A stretch of DNA of 64,000 bases from Nitrospinales bacterium. Its GTDB lineage: Bacteria; Nitrospinota; Nitrospinia; Nitrospinales; VA-1. This document shows positions 1 through 64,000 of the stretch, one piece after another; position 1 is the first letter of the stretch, and each line of letters starts with the position of its first letter. The translations under genes were made by a program, and so were the position numbers. The stretch spans positions 2,336,001 to 2,400,000 of the forward strand of contig OZ253496.1 in assembly GCA_965262115.1 (NCBI GenBank), in the 5' to 3' direction. The notes beneath the pieces were generated by a model, which searched no databases, was not told the origin of the DNA, and saw nothing but the letters and a program-made list of their open reading frames with translations.

Positions 1-656
1 TAACTCTTAAAACGTTGGAGGGTGTTCCGCTCAACGCGGTCGATTATGCCAACCTGAAAAAAGACCCTCTTTTTTCGGGTCTGATTTCCAGACTCGAGCC
101 GTACTCTCTAAAGAGTTTGAAATCGGATAAATCCAAATTGACCTTCTGGATCAACGTTTATAATATTTTGGCGGCAAAAATGATCACCGACCACTATCCC
201 ATAGAGAGTATCAAGGATGTGGGAGGTATATTTCAATCTGTCTGGAAGCGCCCGGCAGGCAAGGTGGGAGGCAAAGAGTGCACTCTCAACGACATTGAGC
301 ACGAAATCCTCAGGAAGATGGATGACCCCCGTATTCATGTGGCTATCGTCTGTGCTTCTGTTAGTTGTCCGGACCTTCGCCTGGAAGCCTATACGGTGGA
401 AAAGCTGAATGACCAGTTGGACGACCAGATGAAAATGTTTTTGCGATCCCGAGAAAAAGGAATGAAACTGGACGAAAAGAAAAACCGGGTTTATCTCTCA
501 TCCATATTCAAATGGTTTGCGGAGGACTTTGAAAGCCGTGGAGGAGTTTTAAAGTATATCGGTCAGTATGTTCCGGCAGAAGAAAAAAAGTTTTTGAATG
601 ATTCCCAAATAAAAATTTCTTACCTGGACTACAACTGGAAGATCAATGGTCGCTAG
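1..656 (+). CDS. DUF547-family protein (5' end runs off the window)
   Basis: Motifs FWINVYN, TLNDIEHEILR, DPRIHVAIVCASVSCP, LSSIFKWFAEDF, YLDYNW; frame open to the left edge. Confidence 0.85.
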   Translation, partial: TLKTLEGVPLNAVDYANLKKDPLFSGLISRLEPYSLKSLKSDKSKLTFWINVYNILAAKMITDHYPIESIKDVGGIFQSVWKRPAGKVGGKECTLNDIEHEILRKMDDPRIHVAIVCASVSCPDLRLEAYTVEKLNDQLDDQMKMFLRSREKGMKLDEKKNRVYLSSIFKWFAEDFESRGGVLKYIGQYVPAEEKKFLNDSQIKISYLDYNWKINGR

Positions 657-744
657 GCGTAAGGCCAGTGGGCAATAGCGTTAGACGGGTGATAGGAGTT
701 ATCTCGGCTTGATATACCGATTGCCCCCCTGCCAGGGGGCGTGA

Positions 745-787
745 GGCTGTGAACTTCATCATCATCCTTCATGCCCTGGAGGGGTAC
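745..787 (+). repeat. Copy of dispersed REP-like repeat (…TTCATGCCCYGRAGGGGTAC)
   Basis: GGCTGTGAACTTCATCATCATCCTTCATGCCCTGGAGGGGTAC; similar copies at about 33803, 41467, 49288, 52820, 55258, 55613. Confidence 0.75.
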
Positions 788-816
788 AATGCACACTGGG
801 TCCCGCGTCACGCTGG

Positions 817-1977
817 TTAGTCTGCGTGTTTTCGGAGAAATGTTGGAATATCAAAGTTTGCGGTCAGGCTTCCCGGATCCGGATTTTCTTCCTTAATGGA
901 AGAGGCCAGGGATTTTAAATGTTTATAAGAAGTTGGGCCTGAATCGTCATTGGGCATCGGGTCTCCCTCGACCACTTTTTTCAAGGCTGGTCTTTCTTCA
1001 GGTCTCATTGAGACCGTTTCCTCAAATCCTGTGGCGATGACGGTCACCCGCATCTCTCCTTCCATTTGTTTATCAATCACCGCTCCAAAAATGATGTGAG
1101 CGTCTTCATGGGCGTTTTCCTGAACCAGCATGGAAGCCTCATTGACTTCAACAAGGGTGAGGTCTTCACCGCCAGTGATGTTAATCAAAATGCCCTTTGC
1201 ACCATCGACCGTTGCTTCATCCAGCAAAGGACTGGAGATGGCTTTCTGTGCCGCTTCAACGGCCCGCATTTCTCCGGTGGCGGTCCCGCTGCCCATCAGA
1301 GCTTTGCCCATGCTGCCCATGATGCATTTAACATCGGCGAAGTCGAGGTTGATGAGACCGGGTATTACGATCAAGTCAGAGATGCTACAGACCGCTTGCT
1401 TCAAAACATCGTCGACCATGGAAAAGGCTCCGGTGAATGAAGTTTGTTTGCCGGCGTAACTGAGAAGCTTCTGGTTGGGGATGACAATCAAAGTGTCAAC
1501 CGCATCTTTCAGCTCCTGGATTCCTTCATCAGCCTGCCGCATTCGCCGTTTGCCCTCAAACGCAAAGGGTTTGGTGACTACGGCGACTGTCAAGGCTCCC
1601 ACTTCCTTGGCGATACGCGAAATGATGGGCGCGGCCCCGGTACCCGTTCCACCACCCATTCCAGCAGTGATGAAGACCATATCCGCTCCTTCCAGCATTT
1701 CGCGAATGCTGGCTTCACTCTCTTCGGCGGCATCCCTTCCGATTTCAGGATTGGAACCCGCACCAAGCCCGCGGGTCAATTCTCCGCCGATTTGAATTTT
1801 TCCAGAGCAGTCAGATTTCTCAAGCGTTTGCAGATCTGTGTTGGCGACAATAAACTCCACACCACGGATACTGTCCCGGACCATGGAGTTGACAGCATTA
1901 TTGCCCCCACCCCCTACACCCACGACCTTGATTGTTGCTGAATAATCGTTTTCGTTATCAAACTCTATTAAACTCAT
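817..1977 (-). CDS. ftsZ: Cell division GTPase FtsZ
   Basis: [19 protein letters not shown] tubulin signature, C-terminal DIPTFLRK. Confidence 0.99.
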
Positions 1978-1991
1978 TGTGTCCTCCGGTT

Positions 1992-3233
1992 TTAAAAAAA
2001 TTCATCTGCCCAATCTTTCATACGTGTAAAAATTTTGTCGAACAGGTTCCTCCCTTGAAGTTCCCGACTCGTTCCTGACTTAAACCTTCTGGATCCGTAC
2101 TGGATCAATCCTGTACAGGTGGCATACATGGGGTTGTTCACGACATCCATCAATCCTCCGAGACCAACGGGTGTTCCCACGCGCACAGTGGACTGGAAAA
2201 CATCTTCGGCCAATTCGGCCATGCCCTGCATGCTTGCTGCTCCGCCTGTCAGGACAACGCCCGAAGAAATGATTTCCCTGTAGCCGGATTCGCTGATTTC
2301 ATGATCCAGCAGTTCAAACATTTCCCGTGTTCTGGCTTCGATGATTTCGCTGAGAATCTGGCGTGGAACCGTTCGCGGCTCCCGTCCGCCGACACTTGGC
2401 GCTTCGATATTTTCTCCTTCCTGAACCAGGGGTGGGTAGGCGCATCCATAGGAGTGTTTGATTTTTTCCGCTTCCGCGTTTGGAGTGCGAAGTCCAATGG
2501 CGATATCATTTGTCATTTGAGCGCCGGCAATTGTCAAAACCGCTGTATGCTTGATGGCTCCCTGGTAAAAAATAGCCAGATCAGAGGTGCCACCACCTAT
2601 ATCAATCATCGCAACGCCGAGTTCTCTTTCATCCTGAGATAGAACAGATTCACTGGATGCCAGTTGCTCCAGCACAATGTCCTGAACTCCAAGACCTGCC
2701 TTGTTGACGCATTTGACAATATTTTGCGCGGAAGTTACGGCGGCGGTAACAATATGGACCTTGGCTTCAAGCCTTACTCCTGCCATTCCCAATGGAGTTT
2801 TGATCCCGTCTTGTCTATCGACAATATATTCCTGGGGAAGCACGTGGATGACTTCCCGGTCAAGAGGGATGGCAATGGCTTTGGCGGCTTCGATGACACG
2901 ATCAATATCCTTCTGTATGATTTCTTTTCCTTTGACCGCAATAATGCCATGACTGTTCATGCTGTTGATGTGACCTCCTGCAATACCTACAAAAACAGAA
3001 TCGATTTCGCATCCCGCCATCAACTCGGCTTCTTCAACAGCGCTTTTTATAGATTCCACGGTGCTGTCTATGTTTATAACCACGCCTTTACGCAAGCCCC
3101 GTGATGGATATTGACCCAGTCCGATGATATCTATTTTCTCATCATCAGCGACCTCGCCGATGATGCAACAGATTTTGGTCGTTCCAATATCCAGTCCGAC
3201 TATATAATTGCTTTTTTTGGCCATGCGTCCCAT
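1992..3233 (-). CDS. ftsA: Cell division protein FtsA
   Basis: [18 protein letters not shown]-terminal amphipathic helix; lies upstream of ftsZ. Confidence 0.98.
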
Positions 3234-3239
3234 CTCCTC

Positions 3240-4142
3240 CTAGTTGGTTTGCCGCTTCATGGATGTTGAGTTGATTGAAATTCGGTCCCGGACGACGACT
3301 TGATCTTTGAACGACAGGTCGATCATCTGGATCTTCATGTTGTCATCTTCCAGAGTGTCGAGAACAATCATGAATTTTTTTAACCCTTCCGTTAACGCTT
3401 CCATGGACATTTGAATTTGCAGATCGCGATTGTGAGTGAAAAATATGATTCTGGAGTTTCCCTTCAGCTCGGCCGTGTCCAACGGATTATTTTCAAAAAA
3501 AGAAAGTTTGTTAAAATAATGCATGGTCTTGAGGCTCTGTATGACCTTGTCTCCGGAAAAGTTTTCTGGTTTCGCCCCCTTGGAGGGTTGAACGATCAAC
3601 GGTAAATGCCGGTACTCTGGTTTTTCTTCAGAGAGGAGCACTCCAAAATTATCCATTAAAAATATTTTTTCAAATTTAACCCGGGCATAGGGCACACGCT
3701 CGGTCAATTCTATTTGAACCTCTTGGGGAAACTTTCTCTGGACAGATGCGGAAAGAATCCATGGGTGCTCCGCGAGTCTTTCTGAAGCTTTGGACAGATC
3801 GTAAGTAAACAGGTTTTCTCCATGAATAGGCCCCAGCCAGTCCAGAAGCTGGTTGTCCTGCAGGGAATGATGGCCACGGAACGAGACATCCGCGATTTTA
3901 AACCTGGGATCAGAAATCAAAAAACTATAGCTGACATAAATTAAATAAATGACCACCCCTGCCAGGAAAAGTTTTGAGGCCAGTTCAAATAATATTCTTG
4001 TCCATGAAAAATCACGGGCCGATGTTTTTGAGGGAGCTTTCTTGCTCAAGTCACCACCACGTCGATGCTTTTTCTTTCTTTCAGAGCGTAGGTCTGACCA
4101 CGCCATGGCGGGACTCTTTTGACCTGTGATTGCAAAATCCAT
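3240..4142 (-). CDS. ftsQ: Cell division protein FtsQ/DivIB
   Basis: Basic N-terminus, one TM helix, POTRA-like region (HPWILSASVQRKFP), dcw position; start may be a few codons downstream. Confidence 0.9.
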   Translation of the reverse strand: MDFAITGQKSPAMAWSDLRSERKKKHRRGGDLSKKAPSKTSARDFSWTRILFELASKLFLAGVVIYLIYVSYSFLISDPRFKIADVSFRGHHSLQDNQLLDWLGPIHGENLFTYDLSKASERLAEHPWILSASVQRKFPQEVQIELTERVPYARVKFEKIFLMDNFGVLLSEEKPEYRHLPLIVQPSKGAKPENFSGDKVIQSLKTMHYFNKLSFFENNPLDTAELKGNSRIIFFTHNRDLQIQMSMEALTEGLKKFMIVLDTLEDDNMKIQMIDLSFKDQVVVRDRISINSTSMKRQTN

Positions 4143-4144
4143 GA

Positions 4145-5062
4145 TTATTCCGTGTAATCCCTTTGAGCGGTTTTTAATATTTCAACGACTAAATCATCAA
4201 ACCCTAGTCCCATCTCCCGAGCCGCCATCGGTAGAAGGCTGGTGGGGGTCATTCCCGGGACGGTGTTCATCTCCAGGACCTGAGGGACTCCGTCGTTATC
4301 CAGAATGACATCCACGCGGGGGAAACCTCTTCCCCTTAACATCTGAAAAACCTGTTTTGCGGTTTGCCTGCACCGGCCTGTTTCGCTTTCCTCAAGGTTT
4401 GCCGGGCAGATGTATTCGGTTTTCCCCGAGGTGTATTTTGCCTCGTAGTCATAAAATCCGGACTTGGGACGGATGTGAACAATTGGCATGGGTGTCATTT
4501 CATTCATTCCAATTGCCAGAAGTTTTCCTTCAATAAACTTTTCTACAATCACTTCTTCAGAATAAGCGAAGGCGTCTTCCAATGCTGGTTTCCATTGGCT
4601 TTCGGTTTTAACGATGGTTACTCCCAAACTCGACCCTTGATTGGTTGGCTTGACGACAACGGGAAGATCCAAACCCCGGTCTGTTTTTTGGTTTTTATAG
4701 AACACTTCATAATCGGCTGTGGGTATTCTATGGAATTTTAAAATTTCCTTGGATTTTAATTTGTCATATGCCAAAGCACTGCCCATAACCCCTGACCCGG
4801 TGTAAGGAATTTTGAAATATTCAAGCAAACCTTGAACACATCCGTCTTCCCCAAAGGTCCCGTGCAGGGCAATAAAAGCCATGTCGATCGGATTCGACTT
4901 GAGGGTCTCCCCAATATTATGGTCAACGTGAATCGGCAAGGCGGTCAATCCTTTCCTGTTTATGGCCTCAAGGACCGAGTTTCCGGTGACGATTGAGACC
5001 TCTCGCTCGGGAGAAAGTCCTCCCATGAGCACTCCAATGGTTTTACCTTTTAAATTATCCAA
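4145..5062 (-). CDS. ddl: D-alanine--D-alanine ligase
   Basis: GGLSPEREVS, LHGTFGEDG, GSSLG, YDYEAKY, EMNTVPG. Confidence 0.97.
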   Translation of the reverse strand: MDNLKGKTIGVLMGGLSPEREVSIVTGNSVLEAINRKGLTALPIHVDHNIGETLKSNPIDMAFIALHGTFGEDGCVQGLLEYFKIPYTGSGVMGSALAYDKLKSKEILKFHRIPTADYEVFYKNQKTDRGLDLPVVVKPTNQGSSLGVTIVKTESQWKPALEDAFAYSEEVIVEKFIEGKLLAIGMNEMTPMPIVHIRPKSGFYDYEAKYTSGKTEYICPANLEESETGRCRQTAKQVFQMLRGRGFPRVDVILDNDGVPQVLEMNTVPGMTPTSLLPMAAREMGLGFDDLVVEILKTAQRDYTE

Positions 5063-5185
5063 AAGCCTTGTTACAAATCCCCTTTAAGCAGGTCCGCCCC
5101 GGCCCTTGGCCAAAAAGGCCGGAGAACAAAGGAAGGAGGGGTTACCTTTGTTTACGGACCAATTCCATGTTGTTATTTCTCCAGT

Positions 5186-6109
5186 TCACTCGCCTGCACT
5201 AACAATTTCGGTTTGCAGTTCAATGCCGGTTTTTTCTTTAACCTCTTTTTGGATGCTCTCAATCAAATGGGTCACATCTTTGGCGGTTGCGCTCCCTTTG
5301 TTGACAATGAAATTTGCATGCTTGATCGAAACCCCTGCATCGCCAACAGAAAGTCCTTTGAGTCCTATGGACTCGATCAACCTTCCCGCTGTGTCGCCTT
5401 CGGGATTTTTGAAGACAGAACCCGAGTTGGGCACCGTCAATGGCTGGGTCTGCGATCTTCTGGAGAGATGCCGATCCATCATGTTCTGGATTTCAGTGCG
5501 ATCTCCTTCTTCCAGTTCCAGCTCTGCTTCAATAATAATTCCGTCGTCATCAGGGAAAATGGTTTTTCTGTATTCGAAAGAAAGCTCTTCGCGTTTTAAA
5601 GTCTGAATTTTTCCATCCGAGATGATCCGGGTTACGCTACGAAGAACCTGGCTTGTTTCGGTTCCTTCCGCCCCGGCATTCATGACAATCGCACCTCCCA
5701 ATGATCCGGGAATACCTACCAAATGCTCGATTCCTGTCAAGGAATAGCGGGCCGCGTGTTTGGCTAGGTAAGACATTTTTACTCCGGCCCCCGATTTGAT
5801 GACTGCCCGACGGTTTCCGGTTTCCTTGCGGAAAAACAGAGGACGCTTAATTTCCTTGAAGCAATTTTTTAAAGAGATGACCACTCCCCGTATTCCCCGG
5901 TCTCCGACAAGCAAATTAGTGCCTTCGCCAAGAATGAAAAGAGGTTGGGAACCTTTATGCTTCAAAATCGTTTGAATGTCGCGAACATCCTCAGGGAAAA
6001 TCAATACATCCGCTGGGCCGCCAATTTGAATGGAAGTGTGGGGAGCCAGAATTTCGTTTTGCAGGACGGTGCCTTTTATTTTGTGTAACCAGGGAAAAGA
6101 ATAGCTCAT
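5186..6109 (-). CDS. murB: UDP-N-acetylenolpyruvoylglucosamine reductase
   Basis: IGGPAD, GIPGSLGGAIVMNAGA, NSGSVFKNP, HANFIVN; ORF is open to 6241, likely start about 6109. Confidence 0.96.
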   Translation of the reverse strand: MSYSFPWLHKIKGTVLQNEILAPHTSIQIGGPADVLIFPEDVRDIQTILKHKGSQPLFILGEGTNLLVGDRGIRGVVISLKNCFKEIKRPLFFRKETGNRRAVIKSGAGVKMSYLAKHAARYSLTGIEHLVGIPGSLGGAIVMNAGAEGTETSQVLRSVTRIISDGKIQTLKREELSFEYRKTIFPDDDGIIIEAELELEEGDRTEIQNMMDRHLSRRSQTQPLTVPNSGSVFKNPEGDTAGRLIESIGLKGLSVGDAGVSIKHANFIVNKGSATAKDVTHLIESIQKEVKEKTGIELQTEIVSAGE

Positions 6110-6269
6110 AGTTTTACTCTGATGAATTTTGTGACCCAGAACGGTTTTGGGGTACTCCATTTTGGTTTTGAGATTGAACTCCCTTCCCGTTCCAGAATGG
6201 GCAATGTGAATCAATCGGCGTTTCCAGGCTTCGTTGAGCATAGATGATGGTCCTTCCTATTGAAAGCGA

Positions 6270-7646
6270 TCAATCATTGAAGTGGGATGCGAGCTTGTGG
6301 CTCAACTCCCCGATATTCCCAGCGCCGAGAGCCATGACAATGTCTCCCGGTTTGAGAATCTTTTGCAAATGCGGGATCACGGACTCCGTGCCCCCGATGT
6401 ATTCCACGTGTTTATGTCCAAACTCTTTCACGCCTTCCGCGATCCTCTCGGAATGGACGCCTTCTATTGCATCTTCTCCAGCCGAATAAATATCAAGCAG
6501 AAGAAGTTGGTCGGCATCGTTGAAAGCGGAGAAAAAATTTTCCATGAGATATTTCGTGCGCGAGTAGCGATGCGGTTGAAATATGACGACAAGCCTTCGG
6601 TCTGGCCAGACATCTTTGGCGGTTGACAGGGTGGCCTGGATTTCTACCGGATGATGGCCATAATCATCAACGATTATCAATGACTCGGACTGTTTCAGAA
6701 TTTCAAACCTTCTCTGTACCCCGGTAAAGTTTTTCAGTGATTCGGCGATTGTCTGGAAATCCATATTCAATTCCATTCCGACAGCGATCGCCGCAAGGGT
6801 GTTACAAACATTGTGTCGTCCTAAAGCCCCGGACAATATTTTGCCCAACTTTTTATTTTGGTGGTAGACGGTGAAGTAGGTTTTCAATCCCTCCACCGAG
6901 ATATTTCGGGCGGTGTAATCGGCCTGGGATTTCAAACCGTAGGTAATGGTTCGTTTCTCAATCCCAGGAAGCAGGGATTGAAGATTGGCATCATCCAGGC
7001 ATAAGATCGCGGCACCATAGAATGGGATTTTGTTGAGAAACTGCAGGAATGTAGATTTCATATTCTGCATTGTCTGGTAAAAATCCATATGTTCTTCGTC
7101 CAGGGTCGTGACCACCGCCAGCGTAGGAGAAAGCTTGAGAAAAGAACCATCGCTCTCATCGGCTTCGGCAATGAGGTACTGGCTCTGGCCAAGTTTCGCG
7201 TGTCCGCCCATATTCTTGATTCTTCCGCCAATCACTACTGTTGGGTCAAGATTTCCAGCCGCCAGAACCGTGGCGACCAGTGAGGTTGTTGTGGTTTTCC
7301 CATGCGTACCCGCAATGGCGATACCGTGTTTCATCCGCATCAGTTCTGCCAGCATTTCGGCCCGGGGAATGACCGGTATGGATTGCTCTCGGGCGGCCTG
7401 CACCTCTACATTGTCGTCACTGATGGCGCTGGATACGACGACAATGTGTTTGCCCATGACATTTTCCGCGCTATGGTTGTGGCGGATGTCAGCTCCAAGA
7501 GTTTTCAAGTGGTCGGTCACCCGATTGGAAGAAGGATCGGAACCGCTCACCTCATAATCCTGATTGATTAAAACTTCAGCGATTCCGCTCATTCCCGACC
7601 CTCCGATCCCGATAAAATGGATCCGTTGTGTTTTTCCTAGAAACAT
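6270..7646 (-). CDS. murC: UDP-N-acetylmuramate--L-alanine ligase
   Basis: HFIGIGGSGMSG, GTHGKTTTT, EADESD, DDYGHHP, FQPHRYSR. Confidence 0.98.
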   Translation of the reverse strand: MFLGKTQRIHFIGIGGSGMSGIAEVLINQDYEVSGSDPSSNRVTDHLKTLGADIRHNHSAENVMGKHIVVVSSAISDDNVEVQAAREQSIPVIPRAEMLAELMRMKHGIAIAGTHGKTTTTSLVATVLAAGNLDPTVVIGGRIKNMGGHAKLGQSQYLIAEADESDGSFLKLSPTLAVVTTLDEEHMDFYQTMQNMKSTFLQFLNKIPFYGAAILCLDDANLQSLLPGIEKRTITYGLKSQADYTARNISVEGLKTYFTVYHQNKKLGKILSGALGRHNVCNTLAAIAVGMELNMDFQTIAESLKNFTGVQRRFEILKQSESLIIVDDYGHHPVEIQATLSTAKDVWPDRRLVVIFQPHRYSRTKYLMENFFSAFNDADQLLLLDIYSAGEDAIEGVHSERIAEGVKEFGHKHVEYIGGTESVIPHLQKILKPGDIVMALGAGNIGELSHKLASHFND

Positions 7647-8785
7647 GACAGAACATAATTCCCTTCTTTTTTTCCGGCCTGACCGGATGTCCGATTTGCG
7701 TCATCCAGTAAGTCCATGCATATCTGGCGAACTTTTTCCGTAGCGTCCCGGTTTCCTAACTGATAGCTGTTCTCTTCCATTTCCAACAATCGTTCGGGGT
7801 CTTCCATGGCACGAAGGATGGATTGGGCAATACGTTCTCCTGACAATTCATTGTCCAGCACCAATTCACCGGCATTGGCGGCATCCAGTACCTGGGCATT
7901 TTTTTCCTGATGATTGTGGGCCGCATGGGGATAAGGAATTAAGACGGATACTTTTCCGCAAGCGGTCACTTCTGCCAGAGTGGTTGCGCCAGCTCGACAG
8001 ATCACTAATGAGGCTTTACGATATTGTTCTGCAACGTCATCGATAAAGGGTCTGACATCATGGGAGAAACCACTGCCCTCATATTTACTTTTCACCATTT
8101 CATGATCGCTTTCACCGGTTTGATGGGTGATATGAATATTTTCCCGTTTGGAAACAAGAGACTCCAACGCTTCCACCATGGCAACATTAATGGAGTGCGC
8201 ACCTTGACTGCCTCCCAGGACCAGCACACGAAAGGGTCCTTGAGGATCTTTGGGAAACTCTTCCCGAGGCTGACAGAATTCATCGCGAATCATGTTGCCC
8301 GTCACTTCGACTTTATCCCTGGGGAAGAACTTTGCAGAGTCCTTGAACGAAACTGCCACCTTGTCTGCGATTTTTCCCAACCATTTATTGGTGAGGCCGG
8401 GAAAGGAGTTTTGTTCGTGGATAAGAATGGGCACTCGTAATATCCATGCAGAGAGAACCAGAGGACCTGATACATATCCGCCCACACCTACAACCAGGTC
8501 CGGCCGTTTGCTGATCAGGAAACACATGGACTGGGCCGTGCCTACCGGCAATTTGACCCATGACATCCAGCGGCTGAGGCGTTTTTTACCGAGTAAACCT
8601 GCTGAAAGAATGGTTTTCAACTCGAATCCTTCGCGCGGAAGAACTTTTGCTTCGATACCTTGTTGAGTTCCCACAAATGAAATTTCAATATTCATATCGT
8701 GCCTCATGAGAGCTTTCGCTAAAGCGATTCCTGGATAAAGGTGGCCTCCAGTACCGCCACCGGCTATGACAACTCTTTTTTGCAT
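7637..8785 (-). CDS. murG: Lipid II N-acetylglucosaminyltransferase
   Basis: GGGTGGHLYP, HEQN, GGSQGA, RAGATT. Confidence 0.98.
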   Translation of the reverse strand: MQKRVVIAGGGTGGHLYPGIALAKALMRHDMNIEISFVGTQQGIEAKVLPREGFELKTILSAGLLGKKRLSRWMSWVKLPVGTAQSMCFLISKRPDLVVGVGGYVSGPLVLSAWILRVPILIHEQNSFPGLTNKWLGKIADKVAVSFKDSAKFFPRDKVEVTGNMIRDEFCQPREEFPKDPQGPFRVLVLGGSQGAHSINVAMVEALESLVSKRENIHITHQTGESDHEMVKSKYEGSGFSHDVRPFIDDVAEQYRKASLVICRAGATTLAEVTACGKVSVLIPYPHAAHNHQEKNAQVLDAANAGELVLDNELSGERIAQSILRAMEDPERLLEMEENSYQLGNRDATEKVRQICMDLLDDANRTSGQAGKKEGNYVLSCF

Positions 8786-8789
8786 TGAA

Positions 8790-9896
8790 TCAATGTTTTA
8801 CCGTTTGTTCCGAAATATTCAGCAGAACACCCACTGAAAGCATGGTGATTAACATTGATGACCCGCCCATGCTAATGAGAGGAAGGGTCAATCCCTTGGT
8901 TGGAAGAAGCCCCACAGCCACTCCCAAATTAATAAATGCTTGAAACCCGATCAAAAGAGTCAGACCGGTTGCCAAATGAGTTCCAAACGGATCTTTGGCC
9001 CGACAAGCGATGGCAAAACCTCTCCAGATTAAAATTGAAAACAGAAGAATAATCGCTGTAGTCCCTATAAACCCCAGTTCTTCCCCGATGACGGAAAAAA
9101 TGAAATCCGTGTGAGCTTCGGGAAGATAAAAAAGTTTTTGATGGCTGGCTCCCAACCCGGTTCCCCAGTAACCTCCCCGACCAAAAGCGTAAAAAGACTG
9201 GATGGCCTGAAACCCTGCATTTAAGGGGTCCTGCCATGGGTCGAGAAAAGCGATGATCCGCCGGGTGCGGTATCCCGCGCTCATGATTGCCGATGCGATA
9301 AAAGGAATCAGCGCAAGCACGGAAAGAAATAGAAACTTTTTTCTTAGGCCAGCGATAAAAAGCATTGTGAAAGTAACCATGCAAATAATCATGGCGGTGC
9401 CAAAATCGGGCTGGAACAGAATCGGGATAAAAAAGAAACCCAGTACAATCAGATTGGGAAGATAGCCGTAAGCGAAGCTCCTCAGCTTGTCGGCTCTTTT
9501 GACCAGAGACTTGGCGATAAAAAGAACAAGGGCAAACTTTGCCAGCTCCGAAGGTTGAAAAGAAAATCCTCCAAGGCTCAGCCATCTTCGCGCTCCACCG
9601 ACCTCCTTGCTGATTCCCGGAAACATGACCGCAAGCAAAAGCAGAAAAGTTGCTATCATGACGAGGTACGTGTGCTGGTGCAATTTGTGGTAGTCCAGGT
9701 TTTTGGTGACGAGCAGAACCCCTGTTCCCAGAAGACACCAGACAGCCTGGCGTTTGAGGAAGTAATAGGAATCGTTGTATTTTTCCATGGCATACACCGC
9801 GCTGGAACTGAAAACCATAACAATACCTATTAGAACCAGAACGGCTACGGTGATGCTCAACAGAGAGTCTGATTGTTTTGCCTGAGACGTTGCCAA
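8790..9896 (-). CDS. ftsW: SEDS peptidoglycan polymerase FtsW
   Basis: GARRW, QPSELAK, QPDFG, LPEAHTDFIF, PTKGLTLP. Confidence 0.97.
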   Translation of the reverse strand: MATSQAKQSDSLLSITVAVLVLIGIVMVFSSSAVYAMEKYNDSYYFLKRQAVWCLLGTGVLLVTKNLDYHKLHQHTYLVMIATFLLLLAVMFPGISKEVGGARRWLSLGGFSFQPSELAKFALVLFIAKSLVKRADKLRSFAYGYLPNLIVLGFFFIPILFQPDFGTAMIICMVTFTMLFIAGLRKKFLFLSVLALIPFIASAIMSAGYRTRRIIAFLDPWQDPLNAGFQAIQSFYAFGRGGYWGTGLGASHQKLFYLPEAHTDFIFSVIGEELGFIGTTAIILLFSILIWRGFAIACRAKDPFGTHLATGLTLLIGFQAFINLGVAVGLLPTKGLTLPLISMGGSSMLITMLSVGVLLNISEQTVKH

Positions 9897-9902
9897 TATC
9901 CA

Positions 9903-11243
9903 TTATCCTTCCAGATTTTTAACGATGGTTTTAAAACGGTTTCCCCGATCCGCATAATCCTTAAACATGTCAAAGCTGGCACAAGCCGGGGAAAGAAGAA
10001 CTACATCGCCATCCTCTGCTTTTGCGTTGGCCAGACTCACAGCCTCTTCCAGGCTATCGCTTTCTTCATAACCGAAGGAGCCGTTGAGAATTTCTTTGAA
10101 TTTATTGCGGGTCTCCCCGATCAGAACCAGATGCTTGACTTTTTCTTTCATCAATCTCTTTAAGGGAGAAAAATCCGTGTCTTTGTCTATTCCGCCAGCG
10201 ATGAGAATGATAGGGCGGTCAAAAGTGTTCAATGATTTGCAGACAGAGCCTACGTTGGTCCCCTTGGAATCGTTGACAAAATCAACGCCGTTCAGGTTGC
10301 GGACCCATTCCAGACGATGCTCCAGGCCGATGAAGTTTTTTAAAGCCTGTTGAATAGCTTCCGGCGATAGGTTGACCAGTAAAGCGGTAGCGATGGCGGG
10401 GAGGATGTTCTCGACCTGCCATCGCATTCCTCTGGACAGCGACTCAAGGGCTATGATTTCCAGATCGCTATTTTGTAGTCGGGCAATGATCTTGTTTCCA
10501 CGCAAAAAGATTCCTTTTCCCAACTCGGTTTGAGTGCTGAAAAAAATACGTTCTGCCGGGCAGTCTTTCCCCATGTCGCGAGTATTGGGATCATCCTGAT
10601 TCAGGATCAAAAAATCGCCCTGAGCTTGATGGGCGAAGATTTTTTCCTTCAGCGCAACATAGCTTTGGAAATCTTTATGCCGGTCCATGTGATCGGGACT
10701 TATATTAAGAATGACGGAAATGACAGGGTGAAGCCCTGATGGGGCTTCCATTTGAAAACTGGAAAGCTCAAGGATTCTGTAATCGGCATCACCCTGGTCT
10801 AATAAGGAAATAAAAGGAGTTCCAAGGTTGCCTCCCGCATGCACGGTTTTTCCAGACCGTCCAAAAATCTCAGCGATCAAGCTGGTGCAGGTGGATTTGC
10901 CATTGGTTCCGGTGATGGCAATAATCGGAATAGTATTGAACCGGTTTGCCAGCTCAATTTCGCTGATGATTTCTATTCTCGCTCGGCTTGCATTTTCAAG
11001 AAACGGTGAGTGAATATCCACTCCCGGACTCAACACCACCACTTCTGTGCCGGAAGGCGGTTCAGGATTTTGGAAACGGATTTTCACATCTGCGCGCAAT
11101 TGTTTCAAAGGCTCCAATAATTGATCACGGGACTTGCTGTCTGTCACTGTGACGCGGGCTCCGTGCCGGGAAAGGAAATTAGCGACAGCGATGCCTGTTT
11201 TGCCAAGTCCGATTACAGACAAGTTTTTATTTTTAAGTTCCAT
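9903..11243 (-). CDS. murD: UDP-MurNAc-L-Ala--D-glutamate ligase
   Basis: ITGTNGKST, ELSSFQ, NDSKGTN, LSPACASFD. Confidence 0.98.
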   Translation of the reverse strand: MELKNKNLSVIGLGKTGIAVANFLSRHGARVTVTDSKSRDQLLEPLKQLRADVKIRFQNPEPPSGTEVVVLSPGVDIHSPFLENASRARIEIISEIELANRFNTIPIIAITGTNGKSTCTSLIAEIFGRSGKTVHAGGNLGTPFISLLDQGDADYRILELSSFQMEAPSGLHPVISVILNISPDHMDRHKDFQSYVALKEKIFAHQAQGDFLILNQDDPNTRDMGKDCPAERIFFSTQTELGKGIFLRGNKIIARLQNSDLEIIALESLSRGMRWQVENILPAIATALLVNLSPEAIQQALKNFIGLEHRLEWVRNLNGVDFVNDSKGTNVGSVCKSLNTFDRPIILIAGGIDKDTDFSPLKRLMKEKVKHLVLIGETRNKFKEILNGSFGYEESDSLEEAVSLANAKAEDGDVVLLSPACASFDMFKDYADRGNRFKTIVKNLEG

Positions 11244-11245
11244 CT

Positions 11246-12331
11246 TTACCTTAGCTTCAGGGTGCTGAGACTGATCATGGCCAAAACCACGGCGACAATC
11301 CAGAACCGCACAATGACTTTGGGCTCTGACCAGCCCATCTCCTCAAAATGGTGATGAAGCGGAGCCATTTTGAAAAAACGTTTTCCACCTGTGTATTTGA
11401 AATAACCAACCTGAATGATGACGGACAGCGCTTCAATCACGAAAATTCCACCAACAAGAATCAACAGAAGTTCATGCTTGACGATCACTGCGATGGTGCC
11501 CAACACACCTCCCAGAGACAAGGACCCGACATCGCCCATAAATATTTGTGCGGGATAGGAGTTGTACCAAAGGAAACCCAGACTGGCTCCAACAACGGCT
11601 GAGCTGGCGACCGCGATTTCTCCCGCCTCTTTGATGTGTTGAATGCGCAAGTATTCCGAAAAATTAAAATGACCAGAGATATAAACGATGCCGGTATAAG
11701 TGAATGTGGCGACGATAATGGGGCCGATGGCCAATCCATCGAGACCGTCCGTCAGATTGACGGCGTTGGAGGTACCCACCATTATGAAGACAATAAAAAT
11801 CAGATAGCCAAATCCCAAGTCGTGTTGGAAACTTTTAAAGAAGGGGACCGACAAACGTGTGGCATATTCGGCACGCGCAGGATCGAAATACAGCAGATAA
11901 ACTCCAATCGCCAGGCTCAACAATATCTGGAGAAAAATCTTTTCTTTTGCGGAAATACCATCCCCTTTTCTTAATTTGATGAAATCGTCTCGGAGCCCGA
12001 TAGCTCCAAAACCAATAGCGGAAAGAATAACGACCCAGATATAGTGATTGCTTAAATCAGCCCAAAGCAAAGTGGAGCCTATGAAGGTTGCTAGAATAAG
12101 CAGCCCACCCATCGTCGGAGTTCCAGACTTGGAACTGTGATGCTGCGGACCGTCACTGCGAATCTTTTCCTGTATCTGCAATCTCTGCAAAGCGCGAATC
12201 ATCAACTTGCCTAGAATCAGGCTCAATGCCAACGCCGTGATTCCGGCATATGCAGACCGGAAGGTGATGTACTTGAAGACATTGAGTACCGAATATTCCG
12301 AGCTGAGCGGATAAAACAAGTGATAGAACAT
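11246..12331 (-). CDS. mraY: Phospho-MurNAc-pentapeptide transferase
   Basis: TPTMGG, NAVNLTDGLDG, FMGDVG, APLHHHFE. Confidence 0.99.
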   Translation of the reverse strand: MFYHLFYPLSSEYSVLNVFKYITFRSAYAGITALALSLILGKLMIRALQRLQIQEKIRSDGPQHHSSKSGTPTMGGLLILATFIGSTLLWADLSNHYIWVVILSAIGFGAIGLRDDFIKLRKGDGISAKEKIFLQILLSLAIGVYLLYFDPARAEYATRLSVPFFKSFQHDLGFGYLIFIVFIMVGTSNAVNLTDGLDGLAIGPIIVATFTYTGIVYISGHFNFSEYLRIQHIKEAGEIAVASSAVVGASLGFLWYNSYPAQIFMGDVGSLSLGGVLGTIAVIVKHELLLILVGGIFVIEALSVIIQVGYFKYTGGKRFFKMAPLHHHFEEMGWSEPKVIVRFWIVAVVLAMISLSTLKLR

Positions 12332-12333
12332 TT

Positions 12334-13737
12334 TTAATTTTTATCTGCGATAAAGATTTGTAATACTTTTTCCATTGTGGCCCCTCGTGAGCCTTTGAAC
12401 ATCACGCAATCGCCACTTACTGCTTCCTGGGTTAAAAACTCTGCCGCCTCCTGATGGTCGGTGAATTCCAGGATATGAATTTTTTCTCCTGAAAGAGTTC
12501 GAGCACTTTTTGCTGCCAGGCCTGCCAGTTTCCCGACTGCGACCAGAATATTTGTTTTAGATTCGGCTATTTCCTCTCCCAGCTTTTGATGGACGGCGAT
12601 AGACCGATCTCCCAATTCGAGCATGTCTCCGATCACGAATATCCGTCGGCCCTGAGTTTTGAAGTCATCCAGTGTTTTCAGGGCTTCGGTCATAGACCGG
12701 GGATTGGCGTTGTAAGCGTCGTTAATCAGATCAATCCCTTTGTGCCGGATTTGTTCGTTGCGCTGGGACATGCGTTGGTGATTCTCCAGTCCGCGAGTCA
12801 TGGCTTCTTCCTGGATCCCCAGCGAATAACCGGTCGCCAGCGCGGCCAACGCGTTATAAATGTTGCAGTAGCCCAGATAAGGAAGACGAACGGAAAGAGT
12901 TTTGTCGAAAAGGCTGACTTTGAATTGAAACCCAAGATTGTCCTTGCTTTCTATTTCGCTGGCCCGCACATCCGCAGGCTGATCAATGCCAAAGGTAACG
13001 GTTCTCGCACGAAGTGACCGAGCCAGTTCCAGAACCAGCGGGTCATCGGCGTTAACAATAGCCGTGCCTTCTTTTGTCAATGCCTGAAACAGCTCTCCTT
13101 TTGCGGACTGAATGTCTTTCAGACTCTTCAATTGCACCAGATGCCCTTCGGAGATATTGGTGATCACACCAATATCGGGTTGCGCGATCTCTGCCAGCTT
13201 TTTAATCTCACCTGCCGCACTCATCCCCAACTCAAGAACTCCTATTTCATGAGAGGGTTCTCTTTTTAGAAGGGTCAGGGGCAGACCGATATGGTTGTTC
13301 AGGTTGCCCTGTGTCTTCAAAGTCTTGAATTTGGTTTCCAATATAGAAGCGATCATTTCTTTAGTGGTCGATTTTCCGTTTGTTCCAGTAACGGCAACAA
13401 CCTGAAGCGGAAACCGTTTTCTCTGAAAGCCTGCTAAATCCTGCAAGGCTTTAAGCGTGTCCTGAACATGAATCACAAAAGGTTCTTCCCCGGTCTGGGC
13501 AGGATTATCCGGAAGCTTTTCCGGATTGGACAGAATGATTCCCCCAACCTTTTTATCAATCATGTCAGCCAGAAAGTCATGTCCGTCAAACCGTTCCCCT
13601 TTAATACAAATGAACAATTCCCCTTTTGAGATCGTCCGGGAATTTATGGAGACCCCCTGAAAAGGACGAGCGAGGTCTCCTTGCAAGAGTCGGCCTTCAA
13701 ATGCATTGAGGCAATCTTGTGTTTGACCTTTCATCAA
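12334..13737 (-). CDS. murF: UDP-MurNAc-tripeptide--D-Ala-D-Ala ligase
   Basis: TGTNGKSTTKE, NNHIGLP, DAYNANP, KGSRG. Confidence 0.97.
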   Translation of the reverse strand: MMKGQTQDCLNAFEGRLLQGDLARPFQGVSINSRTISKGELFICIKGERFDGHDFLADMIDKKVGGIILSNPEKLPDNPAQTGEEPFVIHVQDTLKALQDLAGFQRKRFPLQVVAVTGTNGKSTTKEMIASILETKFKTLKTQGNLNNHIGLPLTLLKREPSHEIGVLELGMSAAGEIKKLAEIAQPDIGVITNISEGHLVQLKSLKDIQSAKGELFQALTKEGTAIVNADDPLVLELARSLRARTVTFGIDQPADVRASEIESKDNLGFQFKVSLFDKTLSVRLPYLGYCNIYNALAALATGYSLGIQEEAMTRGLENHQRMSQRNEQIRHKGIDLINDAYNANPRSMTEALKTLDDFKTQGRRIFVIGDMLELGDRSIAVHQKLGEEIAESKTNILVAVGKLAGLAAKSARTLSGEKIHILEFTDHQEAAEFLTQEAVSGDCVMFKGSRGATMEKVLQIFIADKN

Positions 13738-15296
13738 TGGCTTCGTTTCCTTAAAGCTGAACGGGCAACTTCCCGATCATCAAAGTGAATAGTTTGCGTT
13801 GCCAAAATCTGATAGTCCTCATGACCTTTTCCGGCTATGAGAACTAAATCGTTTTTGTCAGCGAGGTGGATAGCATGTTCAATAGCCTCTTTCCGATTGA
13901 TGATGGCGGCATAATCATCCCCCTTGTGGGCAGAGGAAGGAACACCTTGAAGAATGTCCCCAATGATCTGTTCGGGATCTTCTGTTCTAGGATTGTCAGA
14001 GGTGATGATAGAAAAATCGGCTTCCTTCAAAACGGCTTGTCCCATGGCTTTTCTTTTGCCCTTGTCCCTGTCGCCGCCGCAACCGAATACAACAATCAGC
14101 TTTCCTTCGGTAAATGCTTTTGCCGCAGAGATTGCATTGCAAAGTGCGTCATCGGTATGTGCGTAATCCACCAGCACGGAAATCCCCTGGCTGTTATCAA
14201 TGCTTTCAAATCGGCCGGGAATAGGCTGGATGTGGCGAAACACTTCCTGAACCTTTTCCAGGGAAACACCCTGAACCATAGCTCCCGCTGCCGCGGAGAG
14301 GAGGTTGTGAATGTTGTGCCGACCGAGGAGGTTGGAGTGGATTTCTCCAGCCCCAAAGGGAGTTTTCAAGGTAAATTGGCAACCTGATTTTGTGAGTACA
14401 ATATTTTCAGCCTTAAAATCCGCGTTACTGTCGATGCCTGTGGTGAAGGAATCTGCTTTAAATTCTCCAGCGAATTCTCGCCCTACCGAATCGTCAATAT
14501 TGAAAATTCTCTGTTGCACCCGATTATCCAGAAAAAGTTTTTTCTTGGCGTTTTTGTAGCTCTCCATATCGCCATGGAAATCCAGATGATCACGGGTCAG
14601 ATTGGTGAAAATTCCCACCTTAAATTGCATGTCATGAACACGGCTCTGGTATAGGGCGTGGGAAGAGACCTCAAGAAAACAATATTCAATTTTTTCTTCG
14701 ATCATTGCGTCCAGCATCCGATTCAAATCCAGGGATTCAGGTGTGGTGACAGGGGCAGAAAGTTTTTTATCCCCGTAATGGTAATTGATGGTTCCAATAA
14801 CTCCCGTCCGCACTTCTTTTGCCCTGAACAAAGCCTCAAGGATATAGGACGTGGTGGTTTTCCCGTTGGTACCGGTGATTCCCGTTACGGCTAAGCGCTC
14901 TGATGGGCGGCGGTAAAAACTGGCACTGACGATAGAAAGTGCTTTTCGGGAATCTTCCACGCACAAGGCTGTTACGTCACGCGACCCCAGGTCGAGCCCG
15001 CCCAGGGAATCAAGAGGGGTTTGGGTGATAAACGCTGAGGCTCCTTTGGCGATTGCATCTTTTATGAACACGCCGCCATCCCAGTTTCTCCCGGGTATGG
15101 CTACAAACAAGCTGTCCAGCCCGGATTTTCTGGAGTCGAAGACGATTTCGCGAATAGCCCGGTCCATGGTTCCCAAAATATTGGTAACCGGTAAACCCAG
15201 GATTAAGCGCGAAAGTTTTTGTTCGTTATGATCAGTCACGTTAAGGTAACCACTTTCAGGGAATACCAGCCAGTTTGTTGGACTTGTTGATCCCAT
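13734..15296 (-). CDS. murE: UDP-MurNAc-L-Ala-D-Glu--meso-DAP ligase
   Basis: TGTNGKTT, TTPE, DYAHT, DNPR (DAP-type), AGKGHEDYQ; start taken at the ATG overlapping the ftsI stop (TGATG), uncertain. Confidence 0.96.
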   Translation of the reverse strand: MGSTSPTNWLVFPESGYLNVTDHNEQKLSRLILGLPVTNILGTMDRAIREIVFDSRKSGLDSLFVAIPGRNWDGGVFIKDAIAKGASAFITQTPLDSLGGLDLGSRDVTALCVEDSRKALSIVSASFYRRPSERLAVTGITGTNGKTTTSYILEALFRAKEVRTGVIGTINYHYGDKKLSAPVTTPESLDLNRMLDAMIEEKIEYCFLEVSSHALYQSRVHDMQFKVGIFTNLTRDHLDFHGDMESYKNAKKKLFLDNRVQQRIFNIDDSVGREFAGEFKADSFTTGIDSNADFKAENIVLTKSGCQFTLKTPFGAGEIHSNLLGRHNIHNLLSAAAGAMVQGVSLEKVQEVFRHIQPIPGRFESIDNSQGISVLVDYAHTDDALCNAISAAKAFTEGKLIVVFGCGGDRDKGKRKAMGQAVLKEADFSIITSDNPRTEDPEQIIGDILQGVPSSAHKGDDYAAIINRKEAIEHAIHLADKNDLVLIAGKGHEDYQILATQTIHFDDREVARSALRKRSH

Positions 15297-17035
15297 CAGG
15301 CTCGATCGAGAATAAAAACACGTTCTTTGCTTGACGGAACGTTTAAATAACGCAGCGCCTTTTTTGCTATTTTCTGGAATACCGGTGCGGCCACAACACT
15401 TCCCCAATGCGACCCCTTGGGGTTGTCGATCATCACCAAGATCACAATCCGTGGAGAATCTGCCGGAGCAAAACCAATAAAAGAAGAAATGAATTCTGTT
15501 TTGGAGTAGGACTGAGTCTCCATATTATATTTCTGCGCCGTCCCGGTTTTGCCCGCCACGTCAAACCCTTCCAAGTCCGCTTTTTCCCCAGTTCCGTGTT
15601 TCACCGCCGACTTGAGGATCTCAACCATTTGAAGGCTGGCTTTTTCAGAAATGACCCGCCGCACTTTTTTCGGCTTAAATTGCTCCACGATCTTCCCGTC
15701 TTTAATCAACGCCTTGGTGATATGAGGCTCCATAAGATTTCCGCCATTGGCGATTGCCGCAAGAGCGCCGACCATTTGAATGGGGGTCACGGCGATCTCG
15801 TGCCCAAAAGAAATAGAGGCGAGAGACATCCCGGTCCAATTTTTCTGGTCCTTGAGCTGGCCTGCGGATTCGCCGGGGAGTGACAGGCCGGATTTTTCAC
15901 CGAACCCGAATTTGCGGATGTACTCATAAAAAGGTTTCCTGCCAACCTGCTGGGCAATTTTGATCGCTCCGATGTTGCTGGATTTGGCAATGATGTCGCG
16001 CATGGTCAGCCAGCCAAATTTATGCTCGGAAGCCTCTCCGATATAGGCTTTCCCGATTTTAAGTTTTCCGTTTTCACAAAAGTAAATATCTTGTGGCCTG
16101 GCCAACCCTATATCGAGGGCTGTGGCGGCAACGATGGGTTTGAAAATCGATCCGGGCTCGTAAGAACTGGCGACGATATTATTTTTCCAGACTTTCCGGG
16201 AAAATGCCCCGTAGTGGTTTGGGTTGAATTGAGGGACATTAGCCATCGCATAAATTTCCCCCGTGTAAGGATCCATAACAACAGCCATCCCTGAGTCTGC
16301 ATTAAAACGTTCAACTTGTTTTTTTAAATGATATTCGGTGGTGAATTGAATGGCCTCATCCAGAGTAAGAACCATGTCATAACTTCTGGATCTGTGCAAT
16401 CCATCAAGGGTTTGAATATTTCTTCCGCGGGCATCGTGTTCTGTAACCTGCCTGATGGTGGTGCCCTTGAGCCTGGATTGATGGGCATGCTCAATACCGG
16501 CAAGGCCTTGATTGTCTATGCCGACAAACCCCAAAACACTTGCTGCAAGTTCCCGCTTTGGATAAAATCTTTTTTGTTCGGAAACGAATCCTACACCTGA
16601 AATACCGGCTTGCTTTAGCGCCGCAACCTCACCAAGACCGCTTTTCCGTTTAATCCAGACAAAATGTTTTTTGGAAGAGATCTTTTTGTAGACCTGATCC
16701 CGGTCCAGTTTCAGTGTTGCCGAAAGAACGCGGGCGGTTTTCTTTCGGTCCAGTATTTCCGAAGGGGTTGCATAAACAGATTCCACTTCGACATTTCGTG
16801 CGAGCTCGTTCAGGTTCCGGTCATAGATCACTCCGCGCCCGAATTGAGTTTCGACAGTGCCCATGTACTGCTTTTCGGATTGTGCCAGGAGGGTTTCATG
16901 CTGAACGATCTGCAGAAAAGCCAGCCGAGCGATCAAGGCGGCTCCGAACAGGAAGAGCAATACCGAGACAACCCACAGCCGGGTTTTAATCCAATCTCTA
17001 AACGTTCCAGCGACCTGTTTGTTATTTTTTGCCAT
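15296..17035 (-). CDS. ftsI: Class B penicillin-binding protein FtsI/PBP3
   Basis: TM anchor, RGVIYDRN, SxxK (GSIFK), SSN, KTGTAQ. Confidence 0.96.
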   Translation of the reverse strand: MAKNNKQVAGTFRDWIKTRLWVVSVLLFLFGAALIARLAFLQIVQHETLLAQSEKQYMGTVETQFGRGVIYDRNLNELARNVEVESVYATPSEILDRKKTARVLSATLKLDRDQVYKKISSKKHFVWIKRKSGLGEVAALKQAGISGVGFVSEQKRFYPKRELAASVLGFVGIDNQGLAGIEHAHQSRLKGTTIRQVTEHDARGRNIQTLDGLHRSRSYDMVLTLDEAIQFTTEYHLKKQVERFNADSGMAVVMDPYTGEIYAMANVPQFNPNHYGAFSRKVWKNNIVASSYEPGSIFKPIVAATALDIGLARPQDIYFCENGKLKIGKAYIGEASEHKFGWLTMRDIIAKSSNIGAIKIAQQVGRKPFYEYIRKFGFGEKSGLSLPGESAGQLKDQKNWTGMSLASISFGHEIAVTPIQMVGALAAIANGGNLMEPHITKALIKDGKIVEQFKPKKVRRVISEKASLQMVEILKSAVKHGTGEKADLEGFDVAGKTGTAQKYNMETQSYSKTEFISSFIGFAPADSPRIVILVMIDNPKGSHWGSVVAAPVFQKIAKKALRYLNVPSSKERVFILDRA

Positions 17036-17039
17036 ATTT

Positions 17040-17357
17040 TTATTTCAGGAAAATGGTGATCACTTTACCTTCATCAGATTCTTTCATTCCCACCGCGGTT
17101 TTAGCCAAAAAATGAACGCGATCCAGGGATCTCAGGCTTTCGCGTTCAAGGCTGAGCAGGTGGTTCTCTTTCAACAGTTTCCTGCGTTCTTTGGCCAGAT
17201 CCTGATACTCATAGGCCAGATTGATTTTTTTTACATTGGGCCAAACCAGGGCCAATGCTCCGAGCATGAACAGGATGGAGATCGAAATGACCATCCAGAA
17301 ATCTTTAGATGAAACATGGAGTCGGCCCTTGATAAGCCCACGAACTCCGTCAAACAT
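17040..17357 (-). CDS. ftsL: Cell division protein FtsL
   Basis: Small bitopic protein with coiled coil, between rsmH and ftsI. Confidence 0.85.
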   Translation of the reverse strand: MFDGVRGLIKGRLHVSSKDFWMVISISILFMLGALALVWPNVKKINLAYEYQDLAKERRKLLKENHLLSLERESLRSLDRVHFLAKTAVGMKESDEGKVITIFLK

Positions 17358-18288
17358 AAACTCTTTCGGCGACCCTCAATTTCGCGCTTATTGATCGTGG
17401 ATTTTGCGCCACCTCTTCTTCTGAAGGCACAAGGGGTTTGCGAGTCAAAACTTTTAAGGTCTGCGTTCTTCCACAAATACACATAGGTATTTTGGGTGGA
17501 CATGAGCACCCTTTTTCCTCAGATCTAAAAAATGTTTTTACGATCCTGTCCTCCAGAGAGTGAAACGAGATCACTGCAACGCGGGCTGTTGAATTGAGCA
17601 GTCCCATCATGTCGGCCAATGCCGTTTTCAGTTGTTCCAGCTCATCATTGACGGCTATTCTCAGAGCCTGAAACGTCCTTGTTGCTGGATGGATCCGTGA
17701 ATGCCGGGGCGATGACACCCCCCGCGCTACAATTCGGGAAAACTGACCGGTGGTGGTGATGGGACGCTCAGCCTGTTCCTTGCGAATTGCGCGGACGATT
17801 CGTTTTGAATAACGCTCTTCGCCAAAATTTTTAATAATGGATGCCAGTTCCGCGTCAGAAAGTTTTGCCAGAAGATCGGCGGCTGAAGTTTTCTGGGAGG
17901 AGTCCATTCGCATATCGAGCGGACCATCATGCTGTATGCTGAAGCCGCGCTCGGCTGTGTCCAACTGGGGCGAAGAAACCCCCAGATCCATCAGTAGTCC
18001 AACTACACCTGTGATCCCGTTTTCGGCTACGAGGCTTTTAAGGTTTCCCAGATTGCCGTGGGCCAGAGTTACCCTGTCGCGGAAAGGAGACAGTCTTTCG
18101 CTGGCCCGCTCTATAGCGGAGCGGTCCCGGTCGATTGCGAAAACCCGGATTTCGGGAGCTGTGTTTTTAAGGATGAATTCCGTATGGCCTCCATCCCCGA
18201 GTGTGCCATCCACGATTACACCCTCCATGTGAACATTCAGGTAATGAAGCACTTCGTTTTTCATTACCGTTTCGTGGTACGTTGGCAT
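17350..18288 (-). CDS. rsmH: 16S rRNA m4C1402 methyltransferase
   Basis: DGTLGDGGH, DLGVSSPQLD, HPATRTFQALRI, ISFHSLEDR. Confidence 0.98.
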   Translation of the reverse strand: MPTYHETVMKNEVLHYLNVHMEGVIVDGTLGDGGHTEFILKNTAPEIRVFAIDRDRSAIERASERLSPFRDRVTLAHGNLGNLKSLVAENGITGVVGLLMDLGVSSPQLDTAERGFSIQHDGPLDMRMDSSQKTSAADLLAKLSDAELASIIKNFGEERYSKRIVRAIRKEQAERPITTTGQFSRIVARGVSSPRHSRIHPATRTFQALRIAVNDELEQLKTALADMMGLLNSTARVAVISFHSLEDRIVKTFFRSEEKGCSCPPKIPMCICGRTQTLKVLTRKPLVPSEEEVAQNPRSISAKLRVAERVYV

Positions 18289-18335
18289 GATATTTTTGGC
18301 GACTCCCTAGATGGCTAATGTCTACGGAATGCCCT

Positions 18336-18725
18336 TTATGCTTTCTCCTGCTTGGACCATTCTTCGGGGGACCAGACTTCAAAGGTTTTGGACATTCCCA
18401 CCAGAATGGCTTCTTTGCTCAACCCTGCAATGTCTCTCTGGTTGGCAGGGAGCAAAATCTTTCCTGATTTCATTTCGCACTCAGTTGCTTTAGAATAAAA
18501 TTCGCGCAATCGGTTACGGTCGGCCTTGTCAAATGCGTTCAGGTCGCTCAGCTTGGCCTCGTTTTCGGACCATTCTTTCTGGGGAAAGACGACCAGATAA
18601 TGGTCCATCACACACACCACCAACTGTGGGCCAAACTGTTCCAGCGCACTGCGAAACTTCGCGGGTACGTTGAAACGGCCCTTGTCGTCCAGGCTGATGT
18701 TGTAGGTGCCTAAAAAATTGTTCAT
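18336..18725 (-). CDS. mraZ: Division/cell wall cluster transcriptional regulator MraZ
   Basis: FLGTYNISLDDKGR..P, first gene of the dcw cluster. Confidence 0.93.
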   Translation of the reverse strand: MNNFLGTYNISLDDKGRFNVPAKFRSALEQFGPQLVVCVMDHYLVVFPQKEWSENEAKLSDLNAFDKADRNRLREFYSKATECEMKSGKILLPANQRDIAGLSKEAILVGMSKTFEVWSPEEWSKQEKA

Positions 18726-18755
18726 TGACTGTGTTCACCGATTCCGTGTAACTCT

Positions 18756-18819
18756 GACATAAAGTTACATTTTACGACACTTTAGTACACAATCCTATCA
18801 TAACGGGACAATCTGTCAA
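18756..18819 (-). promoter_or_regulatory. dcw promoter with candidate MraZ operator (four RTGT boxes, 10-bp period)
   Basis: Minus strand TTGACA-N16-TAGGAT (18819-18792), then GTGTA/GTGTC/ATGTA/ATGTC spaced exactly 10 bp apart. Confidence 0.65.
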
Positions 18820-19126
18820 CTGAAAAGGAGACATAAATACTGATAAACTGTGCCGGGGGAAACGGGCTAACTTTTTATTTAAACAGGGGTTGGTCGCTTC
18901 CAAACGGGTCGCAAAAAGGTTTTTTCCTGGAGACAGGGTAAAATCGGGTTGTGACACCGCTATTATCGGAACCGGTCGAAAGTGCTATTTCCAGACCGAA
19001 TCGATGGAGGTAGGGCAACGGGGGAGTAGAACGACATATTTGAGTTAGTTCATTATATATAAATTTCCTTCTTCATGAATTTTTGGCCAGGGCTTATTTA
19101 TCCCTTTCCTTTTCAATGGATTTGCT

Positions 19127-19156
19127 TTGACAAGGCCAAATTCTGGATGTTACTAT
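19127..19156 (+). promoter_or_regulatory. Sigma70-type promoter of ccm operon
   Basis: TTGACA-N18-TACTAT with TGn extended -10. Confidence 0.55.
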
Positions 19157-19211
19157 GAAAAAAGCCTCAATAAATTAATAAAATTCTTTCGCCAGAGGAT
19201 GTGGGCCGGTT

Positions 19212-19703
19212 ATGAAGCAGAAAAAAATAAGGTTTTTAGTGGGTAGCTTGCTGATTGTCGGTGCCATCGGTTATCTGATTACAATGGGCATCAGCAATAC
19301 CTCTCAATATTTCTTTACCGTGGATGAGTTGATGAACCAGCAGGTCTCTTATGCCGGTGCGGGATTAAAAGTAAAAGGCAATGTGGTGAATGGCTCTATC
19401 CAAAGGGATCCCAACGATTATTTAAATGTGAAATTTTCCATCGAGGAGAACGATGCCTCGTTAAAGGTGGCTTATCAAGGGGTAACGCCGGATATGTTTA
19501 TAGATGGTGGTGAGGTGGTGGTCGAAGGAACTTTGGGAAAAGACGGAGTTTTTCACGCCAACACTTTATTGACCAGTTGCCCGTCAAAATATGAAGCTGA
19601 AAAAGAGGCCGGAAAGATGCACCCGGGAACATTCCCTCAAGCCGATAAGTATCGGAAGCCGGGCCTCAATAAAGCGGAAGCCTTGCCGAAAACAACAATC
19701 TGA
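19212..19703 (+). CDS. ccmE: Heme chaperone CcmE (CxxxY variant)
   Basis: TM anchor, YQGVTPDMF..GGEVVVEG, LLTSCPSKY. Confidence 0.95.
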   Translation: MKQKKIRFLVGSLLIVGAIGYLITMGISNTSQYFFTVDELMNQQVSYAGAGLKVKGNVVNGSIQRDPNDYLNVKFSIEENDASLKVAYQGVTPDMFIDGGEVVVEGTLGKDGVFHANTLLTSCPSKYEAEKEAGKMHPGTFPQADKYRKPGLNKAEALPKTTI

Positions 19704-19774
19704 CCTCCCCTATAAAATCGAGTAACCCAGCCATCCAGCATTAGTGCGGGATTAAAGGCGTTTGCATAGAAACC

Positions 19775-21790
19775 ATGAACGATATTGGTGAGTTTACATT
19801 ACTGGTAGCCTTGGCAACGGCTCTCTATGGTTGCGTTGCCTATGTAATGTCAGCCCGTGGAAACCGCATCGACCTTTATCTTAGCGCCGACAAGACCCCA
19901 TTTATTGTCTGGACATGCGTTATGATCTCTTCCATTTGTCTATGGAAGGCTTTTCTCACCGATGACTTCAGCCTTCAATACGTCTGGGCCTATTCCAACC
20001 GCGAGCTCGACACGTTTTATAAAGTGTCCTCATTCTGGGGCGGGCAAAAAGGTTCTCTGCTTTTCTGGACCCTGCTTCTCAGTACCTATATGCTCGTGGT
20101 TTATTTTCAGAACCGGAGTAAAAACCTCAGAGTGGTTCCCTATGCGATGGCAGTCATGCTTGCCGTCGTGGTGTTCTTTCTTTTCCTGATCAATTTTTCC
20201 ACTAATCCATTTGAGCGCATCCCTCTGCCTCCCGAAGATGGGCGCGGTCTGAATCCACTCCTGCAAAATTACTGGATGGTGATTCATCCGCCAACATTAT
20301 ATTTGGGATATGTTGGATTCACCGTCCCTTTCGCATTCGCAGTGGCGGCCCTTCTCAGCAAAAATCTGGATGACGGTTGGATTCGTATGACCCGGAAGTG
20401 GTCTTTGATCTCCTGGTTTTTTCTTTGCATGGGCAATTTGTTCGGAGCTTCCTGGGCTTATGTGGAACTGGGCTGGGGTGGTTACTGGGCCTGGGACCCT
20501 GTTGAGAACGCCGCATTCATGCCGTTGCTGATCGCAACCGCTTTTTTACATTCAGTGATGATTCAGGAAAAAAAGGACATGATGAAAGTCTGGAATATGT
20601 CCTTGATCCTTCTGACATTCGCGATGACGATTTTTGGAACGTTTATTACCCGTAGCGGTCTTATCCAGTCGGTGCATACCTTTGATGAAGCGACCTTGGG
20701 ATATTATTTTCTGGCATTTCTTTTTGTGATCATTGTCTCTTGCACAGCATTGATCATTGCGCGGCTTCCCCTGTTGAAGAGCGCGAACGAACTCGACTCT
20801 TTTTTGTCCCGAGAAAGTAGTTTTTTATTTAACAACCTGGTTTTACTGGGGATTGCTTTCGCGACGTTTTGGGGAACCATCTTCCCGATTATTTCAGAAG
20901 CCGTGCGGGGTGTGAAGATCACCGTAGGGCCGCCCTTCTATAATCAGGTTAACGTTCCCATAGGCCTTGCTCTGTTAGCGCTCATAGGCATTGGGCCTGT
21001 AATTGCATGGCGTCGGGCCACATTTTCCAACTTAAAAAAGAACTTTTTAAAACCTATCAGCGCTGGAATTGTTATGGCAGTGGCGTTGTTCCCGATCATT
21101 CCGTTAGGAAGTCGAGCCGAGATTTATACTTATGTGACATTTGTGCTTTGTGCTTTTGTGCTGACCAGTATCTTAACGGAGTTTTACAAAGGGACGGTTT
21201 CAAGAATAGGCTCGCATGATGAGTCTTTTGTTGGAGCTTTAACAACGATGACTTGGCGCAACAAGAGGCGGTATGGAGGTTACATCGTTCACATTGGCGT
21301 GGTGTTGATTTTTGCTGGCATTGCAGGTTCGAAGGCTTATGGAACCCATACGGAAAAACATCTGCAACTGGGTGACTCCTTTGAGATAAGAGGGTACACG
21401 ATCAAATATGAAAAACTGGTCGCGGTGCAGGCGACAAGCGTTAAGACCCGAATTATTGCCCAGCTTGCCGTAGAGCGTGATGGCAGGCGATATTGGACGG
21501 CCCACCCTGAAAAAGAATTTTATAAAGGACAGAACCAGCCGGTCTCGGAAGTGGATGTCCTGTCAACCTGGAAGGAAGATTTATATATGATCCTTGCGGA
21601 CTTTAGGGAAGATGAGTCGGCAACGATAAAAGTGTATGTGAACCCGATGGTCAGCTGGATTTGGACAGGCGGATGGATCATTGCTTTTGGAACGATGATC
21701 TCCATGTGGCCGGATCGATTAGAGCAACGTCGCCGTCTGGACAGAGTCCGCAGGCAGGAGCAGTTGTTCCCCTCTCCCGCACAGGAGTGA
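19775..21790 (+). CDS. ccmF: Cytochrome c heme lyase CcmF
   Basis: GLNPLLQN..MVIHPP, WGGYWAWDPVEN, SVHTF. Confidence 0.98.
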   Translation: MNDIGEFTLLVALATALYGCVAYVMSARGNRIDLYLSADKTPFIVWTCVMISSICLWKAFLTDDFSLQYVWAYSNRELDTFYKVSSFWGGQKGSLLFWTLLLSTYMLVVYFQNRSKNLRVVPYAMAVMLAVVVFFLFLINFSTNPFERIPLPPEDGRGLNPLLQNYWMVIHPPTLYLGYVGFTVPFAFAVAALLSKNLDDGWIRMTRKWSLISWFFLCMGNLFGASWAYVELGWGGYWAWDPVENAAFMPLLIATAFLHSVMIQEKKDMMKVWNMSLILLTFAMTIFGTFITRSGLIQSVHTFDEATLGYYFLAFLFVIIVSCTALIIARLPLLKSANELDSFLSRESSFLFNNLVLLGIAFATFWGTIFPIISEAVRGVKITVGPPFYNQVNVPIGLALLALIGIGPVIAWRRATFSNLKKNFLKPISAGIVMAVALFPIIPLGSRAEIYTYVTFVLCAFVLTSILTEFYKGTVSRIGSHDESFVGALTTMTWRNKRRYGGYIVHIGVVLIFAGIAGSKAYGTHTEKHLQLGDSFEIRGYTIKYEKLVAVQATSVKTRIIAQLAVERDGRRYWTAHPEKEFYKGQNQPVSEVDVLSTWKEDLYMILADFREDESATIKVYVNPMVSWIWTGGWIIAFGTMISMWPDRLEQRRRLDRVRRQEQLFPSPAQE

Positions 21791-21794
21791 CCGA

Positions 21795-22277
21795 ATGAGA
21801 ACTTTAAAAGTATTGACGGTATTGTTTGTGTTGGTAGGGGTTTCAATAGGCCCAGCGTCCAGCGCCGGGGCCGGGGCTGTTTTGCAGGATCTTGAAAATG
21901 CTTTGATGTGCAAATGTGATGACAAGTGTGGAAAAGTTCTTATTAATTGCACCTGCTCCACTGCTGATAAAACCCGTGCCAAGTTTTCGAAAATGCTGGA
22001 GTCAGGTCTTACCGTTGAGCAAATTATAAAAATGCAGGTGGATGAATATGGGGAAACCGTATTGTCCGCTCCTACCAAATTTGGATTCAATCTCACGGCC
22101 TGGATGACCCCGTTTGTAGCTTTAGTTGCCGGGGGATTTGGGCTTCGTAAAGTTTTTCAGTCATGGATCGGGAAAAAAGAGGGTGACGATTCCCCCGAGA
22201 TGCCTGTGGACGAACCTGAAATTTCAGAAAAATATTCCAAGCGTTTAAAAGATGAACTAGACGGGATTGAGCTATAG
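21795..22277 (+). CDS. ccmH: CcmH/CycL-like biogenesis protein
   Basis: Signal peptide, LMCKC..C..C.C, YGETVLSAP..GFNLTAWMTP. Confidence 0.85.
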   Translation: MRTLKVLTVLFVLVGVSIGPASSAGAGAVLQDLENALMCKCDDKCGKVLINCTCSTADKTRAKFSKMLESGLTVEQIIKMQVDEYGETVLSAPTKFGFNLTAWMTPFVALVAGGFGLRKVFQSWIGKKEGDDSPEMPVDEPEISEKYSKRLKDELDGIEL

Positions 22278-22279
22278 GA

Positions 22280-22618
22280 ATGGGATTTATCCACTTCTTA
22301 GAGTTGATTCTGGTTGTTGGAATCCTGCTTGCAGTGGGAATACCGCTTTTTGGGAAATTGAAACTCAAAAATCTGGTGGAAGCGGTGGACCCTGCTGTTG
22401 ACGAATATAAACATCTTTTAGTACGTAAAGAAGAAACTTTGATTTCCATCAAAGAACTGGAATTCGATTTCAGTACCGGAAAAATTTCAGAGCCCGATTA
22501 TAAAGAACTTCGCCATAAGCTGGAAACAGAAGCGACGAAGATTCTGGAGCATCTGGACCAGTTGGAAGAGGAAGGCAAAAAAATAAATCCTCCCATTAAA
22601 CCTAAGGCAATCGTTTAG
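22280..22618 (+). CDS. CcmI N-terminal-like membrane protein
   Basis: TM helix plus IKELEFDFSTGKISEPDY motif, inside the ccm operon. Confidence 0.7.
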   Translation: MGFIHFLELILVVGILLAVGIPLFGKLKLKNLVEAVDPAVDEYKHLLVRKEETLISIKELEFDFSTGKISEPDYKELRHKLETEATKILEHLDQLEEEGKKINPPIKPKAIV

Positions 22619-22629
22619 CAGGGGCTCTA

Positions 22630-23394
22630 TTGAGAATGGTAGACAATCCCAAACCCTCCGATTTTGCTATTGAAGTCCGCCAGCTACGCAAAGAGTTTGG
22701 GGTCTTGAAGGCGGTGGATGGCATCAGCTTTGATTTGAAGCGTGGAGAATTTTTATCGGTGTTTGGTCCCAATGGAGCGGGTAAGACCACTCTGATCAAG
22801 ATTCTTACGGGATTGACCCGGCCTTCATCCGGAACAGCCCGGGTTGCAGGTTACGAGGTGGAAGAGGGGAGATCCGAAATGCGGCGCGAAATCGGTGTTA
22901 TTTCCCATTCACCCGCTTTATATGCAGATTTGACTCCCATGGAAAACCTGGTTTTTTTTGGCAAGATGTATGGGCTGGAGCATCCTCAGGAGTCAGCGCT
23001 GGCAGTTCTTGAAGATGTGGGGCTGGCAGCACGCAGGCATGACCGGGTGCGGATATTTTCCCGGGGCATGTTGCAGAGGCTATCCATCGCCCGGGCCATC
23101 CTGCACGATCCTTCCATATTATTTCTGGATGAACCTTTCACCGGCTTGGATATCCATGCTTCCAACGTGCTCAAAGAGCATCTTCAAACTTTACATAACA
23201 ATAAGAGAACCATATTGATGACCACGCACGATGTTTCATGTGGGCTGGAAATGTGTGACAAGGTGGCCCTACAGGTGATGGGCCGGTTCGCCTTTTTTAA
23301 AGATATTAAAGATGTCGATAAAGAAAATTTTGAGAAGATGTATTTTGATGCGGTTCTCAATAACCAGTTCACCATGGGCCTTCGCCCTCACTGA
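22630..23394 (+). CDS. ccmA: Heme ABC exporter ATPase CcmA
   Basis: GPNGAGKTT, FSRGMLQR, LDEPFTGLD; lies upstream of ccmB. Confidence 0.93.
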   Translation: MRMVDNPKPSDFAIEVRQLRKEFGVLKAVDGISFDLKRGEFLSVFGPNGAGKTTLIKILTGLTRPSSGTARVAGYEVEEGRSEMRREIGVISHSPALYADLTPMENLVFFGKMYGLEHPQESALAVLEDVGLAARRHDRVRIFSRGMLQRLSIARAILHDPSILFLDEPFTGLDIHASNVLKEHLQTLHNNKRTILMTTHDVSCGLEMCDKVALQVMGRFAFFKDIKDVDKENFEKMYFDAVLNNQFTMGLRPH

Positions 23395-23400
23395 GGCAGC

Positions 23401-24081
23401 ATGAACCTTTTTTTGAGTCAAATCGCGGCGATTGTCTGGAAAGATTTCGTGACGGAACTCAAGACCCGGGAACTGTTCAGCGCGATGTTTGTTTTCGCAT
23501 TACTGGTGATGCTGATATTTATTTTTTCTGTGAACCTGAGTGTCGTCAAAGCCAGTGAGGTCGGGCCGGGGATTTTGTGGGTGGCATTTTTATTTTCTGG
23601 AACTCTGGGCCTTAACCGATCTTTCGTGCTCGAAAAAGAAAACGGTTGCCTCATGGGATTGATGCTGGTGCCGGCAGACCGAACGGTTATTTATTTTGGA
23701 AAACTGATCAGCAATTTTGTTTTCCTGACCATTATGGAATTATTCATCCTGCCGTTGTTCATGATATTTTTTAATATTGACCTTATTGAGCACCTGCTTC
23801 CGCTTTTACTTGTTATATTTCTGGGGACCCTGGGTTTCTGCGCTCTGGGAACCCTGTTGTCTTCGTTGGCTTCAAACCTTAAAACCCGGGAAATCATGTT
23901 GCCCATTTTGCTCTATCCCCTACTGGTGCCGATCGTTATCGGAGTGGTTCGGATGACCGGGCAGATTCTGGCTGGGGAGCCTTTGTCGGAAATGATGAAC
24001 TGGATTGGTTTGACGGCATCCTTCGATATCATTTATATTGGTGTCTCCATTATGACCATCGACCATATTCTGGAGGAGTGA
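23401..24081 (+). CDS. ccmB: Heme exporter permease CcmB
   Basis: PGILWVAFLF, EKENG.L.GL, LPILLYPL. Confidence 0.95.
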   Translation: MNLFLSQIAAIVWKDFVTELKTRELFSAMFVFALLVMLIFIFSVNLSVVKASEVGPGILWVAFLFSGTLGLNRSFVLEKENGCLMGLMLVPADRTVIYFGKLISNFVFLTIMELFILPLFMIFFNIDLIEHLLPLLLVIFLGTLGFCALGTLLSSLASNLKTREIMLPILLYPLLVPIVIGVVRMTGQILAGEPLSEMMNWIGLTASFDIIYIGVSIMTIDHILEE

Positions 24082-24085
24082 CGGA

Positions 24086-24229
24086 ATGGATAACCTTGGA
24101 TTTTTATTTGCGGCCAATGCGTTTGTATGGGGCGGCATTATTTATTATGTGTACACCCTCAAGCAGCGCAACAGGGCTCTTGAAAAAGACCTGGACTTGT
24201 TGAAAGAAACTTTGAGCAAGGAAGGATGA
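24086..24229 (+). CDS. ccmD: CcmD-like small membrane protein (47 aa, not in the ORF track)
   Basis: MDNLGFLFAANAFVWGGIIYYVYTLKQRNRALEKDLDLLKETLSKEG; GGAGGAG RBS; stop overlaps ccmC start. Confidence 0.85.
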   Translation: MDNLGFLFAANAFVWGGIIYYVYTLKQRNRALEKDLDLLKETLSKEG

Positions 24230-24942
24230 TGAGTCCCGATGTGGAAGAGGGAAAAGAGGAAGAAAGTAATGTCTTGGTCTGGTTGACGGGTTCTGCGCTT
24301 CTGGCCGCGATGATCGGGATCTTTATTTATGTTCCCACCGAACGGACGGAAGGCCTGATCCAAAGGATCATGTATTTTCATGTGCCTTGCGCCTGGCTGT
24401 CATTTTTTGCTTTCTTTGTGGTTTTCATATGCTCCATTTTGTTTCTTTGGAAGAAAGACCGGGAGTGGGACATTTATGCCCACGCCTCAGCAGAGATCGG
24501 AGTGGTTTTCTGCTCTCTGGTATTGATCACGGGTCCGATCTGGGCAAGACCTATTTGGGGAGCCTGGTGGGTGTGGGACGCGCGCCTCACCTCCACTCTG
24601 ATACTTTGGATCATATACGTGTCCTACCTCATGCTCCGTGCGCAAAGTGATGCCGGCTCCATGCGGGCTCGTTATGCCGCGGTGCTTGGCATTGTCGGGT
24701 TTCTAAATATTCCTTTCATCCATTTTTCTGTACTCTGGTGGCGGACATTTCACCCCCAGCCTAAGGTCATCACTACCGAAGGGATTGGCAAGGGAATGGA
24801 CCCCAGCATGCTGGCTACGCTGGGCATATCTCTGTGTGCCTTCACTCTGCTTTATTTCCTGTTGATGGGTGAGCGGGTGCGGCAGGAAAAACTGAGAGAT
24901 GAAGTTGACCGTCTTAAAAGAGAAAAAATTTACTCGTCTTAA
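24226..24942 (+). CDS. ccmC: Heme exporter / WWD protein CcmC
   Basis: RIMYFHVP, WGAWWVWDARL, WWRTFHP. Confidence 0.97.
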   Translation: MMSPDVEEGKEEESNVLVWLTGSALLAAMIGIFIYVPTERTEGLIQRIMYFHVPCAWLSFFAFFVVFICSILFLWKKDREWDIYAHASAEIGVVFCSLVLITGPIWARPIWGAWWVWDARLTSTLILWIIYVSYLMLRAQSDAGSMRARYAAVLGIVGFLNIPFIHFSVLWWRTFHPQPKVITTEGIGKGMDPSMLATLGISLCAFTLLYFLLMGERVRQEKLRDEVDRLKREKIYSS

Positions 24943-25480
24943 AGACGGATTGCTGGGCCTGTTGATCCTTGTGGCCCTGGCTTTACTCGTACTCCGTATT
25001 CAAAGTCCCGGCCCGGAAAACCCGCAACCGGAAGTCAATCAGTTCAAGTCGCAAGAAGGCTATCTGGCCCCCAAGTTTACTTTAAGGAATCTCAAGGGTA
25101 ACCTTGAGGGGCTTGACGATCATTCCGGTAAAGTGATTGTCGTCAATTTTTGGGCTACCTGGTGCGTTCCCTGTATTAAGGAAATGCCCAGTTTCGAAAA
25201 TCTTTACCGCCGCTTTCGCTCGAAGGGGCTGACTATTCTGGCGATCAGCTTGGACAAAGGTGATTCTTCCAAAGTTCAGGAATTTGTGGATAAGTATAAA
25301 TTGTCTTTCCCGGTTTTGCTGGATACCGAAGGGATCGCCGAAAAACTTTATCCATCTTTTACCATTCCATTCACCTATGTGATCGATAAGCGGGGCCGGG
25401 TGGTCGCCCGTGTAGATGGTGCTAAAAACTGGGAGTCATCTGAAACATTCGAAGCGGTTGAGCATCTTTTAAAACAATAA
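24899..25480 (+). CDS. TlpA/ResA-type thiol-disulfide oxidoreductase (CcmG-equivalent candidate)
   Basis: TM anchor, NFWATWCVPC, cis-Pro IPFT. Confidence 0.9.
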   Translation: MKLTVLKEKKFTRLKDGLLGLLILVALALLVLRIQSPGPENPQPEVNQFKSQEGYLAPKFTLRNLKGNLEGLDDHSGKVIVVNFWATWCVPCIKEMPSFENLYRRFRSKGLTILAISLDKGDSSKVQEFVDKYKLSFPVLLDTEGIAEKLYPSFTIPFTYVIDKRGRVVARVDGAKNWESSETFEAVEHLLKQ

Positions 25481-25500
25481 ACACGTGAGGAAAGCATTTA

Positions 25501-25917
25501 ATGATAAATGAAGATAAAGCCCAGTCTGCCAATGAAAGTTTTTATGAAGCTTTTAATAAAAGGGATATTGAGGCGATGAAAAGGGTGTGGGGGAATGATG
25601 AAAGCATAACCTGTGTTCATCCCGGCTGGCCTCCTCTTAATGGGTTCAAGCCGGTTTTAAATAGCTGGGCGGGTATTTTTGAAAACTCGGGAAATATGGA
25701 GATTCAGATTTCTGATGTGCGGGTTCTGGCTTCGAATGATCTAGCCTGGGTTTCCTGCATCGAGAAGCTTTATACCATCGCTGAGAGCGGAGTGCTGGCT
25801 TCTAAAGTTTTTGCCACTAACCTGTTTCGCCTTGAGGACGATGTTTGGAAGATGGTCATGCATCATGCTTCACCCGTCCCCGACATCCATAAAACGGAAG
25901 ATATCTCGAGGAATTGA
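25501..25917 (+). CDS. SnoaL/NTF2-like protein
   Basis: FYEAF..DIEAM..VW, CVHPGW, ATNLF, WKMVMHHASP. Confidence 0.88.
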   Translation: MINEDKAQSANESFYEAFNKRDIEAMKRVWGNDESITCVHPGWPPLNGFKPVLNSWAGIFENSGNMEIQISDVRVLASNDLAWVSCIEKLYTIAESGVLASKVFATNLFRLEDDVWKMVMHHASPVPDIHKTEDISRN

Positions 25918-25947
25918 AAATGAGCCGGAGTCCGGCGAAAGAGGTTA

Positions 25948-26925
25948 TTATTTTAAAAAACACGCGACATGATGTCCGGGGGCGATTTCTTTAAGAGCAG
26001 GTATTTCTTCTTCACATTGCTTTTCCTTGATGGGGCAACGGTTGTGGAAGGCGCAACCTTTGGGGGGAGTGGCGGGATTTGGGACATCTCCCTTGATAGA
26101 TGCCTTTTGTTGGGTCCGTCCTGATTCGAGGTTGGGAATTGCGTTCAGCAGAGCCGTAGTGTAGGGGTGCTGGGGCGAATTATAAATTTGTTCGCTATTG
26201 GCAAGCTCAACAATTTTTCCGAGATACATCACCGCGACCCGGTCGCAGAAATATTCTACCACCCCCATATCGTGAGAGATAAACAGGTAGGAGATGTCCA
26301 GCTTTTCTTTCAAGTCGAGCAAAAGGTTGATGATCTGAGCCTGTATGGAAACGTCTAAAGCGGATACCGGCTCATCTGCAACCACCAGCTTTGGGTTCAA
26401 GGCGATGGTCCGGGCAATGCCCACGCGCTGGAGCTGGCCTCCGCTCAATTCGTGAGGATACCGGTTAAAATGATCGGAGGTCAGGCCCACGTGTTCTAAA
26501 AGCTGTGTTGCTTTTTCGGCATTTTCTCTCTTGTCTTGGAAGCCATGAATTTCAAAAGGTTCCTGAAGGATATGCCCAATACGTCTTGCCGGATTGACGG
26601 AAGAATAGGGGTCCTGAAAAATGATCTGCATTTTCCTTCTAAGACTTCTCATCTCAGTTTCTTTGAGATCAAACAGGTTAGTGCCGCAAAAGCTTACCTG
26701 TCCTGAAGTCGGCTCAATCAGGCGGAGCAAGGTTCGGGCCGCAGTGGATTTTCCGCATCCACTTTCTCCCACCAGCCCCAGTGTTTCTCCTGCTTTAAGG
26801 GTGAAGGAAATACCATCTACCGCGCGAACCGGCGGGGCTTGTTCTTCGAGAAATTTTTTTTCGGGCAGAAAATATTTTTTAAGATTCCGAACCTCCAGCA
26901 AGGGAATGTTTTTTTCTATAGTCAT
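25948..26925 (-). CDS. Oligopeptide/dipeptide ABC ATPase (DppF/OppF-like)
   Basis: GESGCGKST, LSGGQLQR, ADEPVSALD, HPYT, C-terminal Cys cluster. Confidence 0.93.
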   Translation of the reverse strand: MTIEKNIPLLEVRNLKKYFLPEKKFLEEQAPPVRAVDGISFTLKAGETLGLVGESGCGKSTAARTLLRLIEPTSGQVSFCGTNLFDLKETEMRSLRRKMQIIFQDPYSSVNPARRIGHILQEPFEIHGFQDKRENAEKATQLLEHVGLTSDHFNRYPHELSGGQLQRVGIARTIALNPKLVVADEPVSALDVSIQAQIINLLLDLKEKLDISYLFISHDMGVVEYFCDRVAVMYLGKIVELANSEQIYNSPQHPYTTALLNAIPNLESGRTQQKASIKGDVPNPATPPKGCAFHNRCPIKEKQCEEEIPALKEIAPGHHVACFLK

Positions 26926-27908
26926 ATTGGTCCCGGTTCCAGGTGGCAACTCCATTGCCGCTGGGCATCCGCCTGACGCAATTCGGGTTTTTGGGTTTTA
27001 CATTTTTCAATAGCCCAGGCGCAACGAGGGTGAAACGCGCACCCTGAAGGTCGCTGATGGAGACTGGGAACGTTGCCCGAAATTTCCTCCAGTCGTGCGC
27101 CTGTTTTTTTTGCAGTTCCCAGTTTGGGAACAGAGGCGATGAGTCCCTTGGTGTAAGGATGAAGAGGATTTTTCAGAAGAGCGCGGGTAGGCCCGGACTC
27201 GACTATTTCTCCTGCATACATGACAAGAACCCTCTGAGCGATTTCTGCAACCACCCCCAGATCATGGGTGATAATGAGAATGGACATCCCTGTGTCTTTT
27301 TTTAAATTCTCCAGAAGCTCAAGAATCTGAGCTTGAATCAAAACATCGAGAGCGGTCGTGGGTTCATCGGCGATGAGGACTCTGGGAGCGCAAGCCAGGG
27401 CCATTGCAATCATGACGCGTTGCCGCATTCCCCCGCTGAGTTGATGGGGATAGTGTTTTAGTTTTTCTTCCGGTGAGGGGAGTTCCACCTGAGCCAACAG
27501 GTCTGCCGACTTTTGCAGGGCTTCTTGCCGATTCATAGTCGTATGGCGAAGGAGTGTTTCGGCCATTTGTTCTCCAATGGTCAAGACTGGGTTGAGAGAG
27601 GTCATAGGGTCCTGGAAGATCATGGAAATAGAGCGGCCGCGTATGTCCTGTAAGACTTTTGCATTTAGGGATAACAGGTTCTGGCCGGAAAACAGAATTT
27701 TTCCGCTCAGAATTTCCGCCGGAGGCTCTGGCAAAAGGCGGAGAATAGAAAGGGCGCTGACTGTCTTTCCGCAACCGGATTCTCCGACCAGAGCCAGGGT
27801 TTCTCCCCGGTTTAAATGAAAGCTGATTCCATTGACGGCGGTCAGCTTTCCTCTGGGAGCGGAAAAAGAAACCTTCAGGTTTTGAATATCCAACTCCGGT
27901 GATGACAT
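26922..27908 (-). CDS. Oligopeptide/dipeptide ABC ATPase (DppD/OppD-like)
   Basis: GESGCGKT, LSGGMRQR, ADEPTTALD, HPYT. Confidence 0.93.
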   Translation of the reverse strand: MSSPELDIQNLKVSFSAPRGKLTAVNGISFHLNRGETLALVGESGCGKTVSALSILRLLPEPPAEILSGKILFSGQNLLSLNAKVLQDIRGRSISMIFQDPMTSLNPVLTIGEQMAETLLRHTTMNRQEALQKSADLLAQVELPSPEEKLKHYPHQLSGGMRQRVMIAMALACAPRVLIADEPTTALDVLIQAQILELLENLKKDTGMSILIITHDLGVVAEIAQRVLVMYAGEIVESGPTRALLKNPLHPYTKGLIASVPKLGTAKKTGARLEEISGNVPSLHQRPSGCAFHPRCAWAIEKCKTQKPELRQADAQRQWSCHLEPGPI

Positions 27909-28046
27909 CGCTATTTTCGCAATAAATAGGTTGAAACGAATTTGATCCGGCATAATTCGGTTTTCGAATCTCTGATGTTATAATAAATCATTTATGCGCT
28001 TAATGGTCATCCTGCAGAATTTTAATTGTTGTTGAGTGGAAAATAG

Positions 28047-28451
28047 ATGAAACCCTTCGCAAAAATATTGGTGGTTGAAGATGACTCCACATCCTCAAAA
28101 TTGATGGCCTATCATCTTGGAATGATGGGATTCAAAAACGTCACGGAGGTCGAGGATGGAGACTCGGCGCTGGAGCAACTGAAAAAGGAAAAAGCGGACT
28201 TGGTGATTGCCGATTGGCATATGCCGAAGCTGAATGGACGGGACCTTTTTAAAGCCATCCGGGAAGAGGGATTGTGGCGGGATATTCCCTTCCTGATGGT
28301 CACGGTGGAAAAAGACGATCAAAAGGTGCAGGAAGCCATCCAAGCTGGGGTTCGGGATTATATTGTGAAACCCTTAATGTTGAGAAATTTAAACAAAAAA
28401 TCCGTGAAATGCCAGGGCTGGATCGGGGCTGAATCGAAATGGGGAAAATGA
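28047..28451 (+). CDS. CheY-like single-domain response regulator (probable 1-nt deletion near 28375)
   Basis: VVEDD, DWHMPKLNG, MVT, KP; alternative frame gives KPFNVEKFKQKIREMPGLDRG* ending at 28432. Confidence 0.85.
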   Translation: MKPFAKILVVEDDSTSSKLMAYHLGMMGFKNVTEVEDGDSALEQLKKEKADLVIADWHMPKLNGRDLFKAIREEGLWRDIPFLMVTVEKDDQKVQEAIQAGVRDYIVKPLMLRNLNKKSVKCQGWIGAESKWGK

Positions 28452-28473
28452 ATTTTTGTTTGTTAGAGGCAAA

Positions 28474-28502
28474 GAAAAAGGCGGCCTGACGACCGCCTTT
28501 TC
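28474..28502. terminator. Bidirectional rho-independent terminator
   Basis: AAAAAGGCGG-cctgacga-CCGCCTTTT between convergent genes. Confidence 0.7.
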
Positions 28503-28526
28503 AAGTATATGGTTTTCTTTAAAATT

Positions 28527-29000
28527 CTATTTGGATTTGACAAGGCATTCTTTTTCAAGTTCCTTGCTCACGATATTGTCGCATTTTTTGGGATCGCCTT
28601 GAACCACCCCATAGCAATAGGCCTGGCTATCCCGGTTTAGGATCAGGGTACAGTAATAAATGCTGTGGTCCTTATGTTTGTACCGACTTTCTGGGTTTGA
28701 AATTGGGGTCAGGGCGAGACAAAGGTTTCGCTCATCTTCCTTAGAAAGCTTCCCCGTTGGTTTTGCCGCAGACGAGAACAACCCTGTCTTCTTCATTTCT
28801 GTCATGGGTCCTTGTCCATCAATCACGGTTACCGGATCTACACCCGGGCGTCCCTTTCGAACATCCTGGGTTATTTCATCACAAGCTTTTGTATCCGCAA
28901 TATCAGCCGCCTCCGCAATATCAGCCGCCATGGAGGGTGGAGCTCCAATAAAAAAAGTTAACGATAATACCAACCAACCCATGGCCCTGTTCGTCCACAT
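28527..29000 (-). CDS. Secreted Cys-containing hypothetical protein
   Basis: Signal peptide (..SMA/A), six Cys, GGAGG RBS. Confidence 0.75.
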   Translation of the reverse strand: MWTNRAMGWLVLSLTFFIGAPPSMAADIAEAADIADTKACDEITQDVRKGRPGVDPVTVIDGQGPMTEMKKTGLFSSAAKPTGKLSKEDERNLCLALTPISNPESRYKHKDHSIYYCTLILNRDSQAYCYGVVQGDPKKCDNIVSKELEKECLVKSK

Positions 29001-29231
29001 ATCAGTCTTCCTCCCAAATGGCCTGTATTTTTATGACATCTGACAAAAAAAGAAATAACGCGATGGTTGTAAGGATACCCTATTTTGCCGGAAAAAACCA
29101 AAAATTGTATTCAAACTATTGAAAATAAATGAACTTATGAAAGCTGGGCGGGTGAGGGTAGAGAACTCGCTGATAAGCGAGCCTTCCCCCTCAAAGATAT
29201 GGGAATGGGTTGAACAATAAACTTAATTTGG

Positions 29232-29336
29232 TTACTTTGTTTCGGCTGGCTTTTTCTTGTGCATGGCTCCAAAAACCACCTTCGCCACAGTACCGACCAT
29301 CAATAGTAATAAAATGATTAAAAAGGTCTCGTTCAT
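29232..29336 (-). CDS. Small membrane protein (34 aa, not in the ORF track)
   Basis: MNETFLIILLLLMVGTVAKVVFGAMHKKKPAETK*; AAGGA RBS upstream. Confidence 0.6.
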   Translation of the reverse strand: MNETFLIILLLLMVGTVAKVVFGAMHKKKPAETK

Positions 29337-29534
29337 AAGGGTTCCTTGAGTTGAATAATCAATGAGATTTTAAAATTTCCATATCGGAAAATGATCCGAA
29401 AAAATTAGCTTTCCGAAACTTAAATATGGTTTATTGTACCCATTATAATTGTTAAAAATGTTACGGTTATGTCAAAGATTGGTCAATTATTTGCGTTTCG
29501 GATATCCTGAATCCGATTTTGTTTAGGTGATTTC

Positions 29535-29822
29535 ATGAAATCATGGGAAAAGCCGGAAATAAGAAAATATCTTGGGCCGCTATTAGTAGCCGTTGGACTG
29601 GCCTATACCTATCATTCTCATATTACTGGTTGCTCCCGCTATGTCATTTTCGCGGGCTGGGCGCTTGGACCGCCCGTTTGGTTCCTCCTGGAATATGGCC
29701 TGCTGTTTGATGCTGAAAGTGAGGATTTAAACACCTTCAGGCACACCCAAAGCCTTTGCAGAAACCTTTGGTTGGGGTTCCTGGCCTATTTAGCGGCGTT
29801 TTATCTTGGCCAGTGGAATTGA
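29535..29822 (+). CDS. Small membrane hypothetical protein
   Basis: 95 aa with three hydrophobic segments; AGGTG RBS. Confidence 0.7.
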   Translation: MKSWEKPEIRKYLGPLLVAVGLAYTYHSHITGCSRYVIFAGWALGPPVWFLLEYGLLFDAESEDLNTFRHTQSLCRNLWLGFLAYLAAFYLGQWN

Positions 29823-29944
29823 ATCATGGCTCCTTTTTTCTAGATTATACCTCCTAAATTTGTTTATACTAGCCCACTTTATAAAGCCGGAGAATGAATG
29901 TGATAACACTTGGATAGCACCCGGCACAACCCCTGAACTGTTAT

Positions 29945-30712
29945 ATGCGAATTTTAAGCTGGAATGTCAATGGCGTGCGTGCCGCTGTTAAAAAAGGATT
30001 TTTTGACTGGCTGGAATCTGAATCGCCGGATGTGGTGTGTCTGCAGGAAATTAAAGCGCGAACCGAAGACCTTGATGAATCCATACAAAATCCTGTCGGC
30101 TTTCATGTGGTTTGGAACCCGGCCGAGCGCAAGGGATACAGTGGCGTGGCCATTTTTACCAAAAAGAAACCGAAAGCGATTCATAGAGGGATAGGCATTG
30201 AACGGTTCGATGTAGAAGGACGTGTAATTAGAATCGAGTTCAAGGATTTTGATCTGTTCAATGTTTATTTTCCCAATGGCACCAGCGGTTCAGAAAGGCT
30301 GGAATATAAAATGGAGTTTTATGATGCCTTTCTTAATCATTGCGAACAATTGTGGGCCGAGGGCAGAGAGTTGGTGATCACTGGAGATGTGAACACCGCC
30401 CACAAGGCCATTGACTTGAAAAACCCTAAAGCCAATGAAAAAAATTCAGGCTTTTTGCCGGAAGAGAGGGCTTGGGTTGATAAATTTATTTCACATGGGT
30501 ATGTGGACAGCTTCAGGGCGTTTCACCCGGAACCGGATCAATACACCTGGTGGAGCTACCGGTTTAATGTGCGGACTAAAAATATCGGTTGGCGCATTGA
30601 TTATTTTTTTGTCACGGAAAAACTTATGGCAAAGGTTCAAGACTCTTTCATTCAACCGGATGTCATGGGCTCGGACCATTGCCCTATAGGTCTGGATATT
30701 AAGGCCAGATAA
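29945..30712 (+). CDS. xth: Exodeoxyribonuclease III / AP endonuclease
   Basis: SWNVNG, LQEIK, GYSGVA, GDVN, GWRIDY, SDHCP. Confidence 0.96.
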   Translation: MRILSWNVNGVRAAVKKGFFDWLESESPDVVCLQEIKARTEDLDESIQNPVGFHVVWNPAERKGYSGVAIFTKKKPKAIHRGIGIERFDVEGRVIRIEFKDFDLFNVYFPNGTSGSERLEYKMEFYDAFLNHCEQLWAEGRELVITGDVNTAHKAIDLKNPKANEKNSGFLPEERAWVDKFISHGYVDSFRAFHPEPDQYTWWSYRFNVRTKNIGWRIDYFFVTEKLMAKVQDSFIQPDVMGSDHCPIGLDIKAR

Positions 30713-30828
30713 TCGGGATATGCAACGTTTGCGGATTGTCCGCATCTAATTGTTTGCCATCCTGATAAATCGAGTTTCCCAAGCAAGCGTCACAACAAAG
30801 AATCATTTTGAATTGGAGTGGGGATTTT

Positions 30829-33756
30829 ATGGGATTTGAGCTCAACAAAAGTTATAGCGGATTCAAACTGACCCGGAAGAAGGAAATTGACGAGCTGAAA
30901 TCTCTCGGCCTTTTTTTTGAACATGAGGTCACCAAAGCTGAATTGATGGTTCTGGAAAATGATGATGATAACAAGGTGTTCAGCGCGACGTTCAGGACTC
31001 CGCCGGAAAACGATACCGGGATTGCCCATATCCTGGAACACAGTGTTTTATGCGGGTCTAAAAATTTTCCGGTCAAAGAACCCTTTGTCGAGCTTATGAA
31101 AGGAAGTTTGCAGACCTTTCTCAATGCAATGACCTTTCCTGACAAGACCATGTATCCCGTTGCCAGCAGAAACCGGAAAGATTTTTTCAACCTCATGAAT
31201 GTCTATCTGGATGCGGTTTTTTATCCCAATATTTCTGAAGAGACCTTCAAGCAGGAAGGCTGGCATTATGAGTTGAACAGCCCGGAAGATAAAATTGTTT
31301 ATAAAGGAGTGGTGTTCAATGAGATGAAAGGCGAATTCTCCAATCCGGAAAGCTGTATTGATCGCCAGTTGGCCCATTCCCTCTTTCCTTCCACCGCATA
31401 CGGATTTGAATCGGGGGGCGATCCCAAAAACATTCCCGACTTGACATATCGGGACTTCACGGAGTTTCACAGAAAGCATTATCATCCCTCCAACAGCAGA
31501 TTGTTTTTGTATGGAGATGGAGACACCCAAAGCTATCTTGAGTTTTTACAGGAAAAATATTTGAAGGATTTTGGGCTTATGGATATCAACACCTCCATTG
31601 CCCACCAGAGGTCTTTCAGGAAACCGAAAAGAAAATCCATGGCCTACCCGGTTTCCAGCGATGAATCGCTGGAGAAAAAGACCTATGTCCTGGTGGGCTA
31701 CAAGTTGGATAAGGCCATCAACCATGAACATTGCCTTGGGTTCAGCATACTGAGCCATCTCCTGCTGGGGTCTTCCGCGTCTCCTTTGAGAAAAGCCCTC
31801 ATCACTTCCGAGTTGGGCAGTGAAGTCATTGGCGGAGGGTTCGATGACAATCGCGCCGATACCATGTTTGCCGTGGGATTAAAAGGCACAGAGCCTGAGC
31901 ATGAAAACAAGATTCTTGCACTCATAGATTCGACCCTGCGCGAACTGGCGGAAGACGGAATAGAGGAAGATATGATCCTCTCGGCGGTCAATTCTATAGA
32001 CTTCAGGCTTCGGGAGGCCAATTTTGGCGGGTTCCCCAAAGGCATTGTTTATAACATTCAGGCATTGGGTTCATGGCTTTACGATAAAGATCCTTTCACC
32101 CATCTCAGATTTGAGAAAGTCATGCGGAAAATCAAAAAACATATGCATGAAGGATATTTCGAGGATTTGATTCACCGTTACCTGATTGAAAATAACCATC
32201 GCAGTATTCTGGTGGCCACGCCCAAACAGGGCCTTGGCAAGAAATGGGAAGCCAAGGAAAGAAAAATTTTGAAAACGGTTAAAGAGGAACTTGCCTCCGA
32301 TCAGATCGATAACATGATCGCAGAAACCCAAAAACTTCAGGAATTGCAATTGACTCCAGATTCTCCAGAAGCGCTTGCCACGCTGCCTTCGCTGGAGATT
32401 GAGGATGTTCCCAAAGAAATTGAAAAATATCCCCTAGAAATAAAAAATCAAGGTGACTCACAGATACTGTTTCATGACCTGTTCACCAATGACATTGCTT
32501 ACACCCAAATAGGATTCAATACGCACTCGGTACCGGCCGAAATGATTTCCTATATCCCGTTACTGGGAACTCTGGTGCTGGGGATGGGGACTCGCAGGCA
32601 TAGCTACTCGGAGATTTCCAAGTTGATCGGCATGCATACCGGCGGAATCCGCACTTCCCATTTTTCTTCGGCAACGGTTCAGGACCGTCAGCAGGTTCTC
32701 TCCTATATTTTTTTCAATGGCAAGGCGTTGATTGAAAAAGTGGGCAACCTGTTCGATCTTTTTGATGAACTGTTCGGTGAGTATAGTTTTGATGACACTA
32801 AACGACTGGTTGAAATCATTCGCAGTGCCAAGTCTGATATGGAAGATTCGATTGTCCCGCATGGCAATCATTATGTGTTGGCGAGACTTCAGTCCTACCA
32901 GTCTCGGCTCGGAAAGTTTGATGAGCTGACCGATGGGATCACCTATTACAAGTTTTTGGAGCAATTGCTGGAGCGTGTGGAGAAAAACCCGGCGGAGGTT
33001 GCTGGGCAGTTCCGACAGGTCGCCGAACGGGTCTTTACCCGCAAGAACGCTCTGTTTAATATCACCTCCGGGGAAAAGGATTACCAGATTATAGAAAAGA
33101 GAATCGTCGGGACGGTCGGCGTCCTTTCGGATAAGGAATGGAGTAGGGAGGAATGGGACCTGAAAGCGGCACCCCTGAACGAGGGTTTTTTGACTGCCAG
33201 TACCGTTCAGCATGTAGGCAAAGGGGCCAACCTGTATGATTTAGGATTCAAATATTCCGGCCAGTTTGAGGTGCTCAAAGGCCTTCTTGGAACAGGATTC
33301 TTATGGGACAAGGTTCGCGTGCATGGTGGCGCCTACGGCAGTGGCAACTCGTTCGATTTTTTTACCGGTGATTACAGCCTGGTTTCCTACCGCGACCCCA
33401 ACCTTTCCGAAACGTTGGCCGTCTATGATGAGATCGCGGACTTCCTGAATCATCTGGAACTGCCCTCTGAAGAACTGACCAAAATCATCATCGGCTGTGT
33501 TGGGAAAATGGACCCTCCTTTAACCGCCGACCGCAAAGGTTCGGCTTCCATGATCGATCATCTCACAGGCCGCACCCACGAATTGAAACAGAAAATTCGT
33601 GAAGAGTTGTTGTCCACCCAGCTGGAGGATTTGAAGGATTATGCCCCGCTGTTTGAAAAAATCCGCGACGGCGGCAATGTCTGTGCCCTGGGTAATGAGG
33701 ATAATCTCAAAAAATCCAAATCTGTCTTCGGCCAACTGGTTAAAGTCTTCCACTAG
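30829..33756 (+). CDS. M16C zinc peptidase (presequence protease-like)
   Basis: HxxEH (HILEHSVLCGS), FLNAMTFPDKT, VRVHGGAYG, SYRDP. Confidence 0.95.
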   Translation: MGFELNKSYSGFKLTRKKEIDELKSLGLFFEHEVTKAELMVLENDDDNKVFSATFRTPPENDTGIAHILEHSVLCGSKNFPVKEPFVELMKGSLQTFLNAMTFPDKTMYPVASRNRKDFFNLMNVYLDAVFYPNISEETFKQEGWHYELNSPEDKIVYKGVVFNEMKGEFSNPESCIDRQLAHSLFPSTAYGFESGGDPKNIPDLTYRDFTEFHRKHYHPSNSRLFLYGDGDTQSYLEFLQEKYLKDFGLMDINTSIAHQRSFRKPKRKSMAYPVSSDESLEKKTYVLVGYKLDKAINHEHCLGFSILSHLLLGSSASPLRKALITSELGSEVIGGGFDDNRADTMFAVGLKGTEPEHENKILALIDSTLRELAEDGIEEDMILSAVNSIDFRLREANFGGFPKGIVYNIQALGSWLYDKDPFTHLRFEKVMRKIKKHMHEGYFEDLIHRYLIENNHRSILVATPKQGLGKKWEAKERKILKTVKEELASDQIDNMIAETQKLQELQLTPDSPEALATLPSLEIEDVPKEIEKYPLEIKNQGDSQILFHDLFTNDIAYTQIGFNTHSVPAEMISYIPLLGTLVLGMGTRRHSYSEISKLIGMHTGGIRTSHFSSATVQDRQQVLSYIFFNGKALIEKVGNLFDLFDELFGEYSFDDTKRLVEIIRSAKSDMEDSIVPHGNHYVLARLQSYQSRLGKFDELTDGITYYKFLEQLLERVEKNPAEVAGQFRQVAERVFTRKNALFNITSGEKDYQIIEKRIVGTVGVLSDKEWSREEWDLKAAPLNEGFLTASTVQHVGKGANLYDLGFKYSGQFEVLKGLLGTGFLWDKVRVHGGAYGSGNSFDFFTGDYSLVSYRDPNLSETLAVYDEIADFLNHLELPSEELTKIIIGCVGKMDPPLTADRKGSASMIDHLTGRTHELKQKIREELLSTQLEDLKDYAPLFEKIRDGGNVCALGNEDNLKKSKSVFGQLVKVFH

Positions 33757-33802
33757 CCGGGCCACACCGGGTGATAGCTGGCTCCACGCCTTCGGCGGTC
33801 GC

Positions 33803-33844
33803 GTGTTATGCCCCCTCATTAGCTTTCATGCCCCGAAGGGATAG
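33803..33844 (+). repeat. REP-like repeat copy
   Basis: GTGTTATGCCCCCTCATTAGCTTTCATGCCCCGAAGGGATAG; near-identical to the reverse complement of 49288-49323. Confidence 0.8.
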
Positions 33845-34204
33845 TAAGCTTCACCGCCACATTGCCATCGGTCACTGGCCGAGCTTAAGTTTCGAGTGTT
33901 TCCTGTCGATAAATAGTACAGAAGAATTCCCTGTTGACAGGTGAGACATGAAGCTCAAGCGCAAAGAAATTCTGGACCTTTTAAGGTCATTTGGGGTGAG
34001 CCAGGTTTCCGGGTTGAAGAATGGTTGCCGCGATTACGAGACGTATTTTAAAAAGCGCCAGAGGCGGGAAGATCAGGCGTTCCATGCGTTCATAGAGACT
34101 TGGCGAACTTAGCGTAGAACCTCCGCAGGCCAGCGTAACGCTGGACTCAAAATGCAATGACCCAGGTTTGCTCAGTAGGGCACATTGTTGCAGGCTAGAT
34201 AAAG

Positions 34205-34801
34205 CTATTGCCCATTGCCCCCGGTCGCTGGCCGGTTGCTTATTAGGCCCCACGCCGAGTGGAAGGCTTTTTCCATTTCAGGCAGTTGGGCCAGTTCTGG
34301 GACCACTTCCAGATACCGGATGACCCCGTCACGGTCGAGCACAATGATGGCCCGTGCCAGCAGGCGGTTTTCCTCAATCAAAAGCCCGGTTGATCGACCA
34401 AACTCAGCATCCCGATAATCCGACAGAAACAGAATATTGTGAATATTGGCCTCTTTCGCGAAGCGTTTTTGTGCGAAAGGCAGATCCCTGCTGATCGTTA
34501 CCAGATTGGCGGTTTGATCCAGCCCCTTGTTCTCTTCGCTGAGTATGTGAGTCTGTTTTTCGCAGGTGGGAGTATCCAACGAGGGAACGACACTCAGTAT
34601 TGTCACCTTGCCTTTAAACGATTGCAGATCAATCATTTTCAAACCAAGGTCAGGGAGGCTGACAGTCGGGAGTGTTTGACCCACCCGCGCTTTTTCTCCC
34701 ATCAACGTCAGTGGTTTTCCTCTTAACGTTACCTCCTGCCCCCAACTCGATCCCGCAAAAATCAGGACCAGAATTAGACTTCCATATATTTTATGAAGCA
34801 T
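34205..34801 (-). CDS. tpx: Thiol peroxidase (Tpx family) with signal peptide
   Basis: VPSLDTPTC, ISRDLPFAQKRF, SDYR, LLARA. Confidence 0.9.
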   Translation of the reverse strand: MLHKIYGSLILVLIFAGSSWGQEVTLRGKPLTLMGEKARVGQTLPTVSLPDLGLKMIDLQSFKGKVTILSVVPSLDTPTCEKQTHILSEENKGLDQTANLVTISRDLPFAQKRFAKEANIHNILFLSDYRDAEFGRSTGLLIEENRLLARAIIVLDRDGVIRYLEVVPELAQLPEMEKAFHSAWGLISNRPATGGNGQ

Positions 34802-34910
34802 AATAAACTCTCCTTTTTATTAGACTTTTCTGCCACATCTTAACATTTTAGTGAGATGGCTTGCTTTTATTGAGCAAATGATGTGGCTCTGTTAAGATCA
34901 AAGTTAAATT

Positions 34911-35496
34911 ATGAATGGCACCATTACAGAACTAAAAAGAAATATCAAAGCCTGCACTCTTTGTGAAGCGGACCTTCCTTTTCCTGCAAACCCCATCTTC
35001 TCATTTTCCGCGACATCAAAAATACTCATCGTGGGGCAGGCACCGGGAATCAAAGTGCATGAATCCGGCACTCCATGGAACGATGCCAGCGGTGACAGGT
35101 TGCGCGAATGGATGCAGGTCTCGAAAGAACAATTCTATAACACGAAGTATTTTTCAATTGTGTCGATGGGGTTCTGCTACCCCGGAAAAGGTAAATCAGG
35201 GGATTTGCCTCCCCGTCCTGAATGCGCTGAAAAATGGATGTCACCTATCCTTGAGAAATTGCCCAAGCGGCAACTGACTCTTCTAATCGGCCAATACGCG
35301 CAAGGCTGGTTTTTGAAGTCCCGCAAAAAACCGACCCTGACAGAAACGGTAAAAAAACTGGAAACTTTACCTGCCCGAGTATTTTGTTTTGCCTCACCCT
35401 TCACCACGCAATAATATCTGGCTCAAGAAAAACCCGTGGTTCGAAAAAAAGCTGGTGCCACAGTTGGAAAAAAGAATCACCGAGTACCTGTCGTGA
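34911..35496 (+). CDS. Uracil-DNA glycosylase superfamily protein, frameshifted in A7 run (35351-35357)
   Basis: GQAPG, WNDASGDRLR, FCYPG..GDLPP; C-terminus NWKLYLPEYFVLPHPSPRNNIWLKKNPWFE continues in another frame. Confidence 0.88.
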
Positions 35497-35499
35497 CAA

Positions 35500-37872
35500 T
35501 CAAAACTCGACGACAGTGACCCCATCGCCGCCTTCGTGGCGCGAACCAGGGGTGAACTGTTTGCAGAGCCCGGCCTTTTCCAGATAATTGCGTACCAGAG
35601 TCTTAATCGTTCCCATACCATGACCGTGAATGATGCGCACTCTCTGCGCTTTCTGCACAATGGCCCGGCTGATGAAAGCTTCCATAACCGCTTCGGCTTC
35701 TTCTGAGTTCATGCCCCTTAAATCACAGGAGGACACCGAACCGCCCTCTGACTCGGTATGGACAGTCAATGAAAATTTTTTTTCGGATTTTTTGCCCTTT
35801 TGTCGCGAGTTACCACGAAGGGCGCTGGCTTCAACAATAGTTGTGATATTGCCCATTTGCACCCGCAGTTTTTTCTTTCCTTCAGGGGGTTCCAGAAGGG
35901 TGCCGAGGGTGCCCAGGTTCAAAATTAAAACCGGGTCTCCGGTTTTCAGGTTTCCGGCTGGTAGGGACCATTCGTCGATATCGTCCACTTTCGGAGACAG
36001 AGGCACCTGACTCATGGATTGCATTTGCTTTTCCACCTTGCGGATTTTGGGAAGGTCTTTTTCGCCTTTGATCTCTTGAATCATTTTCTGGATTTCAGCT
36101 TTTCCGGCACGCACTTCCGCCTGTAATTTTTTGGTTTTGTTTTTTTGAAAATCCTTTTCTTCATCCCGCAGTCGATGAGTCAGGATTTTCTGTTCCCTCG
36201 CCAGGAATTCAACTTCATCCTTCCGCTGTTTTATTTCTTCCCGATCCCGGCTTAGTTCCAGTCTCTGGCGGGTCAAATCTGCGAGCAGGTCTTCGGCACG
36301 GTTCTCTTTGGCCTGATACAAACTGCGAGCCTGATCGATGATGTTTTTTTGAAGGCCCAGTCGCTCGGCGGTGTCAAGGGCGGCGCTTTGCCCCGGCGCT
36401 CCAAAGATCAATCGGTAGGTGGGACTCAACGTGTCGAGATCAAACTCCGTGCAGGCATTGAGGAAACCTTCGTGAGTTTGCGCCAGAATCTTTAAAGTAA
36501 AATAGTGGGTGGAGACCAATGTTATGACATTTTTGCTTTTAAGATCAAAAAGAATGGCTTCTGCCAGAGCCGCTCCTTCTTGTGGGTCGGTGGCAATTCC
36601 CAACTCGTCCAGAAGTACCAGGGAACCCGAGTCAACATGATTCAGAATATGAACAATTTTTTTCAAGTGTCCGGAAAAAGTAGATAGCTTTAATTGAATA
36701 TTCTGGTCATCACCGATGTCGGAATAAACCTTCGGGAAAAACGGGATACTGGAACTCCCTTTAACGGGAAGATACAGCCCCATCCTGGCCATGAGAGCCA
36801 GCAGACCCAGAGTTTTTAGCGTTACGGTTTTACCTCCAGTATTGGGGCCGGAAATGATCACCACTCGAACCGAGTCGTCCCACTCAATGGTATTGGGAAT
36901 CACCGTTTCACCATCCAGAACCAGTTCCGGATTCCGGGCTTCCTTAAGCTCCATGATCGAGTCACGGTTCATGGGGCAGTTCACCGCCGACATGGTTTTA
37001 GCCAGACGGGCTTTGGCGTGAATGAGATCCAGAGATACCAGTGTCTCAAGATTTCTTTCCAGTGGTTCCTGGAACTGCCGGGTTTGAAGGGCCAGAGCTT
37101 GCAGGATTTTAATTTTTTCCTGCATGACTTGAAGCCGGGCTATTTTCAATTGATTGTTCAGCGGCACGATGGAAGTGGGCTCTATAAACAGAGTCTGTCC
37201 TGTTCCTGAACTATCATGCACAATGCCGTCCACTCGGGACTTGAACTCCGCCCGCACCGGGATGACCATACGCTCCTCACGTTCGGTGATGTACGAATCC
37301 TGCAGCGCTTCGCGGATGCTATCCGAATTGAGGAGACGTTGCAGGCGTTCTTCCAGTTTGCTTTTTGTGGTGTCAGCATTACGTAGAGCCTGGCGCAGTT
37401 CCGGTGTGGCATTTTCCCGGATGTTCCCCTCATCATCGATACAACGGACCAGATCATTGAAAAACTCTTTGAGGGGATTAAGTCTTTCCAGCCAGGACAG
37501 CAAGCGGGGATAAATGGGTTTTTTATCTCGACATAGATTTCGACACAATCGCAAAAGTTTGATGACCGACAGGCATTGCTCCGGCTCGATCATTTTTTGT
37601 TCTTCAACAGCCTGGAAAACAGGGCGAAGGTCCTCAAACCGATCCATAGGAAAGGAGTCCAAAGAATCCAGCAAGACCACCATCTCGGCGGTTTCTTCGA
37701 GCAGGGTTTGTGCTGAATCAAAATCCTCTTCGGGTTTTAAATCCTGGCAGTGATCCTGCGTGATGGGGGAGCAGGCATGGTTTGCCAATGCCGAAGCCAC
37801 TCTGCCCCAGCCCAAAAGCTGCATGGATTTTTCAATCAGATGAACTGAGTCGGATGATGGTGTGTCGCTCAT
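35500..37872 (-). CDS. mutS2: Endonuclease MutS2
   Basis: SGPNTGGKT, DIGDDQ, LSTFSGH, C-terminal Smr domain (DLRG, IIHGHG). Confidence 0.96.
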   Translation of the reverse strand: MSDTPSSDSVHLIEKSMQLLGWGRVASALANHACSPITQDHCQDLKPEEDFDSAQTLLEETAEMVVLLDSLDSFPMDRFEDLRPVFQAVEEQKMIEPEQCLSVIKLLRLCRNLCRDKKPIYPRLLSWLERLNPLKEFFNDLVRCIDDEGNIRENATPELRQALRNADTTKSKLEERLQRLLNSDSIREALQDSYITEREERMVIPVRAEFKSRVDGIVHDSSGTGQTLFIEPTSIVPLNNQLKIARLQVMQEKIKILQALALQTRQFQEPLERNLETLVSLDLIHAKARLAKTMSAVNCPMNRDSIMELKEARNPELVLDGETVIPNTIEWDDSVRVVIISGPNTGGKTVTLKTLGLLALMARMGLYLPVKGSSSIPFFPKVYSDIGDDQNIQLKLSTFSGHLKKIVHILNHVDSGSLVLLDELGIATDPQEGAALAEAILFDLKSKNVITLVSTHYFTLKILAQTHEGFLNACTEFDLDTLSPTYRLIFGAPGQSAALDTAERLGLQKNIIDQARSLYQAKENRAEDLLADLTRQRLELSRDREEIKQRKDEVEFLAREQKILTHRLRDEEKDFQKNKTKKLQAEVRAGKAEIQKMIQEIKGEKDLPKIRKVEKQMQSMSQVPLSPKVDDIDEWSLPAGNLKTGDPVLILNLGTLGTLLEPPEGKKKLRVQMGNITTIVEASALRGNSRQKGKKSEKKFSLTVHTESEGGSVSSCDLRGMNSEEAEAVMEAFISRAIVQKAQRVRIIHGHGMGTIKTLVRNYLEKAGLCKQFTPGSRHEGGDGVTVVEF

Positions 37873-37880
37873 AACATGGA

Positions 37881-39200
37881 TTACACTAAGGTGGACTCGA
37901 TAAGAATGCTCACTCGGGCGTCATAAAGGCGGTTGGGGTCGCGAAAATGTTTATATCCATACAAAAGAACCGCGAGATCTTTTTCGACTTTCTTTTTATA
38001 GCTGGTCTTTTTTTCTCCAGGGATAAGCGTACTGCCATGAATCTGGAGTTTTTGTGTGGTGATGGTGACGGGTTTATCGAAGTCAATGGTTTCGCTATTG
38101 AAATACAAATCATATTTAATGATGTGCTGGCCCATCACTTCAAACTGGTTTTGTCCTTTACGGGTGGCAAACAGGGTGGCGATTTTGCCATCACGTTTAA
38201 TCGGGTTTGGGCTTTCTGGTCCGGGCAGTTCCAGCAAGGCAAGGTCCTGTCCTTGAATCAGCCGGGCCCAGTGGATCGCACCGAGGTGGTTGCCTTCCCG
38301 GGTCATGCGCACAACATCAGGGTTCAACCTGCGTTTCTGTTTTCCAATCCATTCCACCATTGCAGGCACTTCCGATTCGGGCAGGAAATGGCCGCCGTGT
38401 GCCGTGCCTTTTTCTCCATGCTCCAGGTAGCGGACGGGGTATTTCATATCGGAGAGAATTTTATGAATTCGTCGGCTGAGCTGGATAGGGAAAATAGGAT
38501 CGTGCGCGCCTTGAATCATATAAATCGGCGTGTTGCGTAGATTCACCAGAAAATGCATGTACCGGGGCGTGATGCTTCCGGCAATGGGAATCAGTCCGGC
38601 AAATCGGTCCGGATAAAACATGCCGATCATGTAAGCGCCGATAGCGCCATTGGACAACCCGGCAAGAAAAACCCTATCTGAATCTATATTGTATTTTTCA
38701 CGAACCTGATCGATGAGTCTGAGTACCATTTCCTCGGCGGGCCGGGCCCACCAGGCCCCCATCGGGTAAGTGGGACACAATACCGCAACCTTTTTATTCA
38801 GACGTTCAACCCAGGCCGGAATGGTGTTGGCACCGCTACCGCCCAGCCCATGCAAGATGACTACGAGTGGAATCTTTTCATCCGATCCCGATGGCTCGGG
38901 AAGAAACAAGGCATAAGGATAGTCTTTTCCATTATGGGTGATCTGTAAATTTTTTTGAAGTCCAACCGGGCCCGGGTTTTTCCTTGCCCGTGCGCGTAGG
39001 ATGGATTTGATGGTTTCGTGTTGTACCTGGCCCGACTGCAAGCGTTTCAGCACCTGGATTTCCACATCGGGGTCCTGGGTGGAAATAAACAAATCCACTT
39101 CCGACTTGATGTCCAGTGTTTCCCGTACCTTGCCGGACTCCTGCACCGCAGAGCACGCCACGACAAACAGCAGGATCAAACTCATTTTCAGGGTATTCAT
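37881..39200 (-). CDS. Lipoprotein alpha/beta hydrolase (esterase/peptidase-like)
   Basis: Lipobox VVAC, LHGLGG, GLSNG nucleophile motif, GAHDP, GGH. Confidence 0.8.
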   Translation of the reverse strand: MNTLKMSLILLFVVACSAVQESGKVRETLDIKSEVDLFISTQDPDVEIQVLKRLQSGQVQHETIKSILRARARKNPGPVGLQKNLQITHNGKDYPYALFLPEPSGSDEKIPLVVILHGLGGSGANTIPAWVERLNKKVAVLCPTYPMGAWWARPAEEMVLRLIDQVREKYNIDSDRVFLAGLSNGAIGAYMIGMFYPDRFAGLIPIAGSITPRYMHFLVNLRNTPIYMIQGAHDPIFPIQLSRRIHKILSDMKYPVRYLEHGEKGTAHGGHFLPESEVPAMVEWIGKQKRRLNPDVVRMTREGNHLGAIHWARLIQGQDLALLELPGPESPNPIKRDGKIATLFATRKGQNQFEVMGQHIIKYDLYFNSETIDFDKPVTITTQKLQIHGSTLIPGEKKTSYKKKVEKDLAVLLYGYKHFRDPNRLYDARVSILIESTLV

Positions 39201-39441
39201 GCTTTACACAGTATCGAACTTTAAAATCTTTGTAAAGGCTTTAGGGTTGGCCTAAATGATTAATTTTATTGGAATTTTCTGTCCTCATGCGGTAAGATTT
39301 ATCTCTGTTTAGCCACGTTGTTCAATTTTTTAGGAGCCCTTCAAAAATTTCCTGCGGCCGTGAGCGTACCCTTTGAAAAAGGAACGCGAATTGCCAGTCG
39401 AAAAATATTAAATTAACAAACAGATATTTTAAATCTTCTTA

Positions 39442-40236
39442 ATGGCCTGCCTGATGAATTCATTAAAAGCACTGGTTCAAACTCTGGTTAAAACTCTCAA
39501 TCTGGGAACTCTCTCGCTTGGAAAATGTCGAATGGATGCAGGGGAACCTGCCGCACTGACCCGGATGTTCACGTTAAAGAAAAATGGGATGGATTATGTG
39601 GGGCAGGTCCGGGTGCGTCCCGGGTACCCGGCCGTTCGCATCGAAGTCTTCAATGAAAATTATTTTGAGGAGTTCGACCAGCCTGAATCGGCTGTGCTCG
39701 ACAATCTGGCCGGGAAAGTTCTGGGTCGGTTGTTAAAGGATAAAGAATTGCCGGAAGCGGTGAAAACTTCTATCCGTGAATATATTGAAGAGCAGGAATC
39801 GAGTGGCGAGAAAGAAGAAGTTATTGAATCCGGAAACGAACGCGATCTGGATAAAATTTTTGAGCGTTTGAATCAGGAGTATTTCAGTGACCGGATTCAA
39901 GCCAAGGTCATGTGGGGGCGCGATGTGAAATCGCGGAACAAAAGTGGTTTTCGCTATGGCTCCTATGATGAGGGAAAAAAACTCATCCGGGTTCATCCAC
40001 GGTTGAAGCAGGACTTTGTGCCTCTGTGCGTGTTGGAACTCACTGTCTACCATGAAATGTGCCACCAGTTTGCCCCGTCTTATAAAAGGAATGGAACCTG
40101 GCAGAGCCATCACCCTGAATTTAAAAAGAAAGAGCGGGAGTACAAGGACTTCAAAGACGCCCGCAACTGGGAGAAGCACAACTGGCATCGTTTACTCCTT
40201 CCCGCCGAAGAAAACGCCGAATTGGTGACAGCCTAA
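39442..40236 (+). CDS. SprT-like zinc metalloprotease domain protein
   Basis: DLDKIFERLNQEYF, IRVHP, YHEMCH, HHPEF. Confidence 0.8.
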   Translation: MACLMNSLKALVQTLVKTLNLGTLSLGKCRMDAGEPAALTRMFTLKKNGMDYVGQVRVRPGYPAVRIEVFNENYFEEFDQPESAVLDNLAGKVLGRLLKDKELPEAVKTSIREYIEEQESSGEKEEVIESGNERDLDKIFERLNQEYFSDRIQAKVMWGRDVKSRNKSGFRYGSYDEGKKLIRVHPRLKQDFVPLCVLELTVYHEMCHQFAPSYKRNGTWQSHHPEFKKKEREYKDFKDARNWEKHNWHRLLLPAEENAELVTA

Positions 40237-40330
40237 CCCTCTGGGCTATGAAGCTATTGCTAGTTGTCTTCAGCGTCACGCTGATCCCCATTGCAATTAC
40301 CACTGATTTGGCCTAAATTGGTTCCACGCC

Positions 40331-40669
40331 ATGAAAATGATCAAATGCTACATTCAGTATGAAAAACTGGAAGCGCTCCGGGAAAAGCTTTTTGAACTGG
40401 GAGTACCTGGAATTTCTGTGGTCGATGCCAAAGGCATTGGCAAACCGATGAGCCATTTAAAATCAGACCCCGAATTGAAGGTTCCTCAATTCCATCCCTG
40501 CGTGGAAATTTCGGTGGTTCTTGAAGCCGAAGCGGTGGATGAAGTGGTGGACATGATTGTGAAGACGGTGCATACCGGTGGCTTGAGCGATGGGAAGGTT
40601 TTTGTCCTGCCGGTTGAAGAGGCCGTCCGGGTCCGCACCGGGGAACGGGGCAAGCAGGCCCTCTACTAG
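40331..40669 (+). CDS. P-II family signalling protein (non-canonical T-loop)
   Basis: MKMIKCYI, HTGGLSDGKVFVLPVEEAVRVRTGERG; 112 aa. Confidence 0.9.
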   Translation: MKMIKCYIQYEKLEALREKLFELGVPGISVVDAKGIGKPMSHLKSDPELKVPQFHPCVEISVVLEAEAVDEVVDMIVKTVHTGGLSDGKVFVLPVEEAVRVRTGERGKQALY

Positions 40670-40685
40670 TTAAGGCAAGCTTCCG

Positions 40686-41366
40686 TTGATTGCTGAAAAT
40701 CTCACCGAGGTTTTGGAAAGGATTTCCCAGGCCACCCAAAAGTCGGGAAGAGAACCGGGCAGTGCCCGTCTGGTTACAGTTTCCAAACAAGTAGATATTG
40801 CCCAAATAGGTGAAGCCGGTACTGCCGGGGCCGTGATATTCGGCGAGAATAAAATCCAGGAAGCGGTTCCCAAGATAGAGCAAATGGGATCGCAAGATAT
40901 TATCTGGCATTTTATCGGCCACTTGCAAAAGAACAAGGTCAAGTTTCTCGATGAGCGCTTTGACTTGATCCACTCGGTGGACAGCCTCGAACTGGCGGAG
41001 AAAATCGCTAAACAGTGCCAGTCAGAAAACCGGGTACAGAGGGTTTTGTTGCAGGTCAATGTTTCCGGCGAAACCGCAAAGTTTGGCATGGAACCGGGCG
41101 AACTGGAAAAGCAGATGGATGATTTTTCCCGGTTGCAAGGGATCATGGTTGAGGGCCTGATGACTATCCCGCCTTTCCACCCCGACCCGGAAAATTCCCG
41201 TAAGCATTTTTCCCGGTTGCGGGAGCTTCGTGAGCAATGCGAAAAACAGAACGGAGTTTCCCTTCACGAACTTTCCATGGGCATGAGCGACGATTTTGAG
41301 GTCGCGGTGGAAGAGGGGGCGACCCTGGTTCGCGTCGGAACAGCTATTTTTGGCCCCCGCCACTAG
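40686..41366 (+). CDS. yggS: PLP homeostasis protein YggS
   Basis: VTVSK, FGENKIQE, WHFIGHLQKNK, LSMGMSDD, VRVGTAIFG. Confidence 0.96.
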   Translation: MIAENLTEVLERISQATQKSGREPGSARLVTVSKQVDIAQIGEAGTAGAVIFGENKIQEAVPKIEQMGSQDIIWHFIGHLQKNKVKFLDERFDLIHSVDSLELAEKIAKQCQSENRVQRVLLQVNVSGETAKFGMEPGELEKQMDDFSRLQGIMVEGLMTIPPFHPDPENSRKHFSRLRELREQCEKQNGVSLHELSMGMSDDFEVAVEEGATLVRVGTAIFGPRH

Positions 41367-41466
41367 GCGTTGGGCCAGTGAGCCGCCAACATAGTTCCCT
41401 CTTTGTCAAAGAGGGCTAGGGTGATTTACCAAGGGGTCTACTTTTAATTAAAACTTCCTCTGAGAA

Positions 41467-41526
41467 GTACCCCTCCAGGGCATGTGGGATGCCTTCTTCA
41501 TTTGTCTTCATGCCCGGAGCGGGTAA
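41467..41526. repeat. Inverted pair of REP-like repeat copies
   Basis: GTACCCCTCCAGGGCATG followed by TTCATGCCCGGAGCGGGTA. Confidence 0.7.
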
Positions 41527-41605
41527 AGACAAAGGTGAAATATCGCAGGAGAGAATGGGGTAAATAAATGTTTCCAGATTTAAAATCAACGGGGAGAACA
41601 ACCTT

Positions 41606-42475
41606 GTGCTGAAAAATAAAAAATTGGGATTCATCGGTGGCGGCAATATGGCTGAAGCCATGATTAAAGGGCTGCTTTCCGCTTCCTTTATCGAATCGAA
41701 AAACATTTTTGTCTCGGAACCGTCTGAGCAGAAACGCAATGCCTTGCACACGGAGTACAAAATCAAAGTCACTGCCGACAACCGTGAACTGGCGAAGAAA
41801 TCTGACATCCTCGTTCTCGCGGTCAAGACGCAGATATTGAAAGAGGTTCTCCGCGATATTAGTTCTCTGGTAGATCATGACAAGTTGGTAATATCCATTG
41901 CTGCGGGTGTTCCCATTTCCATTATAAATAGTGCCCTGCGTGGCAAGAGCAATAAAAAGTTCAGCGTGGTGCGCACCATGCCCAATACCCCGGCACTGGT
42001 TCAGGAAGGAGTGACAGCGATCGCTTCCGGCGAACATGTTACTAAAGCGGATGTGAAAATCGCCCACCGTATTTTTGAAGCGGTGGGTCGCACTGTCGAT
42101 GTCGAAGAAGACCACCTCGACGCCGTGACGGGTTTAAGCGGTAGCGGCCCGGCTTATATCTTCATGCTGATCGAAGCGCTTTCTGACTCGGGAGTCAAGA
42201 TGGGTCTTTCGCGCGAAGTGGCCAATACCCTGACTATCCAGACGGTGCTGGGTTCCGCCAAACTGGCGCGGGAGAGTGGCAAGCATCCTGGCGAACTTAA
42301 AGACATGGTTACTTCACCGGCCGGCACCACCATCGCCGGCCTGCACGCTCTGGAAGAGGGGGGTCTGCGCACCACCATGATGAACGCGGTGGAAGACGCC
42401 ACCCTGCGGTCGCGCGAATTGGGCAAAATCGCTATTAATAAAAATCAGTCAGCAGCAGAAGATAAAGAGCAATAA
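41606..42475 (+). CDS. proC: Pyrroline-5-carboxylate reductase
   Basis: GFIGGGNMA, RTMPNTP, SGSGPAY, VTSPAGTT. Confidence 0.97.
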   Translation: MLKNKKLGFIGGGNMAEAMIKGLLSASFIESKNIFVSEPSEQKRNALHTEYKIKVTADNRELAKKSDILVLAVKTQILKEVLRDISSLVDHDKLVISIAAGVPISIINSALRGKSNKKFSVVRTMPNTPALVQEGVTAIASGEHVTKADVKIAHRIFEAVGRTVDVEEDHLDAVTGLSGSGPAYIFMLIEALSDSGVKMGLSREVANTLTIQTVLGSAKLARESGKHPGELKDMVTSPAGTTIAGLHALEEGGLRTTMMNAVEDATLRSRELGKIAINKNQSAAEDKEQ

Positions 42476-42503
42476 TTTTACTTTCCACTTACAGGGAAAA
42501 CGT

Positions 42504-42898
42504 ATGAGTAAAAATACATCGTCGTATTGGAATGTTTTGAGCCCAGAAAACTCTGGTAAGTGGAAGCCAATTGAAGGTGCGGAGGGAATGCTGGAGCAAT
42601 TAACTTTGGCTATGGATGGTGTGACCGGTGACTATACGCGTTTAACTCGATTTAAAGCCGGGCGGATACAAAAAAATTTGGTGCCAAGTCGCATGATTAC
42701 CCTGAAGAGATCTATATAGTTTCTGGTCGTATTTATGATGAAGCTTTCGATATTTGGCTGGAAGCGGGTCATTTTGCAAGTCGTCCGCCAGGTGAAGTAC
42801 ATGGGCCATTTATTTGCGAAGAAGATTGTTTGGTTTTAGAAGTCTCGCATCCAAGCCAGTCGGTCAATGCCCACCCACCAGGCTCCTTGGGAGCATAA
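42504..42898 (+). CDS. Cupin (ChrR-like) protein, frameshifted at G run about 42660
   Basis: GDYTRLTRFKAG then, in a shifted frame, ADTKKFGAKSHDYPEEIYIVSG..ASRPPGEVHGPF. Confidence 0.8.
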
Positions 42899-42900
42899 AT

Positions 42901-43191
42901 CGTCATTGCGAGGAGGCAATGCTGACGAAGCAATCCAGAATGGAATGAAGCGACCCGCAATTTATATTATGACGAACAAACGGAATGGAACTCTTTATAC
43001 AGGCGTGACCAGCAACTTGGTTAAGCGCGTTTATGAGCATAAGAATGGGGTTGTGCCGGGTTTTCAAAAAAATATGTCTGAATATTATTGCGAGGAGACG
43101 AAGGAGTCCAGAATACCCTTGCAGGGCATGAAGGCTAATGAAGGAATATCACAAACCTGGATCGCCGCGCCGCTTCGCGGCTCGCGATGAC
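42901..43191 (+). pseudogene. Truncated GIY-YIG nuclease flanked by CGTCATTGCGAG…CTCGCGATGACG repeats
   Basis: MKRPAIYIMTNKRNGTLYTGVTSNLVKRVYEHK from 42945 breaks off at about 43075; inverted CGTC-type termini at 42901 and 43191. Confidence 0.8.
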
Positions 43192-43296
43192 GTAGAGGGG
43201 GTATTTTGGGCGATCGCGGTGCGTGTTATATTCCCGCCTCAGCCTTCACGCCCTGGAGTGGTATCACCGCCGCATTGCCACCGGCGGCCACGCGGG

Positions 43297-43530
43297 CTAT
43301 TTGCAGCGGAATTTTTTGTATTCGCCGTAACCGACGATGGCGAAACCGAGGAACAGAATCCAGGTGGGATGCAGCACATGTTCCGGTTTATTGAAGAAGA
43401 GAATCAGCATCAGCGCCACGCCTGCCATGCAGACGGTCAAGCCGAGGAAGACAGCGTTCAATCCTTTTTCAAACCCATCCGGGTCTTTAAGTTGTTTCCT
43501 TACTTCCGGCCGCAGTTCATATTTAAACAT
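43297..43530 (-). CDS. Small two-TM hypothetical protein
   Basis: 77 aa with two hydrophobic helices. Confidence 0.65.
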   Translation of the reverse strand: MFKYELRPEVRKQLKDPDGFEKGLNAVFLGLTVCMAGVALMLILFFNKPEHVLHPTWILFLGFAIVGYGEYKKFRCK

Positions 43531-43556
43531 GGTCTTTGTTTTTCAATAAGGCTGAA

Positions 43557-43653
43557 ATGAACGACCCCGTTGCAAGCGGACGGAGTATCCTAATAAAACG
43601 TTATTTAAAAAGACGTGGCAAGCCACGGGGAATAAAACCCACTGGTGGGTTCA
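43557..43653. repeat. Short MITE-like element with two GCAA-loop subterminal hairpins (IS200/IS605-like ends)
   Basis: GAACGACCCCGTTGCAAGCGGACGGAGTATC … CGTGGCAAGCCACGGGGAATAAAACCC. Confidence 0.55.
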
Positions 43654-44443
43654 GGCTTCCCATCCGATACCCTTCTGGATCCAGCACTACACTGCTGAAT
43701 CCCAAAGCCTTTAATTTTTCCTGAACAGATTTCTGCATGGATTCATCATTCTGGTAGAGCGGCATTTCATCTTTGCCCAGTTCAATGTGGGCCTGGGTTT
43801 CAATGTGTCGGACACGCACCTGCTTGAACCCTAAAGAGAGCAGGAGGTCTTCGGCCTGTTCGACCCGGAAAAGTTTTTCAACTGTGACTGGCTGGCCGTA
43901 GGGAATTCGGGACGACAAGCAGGCCATTGCCGGTTTGTTCCAGATGGAAAGCTCCATCATGCGGGACAAATCCCGAACATCCTGCTTGTTGAATCCCGCT
44001 TCCACCAAGGGACTGCGCACGCCCTGCTCACGAGAGGAATCGAGTCCGGGCCGGTAATCACCGAGATCATCAGTGTTGATGCCATTTAAAATATGAGCGA
44101 TGTTTTCCTGCTCGGCGACTTTTTTCAGACTGGAATAAAGTTCCGTTTTGCAGTGGTAGCAACGGTTGGCCGGGTTGGCCCGGTATTCCGGATTGGACAT
44201 TTCCTCTGTTTTGATGACCCGATGCCTTGCCCCGATTTCCTCGGCCAACTGGCGGGAGGCCTGCAATTCCCGGTTTGGCACGCTGGCCGATTGCGCGGTC
44301 ACGGCCAATGCTTTTTCGCCTAGAACCCCATGGGCAAGGGCAAGAACCAGTGTGCTGTCCACCCCGCCGGAAAAGGCGACCAGTGCGCTATCCATTTCCC
44401 GGATTAGAAATTTTATTTTTTCTGTTTTTTGTTTCAGTGTCAT
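43601..44443 (-). CDS. larE: LarE-like ATP-dependent sulfur transferase (PP-loop)
   Basis: AFSGGVDS, RCYHCK, DDLGDYRPG, ACLSSRIPYG, VRVRH, GYRMGSLN. Confidence 0.92.
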   Translation of the reverse strand: MTLKQKTEKIKFLIREMDSALVAFSGGVDSTLVLALAHGVLGEKALAVTAQSASVPNRELQASRQLAEEIGARHRVIKTEEMSNPEYRANPANRCYHCKTELYSSLKKVAEQENIAHILNGINTDDLGDYRPGLDSSREQGVRSPLVEAGFNKQDVRDLSRMMELSIWNKPAMACLSSRIPYGQPVTVEKLFRVEQAEDLLLSLGFKQVRVRHIETQAHIELGKDEMPLYQNDESMQKSVQEKLKALGFSSVVLDPEGYRMGSLNPPVGFIPRGLPRLFK

Positions 44444-44493
44444 GAGGAGATTTTAATATTGATTTTAGCTAAGAATAACACAAAGAATAGGGC

Positions 44494-44592
44494 AAAAAAA
44501 TCCGGGAACAGAGAGTGTGGTCTGTTCCCGGACATCCGAGGAGGAGGTGTTCTTTGAGGGGTAACGAGCGCTACTCTCTTTACCCCTCATAT
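44494..44592 (-). ncRNA. Candidate small RNA: hairpin, CACCUCCUCCUC linker, terminator
   Basis: Stems TGAGGGGTAA/TTACCCCTCA (44555-44589) and 12-bp TCCGGGAACAGA/TCTGTTCCCGGA plus U7 tail on the minus strand. Confidence 0.5.
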
Positions 44593-44811
44593 TAAACAGT
44601 GTAACGGAAGATTCCGGGAGAACCCCAGCTTTTCCAAGTTAAGTTTTACCTTAAATTGAGTTTCTGGTTCAGGTGGGGGTACCCAGGAAATCGGATCCTT
44701 GAAGTCTAGTAAAAACAAAGAGATTGGGTTCGAGATTTCATCCCTGCTACGCAAACCCTACAGGGTTTGGCTCACCTTAAGATTAGGGCTCAAATTCTCC
44801 CAGAGTGGGTT

Positions 44812-46587
44812 TCAGGATAAATCGGCTTTGAGCCTCAATTCCCGCAGTTGTTTCGGGTCCACTTCCGAGGGGGCCTCGGTCATCAGGCAGGTGGCTTTCT
44901 GGGTTTTGGGAAAGGCGATCACGTCCCGGATTGATGCGGCACCTGAAAGTAACATAACGATTCGGTCCAGTCCCATGGCGATGCCGCAATGCGGCGGAGC
45001 TCCATACTGCAACGCGTCCAGCAGGAATCCGAATTTAGCCTCAGCTTCTTCTTGACCGATGCCGAGGAGTTTGAACATTTTCTCCTGCACTTCTTTTTGA
45101 TGGATACGGATACTGCCGCCACCAATTTCGTTGCCATTCAGCACCAGATCATAAGCCCGCGCTTGAATGGAACCGGGATCACTCTCGAATTTCCCCAAAT
45201 CTTCTTCACGCGGAGCGGTGAAGGGGTGATGCATGGCGGTATATCTTTTTTCCGTATCATCATATTCCACCAGGGGAAACTCGGTGACCCATGTGAAGGC
45301 ATTTTCCGATTCATCGATCAGGTTCAACTGCTTGCCTAAAGCCAGCCGTAGGTGCGCAAGGGCATCGGCCACAATTTTGGGAGAGTCGGCGATGAAAACA
45401 ACTGTGTCGCCGGGTTTGCTGTCCAAGGCTTTCAGCATTTTGTCGAGCATTTCCTGCTCAAAGAATTTGATGATGGGCGACTGCAATTCGTTTTCCTGAA
45501 CCTTTATCCAGGCCATGCCTTTAGCGCCATAAGTTTTGGCAATTTCTGTTAAATCATCCAGCGCTTTGCGGGACAAAGACTCGGCGCTGTTTTTAACATT
45601 GAGGGCGCGAACCTGTCCGCCCGATTCCAGCACCTGGGCAAACACTTTAAACGAGGTGCCCCGGACAATTTCTCCCAGGTCCACGATTTCCATGCCGAAT
45701 CGCGTATCTGGTTTATCGGTTCCGAACCGGTCGATGGCATCCTGATATTTCAGAATGGGGAAGGGTGTTTCGATTTTTATGCCGAGGACTTCCTGATAAA
45801 TTGCCGCCATCATTTCTTCAGTTATCTGAAACAATAATTTTTCATTGCCGAATGACATTTCGATATCGATCTGGGTGAATTCCGGTTGCCGGTCCTGACG
45901 CAAATCTTCATCGCGAAAGCATTTAACGATCTGGTAGTACCGGTCCATGCCCGAGACCATGAGAATCTGTTTGAACAATTGCGGCGACTGGGGCAGGGCA
46001 TAAAACTTTTGCGGATTGAATCGGCTGGGTACCAGATAATCCCGAGCTCCTTCCGGGGTGCTCTTGGTCAGCATGGGGGTTTCCACCTCCATGAATCCAT
46101 GCCGGTGCAGTTCGTTTCTCGCCACCCGGGTGGTGTCATAGCGAATTTTCAGGTTGCGTTGCAGTTCCGGCCCGCGCAGATCAAGAAATCGGTATTTCAG
46201 GCGCAGAACTTCTGAGGTGTCCTGTGGTTCCCAGGGTGAGATGGGCGGAGTTTCCGATGGATTGAGAATGCTCAACTCATCGACATAAACCTCAATAATG
46301 CCGGTTTTCAGTTTTGGGTTCACCATATCATCCGGTCGGGCGCGAACCTTGCCAACAACGCCGATGACAAAATTGCCACGAATGGATTGCGCGTGCTCGT
46401 GCGCCAGTTGGTCGATTTGTGGATTCAGGACCACCTGGGTCATGCCGTATTTGTCCCACAGGTCGACGAAAATGAGTCCCCCGTGATCGCGCCGGGTATG
46501 CACCCATCCGCACAGAGCCACTGTTTCGCCGATATGCTCATCCGACAATGTCCCGCAATCATGCGTTCTTTGCAGTTCGTTGCTCAT
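44812..46587 (-). CDS. aspS: Aspartate--tRNA ligase (likely non-discriminating Asp/Asn)
   Basis: RTHDCG, RRDHGG, EGARDYLVP, LPQSPQLFKQ, FRDEDLR, APPHCGIA. Confidence 0.98.
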   Translation of the reverse strand: MSNELQRTHDCGTLSDEHIGETVALCGWVHTRRDHGGLIFVDLWDKYGMTQVVLNPQIDQLAHEHAQSIRGNFVIGVVGKVRARPDDMVNPKLKTGIIEVYVDELSILNPSETPPISPWEPQDTSEVLRLKYRFLDLRGPELQRNLKIRYDTTRVARNELHRHGFMEVETPMLTKSTPEGARDYLVPSRFNPQKFYALPQSPQLFKQILMVSGMDRYYQIVKCFRDEDLRQDRQPEFTQIDIEMSFGNEKLLFQITEEMMAAIYQEVLGIKIETPFPILKYQDAIDRFGTDKPDTRFGMEIVDLGEIVRGTSFKVFAQVLESGGQVRALNVKNSAESLSRKALDDLTEIAKTYGAKGMAWIKVQENELQSPIIKFFEQEMLDKMLKALDSKPGDTVVFIADSPKIVADALAHLRLALGKQLNLIDESENAFTWVTEFPLVEYDDTEKRYTAMHHPFTAPREEDLGKFESDPGSIQARAYDLVLNGNEIGGGSIRIHQKEVQEKMFKLLGIGQEEAEAKFGFLLDALQYGAPPHCGIAMGLDRIVMLLSGAASIRDVIAFPKTQKATCLMTEAPSEVDPKQLRELRLKADLS

Positions 46588-46659
46588 TTGATTATTTGTA
46601 AGGGGTGATAAGGGGCCAAAGTTCAACAAGGTACTGAAAAGAAGGCAGACTTGCAAGCG

Positions 46660-47972
46660 TTAATCTGGCGGGGAAGAAGGTTGCTGTTCTTCCGAGGTTT
46701 CCTCGTTCTCCTGACTGATGAGAGATTCTTCCTGCTCTGCCTGTGCGGCCGCCTTTTGTTCAGCTTCGATTTTGGCCAGTTCCTGTTCCTGGCGTTTTTT
46801 GTAAAGCTGATATTCGACCACCATCTGCGGCTTGATTTTGATCGCCAGGGGAATATTGACGGTGCTGCACGAGCGCATGCAGACTCCGCACCCGGTGCAG
46901 ATATTTTTGTCGATAACCGGCTTGTCGTTGACCTGAAAAATCGCTCCGGGAACCGGGCAATCGATCACGCATTGCTGGCAGAACGTATCGCCATAGGCCT
47001 GGCATTTTTTCTTGTCCAAAATGGCGTAGCCCATATTCACATCCGTCAGCTCCTGGACCGGGAGCAAGGCTTTATCCGGGCAGGCTGAGATGCAGGGCAG
47101 GTCGGTGCACATCACACACGGATTGCGCATGGGGTCGATATAAGGTGTGTTGAAAACGAGGAACCCCATTTTCTTGGGCGCGCGCAAGATGGCATCCTTG
47201 GGACAGGCGTGGATGCATTCGTCGCAACGGGAACAGGCTTGCAAAAACTGTTTTTCAGAAATCGCGCCCGGCGGTCGCAACAGAGGAACCCGCTTGGTGA
47301 TCTTGTCCACCGCTTTGTTGACACTGTCAATTTTGCTTTGAACTTTTTCTACGGTGGGCTTGGCGAAAAAGTGGACGCCCTGACGCAATATATTGCGGCG
47401 GTCGTATTCCTTATCCTCAACCTCTTCGAGTTGGAAGATATTATGGCCCACCTCAGCTTCGGTGGATGCTTCTACAGGTTCGACCTCTGGTTCCGAGTCG
47501 GGCTCAAGCTCTCCTCGAAGCAAACGCTTCTCTTCGGGACTTTCTTTAAACCGGGATATCAGGCGCTTAAAGAACCCTTTTTTCGGGGCAGGTTCGGCCT
47601 CATCTATTTCTTCGGCACCTTCCACTTGTTCGACATTTTCGACTCCCTCGGCCTCTTCAACGAGTTCGGGTTCAGCAGGAGTCTCATCCTCTATGGGTGT
47701 TGGGGATTTCGTTTTGGCTTCCTCTTCCACTGCAGTGCCGAAATCCAGGAAGTTGCCGAACGAAAATATGTCCCGACGCGACATTTCCCGGGGTTCTTCT
47801 TTGACCGGTTGAGGGGTGATGGTGTCTTTATCCAGACTCATGGGGTTCGGTTCAATCTGGGCGCTGGAGTGGTTTCCGCGCTGGTCCTCGTCGATAAGAT
47901 CTTCAACGCCCCGTTCGGTGTTTTTCTTTTTCCCTTTAAAGGTTTCTTTTGCGAGATGATGTCTAAACTTCA
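46660..47972 (-). CDS. NapG/MauM/NapF-type multi-4Fe-4S ferredoxin with long acidic N-terminus
   Basis: LRPPGA, CSRCDECIHACP, CVMC..PCISACP, CQQCVIDCP, CTGCGVCMRSC; start uncertain. Confidence 0.85.
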
Positions 47973-48104
47973 TGGTTGTTTCCGGCGAGCCGCCGGGGGC
48001 AATTTGCAATGATTCGTTGAGCCGAGAATACGGTTGCTAGCAGTGATTAAGTTATTGCCAGTTGTACCCCTTCTACCCCTTCTACCCCTTTGTATGTTGT
48101 TCAT

Positions 48105-48312
48105 AAGGGGAATTTGTAGTAGTTGTACCTGTGAGCCCTGTGGGAAGCCGGTTTTGTGTTTTCCACAAGGCTCACAGGGTTTGATTCAGGGCACAATAGA
48201 TCGTTTACCCCTTGGGCTTTTAAGCCCGTCCCGAAGCGCAGATCGTTGTGTCCTATTTTGATTAACCCGAACAGTTGCCTGGGCCACTGAGCCCGCATCG
48301 GCAAGGCTGGGA
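48105..48312 (+). ncRNA. Bridge RNA (5' hairpin, target-binding loop, donor-binding loop); ends approximate
   Basis: Hairpin 48128-48178; target loop 48188-48254 with guides TTTACCCCT and CCCGAAG; donor loop about 48266-48311 with ACAGTTGC and GCAAGG. Confidence 0.85.
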
Positions 48313-48321
48313 GACCAAATT

Positions 48322-49272
48322 ATGAATCAGAAACCCCATTTTATTGGCATCGATATTTCTAAACTCCATCTGGATGTTGCTGACAGCATGACTCAAGAAA
48401 CCTGGCAAACCGCTAACAATGAAGAAGGGATTGCTGGTTTGGTCGAGAGTTTATCCGCCTTAAATCCTCCATTGATCGTTTTGGAAGCCACAGGCGGCTT
48501 AGAGATCCCGTTGGCTTCGGCCCTGGTTGCGGGTCGACTGCCAGTAGCCGTGGTCAACCCACGGCAAGTTCGTGATTTTGCCAAAGCCACCGGGAAACTG
48601 GCAAAAACCGATGTCATTGATTCTCTTGTGCTGGCCCATTTTGCCAAGGCCATACGTCCTGAGGTCAGGAAAATCAAAGACGAAGAATCTCTTGAACTCT
48701 CAGCTCTAGTGACACGCCGTCGCCAGTTGATCGAGATGCTGACCAAAGAAAAAACCCGTCTAAAACAAGCTCCAAAATGGATATGTAAAGACATTAAGGA
48801 GCATATCGAATCTCTTAAAAAACGCTTGCGAAAAATCGATGGCGACCTTTCCAGAACCATCAAAAACAGTTCTGCCTGGCGTGAGCACGACCAGATCATA
48901 CAAAGTGTTCCCGGTGCCGGTCCCGTTCTGGCTGTCAACCTCTTGGCCGGGGTTCCGGAACTTGGAGTTCTTAATCAGAAGCAAATCGCCGCCCTCATCG
49001 GTCTCGCTCCCCTCAATCGGGACAGCGGAAAGTTCCGGGGCCGCCGGTGTATCTGGGGCGGCCGCGCCAATGTGCGTGCCGCTTTATACATGGCCGCCGT
49101 CACTGCCATGCAGCATAATCCCGTGATTCGTACCTTTTACACACGCCTCATCGAAAAGGGCAAACCCTTTAAAGTTGCCATTACCGCATGCATGAGAAAG
49201 TTATTAACGATCATCAATACCATGATCAAAACAAAAACACTCTGGAATGAAAATCTCATTGCCAGCACTTGA
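48322..49272 (+). CDS. IS110-family DEDD recombinase/transposase
   Basis: GIDISK (D), LEATGG (E), KTDVIDS (DxxD), SVPGAG, GLAPLNRDSGKF (catalytic Ser), RAALYMAA. Confidence 0.97.
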   Translation: MNQKPHFIGIDISKLHLDVADSMTQETWQTANNEEGIAGLVESLSALNPPLIVLEATGGLEIPLASALVAGRLPVAVVNPRQVRDFAKATGKLAKTDVIDSLVLAHFAKAIRPEVRKIKDEESLELSALVTRRRQLIEMLTKEKTRLKQAPKWICKDIKEHIESLKKRLRKIDGDLSRTIKNSSAWREHDQIIQSVPGAGPVLAVNLLAGVPELGVLNQKQIAALIGLAPLNRDSGKFRGRRCIWGGRANVRAALYMAAVTAMQHNPVIRTFYTRLIEKGKPFKVAITACMRKLLTIINTMIKTKTLWNENLIAST

Positions 49273-49287
49273 CATTTAACACAGTTG

Positions 49288-49358
49288 CTTCGGGGCATGA
49301 AAGCCAATGAAGAGGGCATAACAGGGGCATGAAACTTTTGGAAGAGGATATCACAGCC
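49288..49358 (-). repeat. Two tandem REP-like repeat copies; the first is interrupted by the IS110
   Basis: CTTCGGGGCATGAAAGCCAATGAAGAGGGCATAACA followed by GGGGCATGAAACTTTTGGAAGAGGATATCACAGCC. Confidence 0.85.
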
Positions 49359-49417
49359 CCTTGCCTTCGGCAGTCGCGTTAGCGTTACTGCCGCGCTGCC
49401 ACTGGCGGCCTCGCCGA

Positions 49418-49912
49418 TTAGAGCCAACCGTTTTCTGTGGCGATATTGTTATAGTCGTGCCAGTTTTGCGCGTCTGCGTTTTCGAGCATATATTCATCCA
49501 TAGCCAGTACTAATGGATGGCCCTTGTTGACAAAGGATTGCACCGTCGGAAACCGCAAAACAAAAGTGGTGACTGCGGCTTTACCCAAAGTCATGATATT
49601 CGGATCTTTTGCTATAGCCTTGAGGACTTCTTCAGCATTTTCGGGAGTGATCGACTGGAACAATTCCGCTGTTTTTTCTTCCAGTTCAGGATGATCATCG
49701 CAAGCGACGGCGGCGAGCATCTGCAACTCAAGAATCTTTTGATAGTCGGCTTCGTCGTATTCCCCTTCCATACGACCTTCTTCCCAGGCCGATCCCTCCA
49801 AATTACGTTCCCCCGGGCTGTCTCTACGTTCAGACGTTTCTGAAAATGCCAGATTTGCTTCATCCAGCAGGATTTTGGCTTTAACTTCCGCGCTGGTTTC
49901 TGTGTTGGACAT
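49418..49912 (-). CDS. Acidic hypothetical protein
   Basis: 164-aa ORF with protein-like composition; GGAG upstream. Confidence 0.75.
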   Translation of the reverse strand: MSNTETSAEVKAKILLDEANLAFSETSERRDSPGERNLEGSAWEEGRMEGEYDEADYQKILELQMLAAVACDDHPELEEKTAELFQSITPENAEEVLKAIAKDPNIMTLGKAAVTTFVLRFPTVQSFVNKGHPLVLAMDEYMLENADAQNWHDYNNIATENGWL

Positions 49913-50115
49913 GACTTGTTTCGTGCTCCATTTTAACTATGGGTTGATACCGGGGGTCACTGCCGAGTCTGGCTCCCCTGGGTATTTTAGGAAACTTTCC
50001 CGATTTTCGCCCGATTTTGATTAAAGGTATAGATGGCAATATGTTAGCATTAACCCGATAGATTCCAAAAAATTAAAAGCGATTCACCGAAAGAACTGCG
50101 TTTAAAGGAACCTGT

Positions 50116-51939
50116 ATGAAAAAGGTCATGTTGATATTTCCGCCGGAATGGGTGCCTACCGCCCCTTATTTGGCCCTGCCGAGCCTCGCCGCGGTTCTGC
50201 GTAAAAACGGCATAGAGACCGTGCTCAAGGACATCAATGTGGAGATGTTTGACCACTTCTTCACGTCCGGATTCCTGTTGTTTGTCAAAAGCAAAATACA
50301 AGCCCGGTTGAAAACGCTGATACAAAAAGAGTACGGAGAAGCGTTGAGTCCGGAAGACGCCGAGCTGAAACAAATGCTCAGCGACTACCAGCATATCGAC
50401 CTCGACCACCATATCAACAAAGTGGCTCGCGCCAAGAGGATCATGCGTGGGCCGGAATTTTATGAGATCGAGAAAGCCGAATGGGCGCTCAACGCTTTCA
50501 GGGAAGTGATGGAATATATTTCTGTCTGCTACTTTCCTGCCAGCATCAATTTTTATCCGGTCGAGAGCAACCTCAACGTGTACCGGCCCTGGGTTTCTGA
50601 AGACCTTTTGAAAGTGCCGCACGACAAGACTGTCAATGTTTATGCCGACATCTGCCGACAGTTGGTGTTGCGGTCGATTAAAAAAGAACAACCCGATGTC
50701 GTTGGCATTTCCATCGGCACCCCGGTGCAACTGATGGCAGGCATAACCTTTGCCACTTTGATCAAGGAGGCTTATCCCGACATCCATGTGACCGTGGGGG
50801 GCAACATCATCACCCGGCTCAAGGGTGAATTTGCGAAAAAGCCGCATTTCTTCGGCAAGGTATTCGACTCGATGATCACCTATGAGGGCGAGCACGCTTT
50901 GGTCTGGCTGGTGGAAGCGCTATCAGGCAAACGAAAAATGTCCGAAGTTTCCAACCTCATCTACAAAGATGAGGAAGGCAATATGCATGTTAACGACACC
51001 TATCAAGAACAGGTCACCGAACTGCCACCGCCAGATTTTGACGGCATGCCCTGGGAAAAATATTTTTCGCCGGAAAAACTCGTGCCCTATTTGGGCACGC
51101 GTGGCTGTTATTGGGGGAAGTGTACGTTCTGCGATCACGGTGCCGGTTATATCGACCAGTTCCGCGCCAAGCACGCCGACCAGATCGTCGATGAACTGGA
51201 ATACCTGAAAAATAAACTCAACACCAAACATTTCATGTTCACCGATGAGTCGTTTCCGCCAGCCCTGTTCATCAAACTGCCGCCGATGATGGTCGAACGT
51301 GAGCTCTATATTTACTGGACCACGCTGATCCGGTTTGAATCGCAACTGCTGGAGCCGAAGTTGTGGGACATGGCGCACAAGTCAGGTTGCCGGTCATTGT
51401 ATTACGGGCTGGAGTCGGCCAACGAACGCATCATCAAATTGGTTAAGAAAGATACCGATATAGAAGCGGCAAAAATCAACCTGACACAGGCCAAGCGGGT
51501 GGGTATCTGGAGCCACGTGATGTGTTTTTACGGATTCCCCTCAGAAACCGAAGCGGAGGCTGAAGACACGCGGCAGTTCCTGCTGCAGAATCAGGATATG
51601 ATTCCATCGGTCGAGATGTATTTTTTCGTGCTCTATAAAAACGCGCCGGTGATGTTCCAGAAGGATGAGTACAAGATTACAGTGAAGGATAACCCCGAGC
51701 ACGACCTGGCTTTGGATTATTATTACACTCCGGAGTCGGGCCAGACCACCGAAGAGGCGATGACGCGTTACGAAAACTTTTATCGTGACGATTTTGATCC
51801 ATGGGCAATGCGCATCAATGCCCGTGAACATGTGTTCCTCTACATCACGCATTTCGGCACCAGCGATTTGCCCCACCTTTACGTGAAAAACGATCCCGAA
51901 TCCCACGAACGCAGCATGGCTCCTGAACTGATGCTGTAG
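50116..51939 (+). CDS. Cobalamin-binding radical SAM protein
   Basis: N-terminal FPP..PYLA, B12 domain PDVVGISI..VGGN, RGCYWGKCTFC, GLESAN. Confidence 0.93.
   Translation: MKKVMLIFPPEWVPTAPYLALPSLAAVLRKNGIETVLKDINVEMFDHFFTSGFLLFVKSKIQARLKTLIQKEYGEALSPEDAELKQMLSDYQHIDLDHHINKVARAKRIMRGPEFYEIEKAEWALNAFREVMEYISVCYFPASINFYPVESNLNVYRPWVSEDLLKVPHDKTVNVYADICRQLVLRSIKKEQPDVVGISIGTPVQLMAGITFATLIKEAYPDIHVTVGGNIITRLKGEFAKKPHFFGKVFDSMITYEGEHALVWLVEALSGKRKMSEVSNLIYKDEEGNMHVNDTYQEQVTELPPPDFDGMPWEKYFSPEKLVPYLGTRGCYWGKCTFCDHGAGYIDQFRAKHADQIVDELEYLKNKLNTKHFMFTDESFPPALFIKLPPMMVERELYIYWTTLIRFESQLLEPKLWDMAHKSGCRSLYYGLESANERIIKLVKKDTDIEAAKINLTQAKRVGIWSHVMCFYGFPSETEAEAEDTRQFLLQNQDMIPSVEMYFFVLYKNAPVMFQKDEYKITVKDNPEHDLALDYYYTPESGQTTEEAMTRYENFYRDDFDPWAMRINAREHVFLYITHFGTSDLPHLYVKNDPESHERSMAPELML
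51835..51939 (+). repeat. About 100-bp direct repeat, copy 1 (3' end of radical SAM gene)
   Basis: Matches 52600-52702. Confidence 0.9.
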
Positions 51940-52028
51940 GTCGGGTCCGCCCGACAGTGAATAGGCCTTTACTCCCCAAGTCCAGTCTTGCAGCCACCCG
52001 AATTAGATTGATTTAATGATATGTTATG

Positions 52029-52045
52029 ATAATATAGTATATTAT
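52029..52045. promoter_or_regulatory. Palindromic operator of the TA operon
   Basis: ATAATATA-G-TATATTAT perfect inverted repeat overlapping TATAAT-like boxes upstream of the antitoxin. Confidence 0.6.
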
Positions 52046-52072
52046 AATGAATAAATTGGTCGGGGGTATTTC

Positions 52073-52321
52073 ATGGCGAAGGCATCAGCAAGAATTTCAT
52101 TTGTAACTGCGAAAGGGAAGCGCAAAAAGCTAGACCAGATAGCGGGAGCTTTTGGGACCAACCTTAGTTCTGTTATCAATGATGCGCTGGACCAATATAT
52201 AGATTTGCACCAATGGCAGTTGGCTCATATTGAAAAGGGAGTTAAGGCAGCTAAAAAAGGCGACTTTGCGTCCGATAAAGAAGCGGACACGTTTTTCAAC
52301 AAATATGGGCGAACTTCATGA
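52073..52321 (+). CDS. CopG/RHH-type antitoxin
   Basis: LDQIA..S.VINDALDQY..WQLAHIEKGVKAA..GDFAS. Confidence 0.85.
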   Translation: MAKASARISFVTAKGKRKKLDQIAGAFGTNLSSVINDALDQYIDLHQWQLAHIEKGVKAAKKGDFASDKEADTFFNKYGRTS

Positions 52322-52599
52322 GGGTTAGTTGGACCCGGCAGGCGTTGGATGACCTGCGCCATCTGCATGAGTACATCTCCGAAGAGAGTCCTCAGGCCGC
52401 AGGCGAGATGGTTTCACGCATCCATCAAGCGGCTACTGTCAATCTGAAAGAGCACCCCAGAATGGGTAAAAAAGGACGCGTTCCCGGCACCCGCGAACTT
52501 GTGCTTGCCGGTACGCCTTATCTGCTGGTATATGTTTTGGCAGAGCCTGAAATCCACATTGTCACTGTCCTCCATGCTTCCCGCCGCTGGCCTGATTAA
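52318..52599 (+). CDS. RelE/ParE-family toxin
   Basis: WTRQALDDL..YI..P.AA, GRVPGTRELV..TPY, VLHASRRWP; ATGA overlap with the antitoxin. Confidence 0.92.
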   Translation: MRVSWTRQALDDLRHLHEYISEESPQAAGEMVSRIHQAATVNLKEHPRMGKKGRVPGTRELVLAGTPYLLVYVLAEPEIHIVTVLHASRRWPD

Positions 52600-52702
52600 T
52601 TCCTGCTTACACATTTCGGCACCATCGATCTGCCGCACCTCTTATGTAAAAAACGATCCTGAATCCCACGAACGCAGCATGGCCCCCGAACTGATGCTCT
52701 AG
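52600..52702 (+). pseudogene. Degenerate duplicate of the radical SAM 3' end (direct repeat copy 2)
   Basis: Encodes YVKNDPESHERSMAPELML*, with indels in its 5' part. Confidence 0.9.
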
Positions 52703-52734
52703 CGGCTAGGCGCCGCAGCCAGTGAGCCCCTGAA

Positions 52735-53194
52735 GTCATGTCATGCTGAGGCCCTCGAAGCATCCTCCTTTGTCATCCTGAGCCTTCCGTGATATCCCCC
52801 AACCTATAACATCATGAGCGTGTGATATTTCTTCCATCGGTTCGTGCCCCGAAGGGGTACTCACGCAGGTGTCCTAACCGCTAGACGAAGGGGCCGGAAT
52901 AACCAACAGGAGTGGATCGCCGCGCCGTTTTTACCGGCTCGCTATGACGAACACCTCGACCCTTCGACGTGCTCAGGGTGACAAGCTAACCCACTCAATC
53001 CCATCGAACAAGACGTATTCCTATTGTTCGAGTTATCAAGGGGAGGTTTAAAAGTCCACACCCCTCCCAGCCTCCCCTCATGATAGGGGAGGAGTTTTTT
53101 TTATCTGTGTGAATCTGTGGTTAAAAAAGGTTTTCACTGGCCCCACGCTTTGGCAGTCGCGTTAGCGTTTCTGCCCACGTTGGCCCTACGCCTA
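52735..53194. repeat. Intergenic mosaic of several palindromic repeat families
   Basis: GTCATGCTGAG/GTCATCCTGAG…CTCAGGGTGAC, GTGCCCCGAAGGGGTAC, TGGATCGCCGCGCCG…CTCGCTATGACG, CCCCTCCCAGCCTCCCC…GGGGAGG, CACTGGCCCCACGC. Confidence 0.75.
52866..52895 (-). pseudogene. 5' half of a tRNA (Glu-like), truncated at the anticodon loop
   Basis: GGCCCCT TC GTCTAGCGGTTAGGAC A CCTGC = acceptor 5' strand, D-arm and anticodon 5' stem; no T-arm follows. Confidence 0.65.
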
Positions 53195-53198
53195 GTAG

Positions 53199-55175
53199 CT
53201 AGTTGTCGCGGCGGAAGCCGCGCATTTGTGGCAGGGTGCCATCGAAGTCGCTTGTTGCTTGATCTGAGGCGGGTTGGATTTCTTTCTTCTCTTCCGGAGC
53301 TTTTTTCTCCAACAGAAAAACGCAGAGGTCGGGGTGGACCTGATTTTCAGGGCACATTTTCAGGTGCTGCCGGAAAAACGGCATGTTGTGGATCGGGTCG
53401 TTATAAAGCGTATCCAACCAGTAATGCTCGAACAGTCCGCCTAACGGGCGCGGTCCGACCAGGTAGAGGAACCCGCCGGGCAGGAGCGCTCCGGTCAAGG
53501 CTTTCAACATGTTTTCGCAGGCTTCGCGGTCGGGATGATACATGAACGGAATCCATTTAAAGATCAGCCCGTATTGGGTGCTGTAGGCGTGGGCGATATG
53601 CTCTGCTTCCGGCAGGAACGAAACTTTTTCTAGATTGTCCAGCTGGTCGCGTGACGCAGCGTAGTTCCACAACAATTGCGCGTTTTTCTGTGCAAATTCC
53701 GCATCGCTGAACAGCACGGTGTATTCGCGCTCTTTGGTGCAGTCGATGCAACCAGCCAGCACGGTGTCGAAAGTGTGGATGAGCACCTTGTCAATTTTTT
53801 CCAGCCGATGCGGCATAGCCGGTGTCATTTCCATATAGTAAAAAATCTGATCGAGCACCATGGGTTGCAGCGCGGATTCTTCAATGTCGGCGGCGCCTTC
53901 TGGATAAAATGGAACCGTGTATTGCACCTTGACCGGATCGACCACCGGCGGTTCGCCGTTGAAGAACCATTTCCAGGTGAAGGGATACTTGGCTGGCGAT
54001 TTGGTCGAATAGGTCTGTGGGCGCAGGTTCCATTTTGGCTCAAAAGCAATCTCTCTTCCGCGTTCGCCTTCGAGCAGGGTGAACGATTGCGTGCCGACTC
54101 TGACTTCCCGCTCGATGGGGGGTTTTTTCACGCCTCCACAATTGGTGAAAGGGAAAGTGATGGGATCGTCGTAAGCCGTAACTTTGTAAAGGTAGCCGTC
54201 CTGCGCGGTGATGACCACCTTCTGGATGTCGCTGAAATAGCGTACTGGCGCGTGTTTTTGCGCTGTCCAGGTGATCTCGTGCGAAGTCATAGGTTCCATA
54301 AATATTTTTTTGATGTCTTTGCCTTCCGGTCCCTGCGGTTCAAAAAACGCCGAGAAAATGTTGAACGCCTCTTTCGAGGGGTAAGTGTGAAGGCCGCGAT
54401 ACTTCAAGGGCGGGAGTTGTTTTTCCCGCGACTGGTCGTTATAGATGCCCCAGATGAACTCGAACACAGCCCCGCCGGTTCCCGCCAAAGTGGACTGGAA
54501 CAGCTCAACGACAGGAATCAGGTCGATTTGGGCCCAGTTGACCTGAAACATGAAACTGATGAACAGGGATTTGTCGAACGTGCCATCGTGCAGGGCGTAG
54601 AGTCCGTCTTTAGTGAGCTGGATATTGTATTTTCCGTCTCCCTGATGAACCATGTGTTCATCATCATAAAAATATTTCACTTCGGAGAATGGCACCCGCC
54701 AGGCTTCGGCGGCTTTTTCGCGCAGGTTATCGAGCGACATTTTTTCCCAACCTTCGTGAGTGCTGATATCGATTTGTGTCTGGAAGGTTTTGGCGCGGGG
54801 TTTGATGCCGACCCATTGCCGGTTGTCGAGTTGCATCCTGGCCAGTGCCAGTTGCTGGGCTCCTGTTTTATCGTCCTGGGTCCACAGGGCTTCGTGCAGA
54901 GGATTTCCTTCCGGATCGGTGCAGAGAAAACGCCTGCCTTCTTCGTTGTAGAAGACGATATGCCCGGTCGGGGTGACGATGATACGGGTATTGGCGATGT
55001 TGGCAGACCCGTTTTCGAACAGCAGGGTGCTTCCATCCTGTTCCTGGGATTCCAGATTGGGGACTTTCTTTTCCAAATCTGTGGCAAATTCAAGATTACC
55101 GGCGAAGATCAATGAACCTTCCCGGGTCAATGCATGGATCAGGTTGTCTGTTTTTATCACGTGAGTTCCTCCCAC
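53199..55175 (-). CDS. Large hypothetical protein
   Basis: 658-aa ORF; C-terminus loosely resembles a methyltransferase fold (ALLPGGFLYLVGP); start uncertain. Confidence 0.8.
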   Translation of the reverse strand: MGGTHVIKTDNLIHALTREGSLIFAGNLEFATDLEKKVPNLESQEQDGSTLLFENGSANIANTRIIVTPTGHIVFYNEEGRRFLCTDPEGNPLHEALWTQDDKTGAQQLALARMQLDNRQWVGIKPRAKTFQTQIDISTHEGWEKMSLDNLREKAAEAWRVPFSEVKYFYDDEHMVHQGDGKYNIQLTKDGLYALHDGTFDKSLFISFMFQVNWAQIDLIPVVELFQSTLAGTGGAVFEFIWGIYNDQSREKQLPPLKYRGLHTYPSKEAFNIFSAFFEPQGPEGKDIKKIFMEPMTSHEITWTAQKHAPVRYFSDIQKVVITAQDGYLYKVTAYDDPITFPFTNCGGVKKPPIEREVRVGTQSFTLLEGERGREIAFEPKWNLRPQTYSTKSPAKYPFTWKWFFNGEPPVVDPVKVQYTVPFYPEGAADIEESALQPMVLDQIFYYMEMTPAMPHRLEKIDKVLIHTFDTVLAGCIDCTKEREYTVLFSDAEFAQKNAQLLWNYAASRDQLDNLEKVSFLPEAEHIAHAYSTQYGLIFKWIPFMYHPDREACENMLKALTGALLPGGFLYLVGPRPLGGLFEHYWLDTLYNDPIHNMPFFRQHLKMCPENQVHPDLCVFLLEKKAPEEKKEIQPASDQATSDFDGTLPQMRGFRRDN

Positions 55176-55225
55176 TCCGCGTGGGGCGAATTAGCAATCC
55201 ACTCCGCGTGGAGCGAATTAGCAAT
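55172..55225 (+). repeat. 27-bp tandem duplication
   Basis: CCACTCCGCGTGGGGCGAATTAGCAAT / CCACTCCGCGTGGAGCGAATTAGCAAT. Confidence 0.85.
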
Positions 55226-55257
55226 AGCATTCTCTGGCTAGCAACAAGTTGTCGCGG

Positions 55258-55651
55258 TTGTTATATTCTTCCTAAACTTTCATGCCCCGTAGGGGTATTT
55301 ATGAGTTCTCACCCAATTCTCTCCGGGCATGGCCAGCGCCAAAAGAGGGCAGTTTATAATAATGCTGGCACTCCCGCAAGGTAAAGTTGCTACGGGGCCT
55401 CAATTATCCGGAAATCCAGCGCCCACTCGGCGTACCCCTTAAGGGCGAGACCTTTGCATAAGTCAAAAAATCGAAGAATCGAGATGCTTCGAGATACCCC
55501 TACGGGGCAAGAAGGCAAAGGTCGAATATTCACTAGCTCAGCATGACAATACTGGGCCATTTTGTCATTCTGAGGAGCTATTGCAACGAAGAATCTTGGG
55601 TTATGCAAAGCTCTCCTTCAGGGCATGAAGGTTGATGAGGGGTCATAACAT
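55258..55651. repeat. Cluster of REP-like repeat copies
   Basis: TTCATGCCCCGTAGGGGTA (about 55279), GTACCCCTTAAGGGC (about 55432), ATACCCCTACGGGGC (about 55494), CCTTCAGGGCATGAAGGTTGATGAGGGGTCATAACA (about 55615). Confidence 0.75.
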
Positions 55652-55741
55652 TGCTACCCGCGGACAATGTTAATAAGGCCGAGAACCTATTGAGGGCAAG
55701 ATAAAGATATTGCCAGTTGCCAGTGGAGGTTTTCCACTTTG

Positions 55742-55770
55742 TTGACAGGAAGCCGGATGCCCTCTATAAT
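55742..55770 (+). promoter_or_regulatory. Consensus sigma70 promoter
   Basis: TTGACA-N17-TATAAT upstream of the TPR gene. Confidence 0.75.
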
Positions 55771-55905
55771 TCATAACCTAAATCCGTGAAATATAAGCTG
55801 TTTCCAACCGTTGCCGATTTGGCCTGATCGGGATGATTGAGGCCTTTATACTGGGGAAACGTTTTCGTATTTTTATTACAAACGCATTTTTGTGAAGGTG
55901 GGGAT

Positions 55906-58506
55906 ATGGAAGAGGGTAGAAAGTTTGAGAAGCTGGGTTATGAGAATTTGCAGAAAAACAACATTGAGGAGGCGGAATCCAACTTCCTTGAAGCGTTGAA
56001 GCATATGGAAAAAGAAGGGGACGACACAGGCCAGGCTTATGTGCTGGGGAATCTGGGCAATATTTGTTTTCAAAGCAAAAAGTTTGATAAGGCAGAGGAT
56101 TTTTATTCCCGCTCCTTGACCTATATGGAAAAACTCAAGGATGCCAAAGGGATCGAAAGCTCCCTCGGCAACCTCGGTAGCGTTTATTTTTATCAGGGAA
56201 GTCTGGAAAAGGCTGAAGAAAGTTACCTGAGAGCCTTGCAGATCATGGTTGAGGCCAATGATCCACTTGGGCAGGGCATCTACAACGAATATCTGGGCAA
56301 CACCAGCCTGAAAAAAGAAGACGTGGAACAGGCCATTGGTTATTACCAGAAAGCCAAAGAGTTCATGGAGTTGGCAAAGCAGGATGAACGAAAAATCCAG
56401 CAACTGGAAGGCAGAATCGACTCTCTCCACAAACACCCCATATATTTAGAGAAGAACGAATCCGCTCTGCTGGCCGACGTGGAGTCGCTCGCATCAACCG
56501 GACAAAAGACTCAGGTCATCGCCAAACTGCAGGATCTGGAAGAACTCTATTTCCAATGGAAACGGATGGACAAAGTGGCAGAGACCATACAAAAAACCAT
56601 CACTGTGCTGGAAGACAAGGGGGACAAGACCTCGGCGGGAATCTGTTATGCAAACCTGGCCGGGATATACCTGCAAATGGCCAGTGAAGGGCAAACGGGA
56701 AAAGTCGATGAGGCCGAAGCCAATTTTAAAAAATCTCTGGAGGTGATCGGGGATTCTGACAAGCGCAGAAACTCGTATCTGTTGGGGAGCCTGGGAAATA
56801 TTTATCTCAACAAAAACCAGCTCAATCTGGCTTGGGAAAATTATGAGAAATCCCTCAAGGCCATGCAGGAGCTGGGTGACGGATTAGGGGAAGCTAGAGG
56901 CTATGCCAACCTGGGTAATGTCAAAAGTTTGCAGAAAAACTGGGACGGCGCTCAGGAGCAGTATTTCAAAGCCCTGGAACTGATGGAGAAACAGGAGAAC
57001 CGACCTGGAATAGCCCAGCAATGTGAATCGCTGGGAGATATTTTTATGAAGAAAGAAGAGTTTGACAAGGCGGAAGATCACCTGATGCGGGCCAGCGATT
57101 TGTATGAAGCTATGAAAGAGCAGGGATCGGTTCAGGAGGTGCAGAACAAATTGATGCTCATCTTCTCCCAACCTAAATATCTGAACAATAGAAAACAGCA
57201 GATCCGCGAAGCTCTGAAGAAGCCGGAAGTCGAGAAGGACAGCAAGCTCAAGCTGGCCTTGTTGACCGACTTGGGCAATGTTTTGTTCATGGCTAATGAC
57301 TGGGATGAAGCGGGTGATGTGGGCAAGGAAACCATTTCTATTCATGAAAAGTCCGGGGACAAAGGTGCATTGAGCGCGGCCCTGGGGAACCTGGGCAGCA
57401 CCATGATGGAAAAGCGGGATTATGCCGGAGCAGAAGAAAACTATGCTCGCGCCATCGTGCTCAAGGAGGAATTGAAAGACCAAAAAGGTCTTCAGGATTT
57501 ACATGACAGTTACCTGAACGTCCTGATCATGGCGGGAAAAATGGCTGATGCCGAAAAGCTGGTCAAAAAATCCCTGAAGGTTCACCAGGACAACAAAAAC
57601 ATGCCTGGAGTTATGTTTGAATATCGCAACTTGGGAAATATCAGTTTGCAGAAAACCGACTGGTTCAATGCCGAGAAAAATTATTTGAAGGCCTTGGAAA
57701 TCAATACCCAGTCCGGTAACAAGGCGGAGATGGCAGAAGATAACAGAAATATTTATAACCTTTATCTGCAAAAAGACGACTGGACCCAAGCGGAAAAATT
57801 TGCCCTGAAAGCCTTGGCGATTTCGGAGGAAATCAAGGACCATCGCAATGTTTGTTTCGATTGCCGCATTCTCTCAAATATCTATGTCGAAAAAAAGGAG
57901 CGTTCCAAGCAGGAGGTCTATTATAAAAAGGCTCTGGAAAATTCGCAGATTCTTAATGATCCGAAGGAGATTCTCATCGACCTCAGGCATTTGGGCAAGT
58001 TCAATATGGAACGAGGTTACAGGGAAAAGGCCGGGGAAAACTTCAAAAAAGCTTTTGACCTCTCCAGCCAGTTGAATGACAAAAAAGAAATTGCCGAAGA
58101 TTATCGTAATATTGGCAATCTCACCTTCAGCAATGGCGAACGCAAAGAAGCCGAAAAGTCCTATCTGAAGGCTTTGGAACTTACCCGCGAGATTGGGGAT
58201 TTTAAAGGGGCCGGTCAGGACTTTACCTACCTGGGTAACTTGAAGTTTAAAGATTGTTTGTTTGAGGAAGCGGAAAGCTATTTCGCCCAGGCCGACAGTT
58301 GTTTTGAGAAGACCAGCAATTGGACCAGCCTGACTCAGTTTTACCTGACGGTGGCCCGAATGGAGATTCTGGTTTCCCGCTACGATCAGGCGGACGAATA
58401 CATCAGTAAAGCCAGAAAGATTGCCAAAGACCTGGGTGATCCCGAGCAGATCATGAAAGCGATTCAGGAGATCGAAAAACTAAAAGACTCGGTCGATAAG
58501 AAATAG
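55906..58506 (+). CDS. Large tetratricopeptide-repeat protein
   Basis: Many GNLG..Y…A…Y.KAL repeats; ORF open from 55837. Confidence 0.92.
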   Translation: MEEGRKFEKLGYENLQKNNIEEAESNFLEALKHMEKEGDDTGQAYVLGNLGNICFQSKKFDKAEDFYSRSLTYMEKLKDAKGIESSLGNLGSVYFYQGSLEKAEESYLRALQIMVEANDPLGQGIYNEYLGNTSLKKEDVEQAIGYYQKAKEFMELAKQDERKIQQLEGRIDSLHKHPIYLEKNESALLADVESLASTGQKTQVIAKLQDLEELYFQWKRMDKVAETIQKTITVLEDKGDKTSAGICYANLAGIYLQMASEGQTGKVDEAEANFKKSLEVIGDSDKRRNSYLLGSLGNIYLNKNQLNLAWENYEKSLKAMQELGDGLGEARGYANLGNVKSLQKNWDGAQEQYFKALELMEKQENRPGIAQQCESLGDIFMKKEEFDKAEDHLMRASDLYEAMKEQGSVQEVQNKLMLIFSQPKYLNNRKQQIREALKKPEVEKDSKLKLALLTDLGNVLFMANDWDEAGDVGKETISIHEKSGDKGALSAALGNLGSTMMEKRDYAGAEENYARAIVLKEELKDQKGLQDLHDSYLNVLIMAGKMADAEKLVKKSLKVHQDNKNMPGVMFEYRNLGNISLQKTDWFNAEKNYLKALEINTQSGNKAEMAEDNRNIYNLYLQKDDWTQAEKFALKALAISEEIKDHRNVCFDCRILSNIYVEKKERSKQEVYYKKALENSQILNDPKEILIDLRHLGKFNMERGYREKAGENFKKAFDLSSQLNDKKEIAEDYRNIGNLTFSNGERKEAEKSYLKALELTREIGDFKGAGQDFTYLGNLKFKDCLFEEAESYFAQADSCFEKTSNWTSLTQFYLTVARMEILVSRYDQADEYISKARKIAKDLGDPEQIMKAIQEIEKLKDSVDKK

Positions 58507-58736
58507 TTCCAGTCGTAAAACGAGTGAGTTTTGTAGGAGAATTCCTACACGGGGTTCTAGAATGTAAAATGCAAGCTTTTTCGGCTTTAAAGATATAAAA
58601 AATAAAGGCCATTTGTCTTGACACAGGCCTTTAAAAGGAGATAAATTACCATATCGCAGGCTTTAAATTCAAGGGGCTGACTTTGTCTTGGCGAGCCCTG
58701 TTTCTCATATTTTTAACCCTATATTTGTGTGAATGA

Positions 58737-59939
58737 ATGAAGGTCAGTTATAGTGCTCAATTAATGGAAGAGTCTGTTTTTCGGCATCTTAATCATTTGG
58801 AAAGGTCAGGTTATCGTTCCGATTATGATGAGTTTCATTCCCTCGCCGATCCTATTTATGAACTTCCGGAAGATGACCGGGAGACCGCCTTTGAAAAGGT
58901 CAACCGCCTGTTTTTTCTTGAGAGGTTAAAGCTGGGAGATCACGTGTTGCGTGCTCTGGAAGCGGTAGGTCTCATTCCTAAACGCCAGCGTACGGTTAGA
59001 AAGTCGGCTCTGGTTCAAAAACCCGAGTCAGAAGAGCCGGAAGCTTTGGAAGCTGCGCCGGAAGAAGAATTGGAACAACAGGAGGAAGCCAGCGCTGAAG
59101 GGGAAGATATTGAGGCGGAAGAAGGGATGACTGCAATTGCTGAAACGGAAGGAGATGAGCCCGAAGATGATGAGCCCGAACAAAATGACGAAATCGCCTA
59201 TGATCTGGCGCGTGAATTTGAGGAGCGCATCAAGGAAGTGGTGGTGAAACGAGGCATCAATAAAGTGGATGAAGGCTCCAATGTTATCAACCGGGTTTCC
59301 GGGAATCCCATCATTGAGATGAGGGTTCTGGCGAGCCGGTTCAGCAACCCTGAAGAAGCTCAGGAACTCGATGCCTTCCTGATCCATGAGTTTATGCACG
59401 CCAAAGATATGGTCGACCCCGAGTTCGATTACGAAGACGCTTTTATCCCCGGTAACCCATCCGTGAAAAACCTCATCACGGCGAGGTTCAAGCTTTTGTG
59501 GAATATGTATGTGGATTCCCGGCTGGCACGCATGGGTGTTGTTTCCGTTCTGCCTAAGGAATCGCGTTACCGCGAATTCGATAACTTTTACCGTAAGATC
59601 CCGGACAAGCAGAGAAGGGGAATTTTTGAAGGGCTTTGGGTGACGGAGAAGCTGACCCACGAAGAGTTACTCTCCATGGCCACCGACCTCGATACCCTGA
59701 TGAGTAAATATGTTGATCCGGGAGAGATGACGGATGAAGAAAAAGATTACATCCATCTGCAAGGATCGCCTTGTCCGCTCTGTAAATTCCCGACCTATAA
59801 CTGGGTCGACGATCCGGAAAGTATTTGTGATGAGATGGTGATCGAAGCCATTCAGATCGACTTCCCGGACTGGGAAAGCAGAGACGGGGGTTGTGATCGT
59901 TGCATTGAGGTTTATGAATTAAGGGCTGGTGTAGGTTAA
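58737..59939 (+). CDS. Hypothetical protein with HExxH motif, acidic linker and C-terminal CPLC…CDRC
   Basis: FLIHEFMHAKDM, CPLCKFPT, DFPDW..GGCDRC. Confidence 0.82.
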   Translation: MKVSYSAQLMEESVFRHLNHLERSGYRSDYDEFHSLADPIYELPEDDRETAFEKVNRLFFLERLKLGDHVLRALEAVGLIPKRQRTVRKSALVQKPESEEPEALEAAPEEELEQQEEASAEGEDIEAEEGMTAIAETEGDEPEDDEPEQNDEIAYDLAREFEERIKEVVVKRGINKVDEGSNVINRVSGNPIIEMRVLASRFSNPEEAQELDAFLIHEFMHAKDMVDPEFDYEDAFIPGNPSVKNLITARFKLLWNMYVDSRLARMGVVSVLPKESRYREFDNFYRKIPDKQRRGIFEGLWVTEKLTHEELLSMATDLDTLMSKYVDPGEMTDEEKDYIHLQGSPCPLCKFPTYNWVDDPESICDEMVIEAIQIDFPDWESRDGGCDRCIEVYELRAGVG

Positions 59940-59952
59940 CCAGCCTTTTTTT
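59924..59952 (+). terminator. Rho-independent terminator overlapping the stop codon
   Basis: GGCTGGT-N8-ACCAGCC-TTTTTTT. Confidence 0.75.
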
Positions 59953-60139
59953 GTGTTTATAAGTAGTTCACACATATTACGGTTGAAGAGTCTTTCTATG
60001 TACGGCCCGAAAAACATCCGGGTGCAATCGTAAGGAGCAATACGACGCTATGCTGGCAGTAGCGTGAATCAATTCGGTTTCGTGGTGGGGCATTCGAGTC
60101 TCGCCAGGAATCCGGTTAATACGCAACAAGGAGATTAAA

Positions 60140-60964
60140 ATGGGCAATGTAACTCATGCAAAATCAAGAGATCCAATGCTCTCGGTACTTGGGCAAACGG
60201 GGTCTCTGGATGAATTGAAAGAGGAAAGAATATCCCTGCAATTAGCCAGAGGGCGTGTTTACGATATCCTTTCCAGCGCTTTCAGTTATCCCTGGAACCG
60301 AAAGTTTTTCCGGCCCAAGTCTTTGCTTGAGCCCCTGGATATTGCGCTTGTAGACGAAGAAGACTGGGAATATGTTAAATCCATTATTGATGGGTTCAAC
60401 AAGTATTTACCCAAAATGACAGTCAAGCAGGTGCAACAGGAATATGTCAGGGTTTTTGGACATGCAGTTTCTATGGAGTGCCCCCCTTATGAAATGCAGT
60501 ATGGTACCGAGGGCGGTATTCAGTCCCAGACCGATGTTTTGATTCAGCTGGGCGGCTTTTATGAAACCTTTGGGTTTGAACAGCCGCGAAATAGAACCCG
60601 GGAAAGGGTGGACCATATTTCCCTTGAGTTGGCGTTCATGTTTTTTATGTGTTTTAGAACCGCCTTTGGAATTCAAAACGGACATGATGAAAGAAATATC
60701 AGCGTCCTGACCAGTAGCATGAAAAAATTCACTCGCAATCATATCGGTCGATGGGGTCCTCTGTTTTGTATTTTCACATCCCGAAAAGCCGAGCGTGGAC
60801 TCTATAAGGATATTGTTGATATTCTGGCGATTTTCCTGAAAAACGAGAACCTCCTACTGGATATCAAACCCGTCAGGGTTGAAGAGCCGGAATACCGGTC
60901 CTTGTCTTATAGTATGGAAAATGATTTGATCGCTAATGCACCGGCTGAGTGTGAACCGCGATAA
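60140..60964 (+). CDS. TorD/DmsD-family molybdoenzyme maturation chaperone
   Basis: EYVRVFGH..CPPYE..Y, FYETFG, ERVDHISLELAFM, HIGRW; AAGGAG RBS. Confidence 0.9.
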   Translation: MGNVTHAKSRDPMLSVLGQTGSLDELKEERISLQLARGRVYDILSSAFSYPWNRKFFRPKSLLEPLDIALVDEEDWEYVKSIIDGFNKYLPKMTVKQVQQEYVRVFGHAVSMECPPYEMQYGTEGGIQSQTDVLIQLGGFYETFGFEQPRNRTRERVDHISLELAFMFFMCFRTAFGIQNGHDERNISVLTSSMKKFTRNHIGRWGPLFCIFTSRKAERGLYKDIVDILAIFLKNENLLLDIKPVRVEEPEYRSLSYSMENDLIANAPAECEPR

Positions 60965-61007
60965 GCAGGGTATAAGCTCGATAAATTAATAATCTTAAGC
61001 TCTTAAA

Positions 61008-61049
61008 GCCGGAGGTGAGTCGCCCATACTCATTCTCAGGTTTTTTTTT
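61008..61049 (+). terminator. Rho-independent terminator
   Basis: GAGGTGAGT…ACTCATTCTC stem followed by T9. Confidence 0.6.
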
Positions 61050-61246
61050 GCTCCCACGGCTAGTGTGCGGAGGCTCTCCGTAATTTGAGGTTATTTTAAA
61101 ATCCCCCCCGATCAAATCAGCATCTAAACCCTTATTAGATGGGGTACACCGTGGGCAGACCCCCACTCATTCTGCCCAGCTCAAGTCGGGATTGCCATTT
61201 TCAAAGCACTTGCGGTGAACCCGGATTATCTGAGGACAGAGATAAA

Positions 61247-62944
61247 ATGTTTATCTACGATACCATGAGTCAGGGATTAGAACTTCTTGCCAGGCGCGAG
61301 TTGCAGGATGCAGAAAACTTATTTTTGAGTGTGATTAATGACCCCTACGTACAGCCGCAAGAAACCAAACAAGCGAAGCAATATTTAAACGATATCCGTG
61401 ATTGCAAAAAGGGTGATAAAACCCTCGACTTTGACATTTACAAGAGCCTGGTTAAAAAAGCTGTCACCTCACTGGTTTACGTGGATGAACTGATTGCGGA
61501 CATTTACTTTTCTCCTGCCCATTCTTATAGCGAAATTGATCAGGAACTTTTTTCTAGAATCCCCACAATTGTCAACCGCCTCAAGCAAATCAAAATCAGA
61601 GATATTTCCGCTCGTGACAAATTGTTCGCAGGATTTGAAAAAAGTGCGGCCCGCCTGATTCGGAAACGGTTGCAAGAGGAAAAGGACAATACGAAGGGTA
61701 ATGCCTTCGAAAATTACCGTTGTAAAACCATCTTCAGAAAGTTTGTCGAACAGATAAATCCCTTCCTGTTAGAACGGCATCTGGAGCTTTTGGATTACAT
61801 TTTAGCGACCGGCGAGATCCAGCTTTTGGAAGATCCCAAGCTCACAGTGTTAACGCCAAAATATTCGTGGATCATTGAATCCACTTTGAAAAGCCAGTGG
61901 TTTTTGTTGAGAAGTTATTTTTTCAAGGCTAAGGCGGAAATCGAGTCCCAGTTCAGGAAAAAGGAAGGGACTCGCAAATACTGGGAAGAGGTGAAGTATA
62001 AGAAAATAAAAATTTTTGAGGAATGCAATTTCAGCGAGGCAAATATACAGAAATTTCTTTTTATAGATAAGTTGAATTATAAAACTCTGGAAGAAATTCA
62101 TGGTTTTGCAAATACCATGGATCTGGATTTGATGCCACGTGATGTCAGCCTTGCTTTGAGAGGTGTTGAGAAGGCCAAAGACCATATCCGCGAGCGCTTA
62201 GGTTTCTTGATGGGGAACCGCAAAGTTTTTCAGGACGGACTTTTGGAATTGGGCTTTTCCAAAAAAAACGCTTATGTCATAGCTCGGCAGGCAAAGCGTT
62301 CCAACAACCACCAGATCAGAGAAGCTTTTAAACTCGCCTTGAAGGTGACCCGGGACGATATTGCCTGGTATCGTATTTCCCCCGATTCGGAAAAATTAAA
62401 AAATGAAATCGAGAACCAGTGCGTTAAGCATTTGAGCACGGTACGAATCCATTTGTTTGAAAGAGGACGACTGAATAAAATCCTGCTCCAGGAAGGGAAG
62501 AAGTTGATCCGCGCCTACCTTGAAAAGGTTTATGGGGACAAGGTTTCAGAACTGCATTGTTATTTTCGTCTGGAAACTATTCATCAATACTATAAGTTGA
62601 AGTTTTTTCAGTATCACGAAGAAGCTGTTCCCAGTGTTTCTGAATTGATCAAGATAAGCAGAAAGGAATTTCAGCCTACCCTGGTAAAAGGCTATGAGAT
62701 TTTTGTGAAAAAGAAACGCTTGCAAATCTCTTCTGCATTATATAAGGGGATTGCTTCCAAACCTTCAGTGACACTTTGGGAGGATGCGTATACCACGCCG
62801 GAAGAAAGAATTCTTTTGCGGTTTTGGTTTTTGATGGATCACGGGGCTGCTGTAAACCAGAAACTTGTCGACAGTGGTGTATTAAAGCCTGGATTTGATC
62901 TTTGGGGCTTTTTGAAGAATCAAGGAGAAGATTGCAAAAGTTGA
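61247..62944 (+). CDS. Helical hypothetical protein
   Basis: About 565-aa ORF (open from 61139); GAGGA upstream of the ATG at 61247. Confidence 0.8.
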   Translation: MFIYDTMSQGLELLARRELQDAENLFLSVINDPYVQPQETKQAKQYLNDIRDCKKGDKTLDFDIYKSLVKKAVTSLVYVDELIADIYFSPAHSYSEIDQELFSRIPTIVNRLKQIKIRDISARDKLFAGFEKSAARLIRKRLQEEKDNTKGNAFENYRCKTIFRKFVEQINPFLLERHLELLDYILATGEIQLLEDPKLTVLTPKYSWIIESTLKSQWFLLRSYFFKAKAEIESQFRKKEGTRKYWEEVKYKKIKIFEECNFSEANIQKFLFIDKLNYKTLEEIHGFANTMDLDLMPRDVSLALRGVEKAKDHIRERLGFLMGNRKVFQDGLLELGFSKKNAYVIARQAKRSNNHQIREAFKLALKVTRDDIAWYRISPDSEKLKNEIENQCVKHLSTVRIHLFERGRLNKILLQEGKKLIRAYLEKVYGDKVSELHCYFRLETIHQYYKLKFFQYHEEAVPSVSELIKISRKEFQPTLVKGYEIFVKKKRLQISSALYKGIASKPSVTLWEDAYTTPEERILLRFWFLMDHGAAVNQKLVDSGVLKPGFDLWGFLKNQGEDCKS

Positions 62945-64000
62945 TTCATGCGGTTTTGCATGTCTTTGAGAGGCATGAGATCACCTTTTTTTGAGGCCAC
63001 TGCGATACCTTTTTTATACGTTTCAATGGCCTCTGTCTTGTTTGAGAGTTTTTCCCAGGTCTTTCCCAGTAGCAGATAGGCGGCGGAGTAATTCTGATGG
63101 GCCTCAATGACGGTTTTTAAGGGCTTGAGTCCTTCCTGGTAGCGGTCGGTTTCCAAATATATGGATCCGAGGCCAAAGTTTGCCACCTGATCTTTCGGGT
63201 CAATCTCCAGCACCTGTTTGAACATTTCAACCCGTTCTTCCATTTCCTTCTTTTTTTGTTCTTGTTCTTTTTTCTTTAACTTTTTAGCCATATTTTTTTC
63301 AATCGCCCGTTCAAACTCTATGGCGGTGGCTTCGGCTTTTTCAAGTTCTGCATCTTCGATTCGACCTTGCTTCATGTAGTAGACCGAAAGGTTGGTGTGA
63401 GCCATGATTTCCTGAGGATTGATTTCCGTCAGCCTTTTCATCAGGGCGATGGCTTCATCCAGTTTGTCTTGTTTGGCAAGGAAAACTCCCAACGCTTCAT
63501 AGGCTTCCGCGTTTTTGGAATCCAGCTCAATGGATTCCCGAAGCAGAGCGATGGGACCATCCAGATCATCCTGCTCCTTGTAAATTTGCAGAGCCTGATG
63601 CAGGAGTTTATTGGAGTGGTCCTTTCGAGTCTGGGACTGGTAAAAAGGCAACAAGCAGGTTTTAACCTTGAAGGGCTTGTTATCAATAGTTGCTTCCAGT
63701 TCAATGTCTGGACTTCTATGTTCTTTGTGGAGATAGGAAAGGGCAACGATTTTATCAAGAGTGACAGAGCGTACCGAACTCTTGATCGTGCCAATTTCCT
63801 TCTCCCCAAGCCGGAGTGTGCCGTTAAAAGGTGGAAGGTCTAATCCCTCAATGGTCAGGCCCATTAAGGCAAAGTTGGGCGCTCCATAAGTTTTGATTCG
63901 GGCGATCACTTCCTGTCCGATATAGCACCCCTTGTTATAACTGACGGAGGTGTGTTCCAGTCCGGTTTCAGGCAGGATATTTTTTTTATCCATATCCTTG
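62920..64000 (-). CDS. YgfZ/GcvT-like folate-binding protein fused to C-terminal TPRs (5' part outside the window)
   Basis: KGCYIGQE YgfZ signature followed by TPR repeats (AEAYEALG, ANFGLG, AAYLLLG). Confidence 0.88.
   Translation of the reverse strand, partial: KDMDKKNILPETGLEHTSVSYNKGCYIGQEVIARIKTYGAPNFALMGLTIEGLDLPPFNGTLRLGEKEIGTIKSSVRSVTLDKIVALSYLHKEHRSPDIELEATIDNKPFKVKTCLLPFYQSQTRKDHSNKLLHQALQIYKEQDDLDGPIALLRESIELDSKNAEAYEALGVFLAKQDKLDEAIALMKRLTEINPQEIMAHTNLSVYYMKQGRIEDAELEKAEATAIEFERAIEKNMAKKLKKKEQEQKKKEMEERVEMFKQVLEIDPKDQVANFGLGSIYLETDRYQEGLKPLKTVIEAHQNYSAAYLLLGKTWEKLSNKTEAIETYKKGIAVASKKGDLMPLKDMQNRMNQLLQSSP

Follow-up and report, generated by a model that had tools for sequence, protein, structure and literature searches.

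A dispersed hairpin repeat of Nitrospinota, likely read by the guides of an IS110 element and likely mobile itself

The occupied repeat and its neighbours

The window, the whole 64-kb stretch of a Nitrospinales bacterium genome (G000 below) that was analysed, holds an IS110 element bounded on either side by a CT core (48088..49289, + strand; all features below lie on + unless marked otherwise). Its 316-aa recombinase (48322..49272; PF01548 and PF02371) carries the motifs GID (D11), LEATG (E55), KTDVID (D98, D101) and RDSG (S235). Upstream of this gene, a predicted target-binding loop contains the left target guide TTTACCCCT (48204..48212), followed by a right target guide, CCCGAAG (48230..48236), whose seven nucleotides are the complement of CTTCGGG. 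Further on are a left donor guide, ACAGTTGCC (48271..48279), which matches the right end of the element, ACAGTTG-CT, at 8 of 9 positions, and a candidate right donor guide (48295..48305) ending in CAAG, which complements the CTTG of the left end. The target loop folds with z=-2.4, and 11 of 29 consensus pairs occur as more than one standard pair type among 11 left ends. The left donor guide follows an A/G change in relatives; the candidate right donor guide pairs through CAAG only, and a donor-loop consensus fold was not recovered in the left-end alignment. A TTGACA -35 box at 49269..49274, once joined to the left end, would stand 17 nt before TG-TATGTT and make a circle-junction promoter, by analogy with IS621 (PMC11208160); a promoter scan of the integrated form gave nothing relevant. 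Read depth over the element is ~20x that of its flanks (runs X1 and X3, from one study and possibly from the source sample), in line with ~24 IS110 copies. The contigs of this study contain neither a circle nor a clean joint of an empty site, although contigs by themselves could not prove either to be absent.

A sequence-only reading of the window had placed the element in the hairpin of one repeat copy, and so it is: the IS110 sits in the inner copy of a nested pair (48065-48089 plus 49288-49355). To its left are two tandem left halves of host copies, TACCCCTTC (48065..48082), and then the left target TACCC with the CT core of the occupied copy (48083..48089), next to which there is an extra T at 48090. 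To its right follow the CT core and the right-hand portion of the inner copy in which it sits (49288..49323) and the right part of the host copy whose loop took the inner one (49324..49355). A contig of run X1 has one additional 9-mer at the tandem left halves. Both junctions carry the short CT core and are otherwise scarless; between filled and empty repeat copies borne by IS3, the sole difference is the IS110 plus one CT.

Every place at which that reading had listed the repeat does hold it, although the coordinates needed correction and two copies had been missed. A TCC-loop/AGG variant, reading TGTGA...GGGGTA, lies at 748..786, and a TTC-loop copy with an altered end at 33804..33843. The host copy at 41468..41547 (- strand; TACCC on +) is split after base 17 by an inner 41-bp copy of opposite orientation (41485..41525), with no duplication; the orthologue in the related genome G007 is uninterrupted, which leaves a 41-base gap. 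The missed copies are one inserted into a different hairpin repeat, where a truncated GIY-YIG ORF has its 3' end (43114..43153, -), and a degenerate one of 12 bits (43224..43263). An empty TTC-loop copy at 52821..52859 carries the site (52848-52859) that had been called perfect and empty: its 12-mer is indeed perfect, but the outer left bases are AG where the guide has TT, which gives 12/14 guide matches. TAC-loop copies are found at 55259..55297 and 55495..55534 (-), the latter splitting a GAGATGCTTCGA...AGCTCAGCATGAC hairpin repeat, and a copy with a degenerate hairpin end at 55611..55650 (-). The sequence TACCCCTTAAGG at 55436 is no profile match and is at best a degenerate repeat piece.

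The repeat family

The dispersed unit is 39-41 bp long, runs from TACCC to ATCACA, and has a GNA-loop hairpin at one end. Its enrichment genome-wide, which the earlier reading had set as a test of its claim, is borne out by 370 profile matches in G000 at a threshold of at least 12 bits (76 seed copies from G000 itself match by construction), compared with 0 in the reversed genome, and by 66 exact matches to its 19-base core. It is nearly restricted to Nitrospinota. Only 26 of the 370 matches fall within crude ORFs of at least 150 aa, which make up 71% of the genome, and orientation relative to neighbouring genes has no strand bias (66 vs 65). Most clusters (186/266) are single units, and of 61 pairs 24 are inverted. 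The loop-closing pair is C-G in 95, G-C in 40 and T-A in 11 of 172 sequences, in an alignment from which the mid-to-3' columns, misaligned through length variation, were left out. Bases outside the TACCC end are not conserved, and the sole conserved stem is the hairpin at the end opposite a tag-like [TC]GT[GT]AT end. An Rfam search of the window gave no match. We found no description of the repeat in the literature, where subscription papers, ISfinder and the Durrant 2024 supplements could list the IS or its target, and nothing relevant on Nitrospina with IS110.

The repeat shares with GTAG REPs and REPINs, which go with RAYT (PMC3116915, PMC3733652), a short, extragenic, hairpin-bearing unit in hundreds of lineage-restricted copies. 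It is nevertheless not a classic GTAG REP: it has no terminal GTAG tag, occurs mostly as singletons, has no linked RAYT, and shows precise nested insertion. Nor is its mobile unit the inverted doublet of REPINs: clusters are mostly single, and so are the units in orthologue gaps. CGTC repeats are likewise without a known transposase (PMC3116915, PMC3733652), and their CGTC/TGTC tag has a look-alike in the [TC]GT[GT]AT end, which, however, no 8-9 bp stem follows.

Guides and targets in this genome and its relatives

All 26 IS110 right ends in G000 abut the repeat hairpin and are followed by GGGGC. Their flanks read CTTCGGG in 23 cases, CTGCGGG in two and CTCGGGG in one, with 20 distinct right flanks among them. 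The left guide TTTACCCCT is present in 23/23 full copies, although its two outer bases match in only 4/26 left ends; the right guide is CCCGAAG in 21 of the 23 and CCCGCAG in the two copies that occupy TGC loops. These two form a diverged subfamily, share 229 nt of right flank and are probably one insertion event. The copies are in general mosaic, with left and right flanks shuffled, and there are therefore fewer independent insertions than copies. Counted by distinct site, TTC loops are occupied in 18 cases and empty in 28, whereas TAC, TGC and TCC loops are never occupied by the main family and are empty in 106 (Fisher test, 18/28 vs 0/106, P=3e-11). The main family is likewise absent from hairpin-equivalent GTNCC variants.

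The suspicion that such variants are poor targets thus holds in G000, but it is a property of the guide, because in sister IS110 lineages the guides are directed to the TGC, TCC and CCAGG variants. In the related genome G015, 18 of 19 right ends run into the repeat, all with different flanks, and 6/19 ends lie in non-TTC loops. G016 (guide CCCGGAG) counts against this picture, with one of five right ends exact and three of five outside the repeat. We tabulated 13 guide loci; the guides of relatives track other repeats. For the seven elements having both flanks, guides covary with insertion flanks at 64/70 identities, against a permutation mean of 36 (P=0.0002). Read from sequence, the target loop of the predicted bridge RNA spells the hairpin site, and the earlier description of the repeat as the programmed target of the IS110 agrees with these counts and with guides that can be read and that change with their flanks.

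IS621 and ISCro4 (Durrant 2024, PMC11208160; PDB 8WT6-9, 9T56) have the same two-domain DEDD and serine recombinase, and phmmer gives E values of 6e-30 and 9e-33 against these bridge recombinases. Like them, the present element has a long left end, which holds a target loop and a candidate donor loop, as well as a CT core, a junction promoter (here predicted) and insertion into a repeat. It differs in its target, in the 7-nt length of its right guide, and in that the guide reads across the loop of the hairpin and tells loop variants apart; longer right guides occur in some orthologues, according to PMC11208160. The parallel drawn earlier to IS621 and E. coli REPs, with an unrelated repeat, is sound and of a known kind (IS621, ISPpu10). 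ISPpu9, ISPpu10, ISPa11, ISRm19 and other REP-targeting IS are also confined to one repeat family with a hairpin in the target (Tobes & Pareja 2006, PMC1525189; bioRxiv 10.64898/2026.03.19.712850). In ISPpu10 the left target forms the stem together with a 5' extension; unlike this, the stem here consists of the left and right target arms, the core lies at the loop edge, and the target appears to be singly mobile. IS110 insertion into REP-like repeats is therefore already known, and this case is a clean new example.

Mobility of the repeat and competing explanations

The repeat inserts precisely into itself, into other repeats and into an IS3. In the IS3, a 41-bp copy lies at ATCTT^CTCG, a coding junction without flanking homology, and the homologues at 6 relative loci read ATCTT-CTC without the copy. 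Of 142 comparisons with orthologous sites (400-kb samples of G007, G013 and G019), 102 show no copy; most of these 102 are remodelled intergenic regions rather than clean empty sites, and single-unit gaps of 39-41 bases occur among the 28 listed. Within host copies, nested insertions concentrate at bases 9, 20-21 and 30, and inverted ones at 17. In 19 of 30 loop insertions, comprising 16 different inner units, CT replaces GG at +3/+4, compared with 0/310 intact hairpins; in a second host repeat the change is seen in 6/8 vs 0/121. Base +1 retains the host letter. No target-site duplication of at least 4 bp was present at 224 sites, while 2-bp matches between the two sides of the junction are a little commoner than expected (22 vs 13.7). 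The repeat is thus likely a mobile element, a non-autonomous one. Choice of target by its own variable middle was considered and dropped, with a best z of 4.1 against a null 95th percentile of 4.13 (99 clusters).

The search for a mover covered several candidates. It had been suggested that a RAYT/HUH or other mobilising gene might be flanked by the repeat, and none was found: Y1 transposase (PF01797) is absent from G000 (94% complete) and from G013, and the 10 loci retrieved from relatives (Y1 loci occur in 9/41 genomes) lack the repeat. PF04986 gave no match in five genomes, nor did it in control sequences, so that this negative is uninformative. A reverse transcriptase has a broken match in G000 and is present in 3/5 genomes. 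The DUF559 and GIY-YIG genes (9 and 7 matches in G000) are flanked by other hairpin families, several of which host the repeat, and were rejected as movers; we found no literature joining GIY-YIG with REP. The 18 ORFs with the repeat on both sides were, by eye, housekeeping genes, IS pieces and spurious frames. Clustering of 5633 peptides from 613 repeat-flanking regions (top 45 clusters judged by eye) returned IS110, IS3, translated repeats and small groups of orthologues or paralogues, with no mover among them.

We prefer, with a probability of about 0.72, the reading in which pairing of a bridge RNA brought the IS110 to the repeat hairpin, while the repeat is a non-autonomous mobile element served by a mover in trans. 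It could be argued instead that the IS110 is drawn by hairpin structure or by protein-DNA reading, with the guide match secondary. Every perfect 12-mer of G000 (28/28) lies inside a repeat copy, so that sequence and structure are confounded there, and in ISPpu10 the target stem-loop acts as an extra gate (bioRxiv 10.64898/2026.03.19.712850). We regard this as very unlikely given that the hairpin-equivalent TAC, TGC, TCC and GTNCC variants are unoccupied and that guides change along with flanks across relatives; moreover, ends in G016 lie in non-repeat DNA matching the guide. Still slightly less probable is that the repeat is made or moved by the IS110 recombinase, either through half-match recombination, a kind of event reported for IS621, or from a piece of bridge RNA, to name two ways. 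The footprint CT equals the IS core, and in 3 of 10 related left ends tested, 11-12 nt are shared with the conserved repeat part (P 0.007-0.03 each). The repeat ends, however, are unlike the donor ACAGTTG-CT-TGTAT, and the two junctions of the repeat share no core; G013 has 106 strict repeat matches and a single broken IS110 copy, and G031 and G022, with 16 strict matches each, have no close transposase or guide match among the matches listed.

The rival that deserves more weight, though we consider it unlikely, accepts the IS110 targeting and lets the repeat spread solely by gene conversion (homing) among like host repeats, with no dedicated transposase; the cuts that start it would perhaps be made by small nucleases of the GIY-YIG or DUF559 type lying between host hairpins, several of them beside host families. 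Repeat subtypes go along with host-site classes, the CT change resembles co-conversion, and the IS110 copies are mosaic, all of which would fit. It sits poorly with the IS3 insertion, which has no flanking homology, with the spread of 395 sites over 150 flank classes, and with a +1 base that keeps the host letter while +3/+4 differ.

In the preferred reading of guided IS110 insertion and a mover in trans, the IS110 would circularise and the junction promoter would drive the left-end RNA, whose left guide would pair with NNTACCC-CT and whose right guide, of 7 nt, with CT-TCGGG. Which copies serve as targets would thus depend on the variable base in the GNA loop, and sister lineages would retune the guide at that base. 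For the repeat, an end-specific enzyme may read the terminal hairpin and insert the unit at weak sites (W at -2, S at +2, C at +5), mainly in other hairpin repeats. We would predict a single-strand transposase that recognises hairpins and works in trans; this is the weakest step, to which we give a little less than even odds. Gene conversion over short tracts may afterwards carry filled sites from one host repeat to others like it, the CT at +3/+4 being written by that conversion or by the insertion chemistry itself.

The ends of the repeat, TACCC and ATCACA, are not inverted, which together with the missing duplication sets it apart from MITEs. Small dispersed repeats (SDRs) are 21-27 nt long, nest in their own copies and are not known to have a mover. 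The SDRs of Nostocaceae (Elhai 2008, as treated in PMC4390886 and PMC5861425) are likewise very small and insert precisely into another repeat. The present repeat has this feature, polymorphic between relatives, but differs in its length, its phylum, its terminal GNA hairpin, its CT footprint and its role as an IS110 target. Tentatively, and with more doubt than confidence, we suggest that it belongs to an undescribed class of ~40-bp single-unit elements, inserted by an unknown hairpin-reading enzyme with GG->CT at +3/+4 and no duplication, and forming with IS110 and IS3 a three-tier parasite chain in which guides are retuned by one base to the loop variants.

A spreading repeat would supply the IS110 with new safe intergenic targets, and the IS110 would ride in an IS3 that holds one copy. 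The system offers a natural reprogramming series, in which one recombinase clade has guides toward three unrelated repeat families, while within one genome guides address single-base loop variants and hundreds of empty near-targets serve as a specificity read-out. The 316-aa recombinase with its native 7-nt right guide is a candidate tool. Any proposed mover must account for three concrete marks, namely the CT footprint, the constancy of nested positions and the weakness of the target motif, and these make the movement of SDR- and CGTC-type repeats a more testable question.

The repeat and its distribution

The dispersed repeat in this genome (G000, with contig C1) is a unit of 39–41 bp which, read from its hairpin end, consists of TACCC-N-T-N-C-N-GGGCAYGAA, a purine-rich variable part and ATMACR. 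All the places in the window at which the sequence-only reading put the repeat do hold it, after small coordinate corrections, and there are two further copies. Its description as a dispersed family was borne out genome-wide: a profile made from 76 copies, with a cut-off of 12 bits or more, gave 370 matches in the 2.68-Mb genome and 0 in the reversed genome. Structural conservation is limited to the terminal hairpin, whose loop-closing pair is C-G, G-C or T-A in 146 of 172 distinct sequences. The strict pattern is present in 23/36 other genomes of the family and 0/24 of other families in the same order; a scan that covered 17 of 64 parts listed 80 genome loci, of which 79 bear Nitrospinota or a lower taxon in their titles and the remaining one bears Marinimicrobia. 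Two viral-collection contigs (L346, L347) have one or two copies.

IS110 and its targeting of the repeat

The element at 48088–49289 of the window is a member of IS110, with a recombinase of 316 aa at 48322–49272. There are 24 copies over 1.1 kb in G000, plus fragments; the frame is complete in 15, a 10-bp deletion is common to 6 of 23 aligned copies, and two copies, at 87% identity, make up a subfamily. Each of the 26 right ends has the sequence ACAGTTG-CT and continues into the repeat (23 CTTCGGG, 2 CTGCGGG, 1 CTCGGGG), and ACCCC(C)T precedes 25 of 26 left ends, the one exception being an internal tandem junction. The predicted fold of the left end is a target loop carrying TTTACCCCT and CCCGAAG, the same arrangement as in IS621, as described in PMC11208160. 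In joined ends, the right-end TTGACA would lie 17 nt from TG-TATGTT. The window copy has an additional T behind the core, and to its left TACCCCTTC stands in tandem (48065–48090), with one 9-mer more in a contig of sequencing run X1 than in run X3 and the window. There is also a partial tandem duplication of IS110 at G000:C1:2144612-2145979.

The sequence-only reading took the repeat for the programmed target of this IS110 and suspected that its loop variants were poor targets. Empty copies in G000, named by their loop or stem letters, comprise 41 TAC, 37 GTGCC, 35 TGC, 31 GTTCC, 30 TCC and 28 TTC. The main family, with the right guide CCCGAAG, occupies 18 distinct TTC sites and 0/106 TAC, TGC and TCC sites (P=3e-11, for copies that are not fully independent), in agreement with that suspicion. 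Two diverged copies with the right guide CCCGCAG are located in TGC loops; having a common right flank, they were counted as one event. Guides also vary with flanks among relatives, and the target-loop pattern was found in 10 of 120 genomes of the phylum: guides point to the TACCC...ATMACR repeat in G013, G016 and G019, to CTGAGC-type hairpin repeats in G041, G047 and G050, and to CCCCCT repeats in G027, G052 and G078. Guide and flank match at 64/70 non-core positions, compared with 36 under permutation (P=0.0002), in seven elements with both flanks, G013 and single-flank loci being excluded and kin among the seven not being independent. Occupancy, the CCCGCAG copies in TGC loops and this covariation together support a programmed target.

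In the relative G015, for which the IS110 guide was not recovered, 18 of 19 right ends, all with different flanks, run into the repeat. The loop letters at the 19 ends are TTC in 13, TTT in 3, TCC in 2 and TTA in 1. Against a strict guide reading, the two outer left-guide bases match at just 4/26 ends in G000, and the right ends in G016 are exact in 1/5, or in 4/5 if G-T wobble is counted. We consider bridge-RNA recombination at the CT core the very probable mechanism (about 0.9). It is worth adding that IS insertion into REPs, which the repeat resembles as an IS target, is long known (PMC1525189), a stem-loop in the target is already known as a gate for an IS (10.64898/2026.03.19.712850), and half-match and expanded IS110 are the subject of two preprints. 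In three elements that target other repeats (L373, L378 and L366, from G050 and G041), 11–12 nt (TCRGGGCATGA) in the 5' arm of the target stem of the bridge RNA also occur in the conserved part of our repeat, a likeness that may be chance.

All six deletion-bearing IS110 copies adjoin an IS3 arm on one side or more, which suggests that dead copies are carried along as passengers or propagated through conversion. Recombination between IS copies is indicated by their mosaic haplotypes and by IS3 flanks that do not match. An inverted IS3/IS110 remnant lies at G000:C1:2518288-2519443, and repeat ends adjoin several IS3 ends. In every IS3-like copy with the junction (e.g., C1:695239-696529), the 41-bp repeat lies directly behind an A6G slippery run and interrupts the -1 OrfAB fusion, although the element is multicopy.

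Other mobile-looking loci

Small GIY-YIG genes (window 42800–43200; G000:C1:2573000-2573700) lie, REPtron-fashion, between CGTC-like GTCRTTGCGAGG...GAAGCAATCC hairpin repeats; in the window copy only the first 38 positions of the profile are matched, and internal sequence seems to have been lost. According to PMC3733652, CGTC repeats have no enzyme of their own. Seven DUF559 genes of ~120 aa (G000:C1:377385, 660936, 735444, 1034378, 1582297, 1589978 and 2140509), each between inverted CCCCTCCC...GGGAGGGG hairpin repeats, occupy different contexts and resemble mobile nuclease cassettes. At 51847–52702 of the window, a putative CopG/ParE-type toxin-antitoxin pair (52074–52600, named by its sequence look) is flanked by two diverged copies of a radical-SAM gene 3' end (families D2, D17). 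Long Y1 transposases of relatives (L355–L361, about 325 aa) have inverted ends and short TTGACCCC repeats in tandem on their flanks, in which they resemble TIRYT.

Mobility of the repeat and its possible mover

The repeat is mobile. Three relatives at 91–95% identity were sampled over 400 kb each, and a copy is absent from the orthologous site in 102 of 142 comparisons and present in 22; the 28 comparisons listed include gaps of 39–41 bases for single units and of 79–82 for double units, and many others are remodelled regions. At the IS110 site of the window the flanks adjoin directly in G007, G013 and G019, with neither IS nor repeat, and 117/158 repeat sites have an uninterrupted look-alike elsewhere. 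Copies nest in one another at host base 9 (14 sites), 20–21 (3), 30 (7) or, inverted, 17 (8), and head-to-tail runs occur. The 150 flank classes yield a weak target motif, with W at position -2, S at +2 and C at +5.

Among 17 left arms of IS3-like elements in G000, 10 run into IS110, seven hold a 41-bp copy alone, and none (0/17) has an empty junction. Six homologous loci in relatives read ATCTT-CTC, uninterrupted, at the insertion point (8/10 loci were listed, two of the eight from G000 itself), so the repeat entered IS3 without duplication or loss. Inserted copies also have a footprint beside them. Where a copy lies in the loop of another, the host bases beyond it are GGCTCA or CGCTCA in 19/30 cases, with 16 different inner units, versus 0/310 intact hairpins (P 9e-24, sites treated as independent). 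A second, unrelated host repeat has TGCTGCC at 6/8 filled versus 0/121 empty sites (P 5e-9, sites again treated as independent), the base change being present in 3/4 orthologous filled/empty pairs; the IS3 insertion site has none. The source of the footprint is either insertion chemistry or short-tract co-conversion.

We tentatively propose, at slightly less than even odds, that the repeat would be moved in trans by an HUH-type transposase that reads hairpins in single-stranded DNA; this fits its fixed ends, its GNA-capped terminal hairpin with conserved structure, the lack of duplication and the preferential insertion into other hairpins. Gene conversion alone and IS110 as the mover are rival explanations. 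Hairpin-reading single-strand transposition is established for IS200/IS605 and RAYT. No HUH-type transposase gene was found in G000, nor adjoining the repeat in relatives, a check that the sequence-only reading had named.

The repeat differs from GTAG REP/REPIN in the GTAG, doublet and RAYT tests alike. Nostoc SDRs are shorter (21–27 nt) and also nest in copies of themselves. The repeat is like them in behaving as a mobile unit (SDRs: PMC4390886, PMC5861425). It is possible, though less likely than not, that the repeat represents a novel class of elements of 40 bp whose mover rewrites bases.

Follow-up and report, generated by a model that had tools for sequence, protein, structure and literature searches.

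The segment 48088–49289 of the window (the whole 64-kb stretch of DNA analysed) is very probably an IS110-family insertion sequence of 1.2 kb, in which a DEDD/serine recombinase is preceded by a 232-nt non-coding leader (48090–48321) likely encoding a bridge RNA, with the guides of its target loop matching the insertion site of the element itself. What the initial annotation had proposed, an IS621-type bridge-recombinase element with its own target specificity, was borne out by the agreement of protein family, a covarying two-loop RNA, and both the match and the covariation of guides and targets; all the sequence features that it listed were recovered at the same coordinates (Table 1). The element is a new member of the bridge-RNA system known since 2024, and does not change the picture of how such elements work. 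Its novelty had been overrated, since the corresponding NCBI family model is already named "IS110 family RNA-guided transposase" and natural orthologues that have longer right guides and target REP sequences were already reported in the 2024 papers (Durrant 2024; Hiraizumi 2024).

Table 1. Features of the IS110-family element and its insertion site (window positions).
Feature	Position	Strand	Basis or remark
Left target half-site (LT), TCTACCC	48081–48087	+	6/7 left-guide match; within REP-like repeat
Left CT core	48088–48089	+	CT at both ends in 23/23 copies
Extra T, sole to window copy	48090	+	Between core and left end; missing in the other 22 full-length copies
Left end = right donor half, TGTATGTT	48091–48098	+	CTTGTAT(C/G)T kept at orthologues' left boundary
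−10-like hexamer TATGTT	48093–48098	+	In left end
5′ hairpin, 51 nt	48128–48178	+	In MFE fold; common to Nitrospina-lineage relatives only
Covariance-model match	48186–48315	+	105.3 bits, E 1.6e-23; sole significant match in 64-kb window
Target-binding loop	48188–48254	+	Covariation in 38 orthologues; guides match targets
Target-loop stem 1, AGGGCACAAT / GTTGTGTCCT	48188–48197 / 48245–48254	+	MFE fold
Target-loop stem 2, GATC / GATC	48199–48202 / 48241–48244	+	MFE fold
Left target guide, TTTACCCCT	48204–48212	+	Matches left flank + core
Target-loop inner hairpin	48214–48227	+	MFE fold
Right target guide, CCCGAAG	48230–48236	+	Reverse complement of core + right flank
Target-loop candidate handshake bases	48237–48238	+	
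Donor-binding loop	48266–48311	+	Most conserved block of orthologue alignment A1
Donor-loop stem, CCC / GGG	48266–48268 / 48309–48311	+	
Left donor guide, ACAGTTGCC	48271–48279	+	
Donor-loop inner hairpin	48280–48295	+	Compensatory change in diverged copies
Right donor guide, CATC-GG-CAAG	48296–48305	+	
Donor-loop candidate handshake bases	48306–48307	+	
Shine-Dalgarno-like GGAG	48310–48313	+	Read from sequence; overlaps 3′ arm of donor-loop stem
Recombinase gene, 316 aa, DEDD RuvC-like domain + Tnp domain with Ser-Gly	48322–49272	+	Pfam, NCBIfam, phmmer
−35 hexamer TTGACA	49269–49274	+	In right end; overlaps stop codon
Right end = left donor half, ACAGTTG	49281–49287	+	Same in 23/23 copies; equals left donor guide
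Right CT core	49288–49289	+	CT flanking both ends in 23/23 copies
Right target half-site TCGGG (49290–49294), running into REP-like repeat GGCATGAA	49290–49330	+	Reverse complement of right guide (core + flank)

Recombinase and ends of the element

The recombinase was matched by Pfam PF01548 (1.6e-24) and PF02371 (1.9e-20), and scored 226.1 bits with the NCBIfam model NF033542, the cutoff of which is 140. Among solved bridge recombinases, the best phmmer match was ISCro4 (PDB 9t56, E 9e-33 over residues 1–304), compared here by its protein; IS621 of Escherichia coli (PDB 8wt6) was matched with E 5.8e-30. The catalytic positions were mapped by hand from the phmmer alignment to 8wt6, whose chain numbering is the native one plus 2, and D11, E55, D97, D100 and S235-G236 were found to correspond to D11, E60, D102, D105 and S241-G242 of IS621. 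The protein has therefore the N-terminal RuvC-like domain with four acidic DEDD residues and the C-terminal Tnp domain with a Ser-Gly nucleophile loop expected of the IS110 family, and the five catalytic residues of IS621 all align, as they had been read in the initial annotation. The ORF is identical to those of six other copies in the genome, and the GGAG motif ahead of it may serve in its translation.

The dinucleotide CT is present at both junctions, and no terminal inverted repeats were found, an inverted comparison of the two ends giving 11 agreements in 30 positions. In a contig of a related organism, the equivalents of 47981 and 49418 are joined across 87 other letters, with no element at the locus. 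The nearest relatives were found in Nitrospina and Nitrospinaceae assemblies.

Two-loop structure of the leader RNA

The initial annotation described about 230 nt of non-coding DNA folding into a 5′ hairpin followed by a target loop, and the coordinates and the minimum free energy (MFE) fold agree with it: the fold of the leader (−85.6 kcal/mol, z −3.34) contains every stem listed, including the inner hairpin and the stems closing the target loop. The description of the architecture was right for the target loop but incomplete, as it missed the donor-binding loop downstream. The left end is thus a long non-coding region with two internal loops, each one with an inner hairpin, as in known bridge elements.

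The match in Table 1 was obtained with a covariance model of 34 distant orthologues, with protein identity to the query of 59% or less. In 38 orthologous leaders, 19 of 26 stem pairs were changed on both sides, including 12 of 14 in the outer stem of the target loop and 3 of 4 in its inner hairpin; 92.5% of the pairing cells were filled by pairs, versus 34–47% with the partner slid, and none of 500 shuffles reached the observed values. A compensatory change was also considered in the 5′ hairpin, and was rejected because the T to C and A to C changes of the diverged copies give a C-C mismatch, which leaves this hairpin without covariation support.

Guides, targets and genomic copies

Two matches between leader and insertion site had been claimed, and both held: the left target guide coincides in 8 of 9 positions with the left flank plus core (TCTACCCCT, 48081–48089), and the right one is the exact reverse complement of CTTCGGG (49288–49294). 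The genome contains 23 full-length copies of the element, located at one REP-like type of site, 21 of them with 98.5–100% identity and two with about 88%. In every copy the right guide matched core and right flank at 7/7 positions, while the left guide matched its flank at 7/7 in four copies, 6/7 in six, 5/7 in ten (i.e., at least 5/7 in 20 of 23), 4/7 in one and 3/7 in two; TACCC occurs at the left half-site of 20 of the 23. One copy with 3/7 (genome position 2144781) lies at TTGTGTC-CT inside another copy. The 21 main copies have the right guide CCCGAAG and the right flank CT-TCGGG, and the two diverged ones CCCGCAG and CT-GCGGG, so that a change of A to C in the guide is paired with a change of T to G in the target.

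Guide/target covariation was looked for also in homologues, as the initial annotation had suggested, and was found across orthologues as well as within the genome. The tests covered about 30 orthologues from several phyla. Right guides were perfect against their own flank at the five variable positions in 24 of 32 cases, with a mean of 4.5 versus 1.34 for mismatched pairs, among which a perfect match occurred in 0.1%. Left guides matched at a mean of 4.63 out of 7 positions versus 2.43 in mismatched pairs (n = 35), with no perfect 7/7 left guide among the 35 orthologous rows. For left and right guides alike, none of 10,000 permutations reached the observed mean. The first two positions of the left guide were often mismatched. 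Close metagenome relatives, collected by DNA pattern, amounted to three loci only: L111, with the right guide CCCGGAG at CT-CCGGG, fits, and the other two do not fully fit, namely L113, with CCCGTAG at CT-TCGGG, and L112, in which the left end is duplicated and the guide CCCGGAG is found at CT-TCGTG.

Two other explanations of the guide matches were weighed. The matches are short, 7 and 9 nt, and they could in principle be due to chance in a GC-rich structured leader, a reading to which we give practically no credit: both matches appeared together in just 3 of 20,000 mononucleotide shuffles of the leader, which makes chance a poor explanation, and the occurrence of the same relation in 23/23 copies, together with the orthologue tests, effectively refutes it. 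The other explanation is that the protein itself reads a REP-like hairpin (CCCC-TNC-GGGG) and chooses the target, the leader having only a translational or stability role and the likeness between guides and flanks coming from common descent. It finds some basis in the location of the CT core, in the loop of this small hairpin within a REP-like repeat present at 138 sites, and in ISPpu10, for which the target stem-loop is reported to add specificity. Moreover, one guide is common to all 21 main copies, so the guide match within them is inherited and not independent. However, in independent lineages whose targets are unrelated, a change in the guide goes with a change in the flank, with the frequencies of perfect matches given above, and within the genome the diverged copies show the paired one-base change. 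We consider it highly improbable that the protein alone makes the choice; the structure of the target may add specificity, but it cannot by itself explain the co-change of guide and flank.

Among empty sites, the loop base of the repeat (position 10 of TACCC-CT-N-CGGGG) was A in 42, G in 38, C in 30 and T in 28. Sites of the T, G and C types are occupied by elements whose guides have, respectively, A, C and G at the reading position, and the main lineage fills 21 of 49 T-type sites. From this we tentatively propose, while holding it somewhat less likely than its opposite, that in Nitrospina-like bacteria IS110 sublineages split one family of REP-like repeats by single-base reprogramming of the right guide. 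If true, the evolution of guides in nature, as well as a competition among insertion sequences, would here be observed within a single genome. The nucleotide 3′ of the left guide, T48213, was also considered as a reader of target position 10. It is changed to G in the two diverged copies alongside the target change, but most orthologues keep T regardless of target and it was not counted as a guide base.

The element has been recently active in this genome as a family, as indicated by the near identity of the 21 main copies, which have at least 15 distinct left flanks and 15 intact ORFs. The number of independent insertions is, nevertheless, lower than 23 because 10 copies lie in one repeat, a co-resident IS3-family element that the main lineage has interrupted, at the motif of the REP-like sites, in 10 of its 17 copies. 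Seven frameshifted copies of the 1190-nt type were considered as a sign of mobilisation in trans; this was rejected, since most of them are inside the IS3-family repeat or have its right part in common, and passive copying and recombination may explain them.

Donor ends, extra T and known systems

The left donor guide differs from the right end at only one of its 9 positions, ACAGTTGC being equal to 49281–49288; the mismatch is at the second core base, which is C instead of U. Among orthologues, changes in this guide go along with changes in the right end (ACGGTTG, ACAGCTG, ACAACTG, ACAGTCG, ACAATCG), although this comparison is partly circular, since the guide itself had served to locate the right end. 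Pairing of the right donor guide with core and left end is discontiguous, CAAG with CTTG and CAU with ATG. Both donor guides therefore match the element's own ends, with covariation for the left one only; across orthologues, no relation was found between the first base of the right donor guide and left-end position 15. The candidate handshake bases were read from the sequence against the rule that each should be complementary to position 7 in the non-cognate DNA but not to that in the cognate DNA (Hiraizumi 2024), and they agree with it: C48237, 3′ of the core of the right target guide, pairs with donor G7 and not with target C7, and for G48306, 3′ of the core of the right donor guide, the partner is target C7 instead of donor G7.

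In 29 of 35 orthologues, a hexamer that matches TTGACA in at least 5 of 6 positions lies at a constant distance from the right end. Together with the −10-like hexamer of the left end, it would form a promoter across the junction of an excised circle, with a spacer of 17 nt in the consensus junction. A simple consensus scan of the integrated copy gave no promoter-like site on the + strand. The joint between right and left ends was not found in the contigs of four public runs; as contigs drop rare forms, this carries no weight either way.

By analogy with IS621 (Durrant 2024; Hiraizumi 2024, 2026), excision would yield a circle in which the two ends are joined, and this junction would create the TTGACA-17 nt-TATGTT promoter to drive expression of RNA and recombinase. 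Bound by a tetramer of the latter, the RNA would pair through its donor loop with ACAGTTG-CT-TGTATG at the circle junction, and through its target loop with (T)TACCC-CT-TCGGG. Cleavage by the serine would come after CT, and the exchange of strands would leave the element inserted with a copy of CT on either side.

The copy in the window departs from this scheme in one letter. The left junction is ...ACCC-CT-TGTATG in 22 of the 23 full-length copies, and ...ACCC-CT-T-TGTATG in the window, a difference reproduced by an independent contig across the junction from a public run, which may be that of the source sample. The extra T being peculiar to this copy, the donor proposed in the initial annotation, ACAGTTGCTTTGTA, is one T too long with respect to the family junction, and a circle formed from this copy would have the right-donor pairing shifted by one base and a spacer of 18 nt. 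It could thus be that the family is a bridge-RNA one but this copy is stuck, the extra T spoiling the recognition of the left junction and giving either poor excision or a circle with mis-spaced donor site and promoter, while recombinase and RNA are still supplied in trans. Core plus left end reads CTTT, where pairing with the CAAG of the right donor guide calls for CTTG, and this fits with such a reading, as does the fact that IS621 excision is reported, in a 2026 preprint, to rely on donor-arm recognition. Against it, a discontiguous pairing may tolerate a shift of one base, a spacer of 18 nt is not unusual for a promoter, the ORF is shared with other copies and the RNA region is the same as in most of them. 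On balance, we regard a stuck copy as unlikely, though to be taken seriously. The element had been annotated as probably active; this stands for the family, and is less secure for the copy in the window.

Concerning known systems, IS621 is like the present element, besides the protein domains and catalytic residues, in having an RNA located ahead of the gene, in the left end, and running from 5′ hairpin to target loop to donor loop (the IS621 RNA was compared by description), left guides that read the bottom strand and right guides that read the top strand, a CT core, a discontiguous right donor guide, a position-7 handshake complementary to non-cognate DNA, a putative −35 in the right end with a putative −10 in the left end, and REP-type targets. 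The differences are a distant protein of 316 aa versus a solved chain of 328 residues, a right target guide of 7 nt (5 plus core) versus 4, the C in the second core position of the left donor guide, a 5′ hairpin of 51 nt, a ribosome-binding site overlapping the donor-loop stem, and the target (T)TACCC-CT-TCGGG in a Nitrospina-like genome. Longer right target guides are mentioned for some orthologues in the 2024 paper. ISPpu10 and ISPpu9, IS110 elements of Pseudomonas putida compared by their description, likewise insert into multi-copy intergenic stem-loop repeats; in the present element, it is the loop of the hairpin that holds the CT core.

This is, then, a well-documented natural orthologue of bridge recombinases from a marine nitrite-oxidiser-like lineage, and one more candidate for genome-editing panels. 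Its two sublineages in one genome, distinguished by one base in the guide and the matching base in the target, are a natural experiment; this difference, the 7-nt right guide and the defined 138-site target make it convenient for studying mismatch rules, handshake positions and the role of the target hairpin.

In Rfam, no bridge-RNA family matched the leader at any threshold. The best match was RF02234, the Xanthomonas plasmid sRNA sX15, which covered both loops (48175–48331) on the minus strand with 35.4 bits (E 9e-4); membership was rejected by Rfam's own rule, the score being below the gathering score of 55, and the match is on the opposite strand. The RNAs sX15 and asX7 have been described as transcripts complementary to each other, 10 homologues being known in Stenotrophomonas maltophilia, and asX7 may be a bridge RNA.

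The recombinase and its predicted two-loop leader RNA

The case for the element as a natural member of the IS110 bridge-recombinase family is sound and rich in support; its mechanism beyond base complementarity is argued here by analogy with IS621. Elements of this kind have been known since 2024, and NCBI annotation models already name such proteins. The only ORF in the element encodes a protein with the IS110-transposase domain pair (PF01548, 1.6e-24; PF02371, 1.9e-20), which scored 226 bits (cutoff 140) with NF033542 (NCBIfam, "IS110 family RNA-guided transposase"). Its matches of solved structure were two bridge recombinases, ISCro4 (9t56, E 9e-33) and IS621 (8wt6, E 5.8e-30). The residues D11, E55, D97, D100 and S235-G236 aligned with D11, E60, D102, D105 and S241-G242 of IS621; positions were counted by hand along the printed alignment (chain numbering being native +2), and the residue roles are those described in passages of Hiraizumi 2024 (PMC11208158).

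The 232 nt upstream of the recombinase contain no credible ORF. The RNA features recognized there in the initial annotation, a long 5' hairpin followed by a target loop with two guides, were all found at their positions, and the minimum free energy fold of 48090-48321 (-85.6 kcal/mol, z -3.34 relative to shuffles) includes the 5' hairpin, the first loop's inner hairpin and the two stems closing that loop. A second, donor-binding loop, absent from that description, is also present.

Features of the element and copies carrying the 10-bp deletion
Feature	Position	Strand	Remark
Donor-loop stem	CCC 48266-48268 / GGG 48309-48311	+	base pairing
Left donor guide ACAGTTGCC	48271-48279	+	inside donor loop
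Donor-loop inner hairpin	48280-48295	+	inside donor loop
Right donor guide CATC-GG-CAAG	48296-48305	+	inside donor loop
Recombinase ORF	48322-49272	+	316 aa
-35-like TTGACA	49269-49274	+	15 nt before right end
Copies with 10-bp deletion	G000:C1 (genome contig) 1418002, 1463652, 1635421, 1896474, 1935079, 2013361, 2034345		the last one truncated

The left donor guide is identical, over ACAGTTGC, to the right end of the element plus the first core base (49281-49288). In the right donor guide, CAAG is complementary to CTTG and, separately, CAU to ATG of the core plus left end, so this pairing is interrupted, as it likewise is in IS621 according to passages of Durrant 2024 (PMC11208160). By the handshake rule, as outlined in parts of Hiraizumi 2024 (PMC11208158), each right guide should carry, directly 3' of the segment that pairs with the core, two bases complementary to the other DNA and not to its own. 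Position 7 behaves in this way in both loops: C48237 of the target loop pairs with donor G7, not target C7, and G48306 of the donor loop pairs with target C7, not donor G7.

As to expression, the left end reads TG followed by TATGTT, so that, together with the TTGACA near the right end, a circle junction of the usual form would give a 17-nt spacer. TTGACA was matched at 5/6 positions or better in 29 of 35 orthologues, at the same fixed place. A simple scan of the integrated copy found no promoter-like site on the + strand, which fits both a promoter rebuilt by the circle (Durrant 2024, PMC11208160, in part) and the weak RNA expression of integrated IS621 loci (Hiraizumi 2026, PMC13626964, in part). 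Circle formation, transcription, the tetramer and serine cleavage would proceed as in IS621, from which they are carried over. The architecture is that of IS621, the right target guide is longer, and the target is REP-like. The natural orthologues and guides listed with Durrant 2024 may already include this lineage.

A Shine-Dalgarno-like GGAG (window 48309-48313) shares bases with the donor-loop stem, on its 3' arm, whereas in most orthologues of the leader alignment GGAGG lies 10-25 nt further downstream; speculatively, in this lineage the folded RNA might make the ribosome site inaccessible. The best Rfam match was RF02234 sX15 (window 48175-48331), on the minus strand and so antisense to the candidate bridge RNA, at 35.4 bits (E 9e-4), below the gathering score of 55. 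In Xanthomonas, sX15 is complementary to another transcript, asX7, and 10 homologues are reported from Stenotrophomonas maltophilia (passages of Schmidtke 2011, PMC3300014). The match suggests that asX7 could be a bridge RNA of the IS110 kind, with sX15 transcribed antisense to it.

Guide and target matching within the genome and among orthologues

The window is part of one 2.68-Mb contig, where blastn located, besides fragments, 23 full-length copies, 21 of them at 98.5-100% identity and two at about 88%. The two ends of the element each adjoin CT (48088-48089 and 49288-49289). In 23/23 copies the reverse complement of the copy's own right guide was exactly the core CT followed by the first five bases of its right flank; the left guide matched the left flank at 7/7 positions in 4 copies, 6/7 in 6, 5/7 in 10, 4/7 in 1 and 3/7 in 2. 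About 920 bp of left flank is common to nine copies, the remainder having 14 unique left flanks, so there were fewer independent insertions than the 23 copies. The informative ones are the two diverged copies, with right guide CCCGCAG instead of CCCGAAG and right flank CT-GCGGG instead of CT-TCGGG; they also bear a compensatory change in the donor-loop inner hairpin (GGGC/GCCC to GGAC/GTCC).

An orthologue scan with one genome per species gave 80 loci, the nearest in assemblies of Nitrospina (73% protein identity) and Nitrospinaceae (65%) and the rest, at 48-59%, in Dehalococcoidia, Nitrospira, cyanobacteria, Burkholderia and elsewhere. Alignment A1 comprised 38 leaders: that of the window, that of one diverged copy and those of 36 loci picked to represent each distinct leader type once. 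Loci whose leaders were identical were left out, as were five from cyanobacteria that have large insertions. Both loops matched column for column, and the left boundary C-CT-TGTAT(C/G)T was discernible. Standard pairs occupied 92.5% of cells, compared with 34-47% when the partner was slid 1-3 columns; the structure had been written from the window's sequence, one row of A1, which favours this figure and does not explain the compensatory changes. Both sides changed in 19 of 26 stem pairs, and 0/500 shuffles equalled the observed values on any measure. A covariance model built from 34 leaders, excluding the window, its diverged copy and two Nitrospina-lineage relatives, matched 48186-48315 with 105.3 bits (E 1.6e-23), the next match in the 64-kb window having E 0.51.

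Covariation was then evaluated with guides read at fixed alignment columns; the upstream flank was set by the first CTTGTAT, and the downstream flank by the last place that matches the left donor guide of the same locus and has CT directly after it. By this rule the right boundary was missing at six loci and the left boundary at three, and they were omitted from the respective counts. At five variable positions in 32 loci, the right guide fitted its own flank perfectly in 24 and at four or more positions in 28 (mean 4.5; mismatched pairs 0.1% perfect, mean 1.34). For the left guide (seven positions, 35 loci) the mean was 4.63 with none perfect, against 2.43 in mismatched pairs, the first one or two positions seldom matching. 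In both cases, 0/10,000 permutations reached the observed mean.

Three metagenome loci were close relatives by DNA pattern. L111 (CCCGGAG at CT-CCGGG) fits and adds a third combination of guide and target at position 10; L113 (CCCGTAG at CT-TCGGG) has a single mismatch, at position 10; L112 (CCCGGAG at CT-TCGTG, left end duplicated) does not fit.

Junctions and state of the individual copies

The public runs that contain the sequence are all stored as contigs, and none of them is recorded as RNA. In public run X7, from a related organism with flanks about 94% identical, a 56.6-kb contig bridges 47981 and 49418 by 87 other letters, so the element is absent from this locus there. That organism carries its own 1200-nt version with 41 differences, of which none of those listed (30 more being unlisted) falls in either target guide.

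The left junction is ...ACCC-CT-TGTATG in the other 22 copies, and the window's copy has one additional T at 48090. The donor proposed initially is thus one T too long for the family. A contig of public run X1 (record 1) shows the same junction exactly, but the assembly may have been made from that very run. The window's own copy might be less able to move. In X1 (window 48044-49301), contig word depth was about 4,450-4,800 over the element and 230-237 in unique flanks, a ratio of about 20 that is consistent with about 23 copies, contig depth being distinct from copy number.

A six-frame search found an uninterrupted 316-aa frame at 15 loci (seven identical to the window's protein), a recombinase split into 239 + 81 aa at seven loci (1190-nt type), and stop codons in both diverged copies. 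The split reflects a 10-bp deletion common to seven copies, which sit at several places, most within or adjoining an IS3-family element. Passive copying, inter-copy recombination or mobilisation in trans could each account for their spread.

At G000:C1:2144618-2145980 (L108 119-1481), an older copy, of a different subtype and with a normal left junction, continues after its first 165 nt directly into a complete copy at TTGTGTC-CT-TGTATG; the right flank is normal. The CT used lies within the 3' stem of the target loop, and the left guide matches at only 3/7; off-target recombination followed by deletion may have produced this arrangement. Rearranged fragments occur at G000:C1:2518287-2519437 (L110), in the order reversed right-end piece (last 111 nt), IS3-family element, left-end bases 1-89 and inverted left-end bases 57-1; the palindrome is centred on the 5' hairpin, and the left target recurs inverted.

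The REP-like target and a co-resident IS3-family element

The insertion site falls in a repeat, TACCCCTNCGGGGCAYGAAG..., of which the genome has 138 unoccupied copies (variable base N: A 42, G 38, C 30, T 28). Only 26 of these lie inside stop-to-stop frames of at least 150 aa, which make up 79.5% of the genome; being mostly outside long frames, the repeat is REP-like. CCCC and GGGG form a hairpin there, and the CT core occupies its loop. At genome positions 618625 and 2328672 there are unoccupied paralogous sites in which TACCCCTTC-TACCCCTTCGGGG are arranged as at the window's own site. This copy has a perfect unoccupied T-type target, GAGTACCCCTTCGGGGCAC, at a distance of 3.6 kb (window 52847-52859, minus strand; G000:C1:2388847-2388859), and window 33807-33838 matches a right-flank-like repeat unit.

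The IS3-family element (1290 bp; G000:C1 695240-696530, L109 141-1431, plus 16 further copies) also makes up 915 bp of left flank at IS110 copies such as that at G000:C1:657569. It has an orfB (NF033516, 1.9e-102) and an A-AAA-AAG motif at the orfA/orfB overlap, which contains one REP-like target unit. Ten of its 17 copies are interrupted by the IS110 element exactly at this unit and seven are uninterrupted. Downstream of the unit, orfB is in frame +1 relative to orfA and not -1, so the IS3-family element may itself be defective.

What the first reader, a model, noticed from the sequence alone, without database searches (positions are those of the whole stretch)
48266..48311. Donor-binding loop encodes the element's own circle junction
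ACAGTTGC (48271-48278) is identical to the right-end sequence 49281-49288 just inside the CT core. It is followed by an inner GGGC-CACTGA-GCCC hairpin that uses the same GGGC/GCCC stem as the target loop. GCAAGG (48301-48306) can then pair with the junction CTTTGT using two G:T wobbles. The predicted donor is ACAGTTG[CT]TTGTAT, a variant of the IS621 donor ACAGTAT[CT]TGTAT as I recall it. The right-guide assignment is the weaker part.
Basis: partly seen in the sequence, partly recalled or inferred. Interest (0 to 1): 0.7.

Follow-up and report, generated by a model that had tools for sequence, protein, structure and literature searches.

The report
Ordinary bridge-RNA donor loop, corrected

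Summary
The motifs are real. 48266-48312 is the donor-binding loop of an IS621-type IS110 bridge RNA, upstream of an intact 316-aa recombinase. The predicted donor is wrong by one base. 25 of 26 left junctions in this genome, and 146 of 146 found in 160 related loci, read CT-TGTAT; only this copy has an extra T. The donor is ACAGTTG[CT]TGTAT, which occurs 424 times in Durrant 2024's supplementary file 5 (extra-T form: 0). The right guide reads as in IS621: CAAG opposite CTTG, one G:T, two looped-out bases. G48306 is the handshake base, not the core partner: it is U in 6 of 77 related clusters, and all six have A at target position 7. The left guide matches the right end in 70 of 75 clusters, including 9 joint changes. 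The extra T is present in public contigs. It most likely comes from a target one base longer (4 such empty sites exist), which would give a TT left core and still a normal circle. No circle junction or RNA was seen. The scan has noted other IS110 bridge RNAs on other DNA. New member of a known kind; low interest.

The parts
48082..48088 (+). Left target half (CTACCCC), one base offset from the usual NNTACCC; start of the ~40-bp hairpin repeat that the element inserts into
   Evidence: assignment inferred from the right-guide register
48089..48090 (+). Left core, TT in this copy (CT in 25 of 26 left junctions); equivalently CT at 48088-48089 plus one extra T
   Evidence: extra T present in contigs of runs X1, X2, X3
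48091..48095 (+). Right donor half TGTAT (element left end)
   Evidence: invariant in 77 of 77 related clusters (the pattern required it) and 146 of 146 left ends
48093..48098 (+). -10-like hexamer TATGTT; 17 bp from the -35 across the canonical circle junction (18 with the extra T)
   Evidence: promoter function inferred from IS621
48128..48178 (+). Inverted repeat, candidate 5' stem-loop of the bridge RNA
   Evidence: sequence, inner part folded; role by analogy with IS621
48204..48212 (+). Left target guide TTTACCC-CT
   Evidence: matches left flanks of the copies
48230..48238 (+). Right target guide CCCGAAG (48230-48236) and target-loop handshake CG (48237-48238)
   Evidence: 23 of 23 intact main-type right flanks CT-TCGG; 2 variant copies have CGCAG with CT-GCGG; 53-58 of 61 matches per position in relatives
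48266..48269 (+). Donor loop closing stem, 5' strand CCCG (partner GGGA 48309-48312 region)
48271..48278 (+). Left donor guide ACAGTTG-C
   Evidence: identical to the right end in 70 of 75 clusters, 9 joint changes
48281..48294 (+). Inner hairpin GGGC-CACTGA-GCCC of the donor loop
   Evidence: all four outer pairs form in 70 of 83 clusters, with G:C to A:T (5) and C:G to A:T (15) double changes
48297..48305 (+). Right donor guide AU-(CG looped out)-GCAAG
   Evidence: 6 Watson-Crick pairs plus one G:T with CTTGTAT; same layout as IS621 A157-G165
48306..48307 (+). Donor-loop handshake guide GC; G48306 faces target base 7
   Evidence: G:C 69, U:A 6, G:T 2 of 77 clusters
48322..49272 (+). IS110 recombinase, 316 aa, D11/E55/D97/D100 and S235
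   Evidence: PF01548 and PF02371 above cut-off; IS621 E=5.8e-30, ISCro4 E=9e-33; motifs
49269..49274 (+). -35-like hexamer TTGACA in the right end
49281..49289 (+). Left donor half ACAGTTG plus right core CT (element right end); AAC at 49278-49280 complements GTT at 48096-48098
   Evidence: 26 of 26 right ends; 3-base inverted flank complementary in 40 of 64 clusters
49290..49296 (+). Right target half TCGGGGC, rest of the hairpin repeat
   Evidence: 26 of 26 right flanks continue with CGGGGC

Best explanation
This is the donor-binding loop of an IS621-type IS110 bridge RNA gene, whose guides spell the donor ACAGTTG[CT]TGTAT and would pair with the circle junction as in IS621, while this copy's extra T likely came from its target. 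Shown by sequence: the guides, the two ends, their joint changes in relatives. Inferred from IS621: the circle rebuilds a TTGACA-17-TATGTT promoter; the left guide pairs with the bottom strand of ACAGTTGC; the right guide pairs with top-strand CTTGTAT with two bases looped out; after top-strand exchange G48306 pairs with target base 7 and target-loop C48237 with donor G7. Inferred for this copy: it landed in a one-base-longer form of the target repeat (TACCCC-TTTC-GGGGC). The right guide set the cut after the second core base, so the left junction kept the target's TT and the right junction the donor's CT. Its circle would then be the normal one.
For: Intact DEDD/Ser recombinase. 25 of 26 left junctions in the genome and 146 of 146 in relatives lack the extra T. 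Guide equals right end in 70 of 75 clusters against a permutation mean of 52.5, maximum 61 in 100,000; 9 of 14 departing clusters change on both sides, on at least five separate branches of a quick tree, and again in L166-L168 and L176. Base after CAAG against target base 7: U:A in 6 of 6 clusters and 19 of 21 loci, in cyanobacterial, Dehalococcoidia and Burkholderia elements, while the donor core stays C. IS621's own RNA has the same layout. The 14-mer occurs 424 times in Durrant's file 5 and the extra-T form 0 times. Spacer 17 versus 18. For the target origin of the T: the TTTC form is 4 of 38 empty sites that match the right target guide, two more filled copies are offset by one C, and top-strand cleavage after the core with TT tolerated is reported for IS621.
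Against: No circle junction in any of 8 runs laid (contigs only), so the donor is deduced, not seen. The right guide and right donor half are almost invariant, so they give no direct covariation. True guide/end mismatches exist: L067, L073, L076 (position 3), L096, L064, L075. L166-L168 have A at the handshake position, which pairs with none of their target bases; L053 and L058 have U without A. The second handshake base C48307 does not pair with target C6. The naked-RNA fold closes the loop by pairing the two guides. Permutation counts ignore kinship, and the tree is the quick one with 40 of 83 forks open. The empty allele of this site was not found: five orthologous loci lack both element and repeat. 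The two closest paralogous empty sites have the normal TTC loop.
Confidence: 0.9

Rival explanations
1. Same loop and same donor, but the extra T is a later one-base slip in the C4-T2 run beside a variable 9-bp repeat, or an error of the insertion reaction, not a feature of the target.
For: The 9-bp repeat just left of the junction varies in number between runs X1 and X2/X3. The nearest paralogous empty and filled sites are normal. Another copy (C1:2282898) lacks one T at its right junction with no matching empty form.
Against: The commonest longer empty form is exactly the one needed (4 of 38), and two other filled copies are also offset by one base. This rival concerns only the origin of the T (about 0.4 against 0.55 for target origin) and predicts the same circle.
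Confidence: 0.4
2. One reading: the donor carries the extra T and GCAAGG pairs with CTTTGT through two G:T wobbles, G48306 facing the core C.
For: The pairing can be drawn for this copy, and the extra T is real in contigs of X1, X2, X3.
Against: 23 other copies carry this left donor guide and none of the 25 other left junctions has the T. The position is U in 21 related loci and A in three more while the core stays C. The form is absent from the searched supplements. It would stretch the promoter spacer to 18.
Confidence: 0.03
3. The extra T is an assembly error.
For: It sits in a homopolymer and occurs in 1 of 26 left junctions.
Against: Contigs carrying the unique left flank match through 48119 with no other letter in X1 (possibly the source sample) and in X2 and X3 (one further sample, same study).
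Confidence: 0.04

Closest known systems
IS621 bridge RNA and recombinase (IS110 group; Durrant 2024 PMC11208160; Hiraizumi 2024 PMC11208158; Hiraizumi 2026 PMC13626964)
   Same: Long left end with two loops, 8-base left donor guide, AU-(2 looped)-GCAAG right guide, handshake dinucleotides, CT core, right donor half TGTAT, junction promoter, DEDD plus serine recombinase, insertion into a dispersed palindromic repeat.
   Different: Donor positions 6-7 are TG, not AT, with the matching change of the target-loop handshake (CG for AU). The target is NNTACCC[CT]TCGGG. The protein is distant (E=5.8e-30) and groups with Nitrospinaceae elements.
Uncharacterised IS110 orthologues with donor ACAGTTGCTTGTAT in Durrant 2024 Supplementary Data 1 and 2
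   Same: Identical 14-base donor (188 and 424 occurrences) and near-identical donor loops.
   Different: Four longer strings specific to this element's junction, target and loop were not found there (files 3 and 4 are cut, file 2 unreadable).
ISCro4 / IS622 (Perry 2025, 10.1101/2025.05.14.653916; PDB 9t56)
   Same: Same 14-base two-loop recognition and handshake scheme.
   Different: Distant protein (E=9e-33); different guides.
ISPpu10 (10.64898/2026.03.19.712850) and ISPpu9 (PMC12288879)
   Same: IS110 elements that land in multi-copy intergenic repeats with a stem-loop (abstract; listing).
   Different: In ISPpu10 the stem-loop lies 5' of the target; here the core lies inside the hairpin. 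A structural requirement was not tested here.

Membership tests
IS110 group bridge recombinase (IS621 type) | RuvC-like DEDD domain PF01548 and Tnp domain PF02371 with catalytic serine | tested here: met
   D11, E55, D97, D100, S235
IS110 group bridge recombinase (IS621 type) | Long non-coding left end, short right end, no long terminal inverted repeats | tested here: met
   about 230 bp left, 17 bp right of the stop codon; only a 3-4 base inverted flank
IS110 group bridge recombinase (IS621 type) | CT core at both ends | tested here: met
   26 of 26 right ends and 25 of 26 left ends; this copy reads TT or CT plus T on the left
IS110 group bridge recombinase (IS621 type) | Left donor guide covaries with the element's right end | tested here: met
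   70 of 75 clusters, 9 joint changes; exceptions listed
IS110 group bridge recombinase (IS621 type) | Right donor guide complementary to core plus right donor half | tested here: met
   complementarity in the IS621 register; both sides nearly invariant, so no covariation
IS110 group bridge recombinase (IS621 type) | Target guides covary with flanks; handshake base covaries with target base 7 | tested here: met
   three exceptions
IS110 group bridge recombinase (IS621 type) | Circular intermediate with the joined ends | tested here: inconclusive
   no such joint in 8 of 8 runs, all contigs, which drop rare forms
IS110 group bridge recombinase (IS621 type) | RNA is expressed, binds the recombinase and directs recombination | not testable with these tools
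   no RNA holder listed; needs bench work
IS1111 group | Long right end and 7-17 bp sub-terminal inverted repeats | tested here: not met
   right end is 17 bp; definition from PMC11208160 passage

The most novel reading that the evidence does not exclude
This genome is a natural specificity experiment. The element parasitises the hairpin of a ~40-bp mobile repeat that occurs with four loop bases; the main guide hits only the T form and a variant guide only the G form. Three of 26 left junctions record insertion into targets one base longer, so the right guide alone fixes the cut and a bridge recombinase can leave unlike cores (TT and CT) at the two ends of one element that still excises a normal circle.
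Probability: 0.5. Interest if true: 0.4.

Novelty: new member of a known kind. Interest (0 to 1): 0.2.

Why it matters
As flagged it adds one more orthologue to a described mechanism, with a donor already in the discovery paper's data. Its modest value: a multi-copy element with an intact recombinase (316-aa frame in 15 of the 26 left-end records) and a large natural target set. If the extra T is target-derived, it shows that one-base slips between the two target guides are tolerated in nature, which bears on off-target prediction for bridge editors.

Tried and rejected
Rfam gave nothing meaningful over 47000-50500: two sub-threshold hits. Folding alone does not show the open loop; the minimum-energy fold pairs the two donor guides, and forcing the left guide open gave another fold. 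My first two parsers failed: one search found almost no right ends (wrong spacing), and mis-picked guides (56 of 70). One search is the corrected count and fixes positions 1-2 as AC on both sides. Circle junction: not seen in 8 of the 24 listed runs that I laid; contigs cannot show absence. No RNA holder listed. Orthologous empty site: five loci examined, none with the repeat. The plasmid search gave only distant IS110s and was not followed. No plus-strand promoter was found in the linear element. A half-match origin (10.64898/2026.08.31.748434, parts 1-2 of 6 read) for the odd copies was considered; the site at C1:2144783 resembles neither donor half by eye. No structure or complex prediction was run, as it would not change the verdict. 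Paper searches showed no Nitrospina IS110 paper among the 25 listed of 52, and none on bulge tolerance beyond one unrelated listing; this is thin, and bioRxiv supplements were closed.

Full report
Observation. ACAGTTGC stands at 48271-48278 and at 49281-49288, the hairpin at 48281-48294 and GCAAGG at 48301-48306. About 0.002-0.003 copies of the 8-mer are expected by chance in the left end. They lie in the non-coding left end of an IS110 element with an intact 316-aa recombinase: PF01548 and PF02371 above cut-off, related to IS621 and ISCro4, with D11, E55, D97, D100 and S235.

Copy census. The genome holds about two dozen near-identical copies. Of 26 left junctions, 25 read CT-TGTATG and only the window's copy reads CT-T-TGTATG. 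All 26 right ends read ACAGTTG-CT. In 160 related loci (the best 80 of 149 in genomes and 80 of 388 in metagenomes), a left end was found in 146, and all 146 have the form without the extra T although the pattern allowed up to three. The donor is therefore ACAGTTG[CT]TGTAT. Across the canonical junction TTGACA and TATGTT are 17 bases apart, and 18 with the extra T.

Left guide. One locus per cluster at 85% identity was used; both parts were parsed in 75 of 86 clusters. Guide and right end are identical at 7 of 7 bases in 70 of 75 (positions 1-2 fixed by the parser); permutation mean 52.5, maximum 61 in 100,000. Fourteen clusters depart from ACAGTTG, nine on both sides alike (ACAATCG, ACGGTTG, ACAGCTG, ACAACTG, ACAGTCG), on separate branches of a quick tree of 86 proteins (40 of 83 forks open). 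Of the five discordant clusters, L144 is a parsing slip, L020 has an insertion in the guide, L078 has a doubtful end, and L067 and L076 are true mismatches. L073, L096, L064 and L075 also mismatch at one base. Kin are not independent, so the permutation overstates.

Right guide. In the IS621 structure, RDG A157-U158 and C162-G165 pair with the donor top strand, G161 faces T12, two bases flip out, and 166-167 are the handshake guide (passages); the IS621 RNA row in the supplement shows the same string layout. Here A48297, U48298 and G48301-G48305 give six Watson-Crick pairs and one G:T with CTTGTAT. The two variant copies and several relatives have A at the wobble position. Against: L166-L168 have A there and pair with neither target nor core, and the second handshake position shows no pattern. 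The inner hairpin forms all four pairs in 70 of 83 clusters, with double changes. Naked-RNA folding closes the loop, so the open form is inferred from the IS621 complex.

Target side, as a check on register. The right target guide predicts the right flank at 53-58 of 61 clusters per position, against 16-21 by shuffling. In this genome the target is the hairpin of a ~40-bp repeat with 145 empty copies; the main guide sits only in the T-loop form and the variant guide in the G-loop form. Earlier notes of this scan describe what is likely the same repeat; I checked its presence and consensus, not its mobility.

The extra T. It is not an assembly slip: contigs with the unique left flank match through 48119 in X1 (possibly the source sample) and in X2 and X3 (one further sample of the same study). 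The longer loop TTTC is the commonest variant among empty sites that match the right target guide (4 of 38), and two more filled copies are offset by one C. IS621 cuts the top strands after the core and accepts TT cores. Insertion into the TTTC form in the right-guide register gives exactly this copy's two junctions: TT on the left, CT on the right. This is inference. A later slip gives the same sequence; the closest paralogous sites have normal loops, and five orthologous loci lack the repeat. Either way the right guide would find TGTAT behind a TT, and the circle is predicted to be normal.

Not shown. No circle junction appeared in the 8 runs laid (contigs only), and no RNA holder was listed. 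Whether excision is cut-out or copy-out is disputed for IS621 (PMC13626964, parts 1-2 of 8 read; 10.64898/2026.08.31.748434, parts 1-2 of 6 read) and was not tested.

Papers seen. PMC11208160: abstract, passages, supplement searches. PMC11208158: abstract, passages. 10.1101/2025.05.14.653916: passages. 10.64898/2026.03.19.712850: abstract. PMC12288879: listing only. bioRxiv supplements were closed and may list this or a closer orthologue.

Verdict. A real donor-binding loop of a known kind of system, with a published donor sequence. New member of a known kind; interest 0.2.

Noticed in passing
window 48083-48089 and 49290-49330; 145 empty copies in G000: The target is the hairpin end of a ~40-bp dispersed repeat (TACCCC-TNC-GGGGC, a GNA triloop on the other strand); 26 of 26 right flanks continue as this repeat. 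It is likely the mini-module of earlier notes e1-7659261, e1-7659257 and e1-5050192. It carries no donor motif by eye, so nothing suggests that this recombinase moves it.
   Followed up: partly
G000:C1:1834462 and C1:1931073: Two divergent copies (about 87% alike, broken frames) have right target guide CGCAG and sit in the G-loop form of the repeat, while 23 of 23 intact main-type right ends sit in the T form (empty sites A 41, G 41, T 32, C 31). One natural guide switch.
   Followed up: yes
G000:C1:2144620-2145978: The first 163 bases of the left end are duplicated; the second left end starts at a CT inside the first copy's bridge RNA gene. Possibly an off-target insertion followed by collapse.
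   Followed up: partly
G000:C1:2034322: Copy whose flank joins directly to the DNA coding the left target guide, which repeats 11 bases of the left junction; the first ~115 bases are lost.
   Followed up: partly
G000:C1:2282898: Partial copy whose right junction lacks one T; no matching empty form in the genome.
   Followed up: partly
G000:C1:2519313-2519435: Two truncated left ends lie tail to tail as a long inverted repeat.
   Followed up: no
G000, nine left flanks, e.g. C1:657571, 1418004, 1775113: Nine copies share one left flank, and empty versions of that flank also occur: the element rides in or repeatedly hits a larger repeated element. Six copies share a 10-base deletion that truncates the recombinase to 264 aa.
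   Followed up: no
L018, L020, L025 (cyanobacterial loci): A stretch of about 20 bases interrupts the left donor guide, which would inactivate these copies' RNA.
   Followed up: no
window 48065-48090: A 9-bp tandem repeat left of the junction has one more unit in runs X2 and X3 than in the window and X1.
   Followed up: partly
window 48279 and related loci: The base after the left donor guide is T in only 6 of 75 clusters, so the guide-coding DNA rarely spells a full CT core; this may keep it from acting as a donor (inference).
   Followed up: no
window 52073-52599: A short two-gene pair (82 aa and 93 aa) that looks like a RelE/ParE-type toxin-antitoxin module, by recalled resemblance only.
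   Followed up: no
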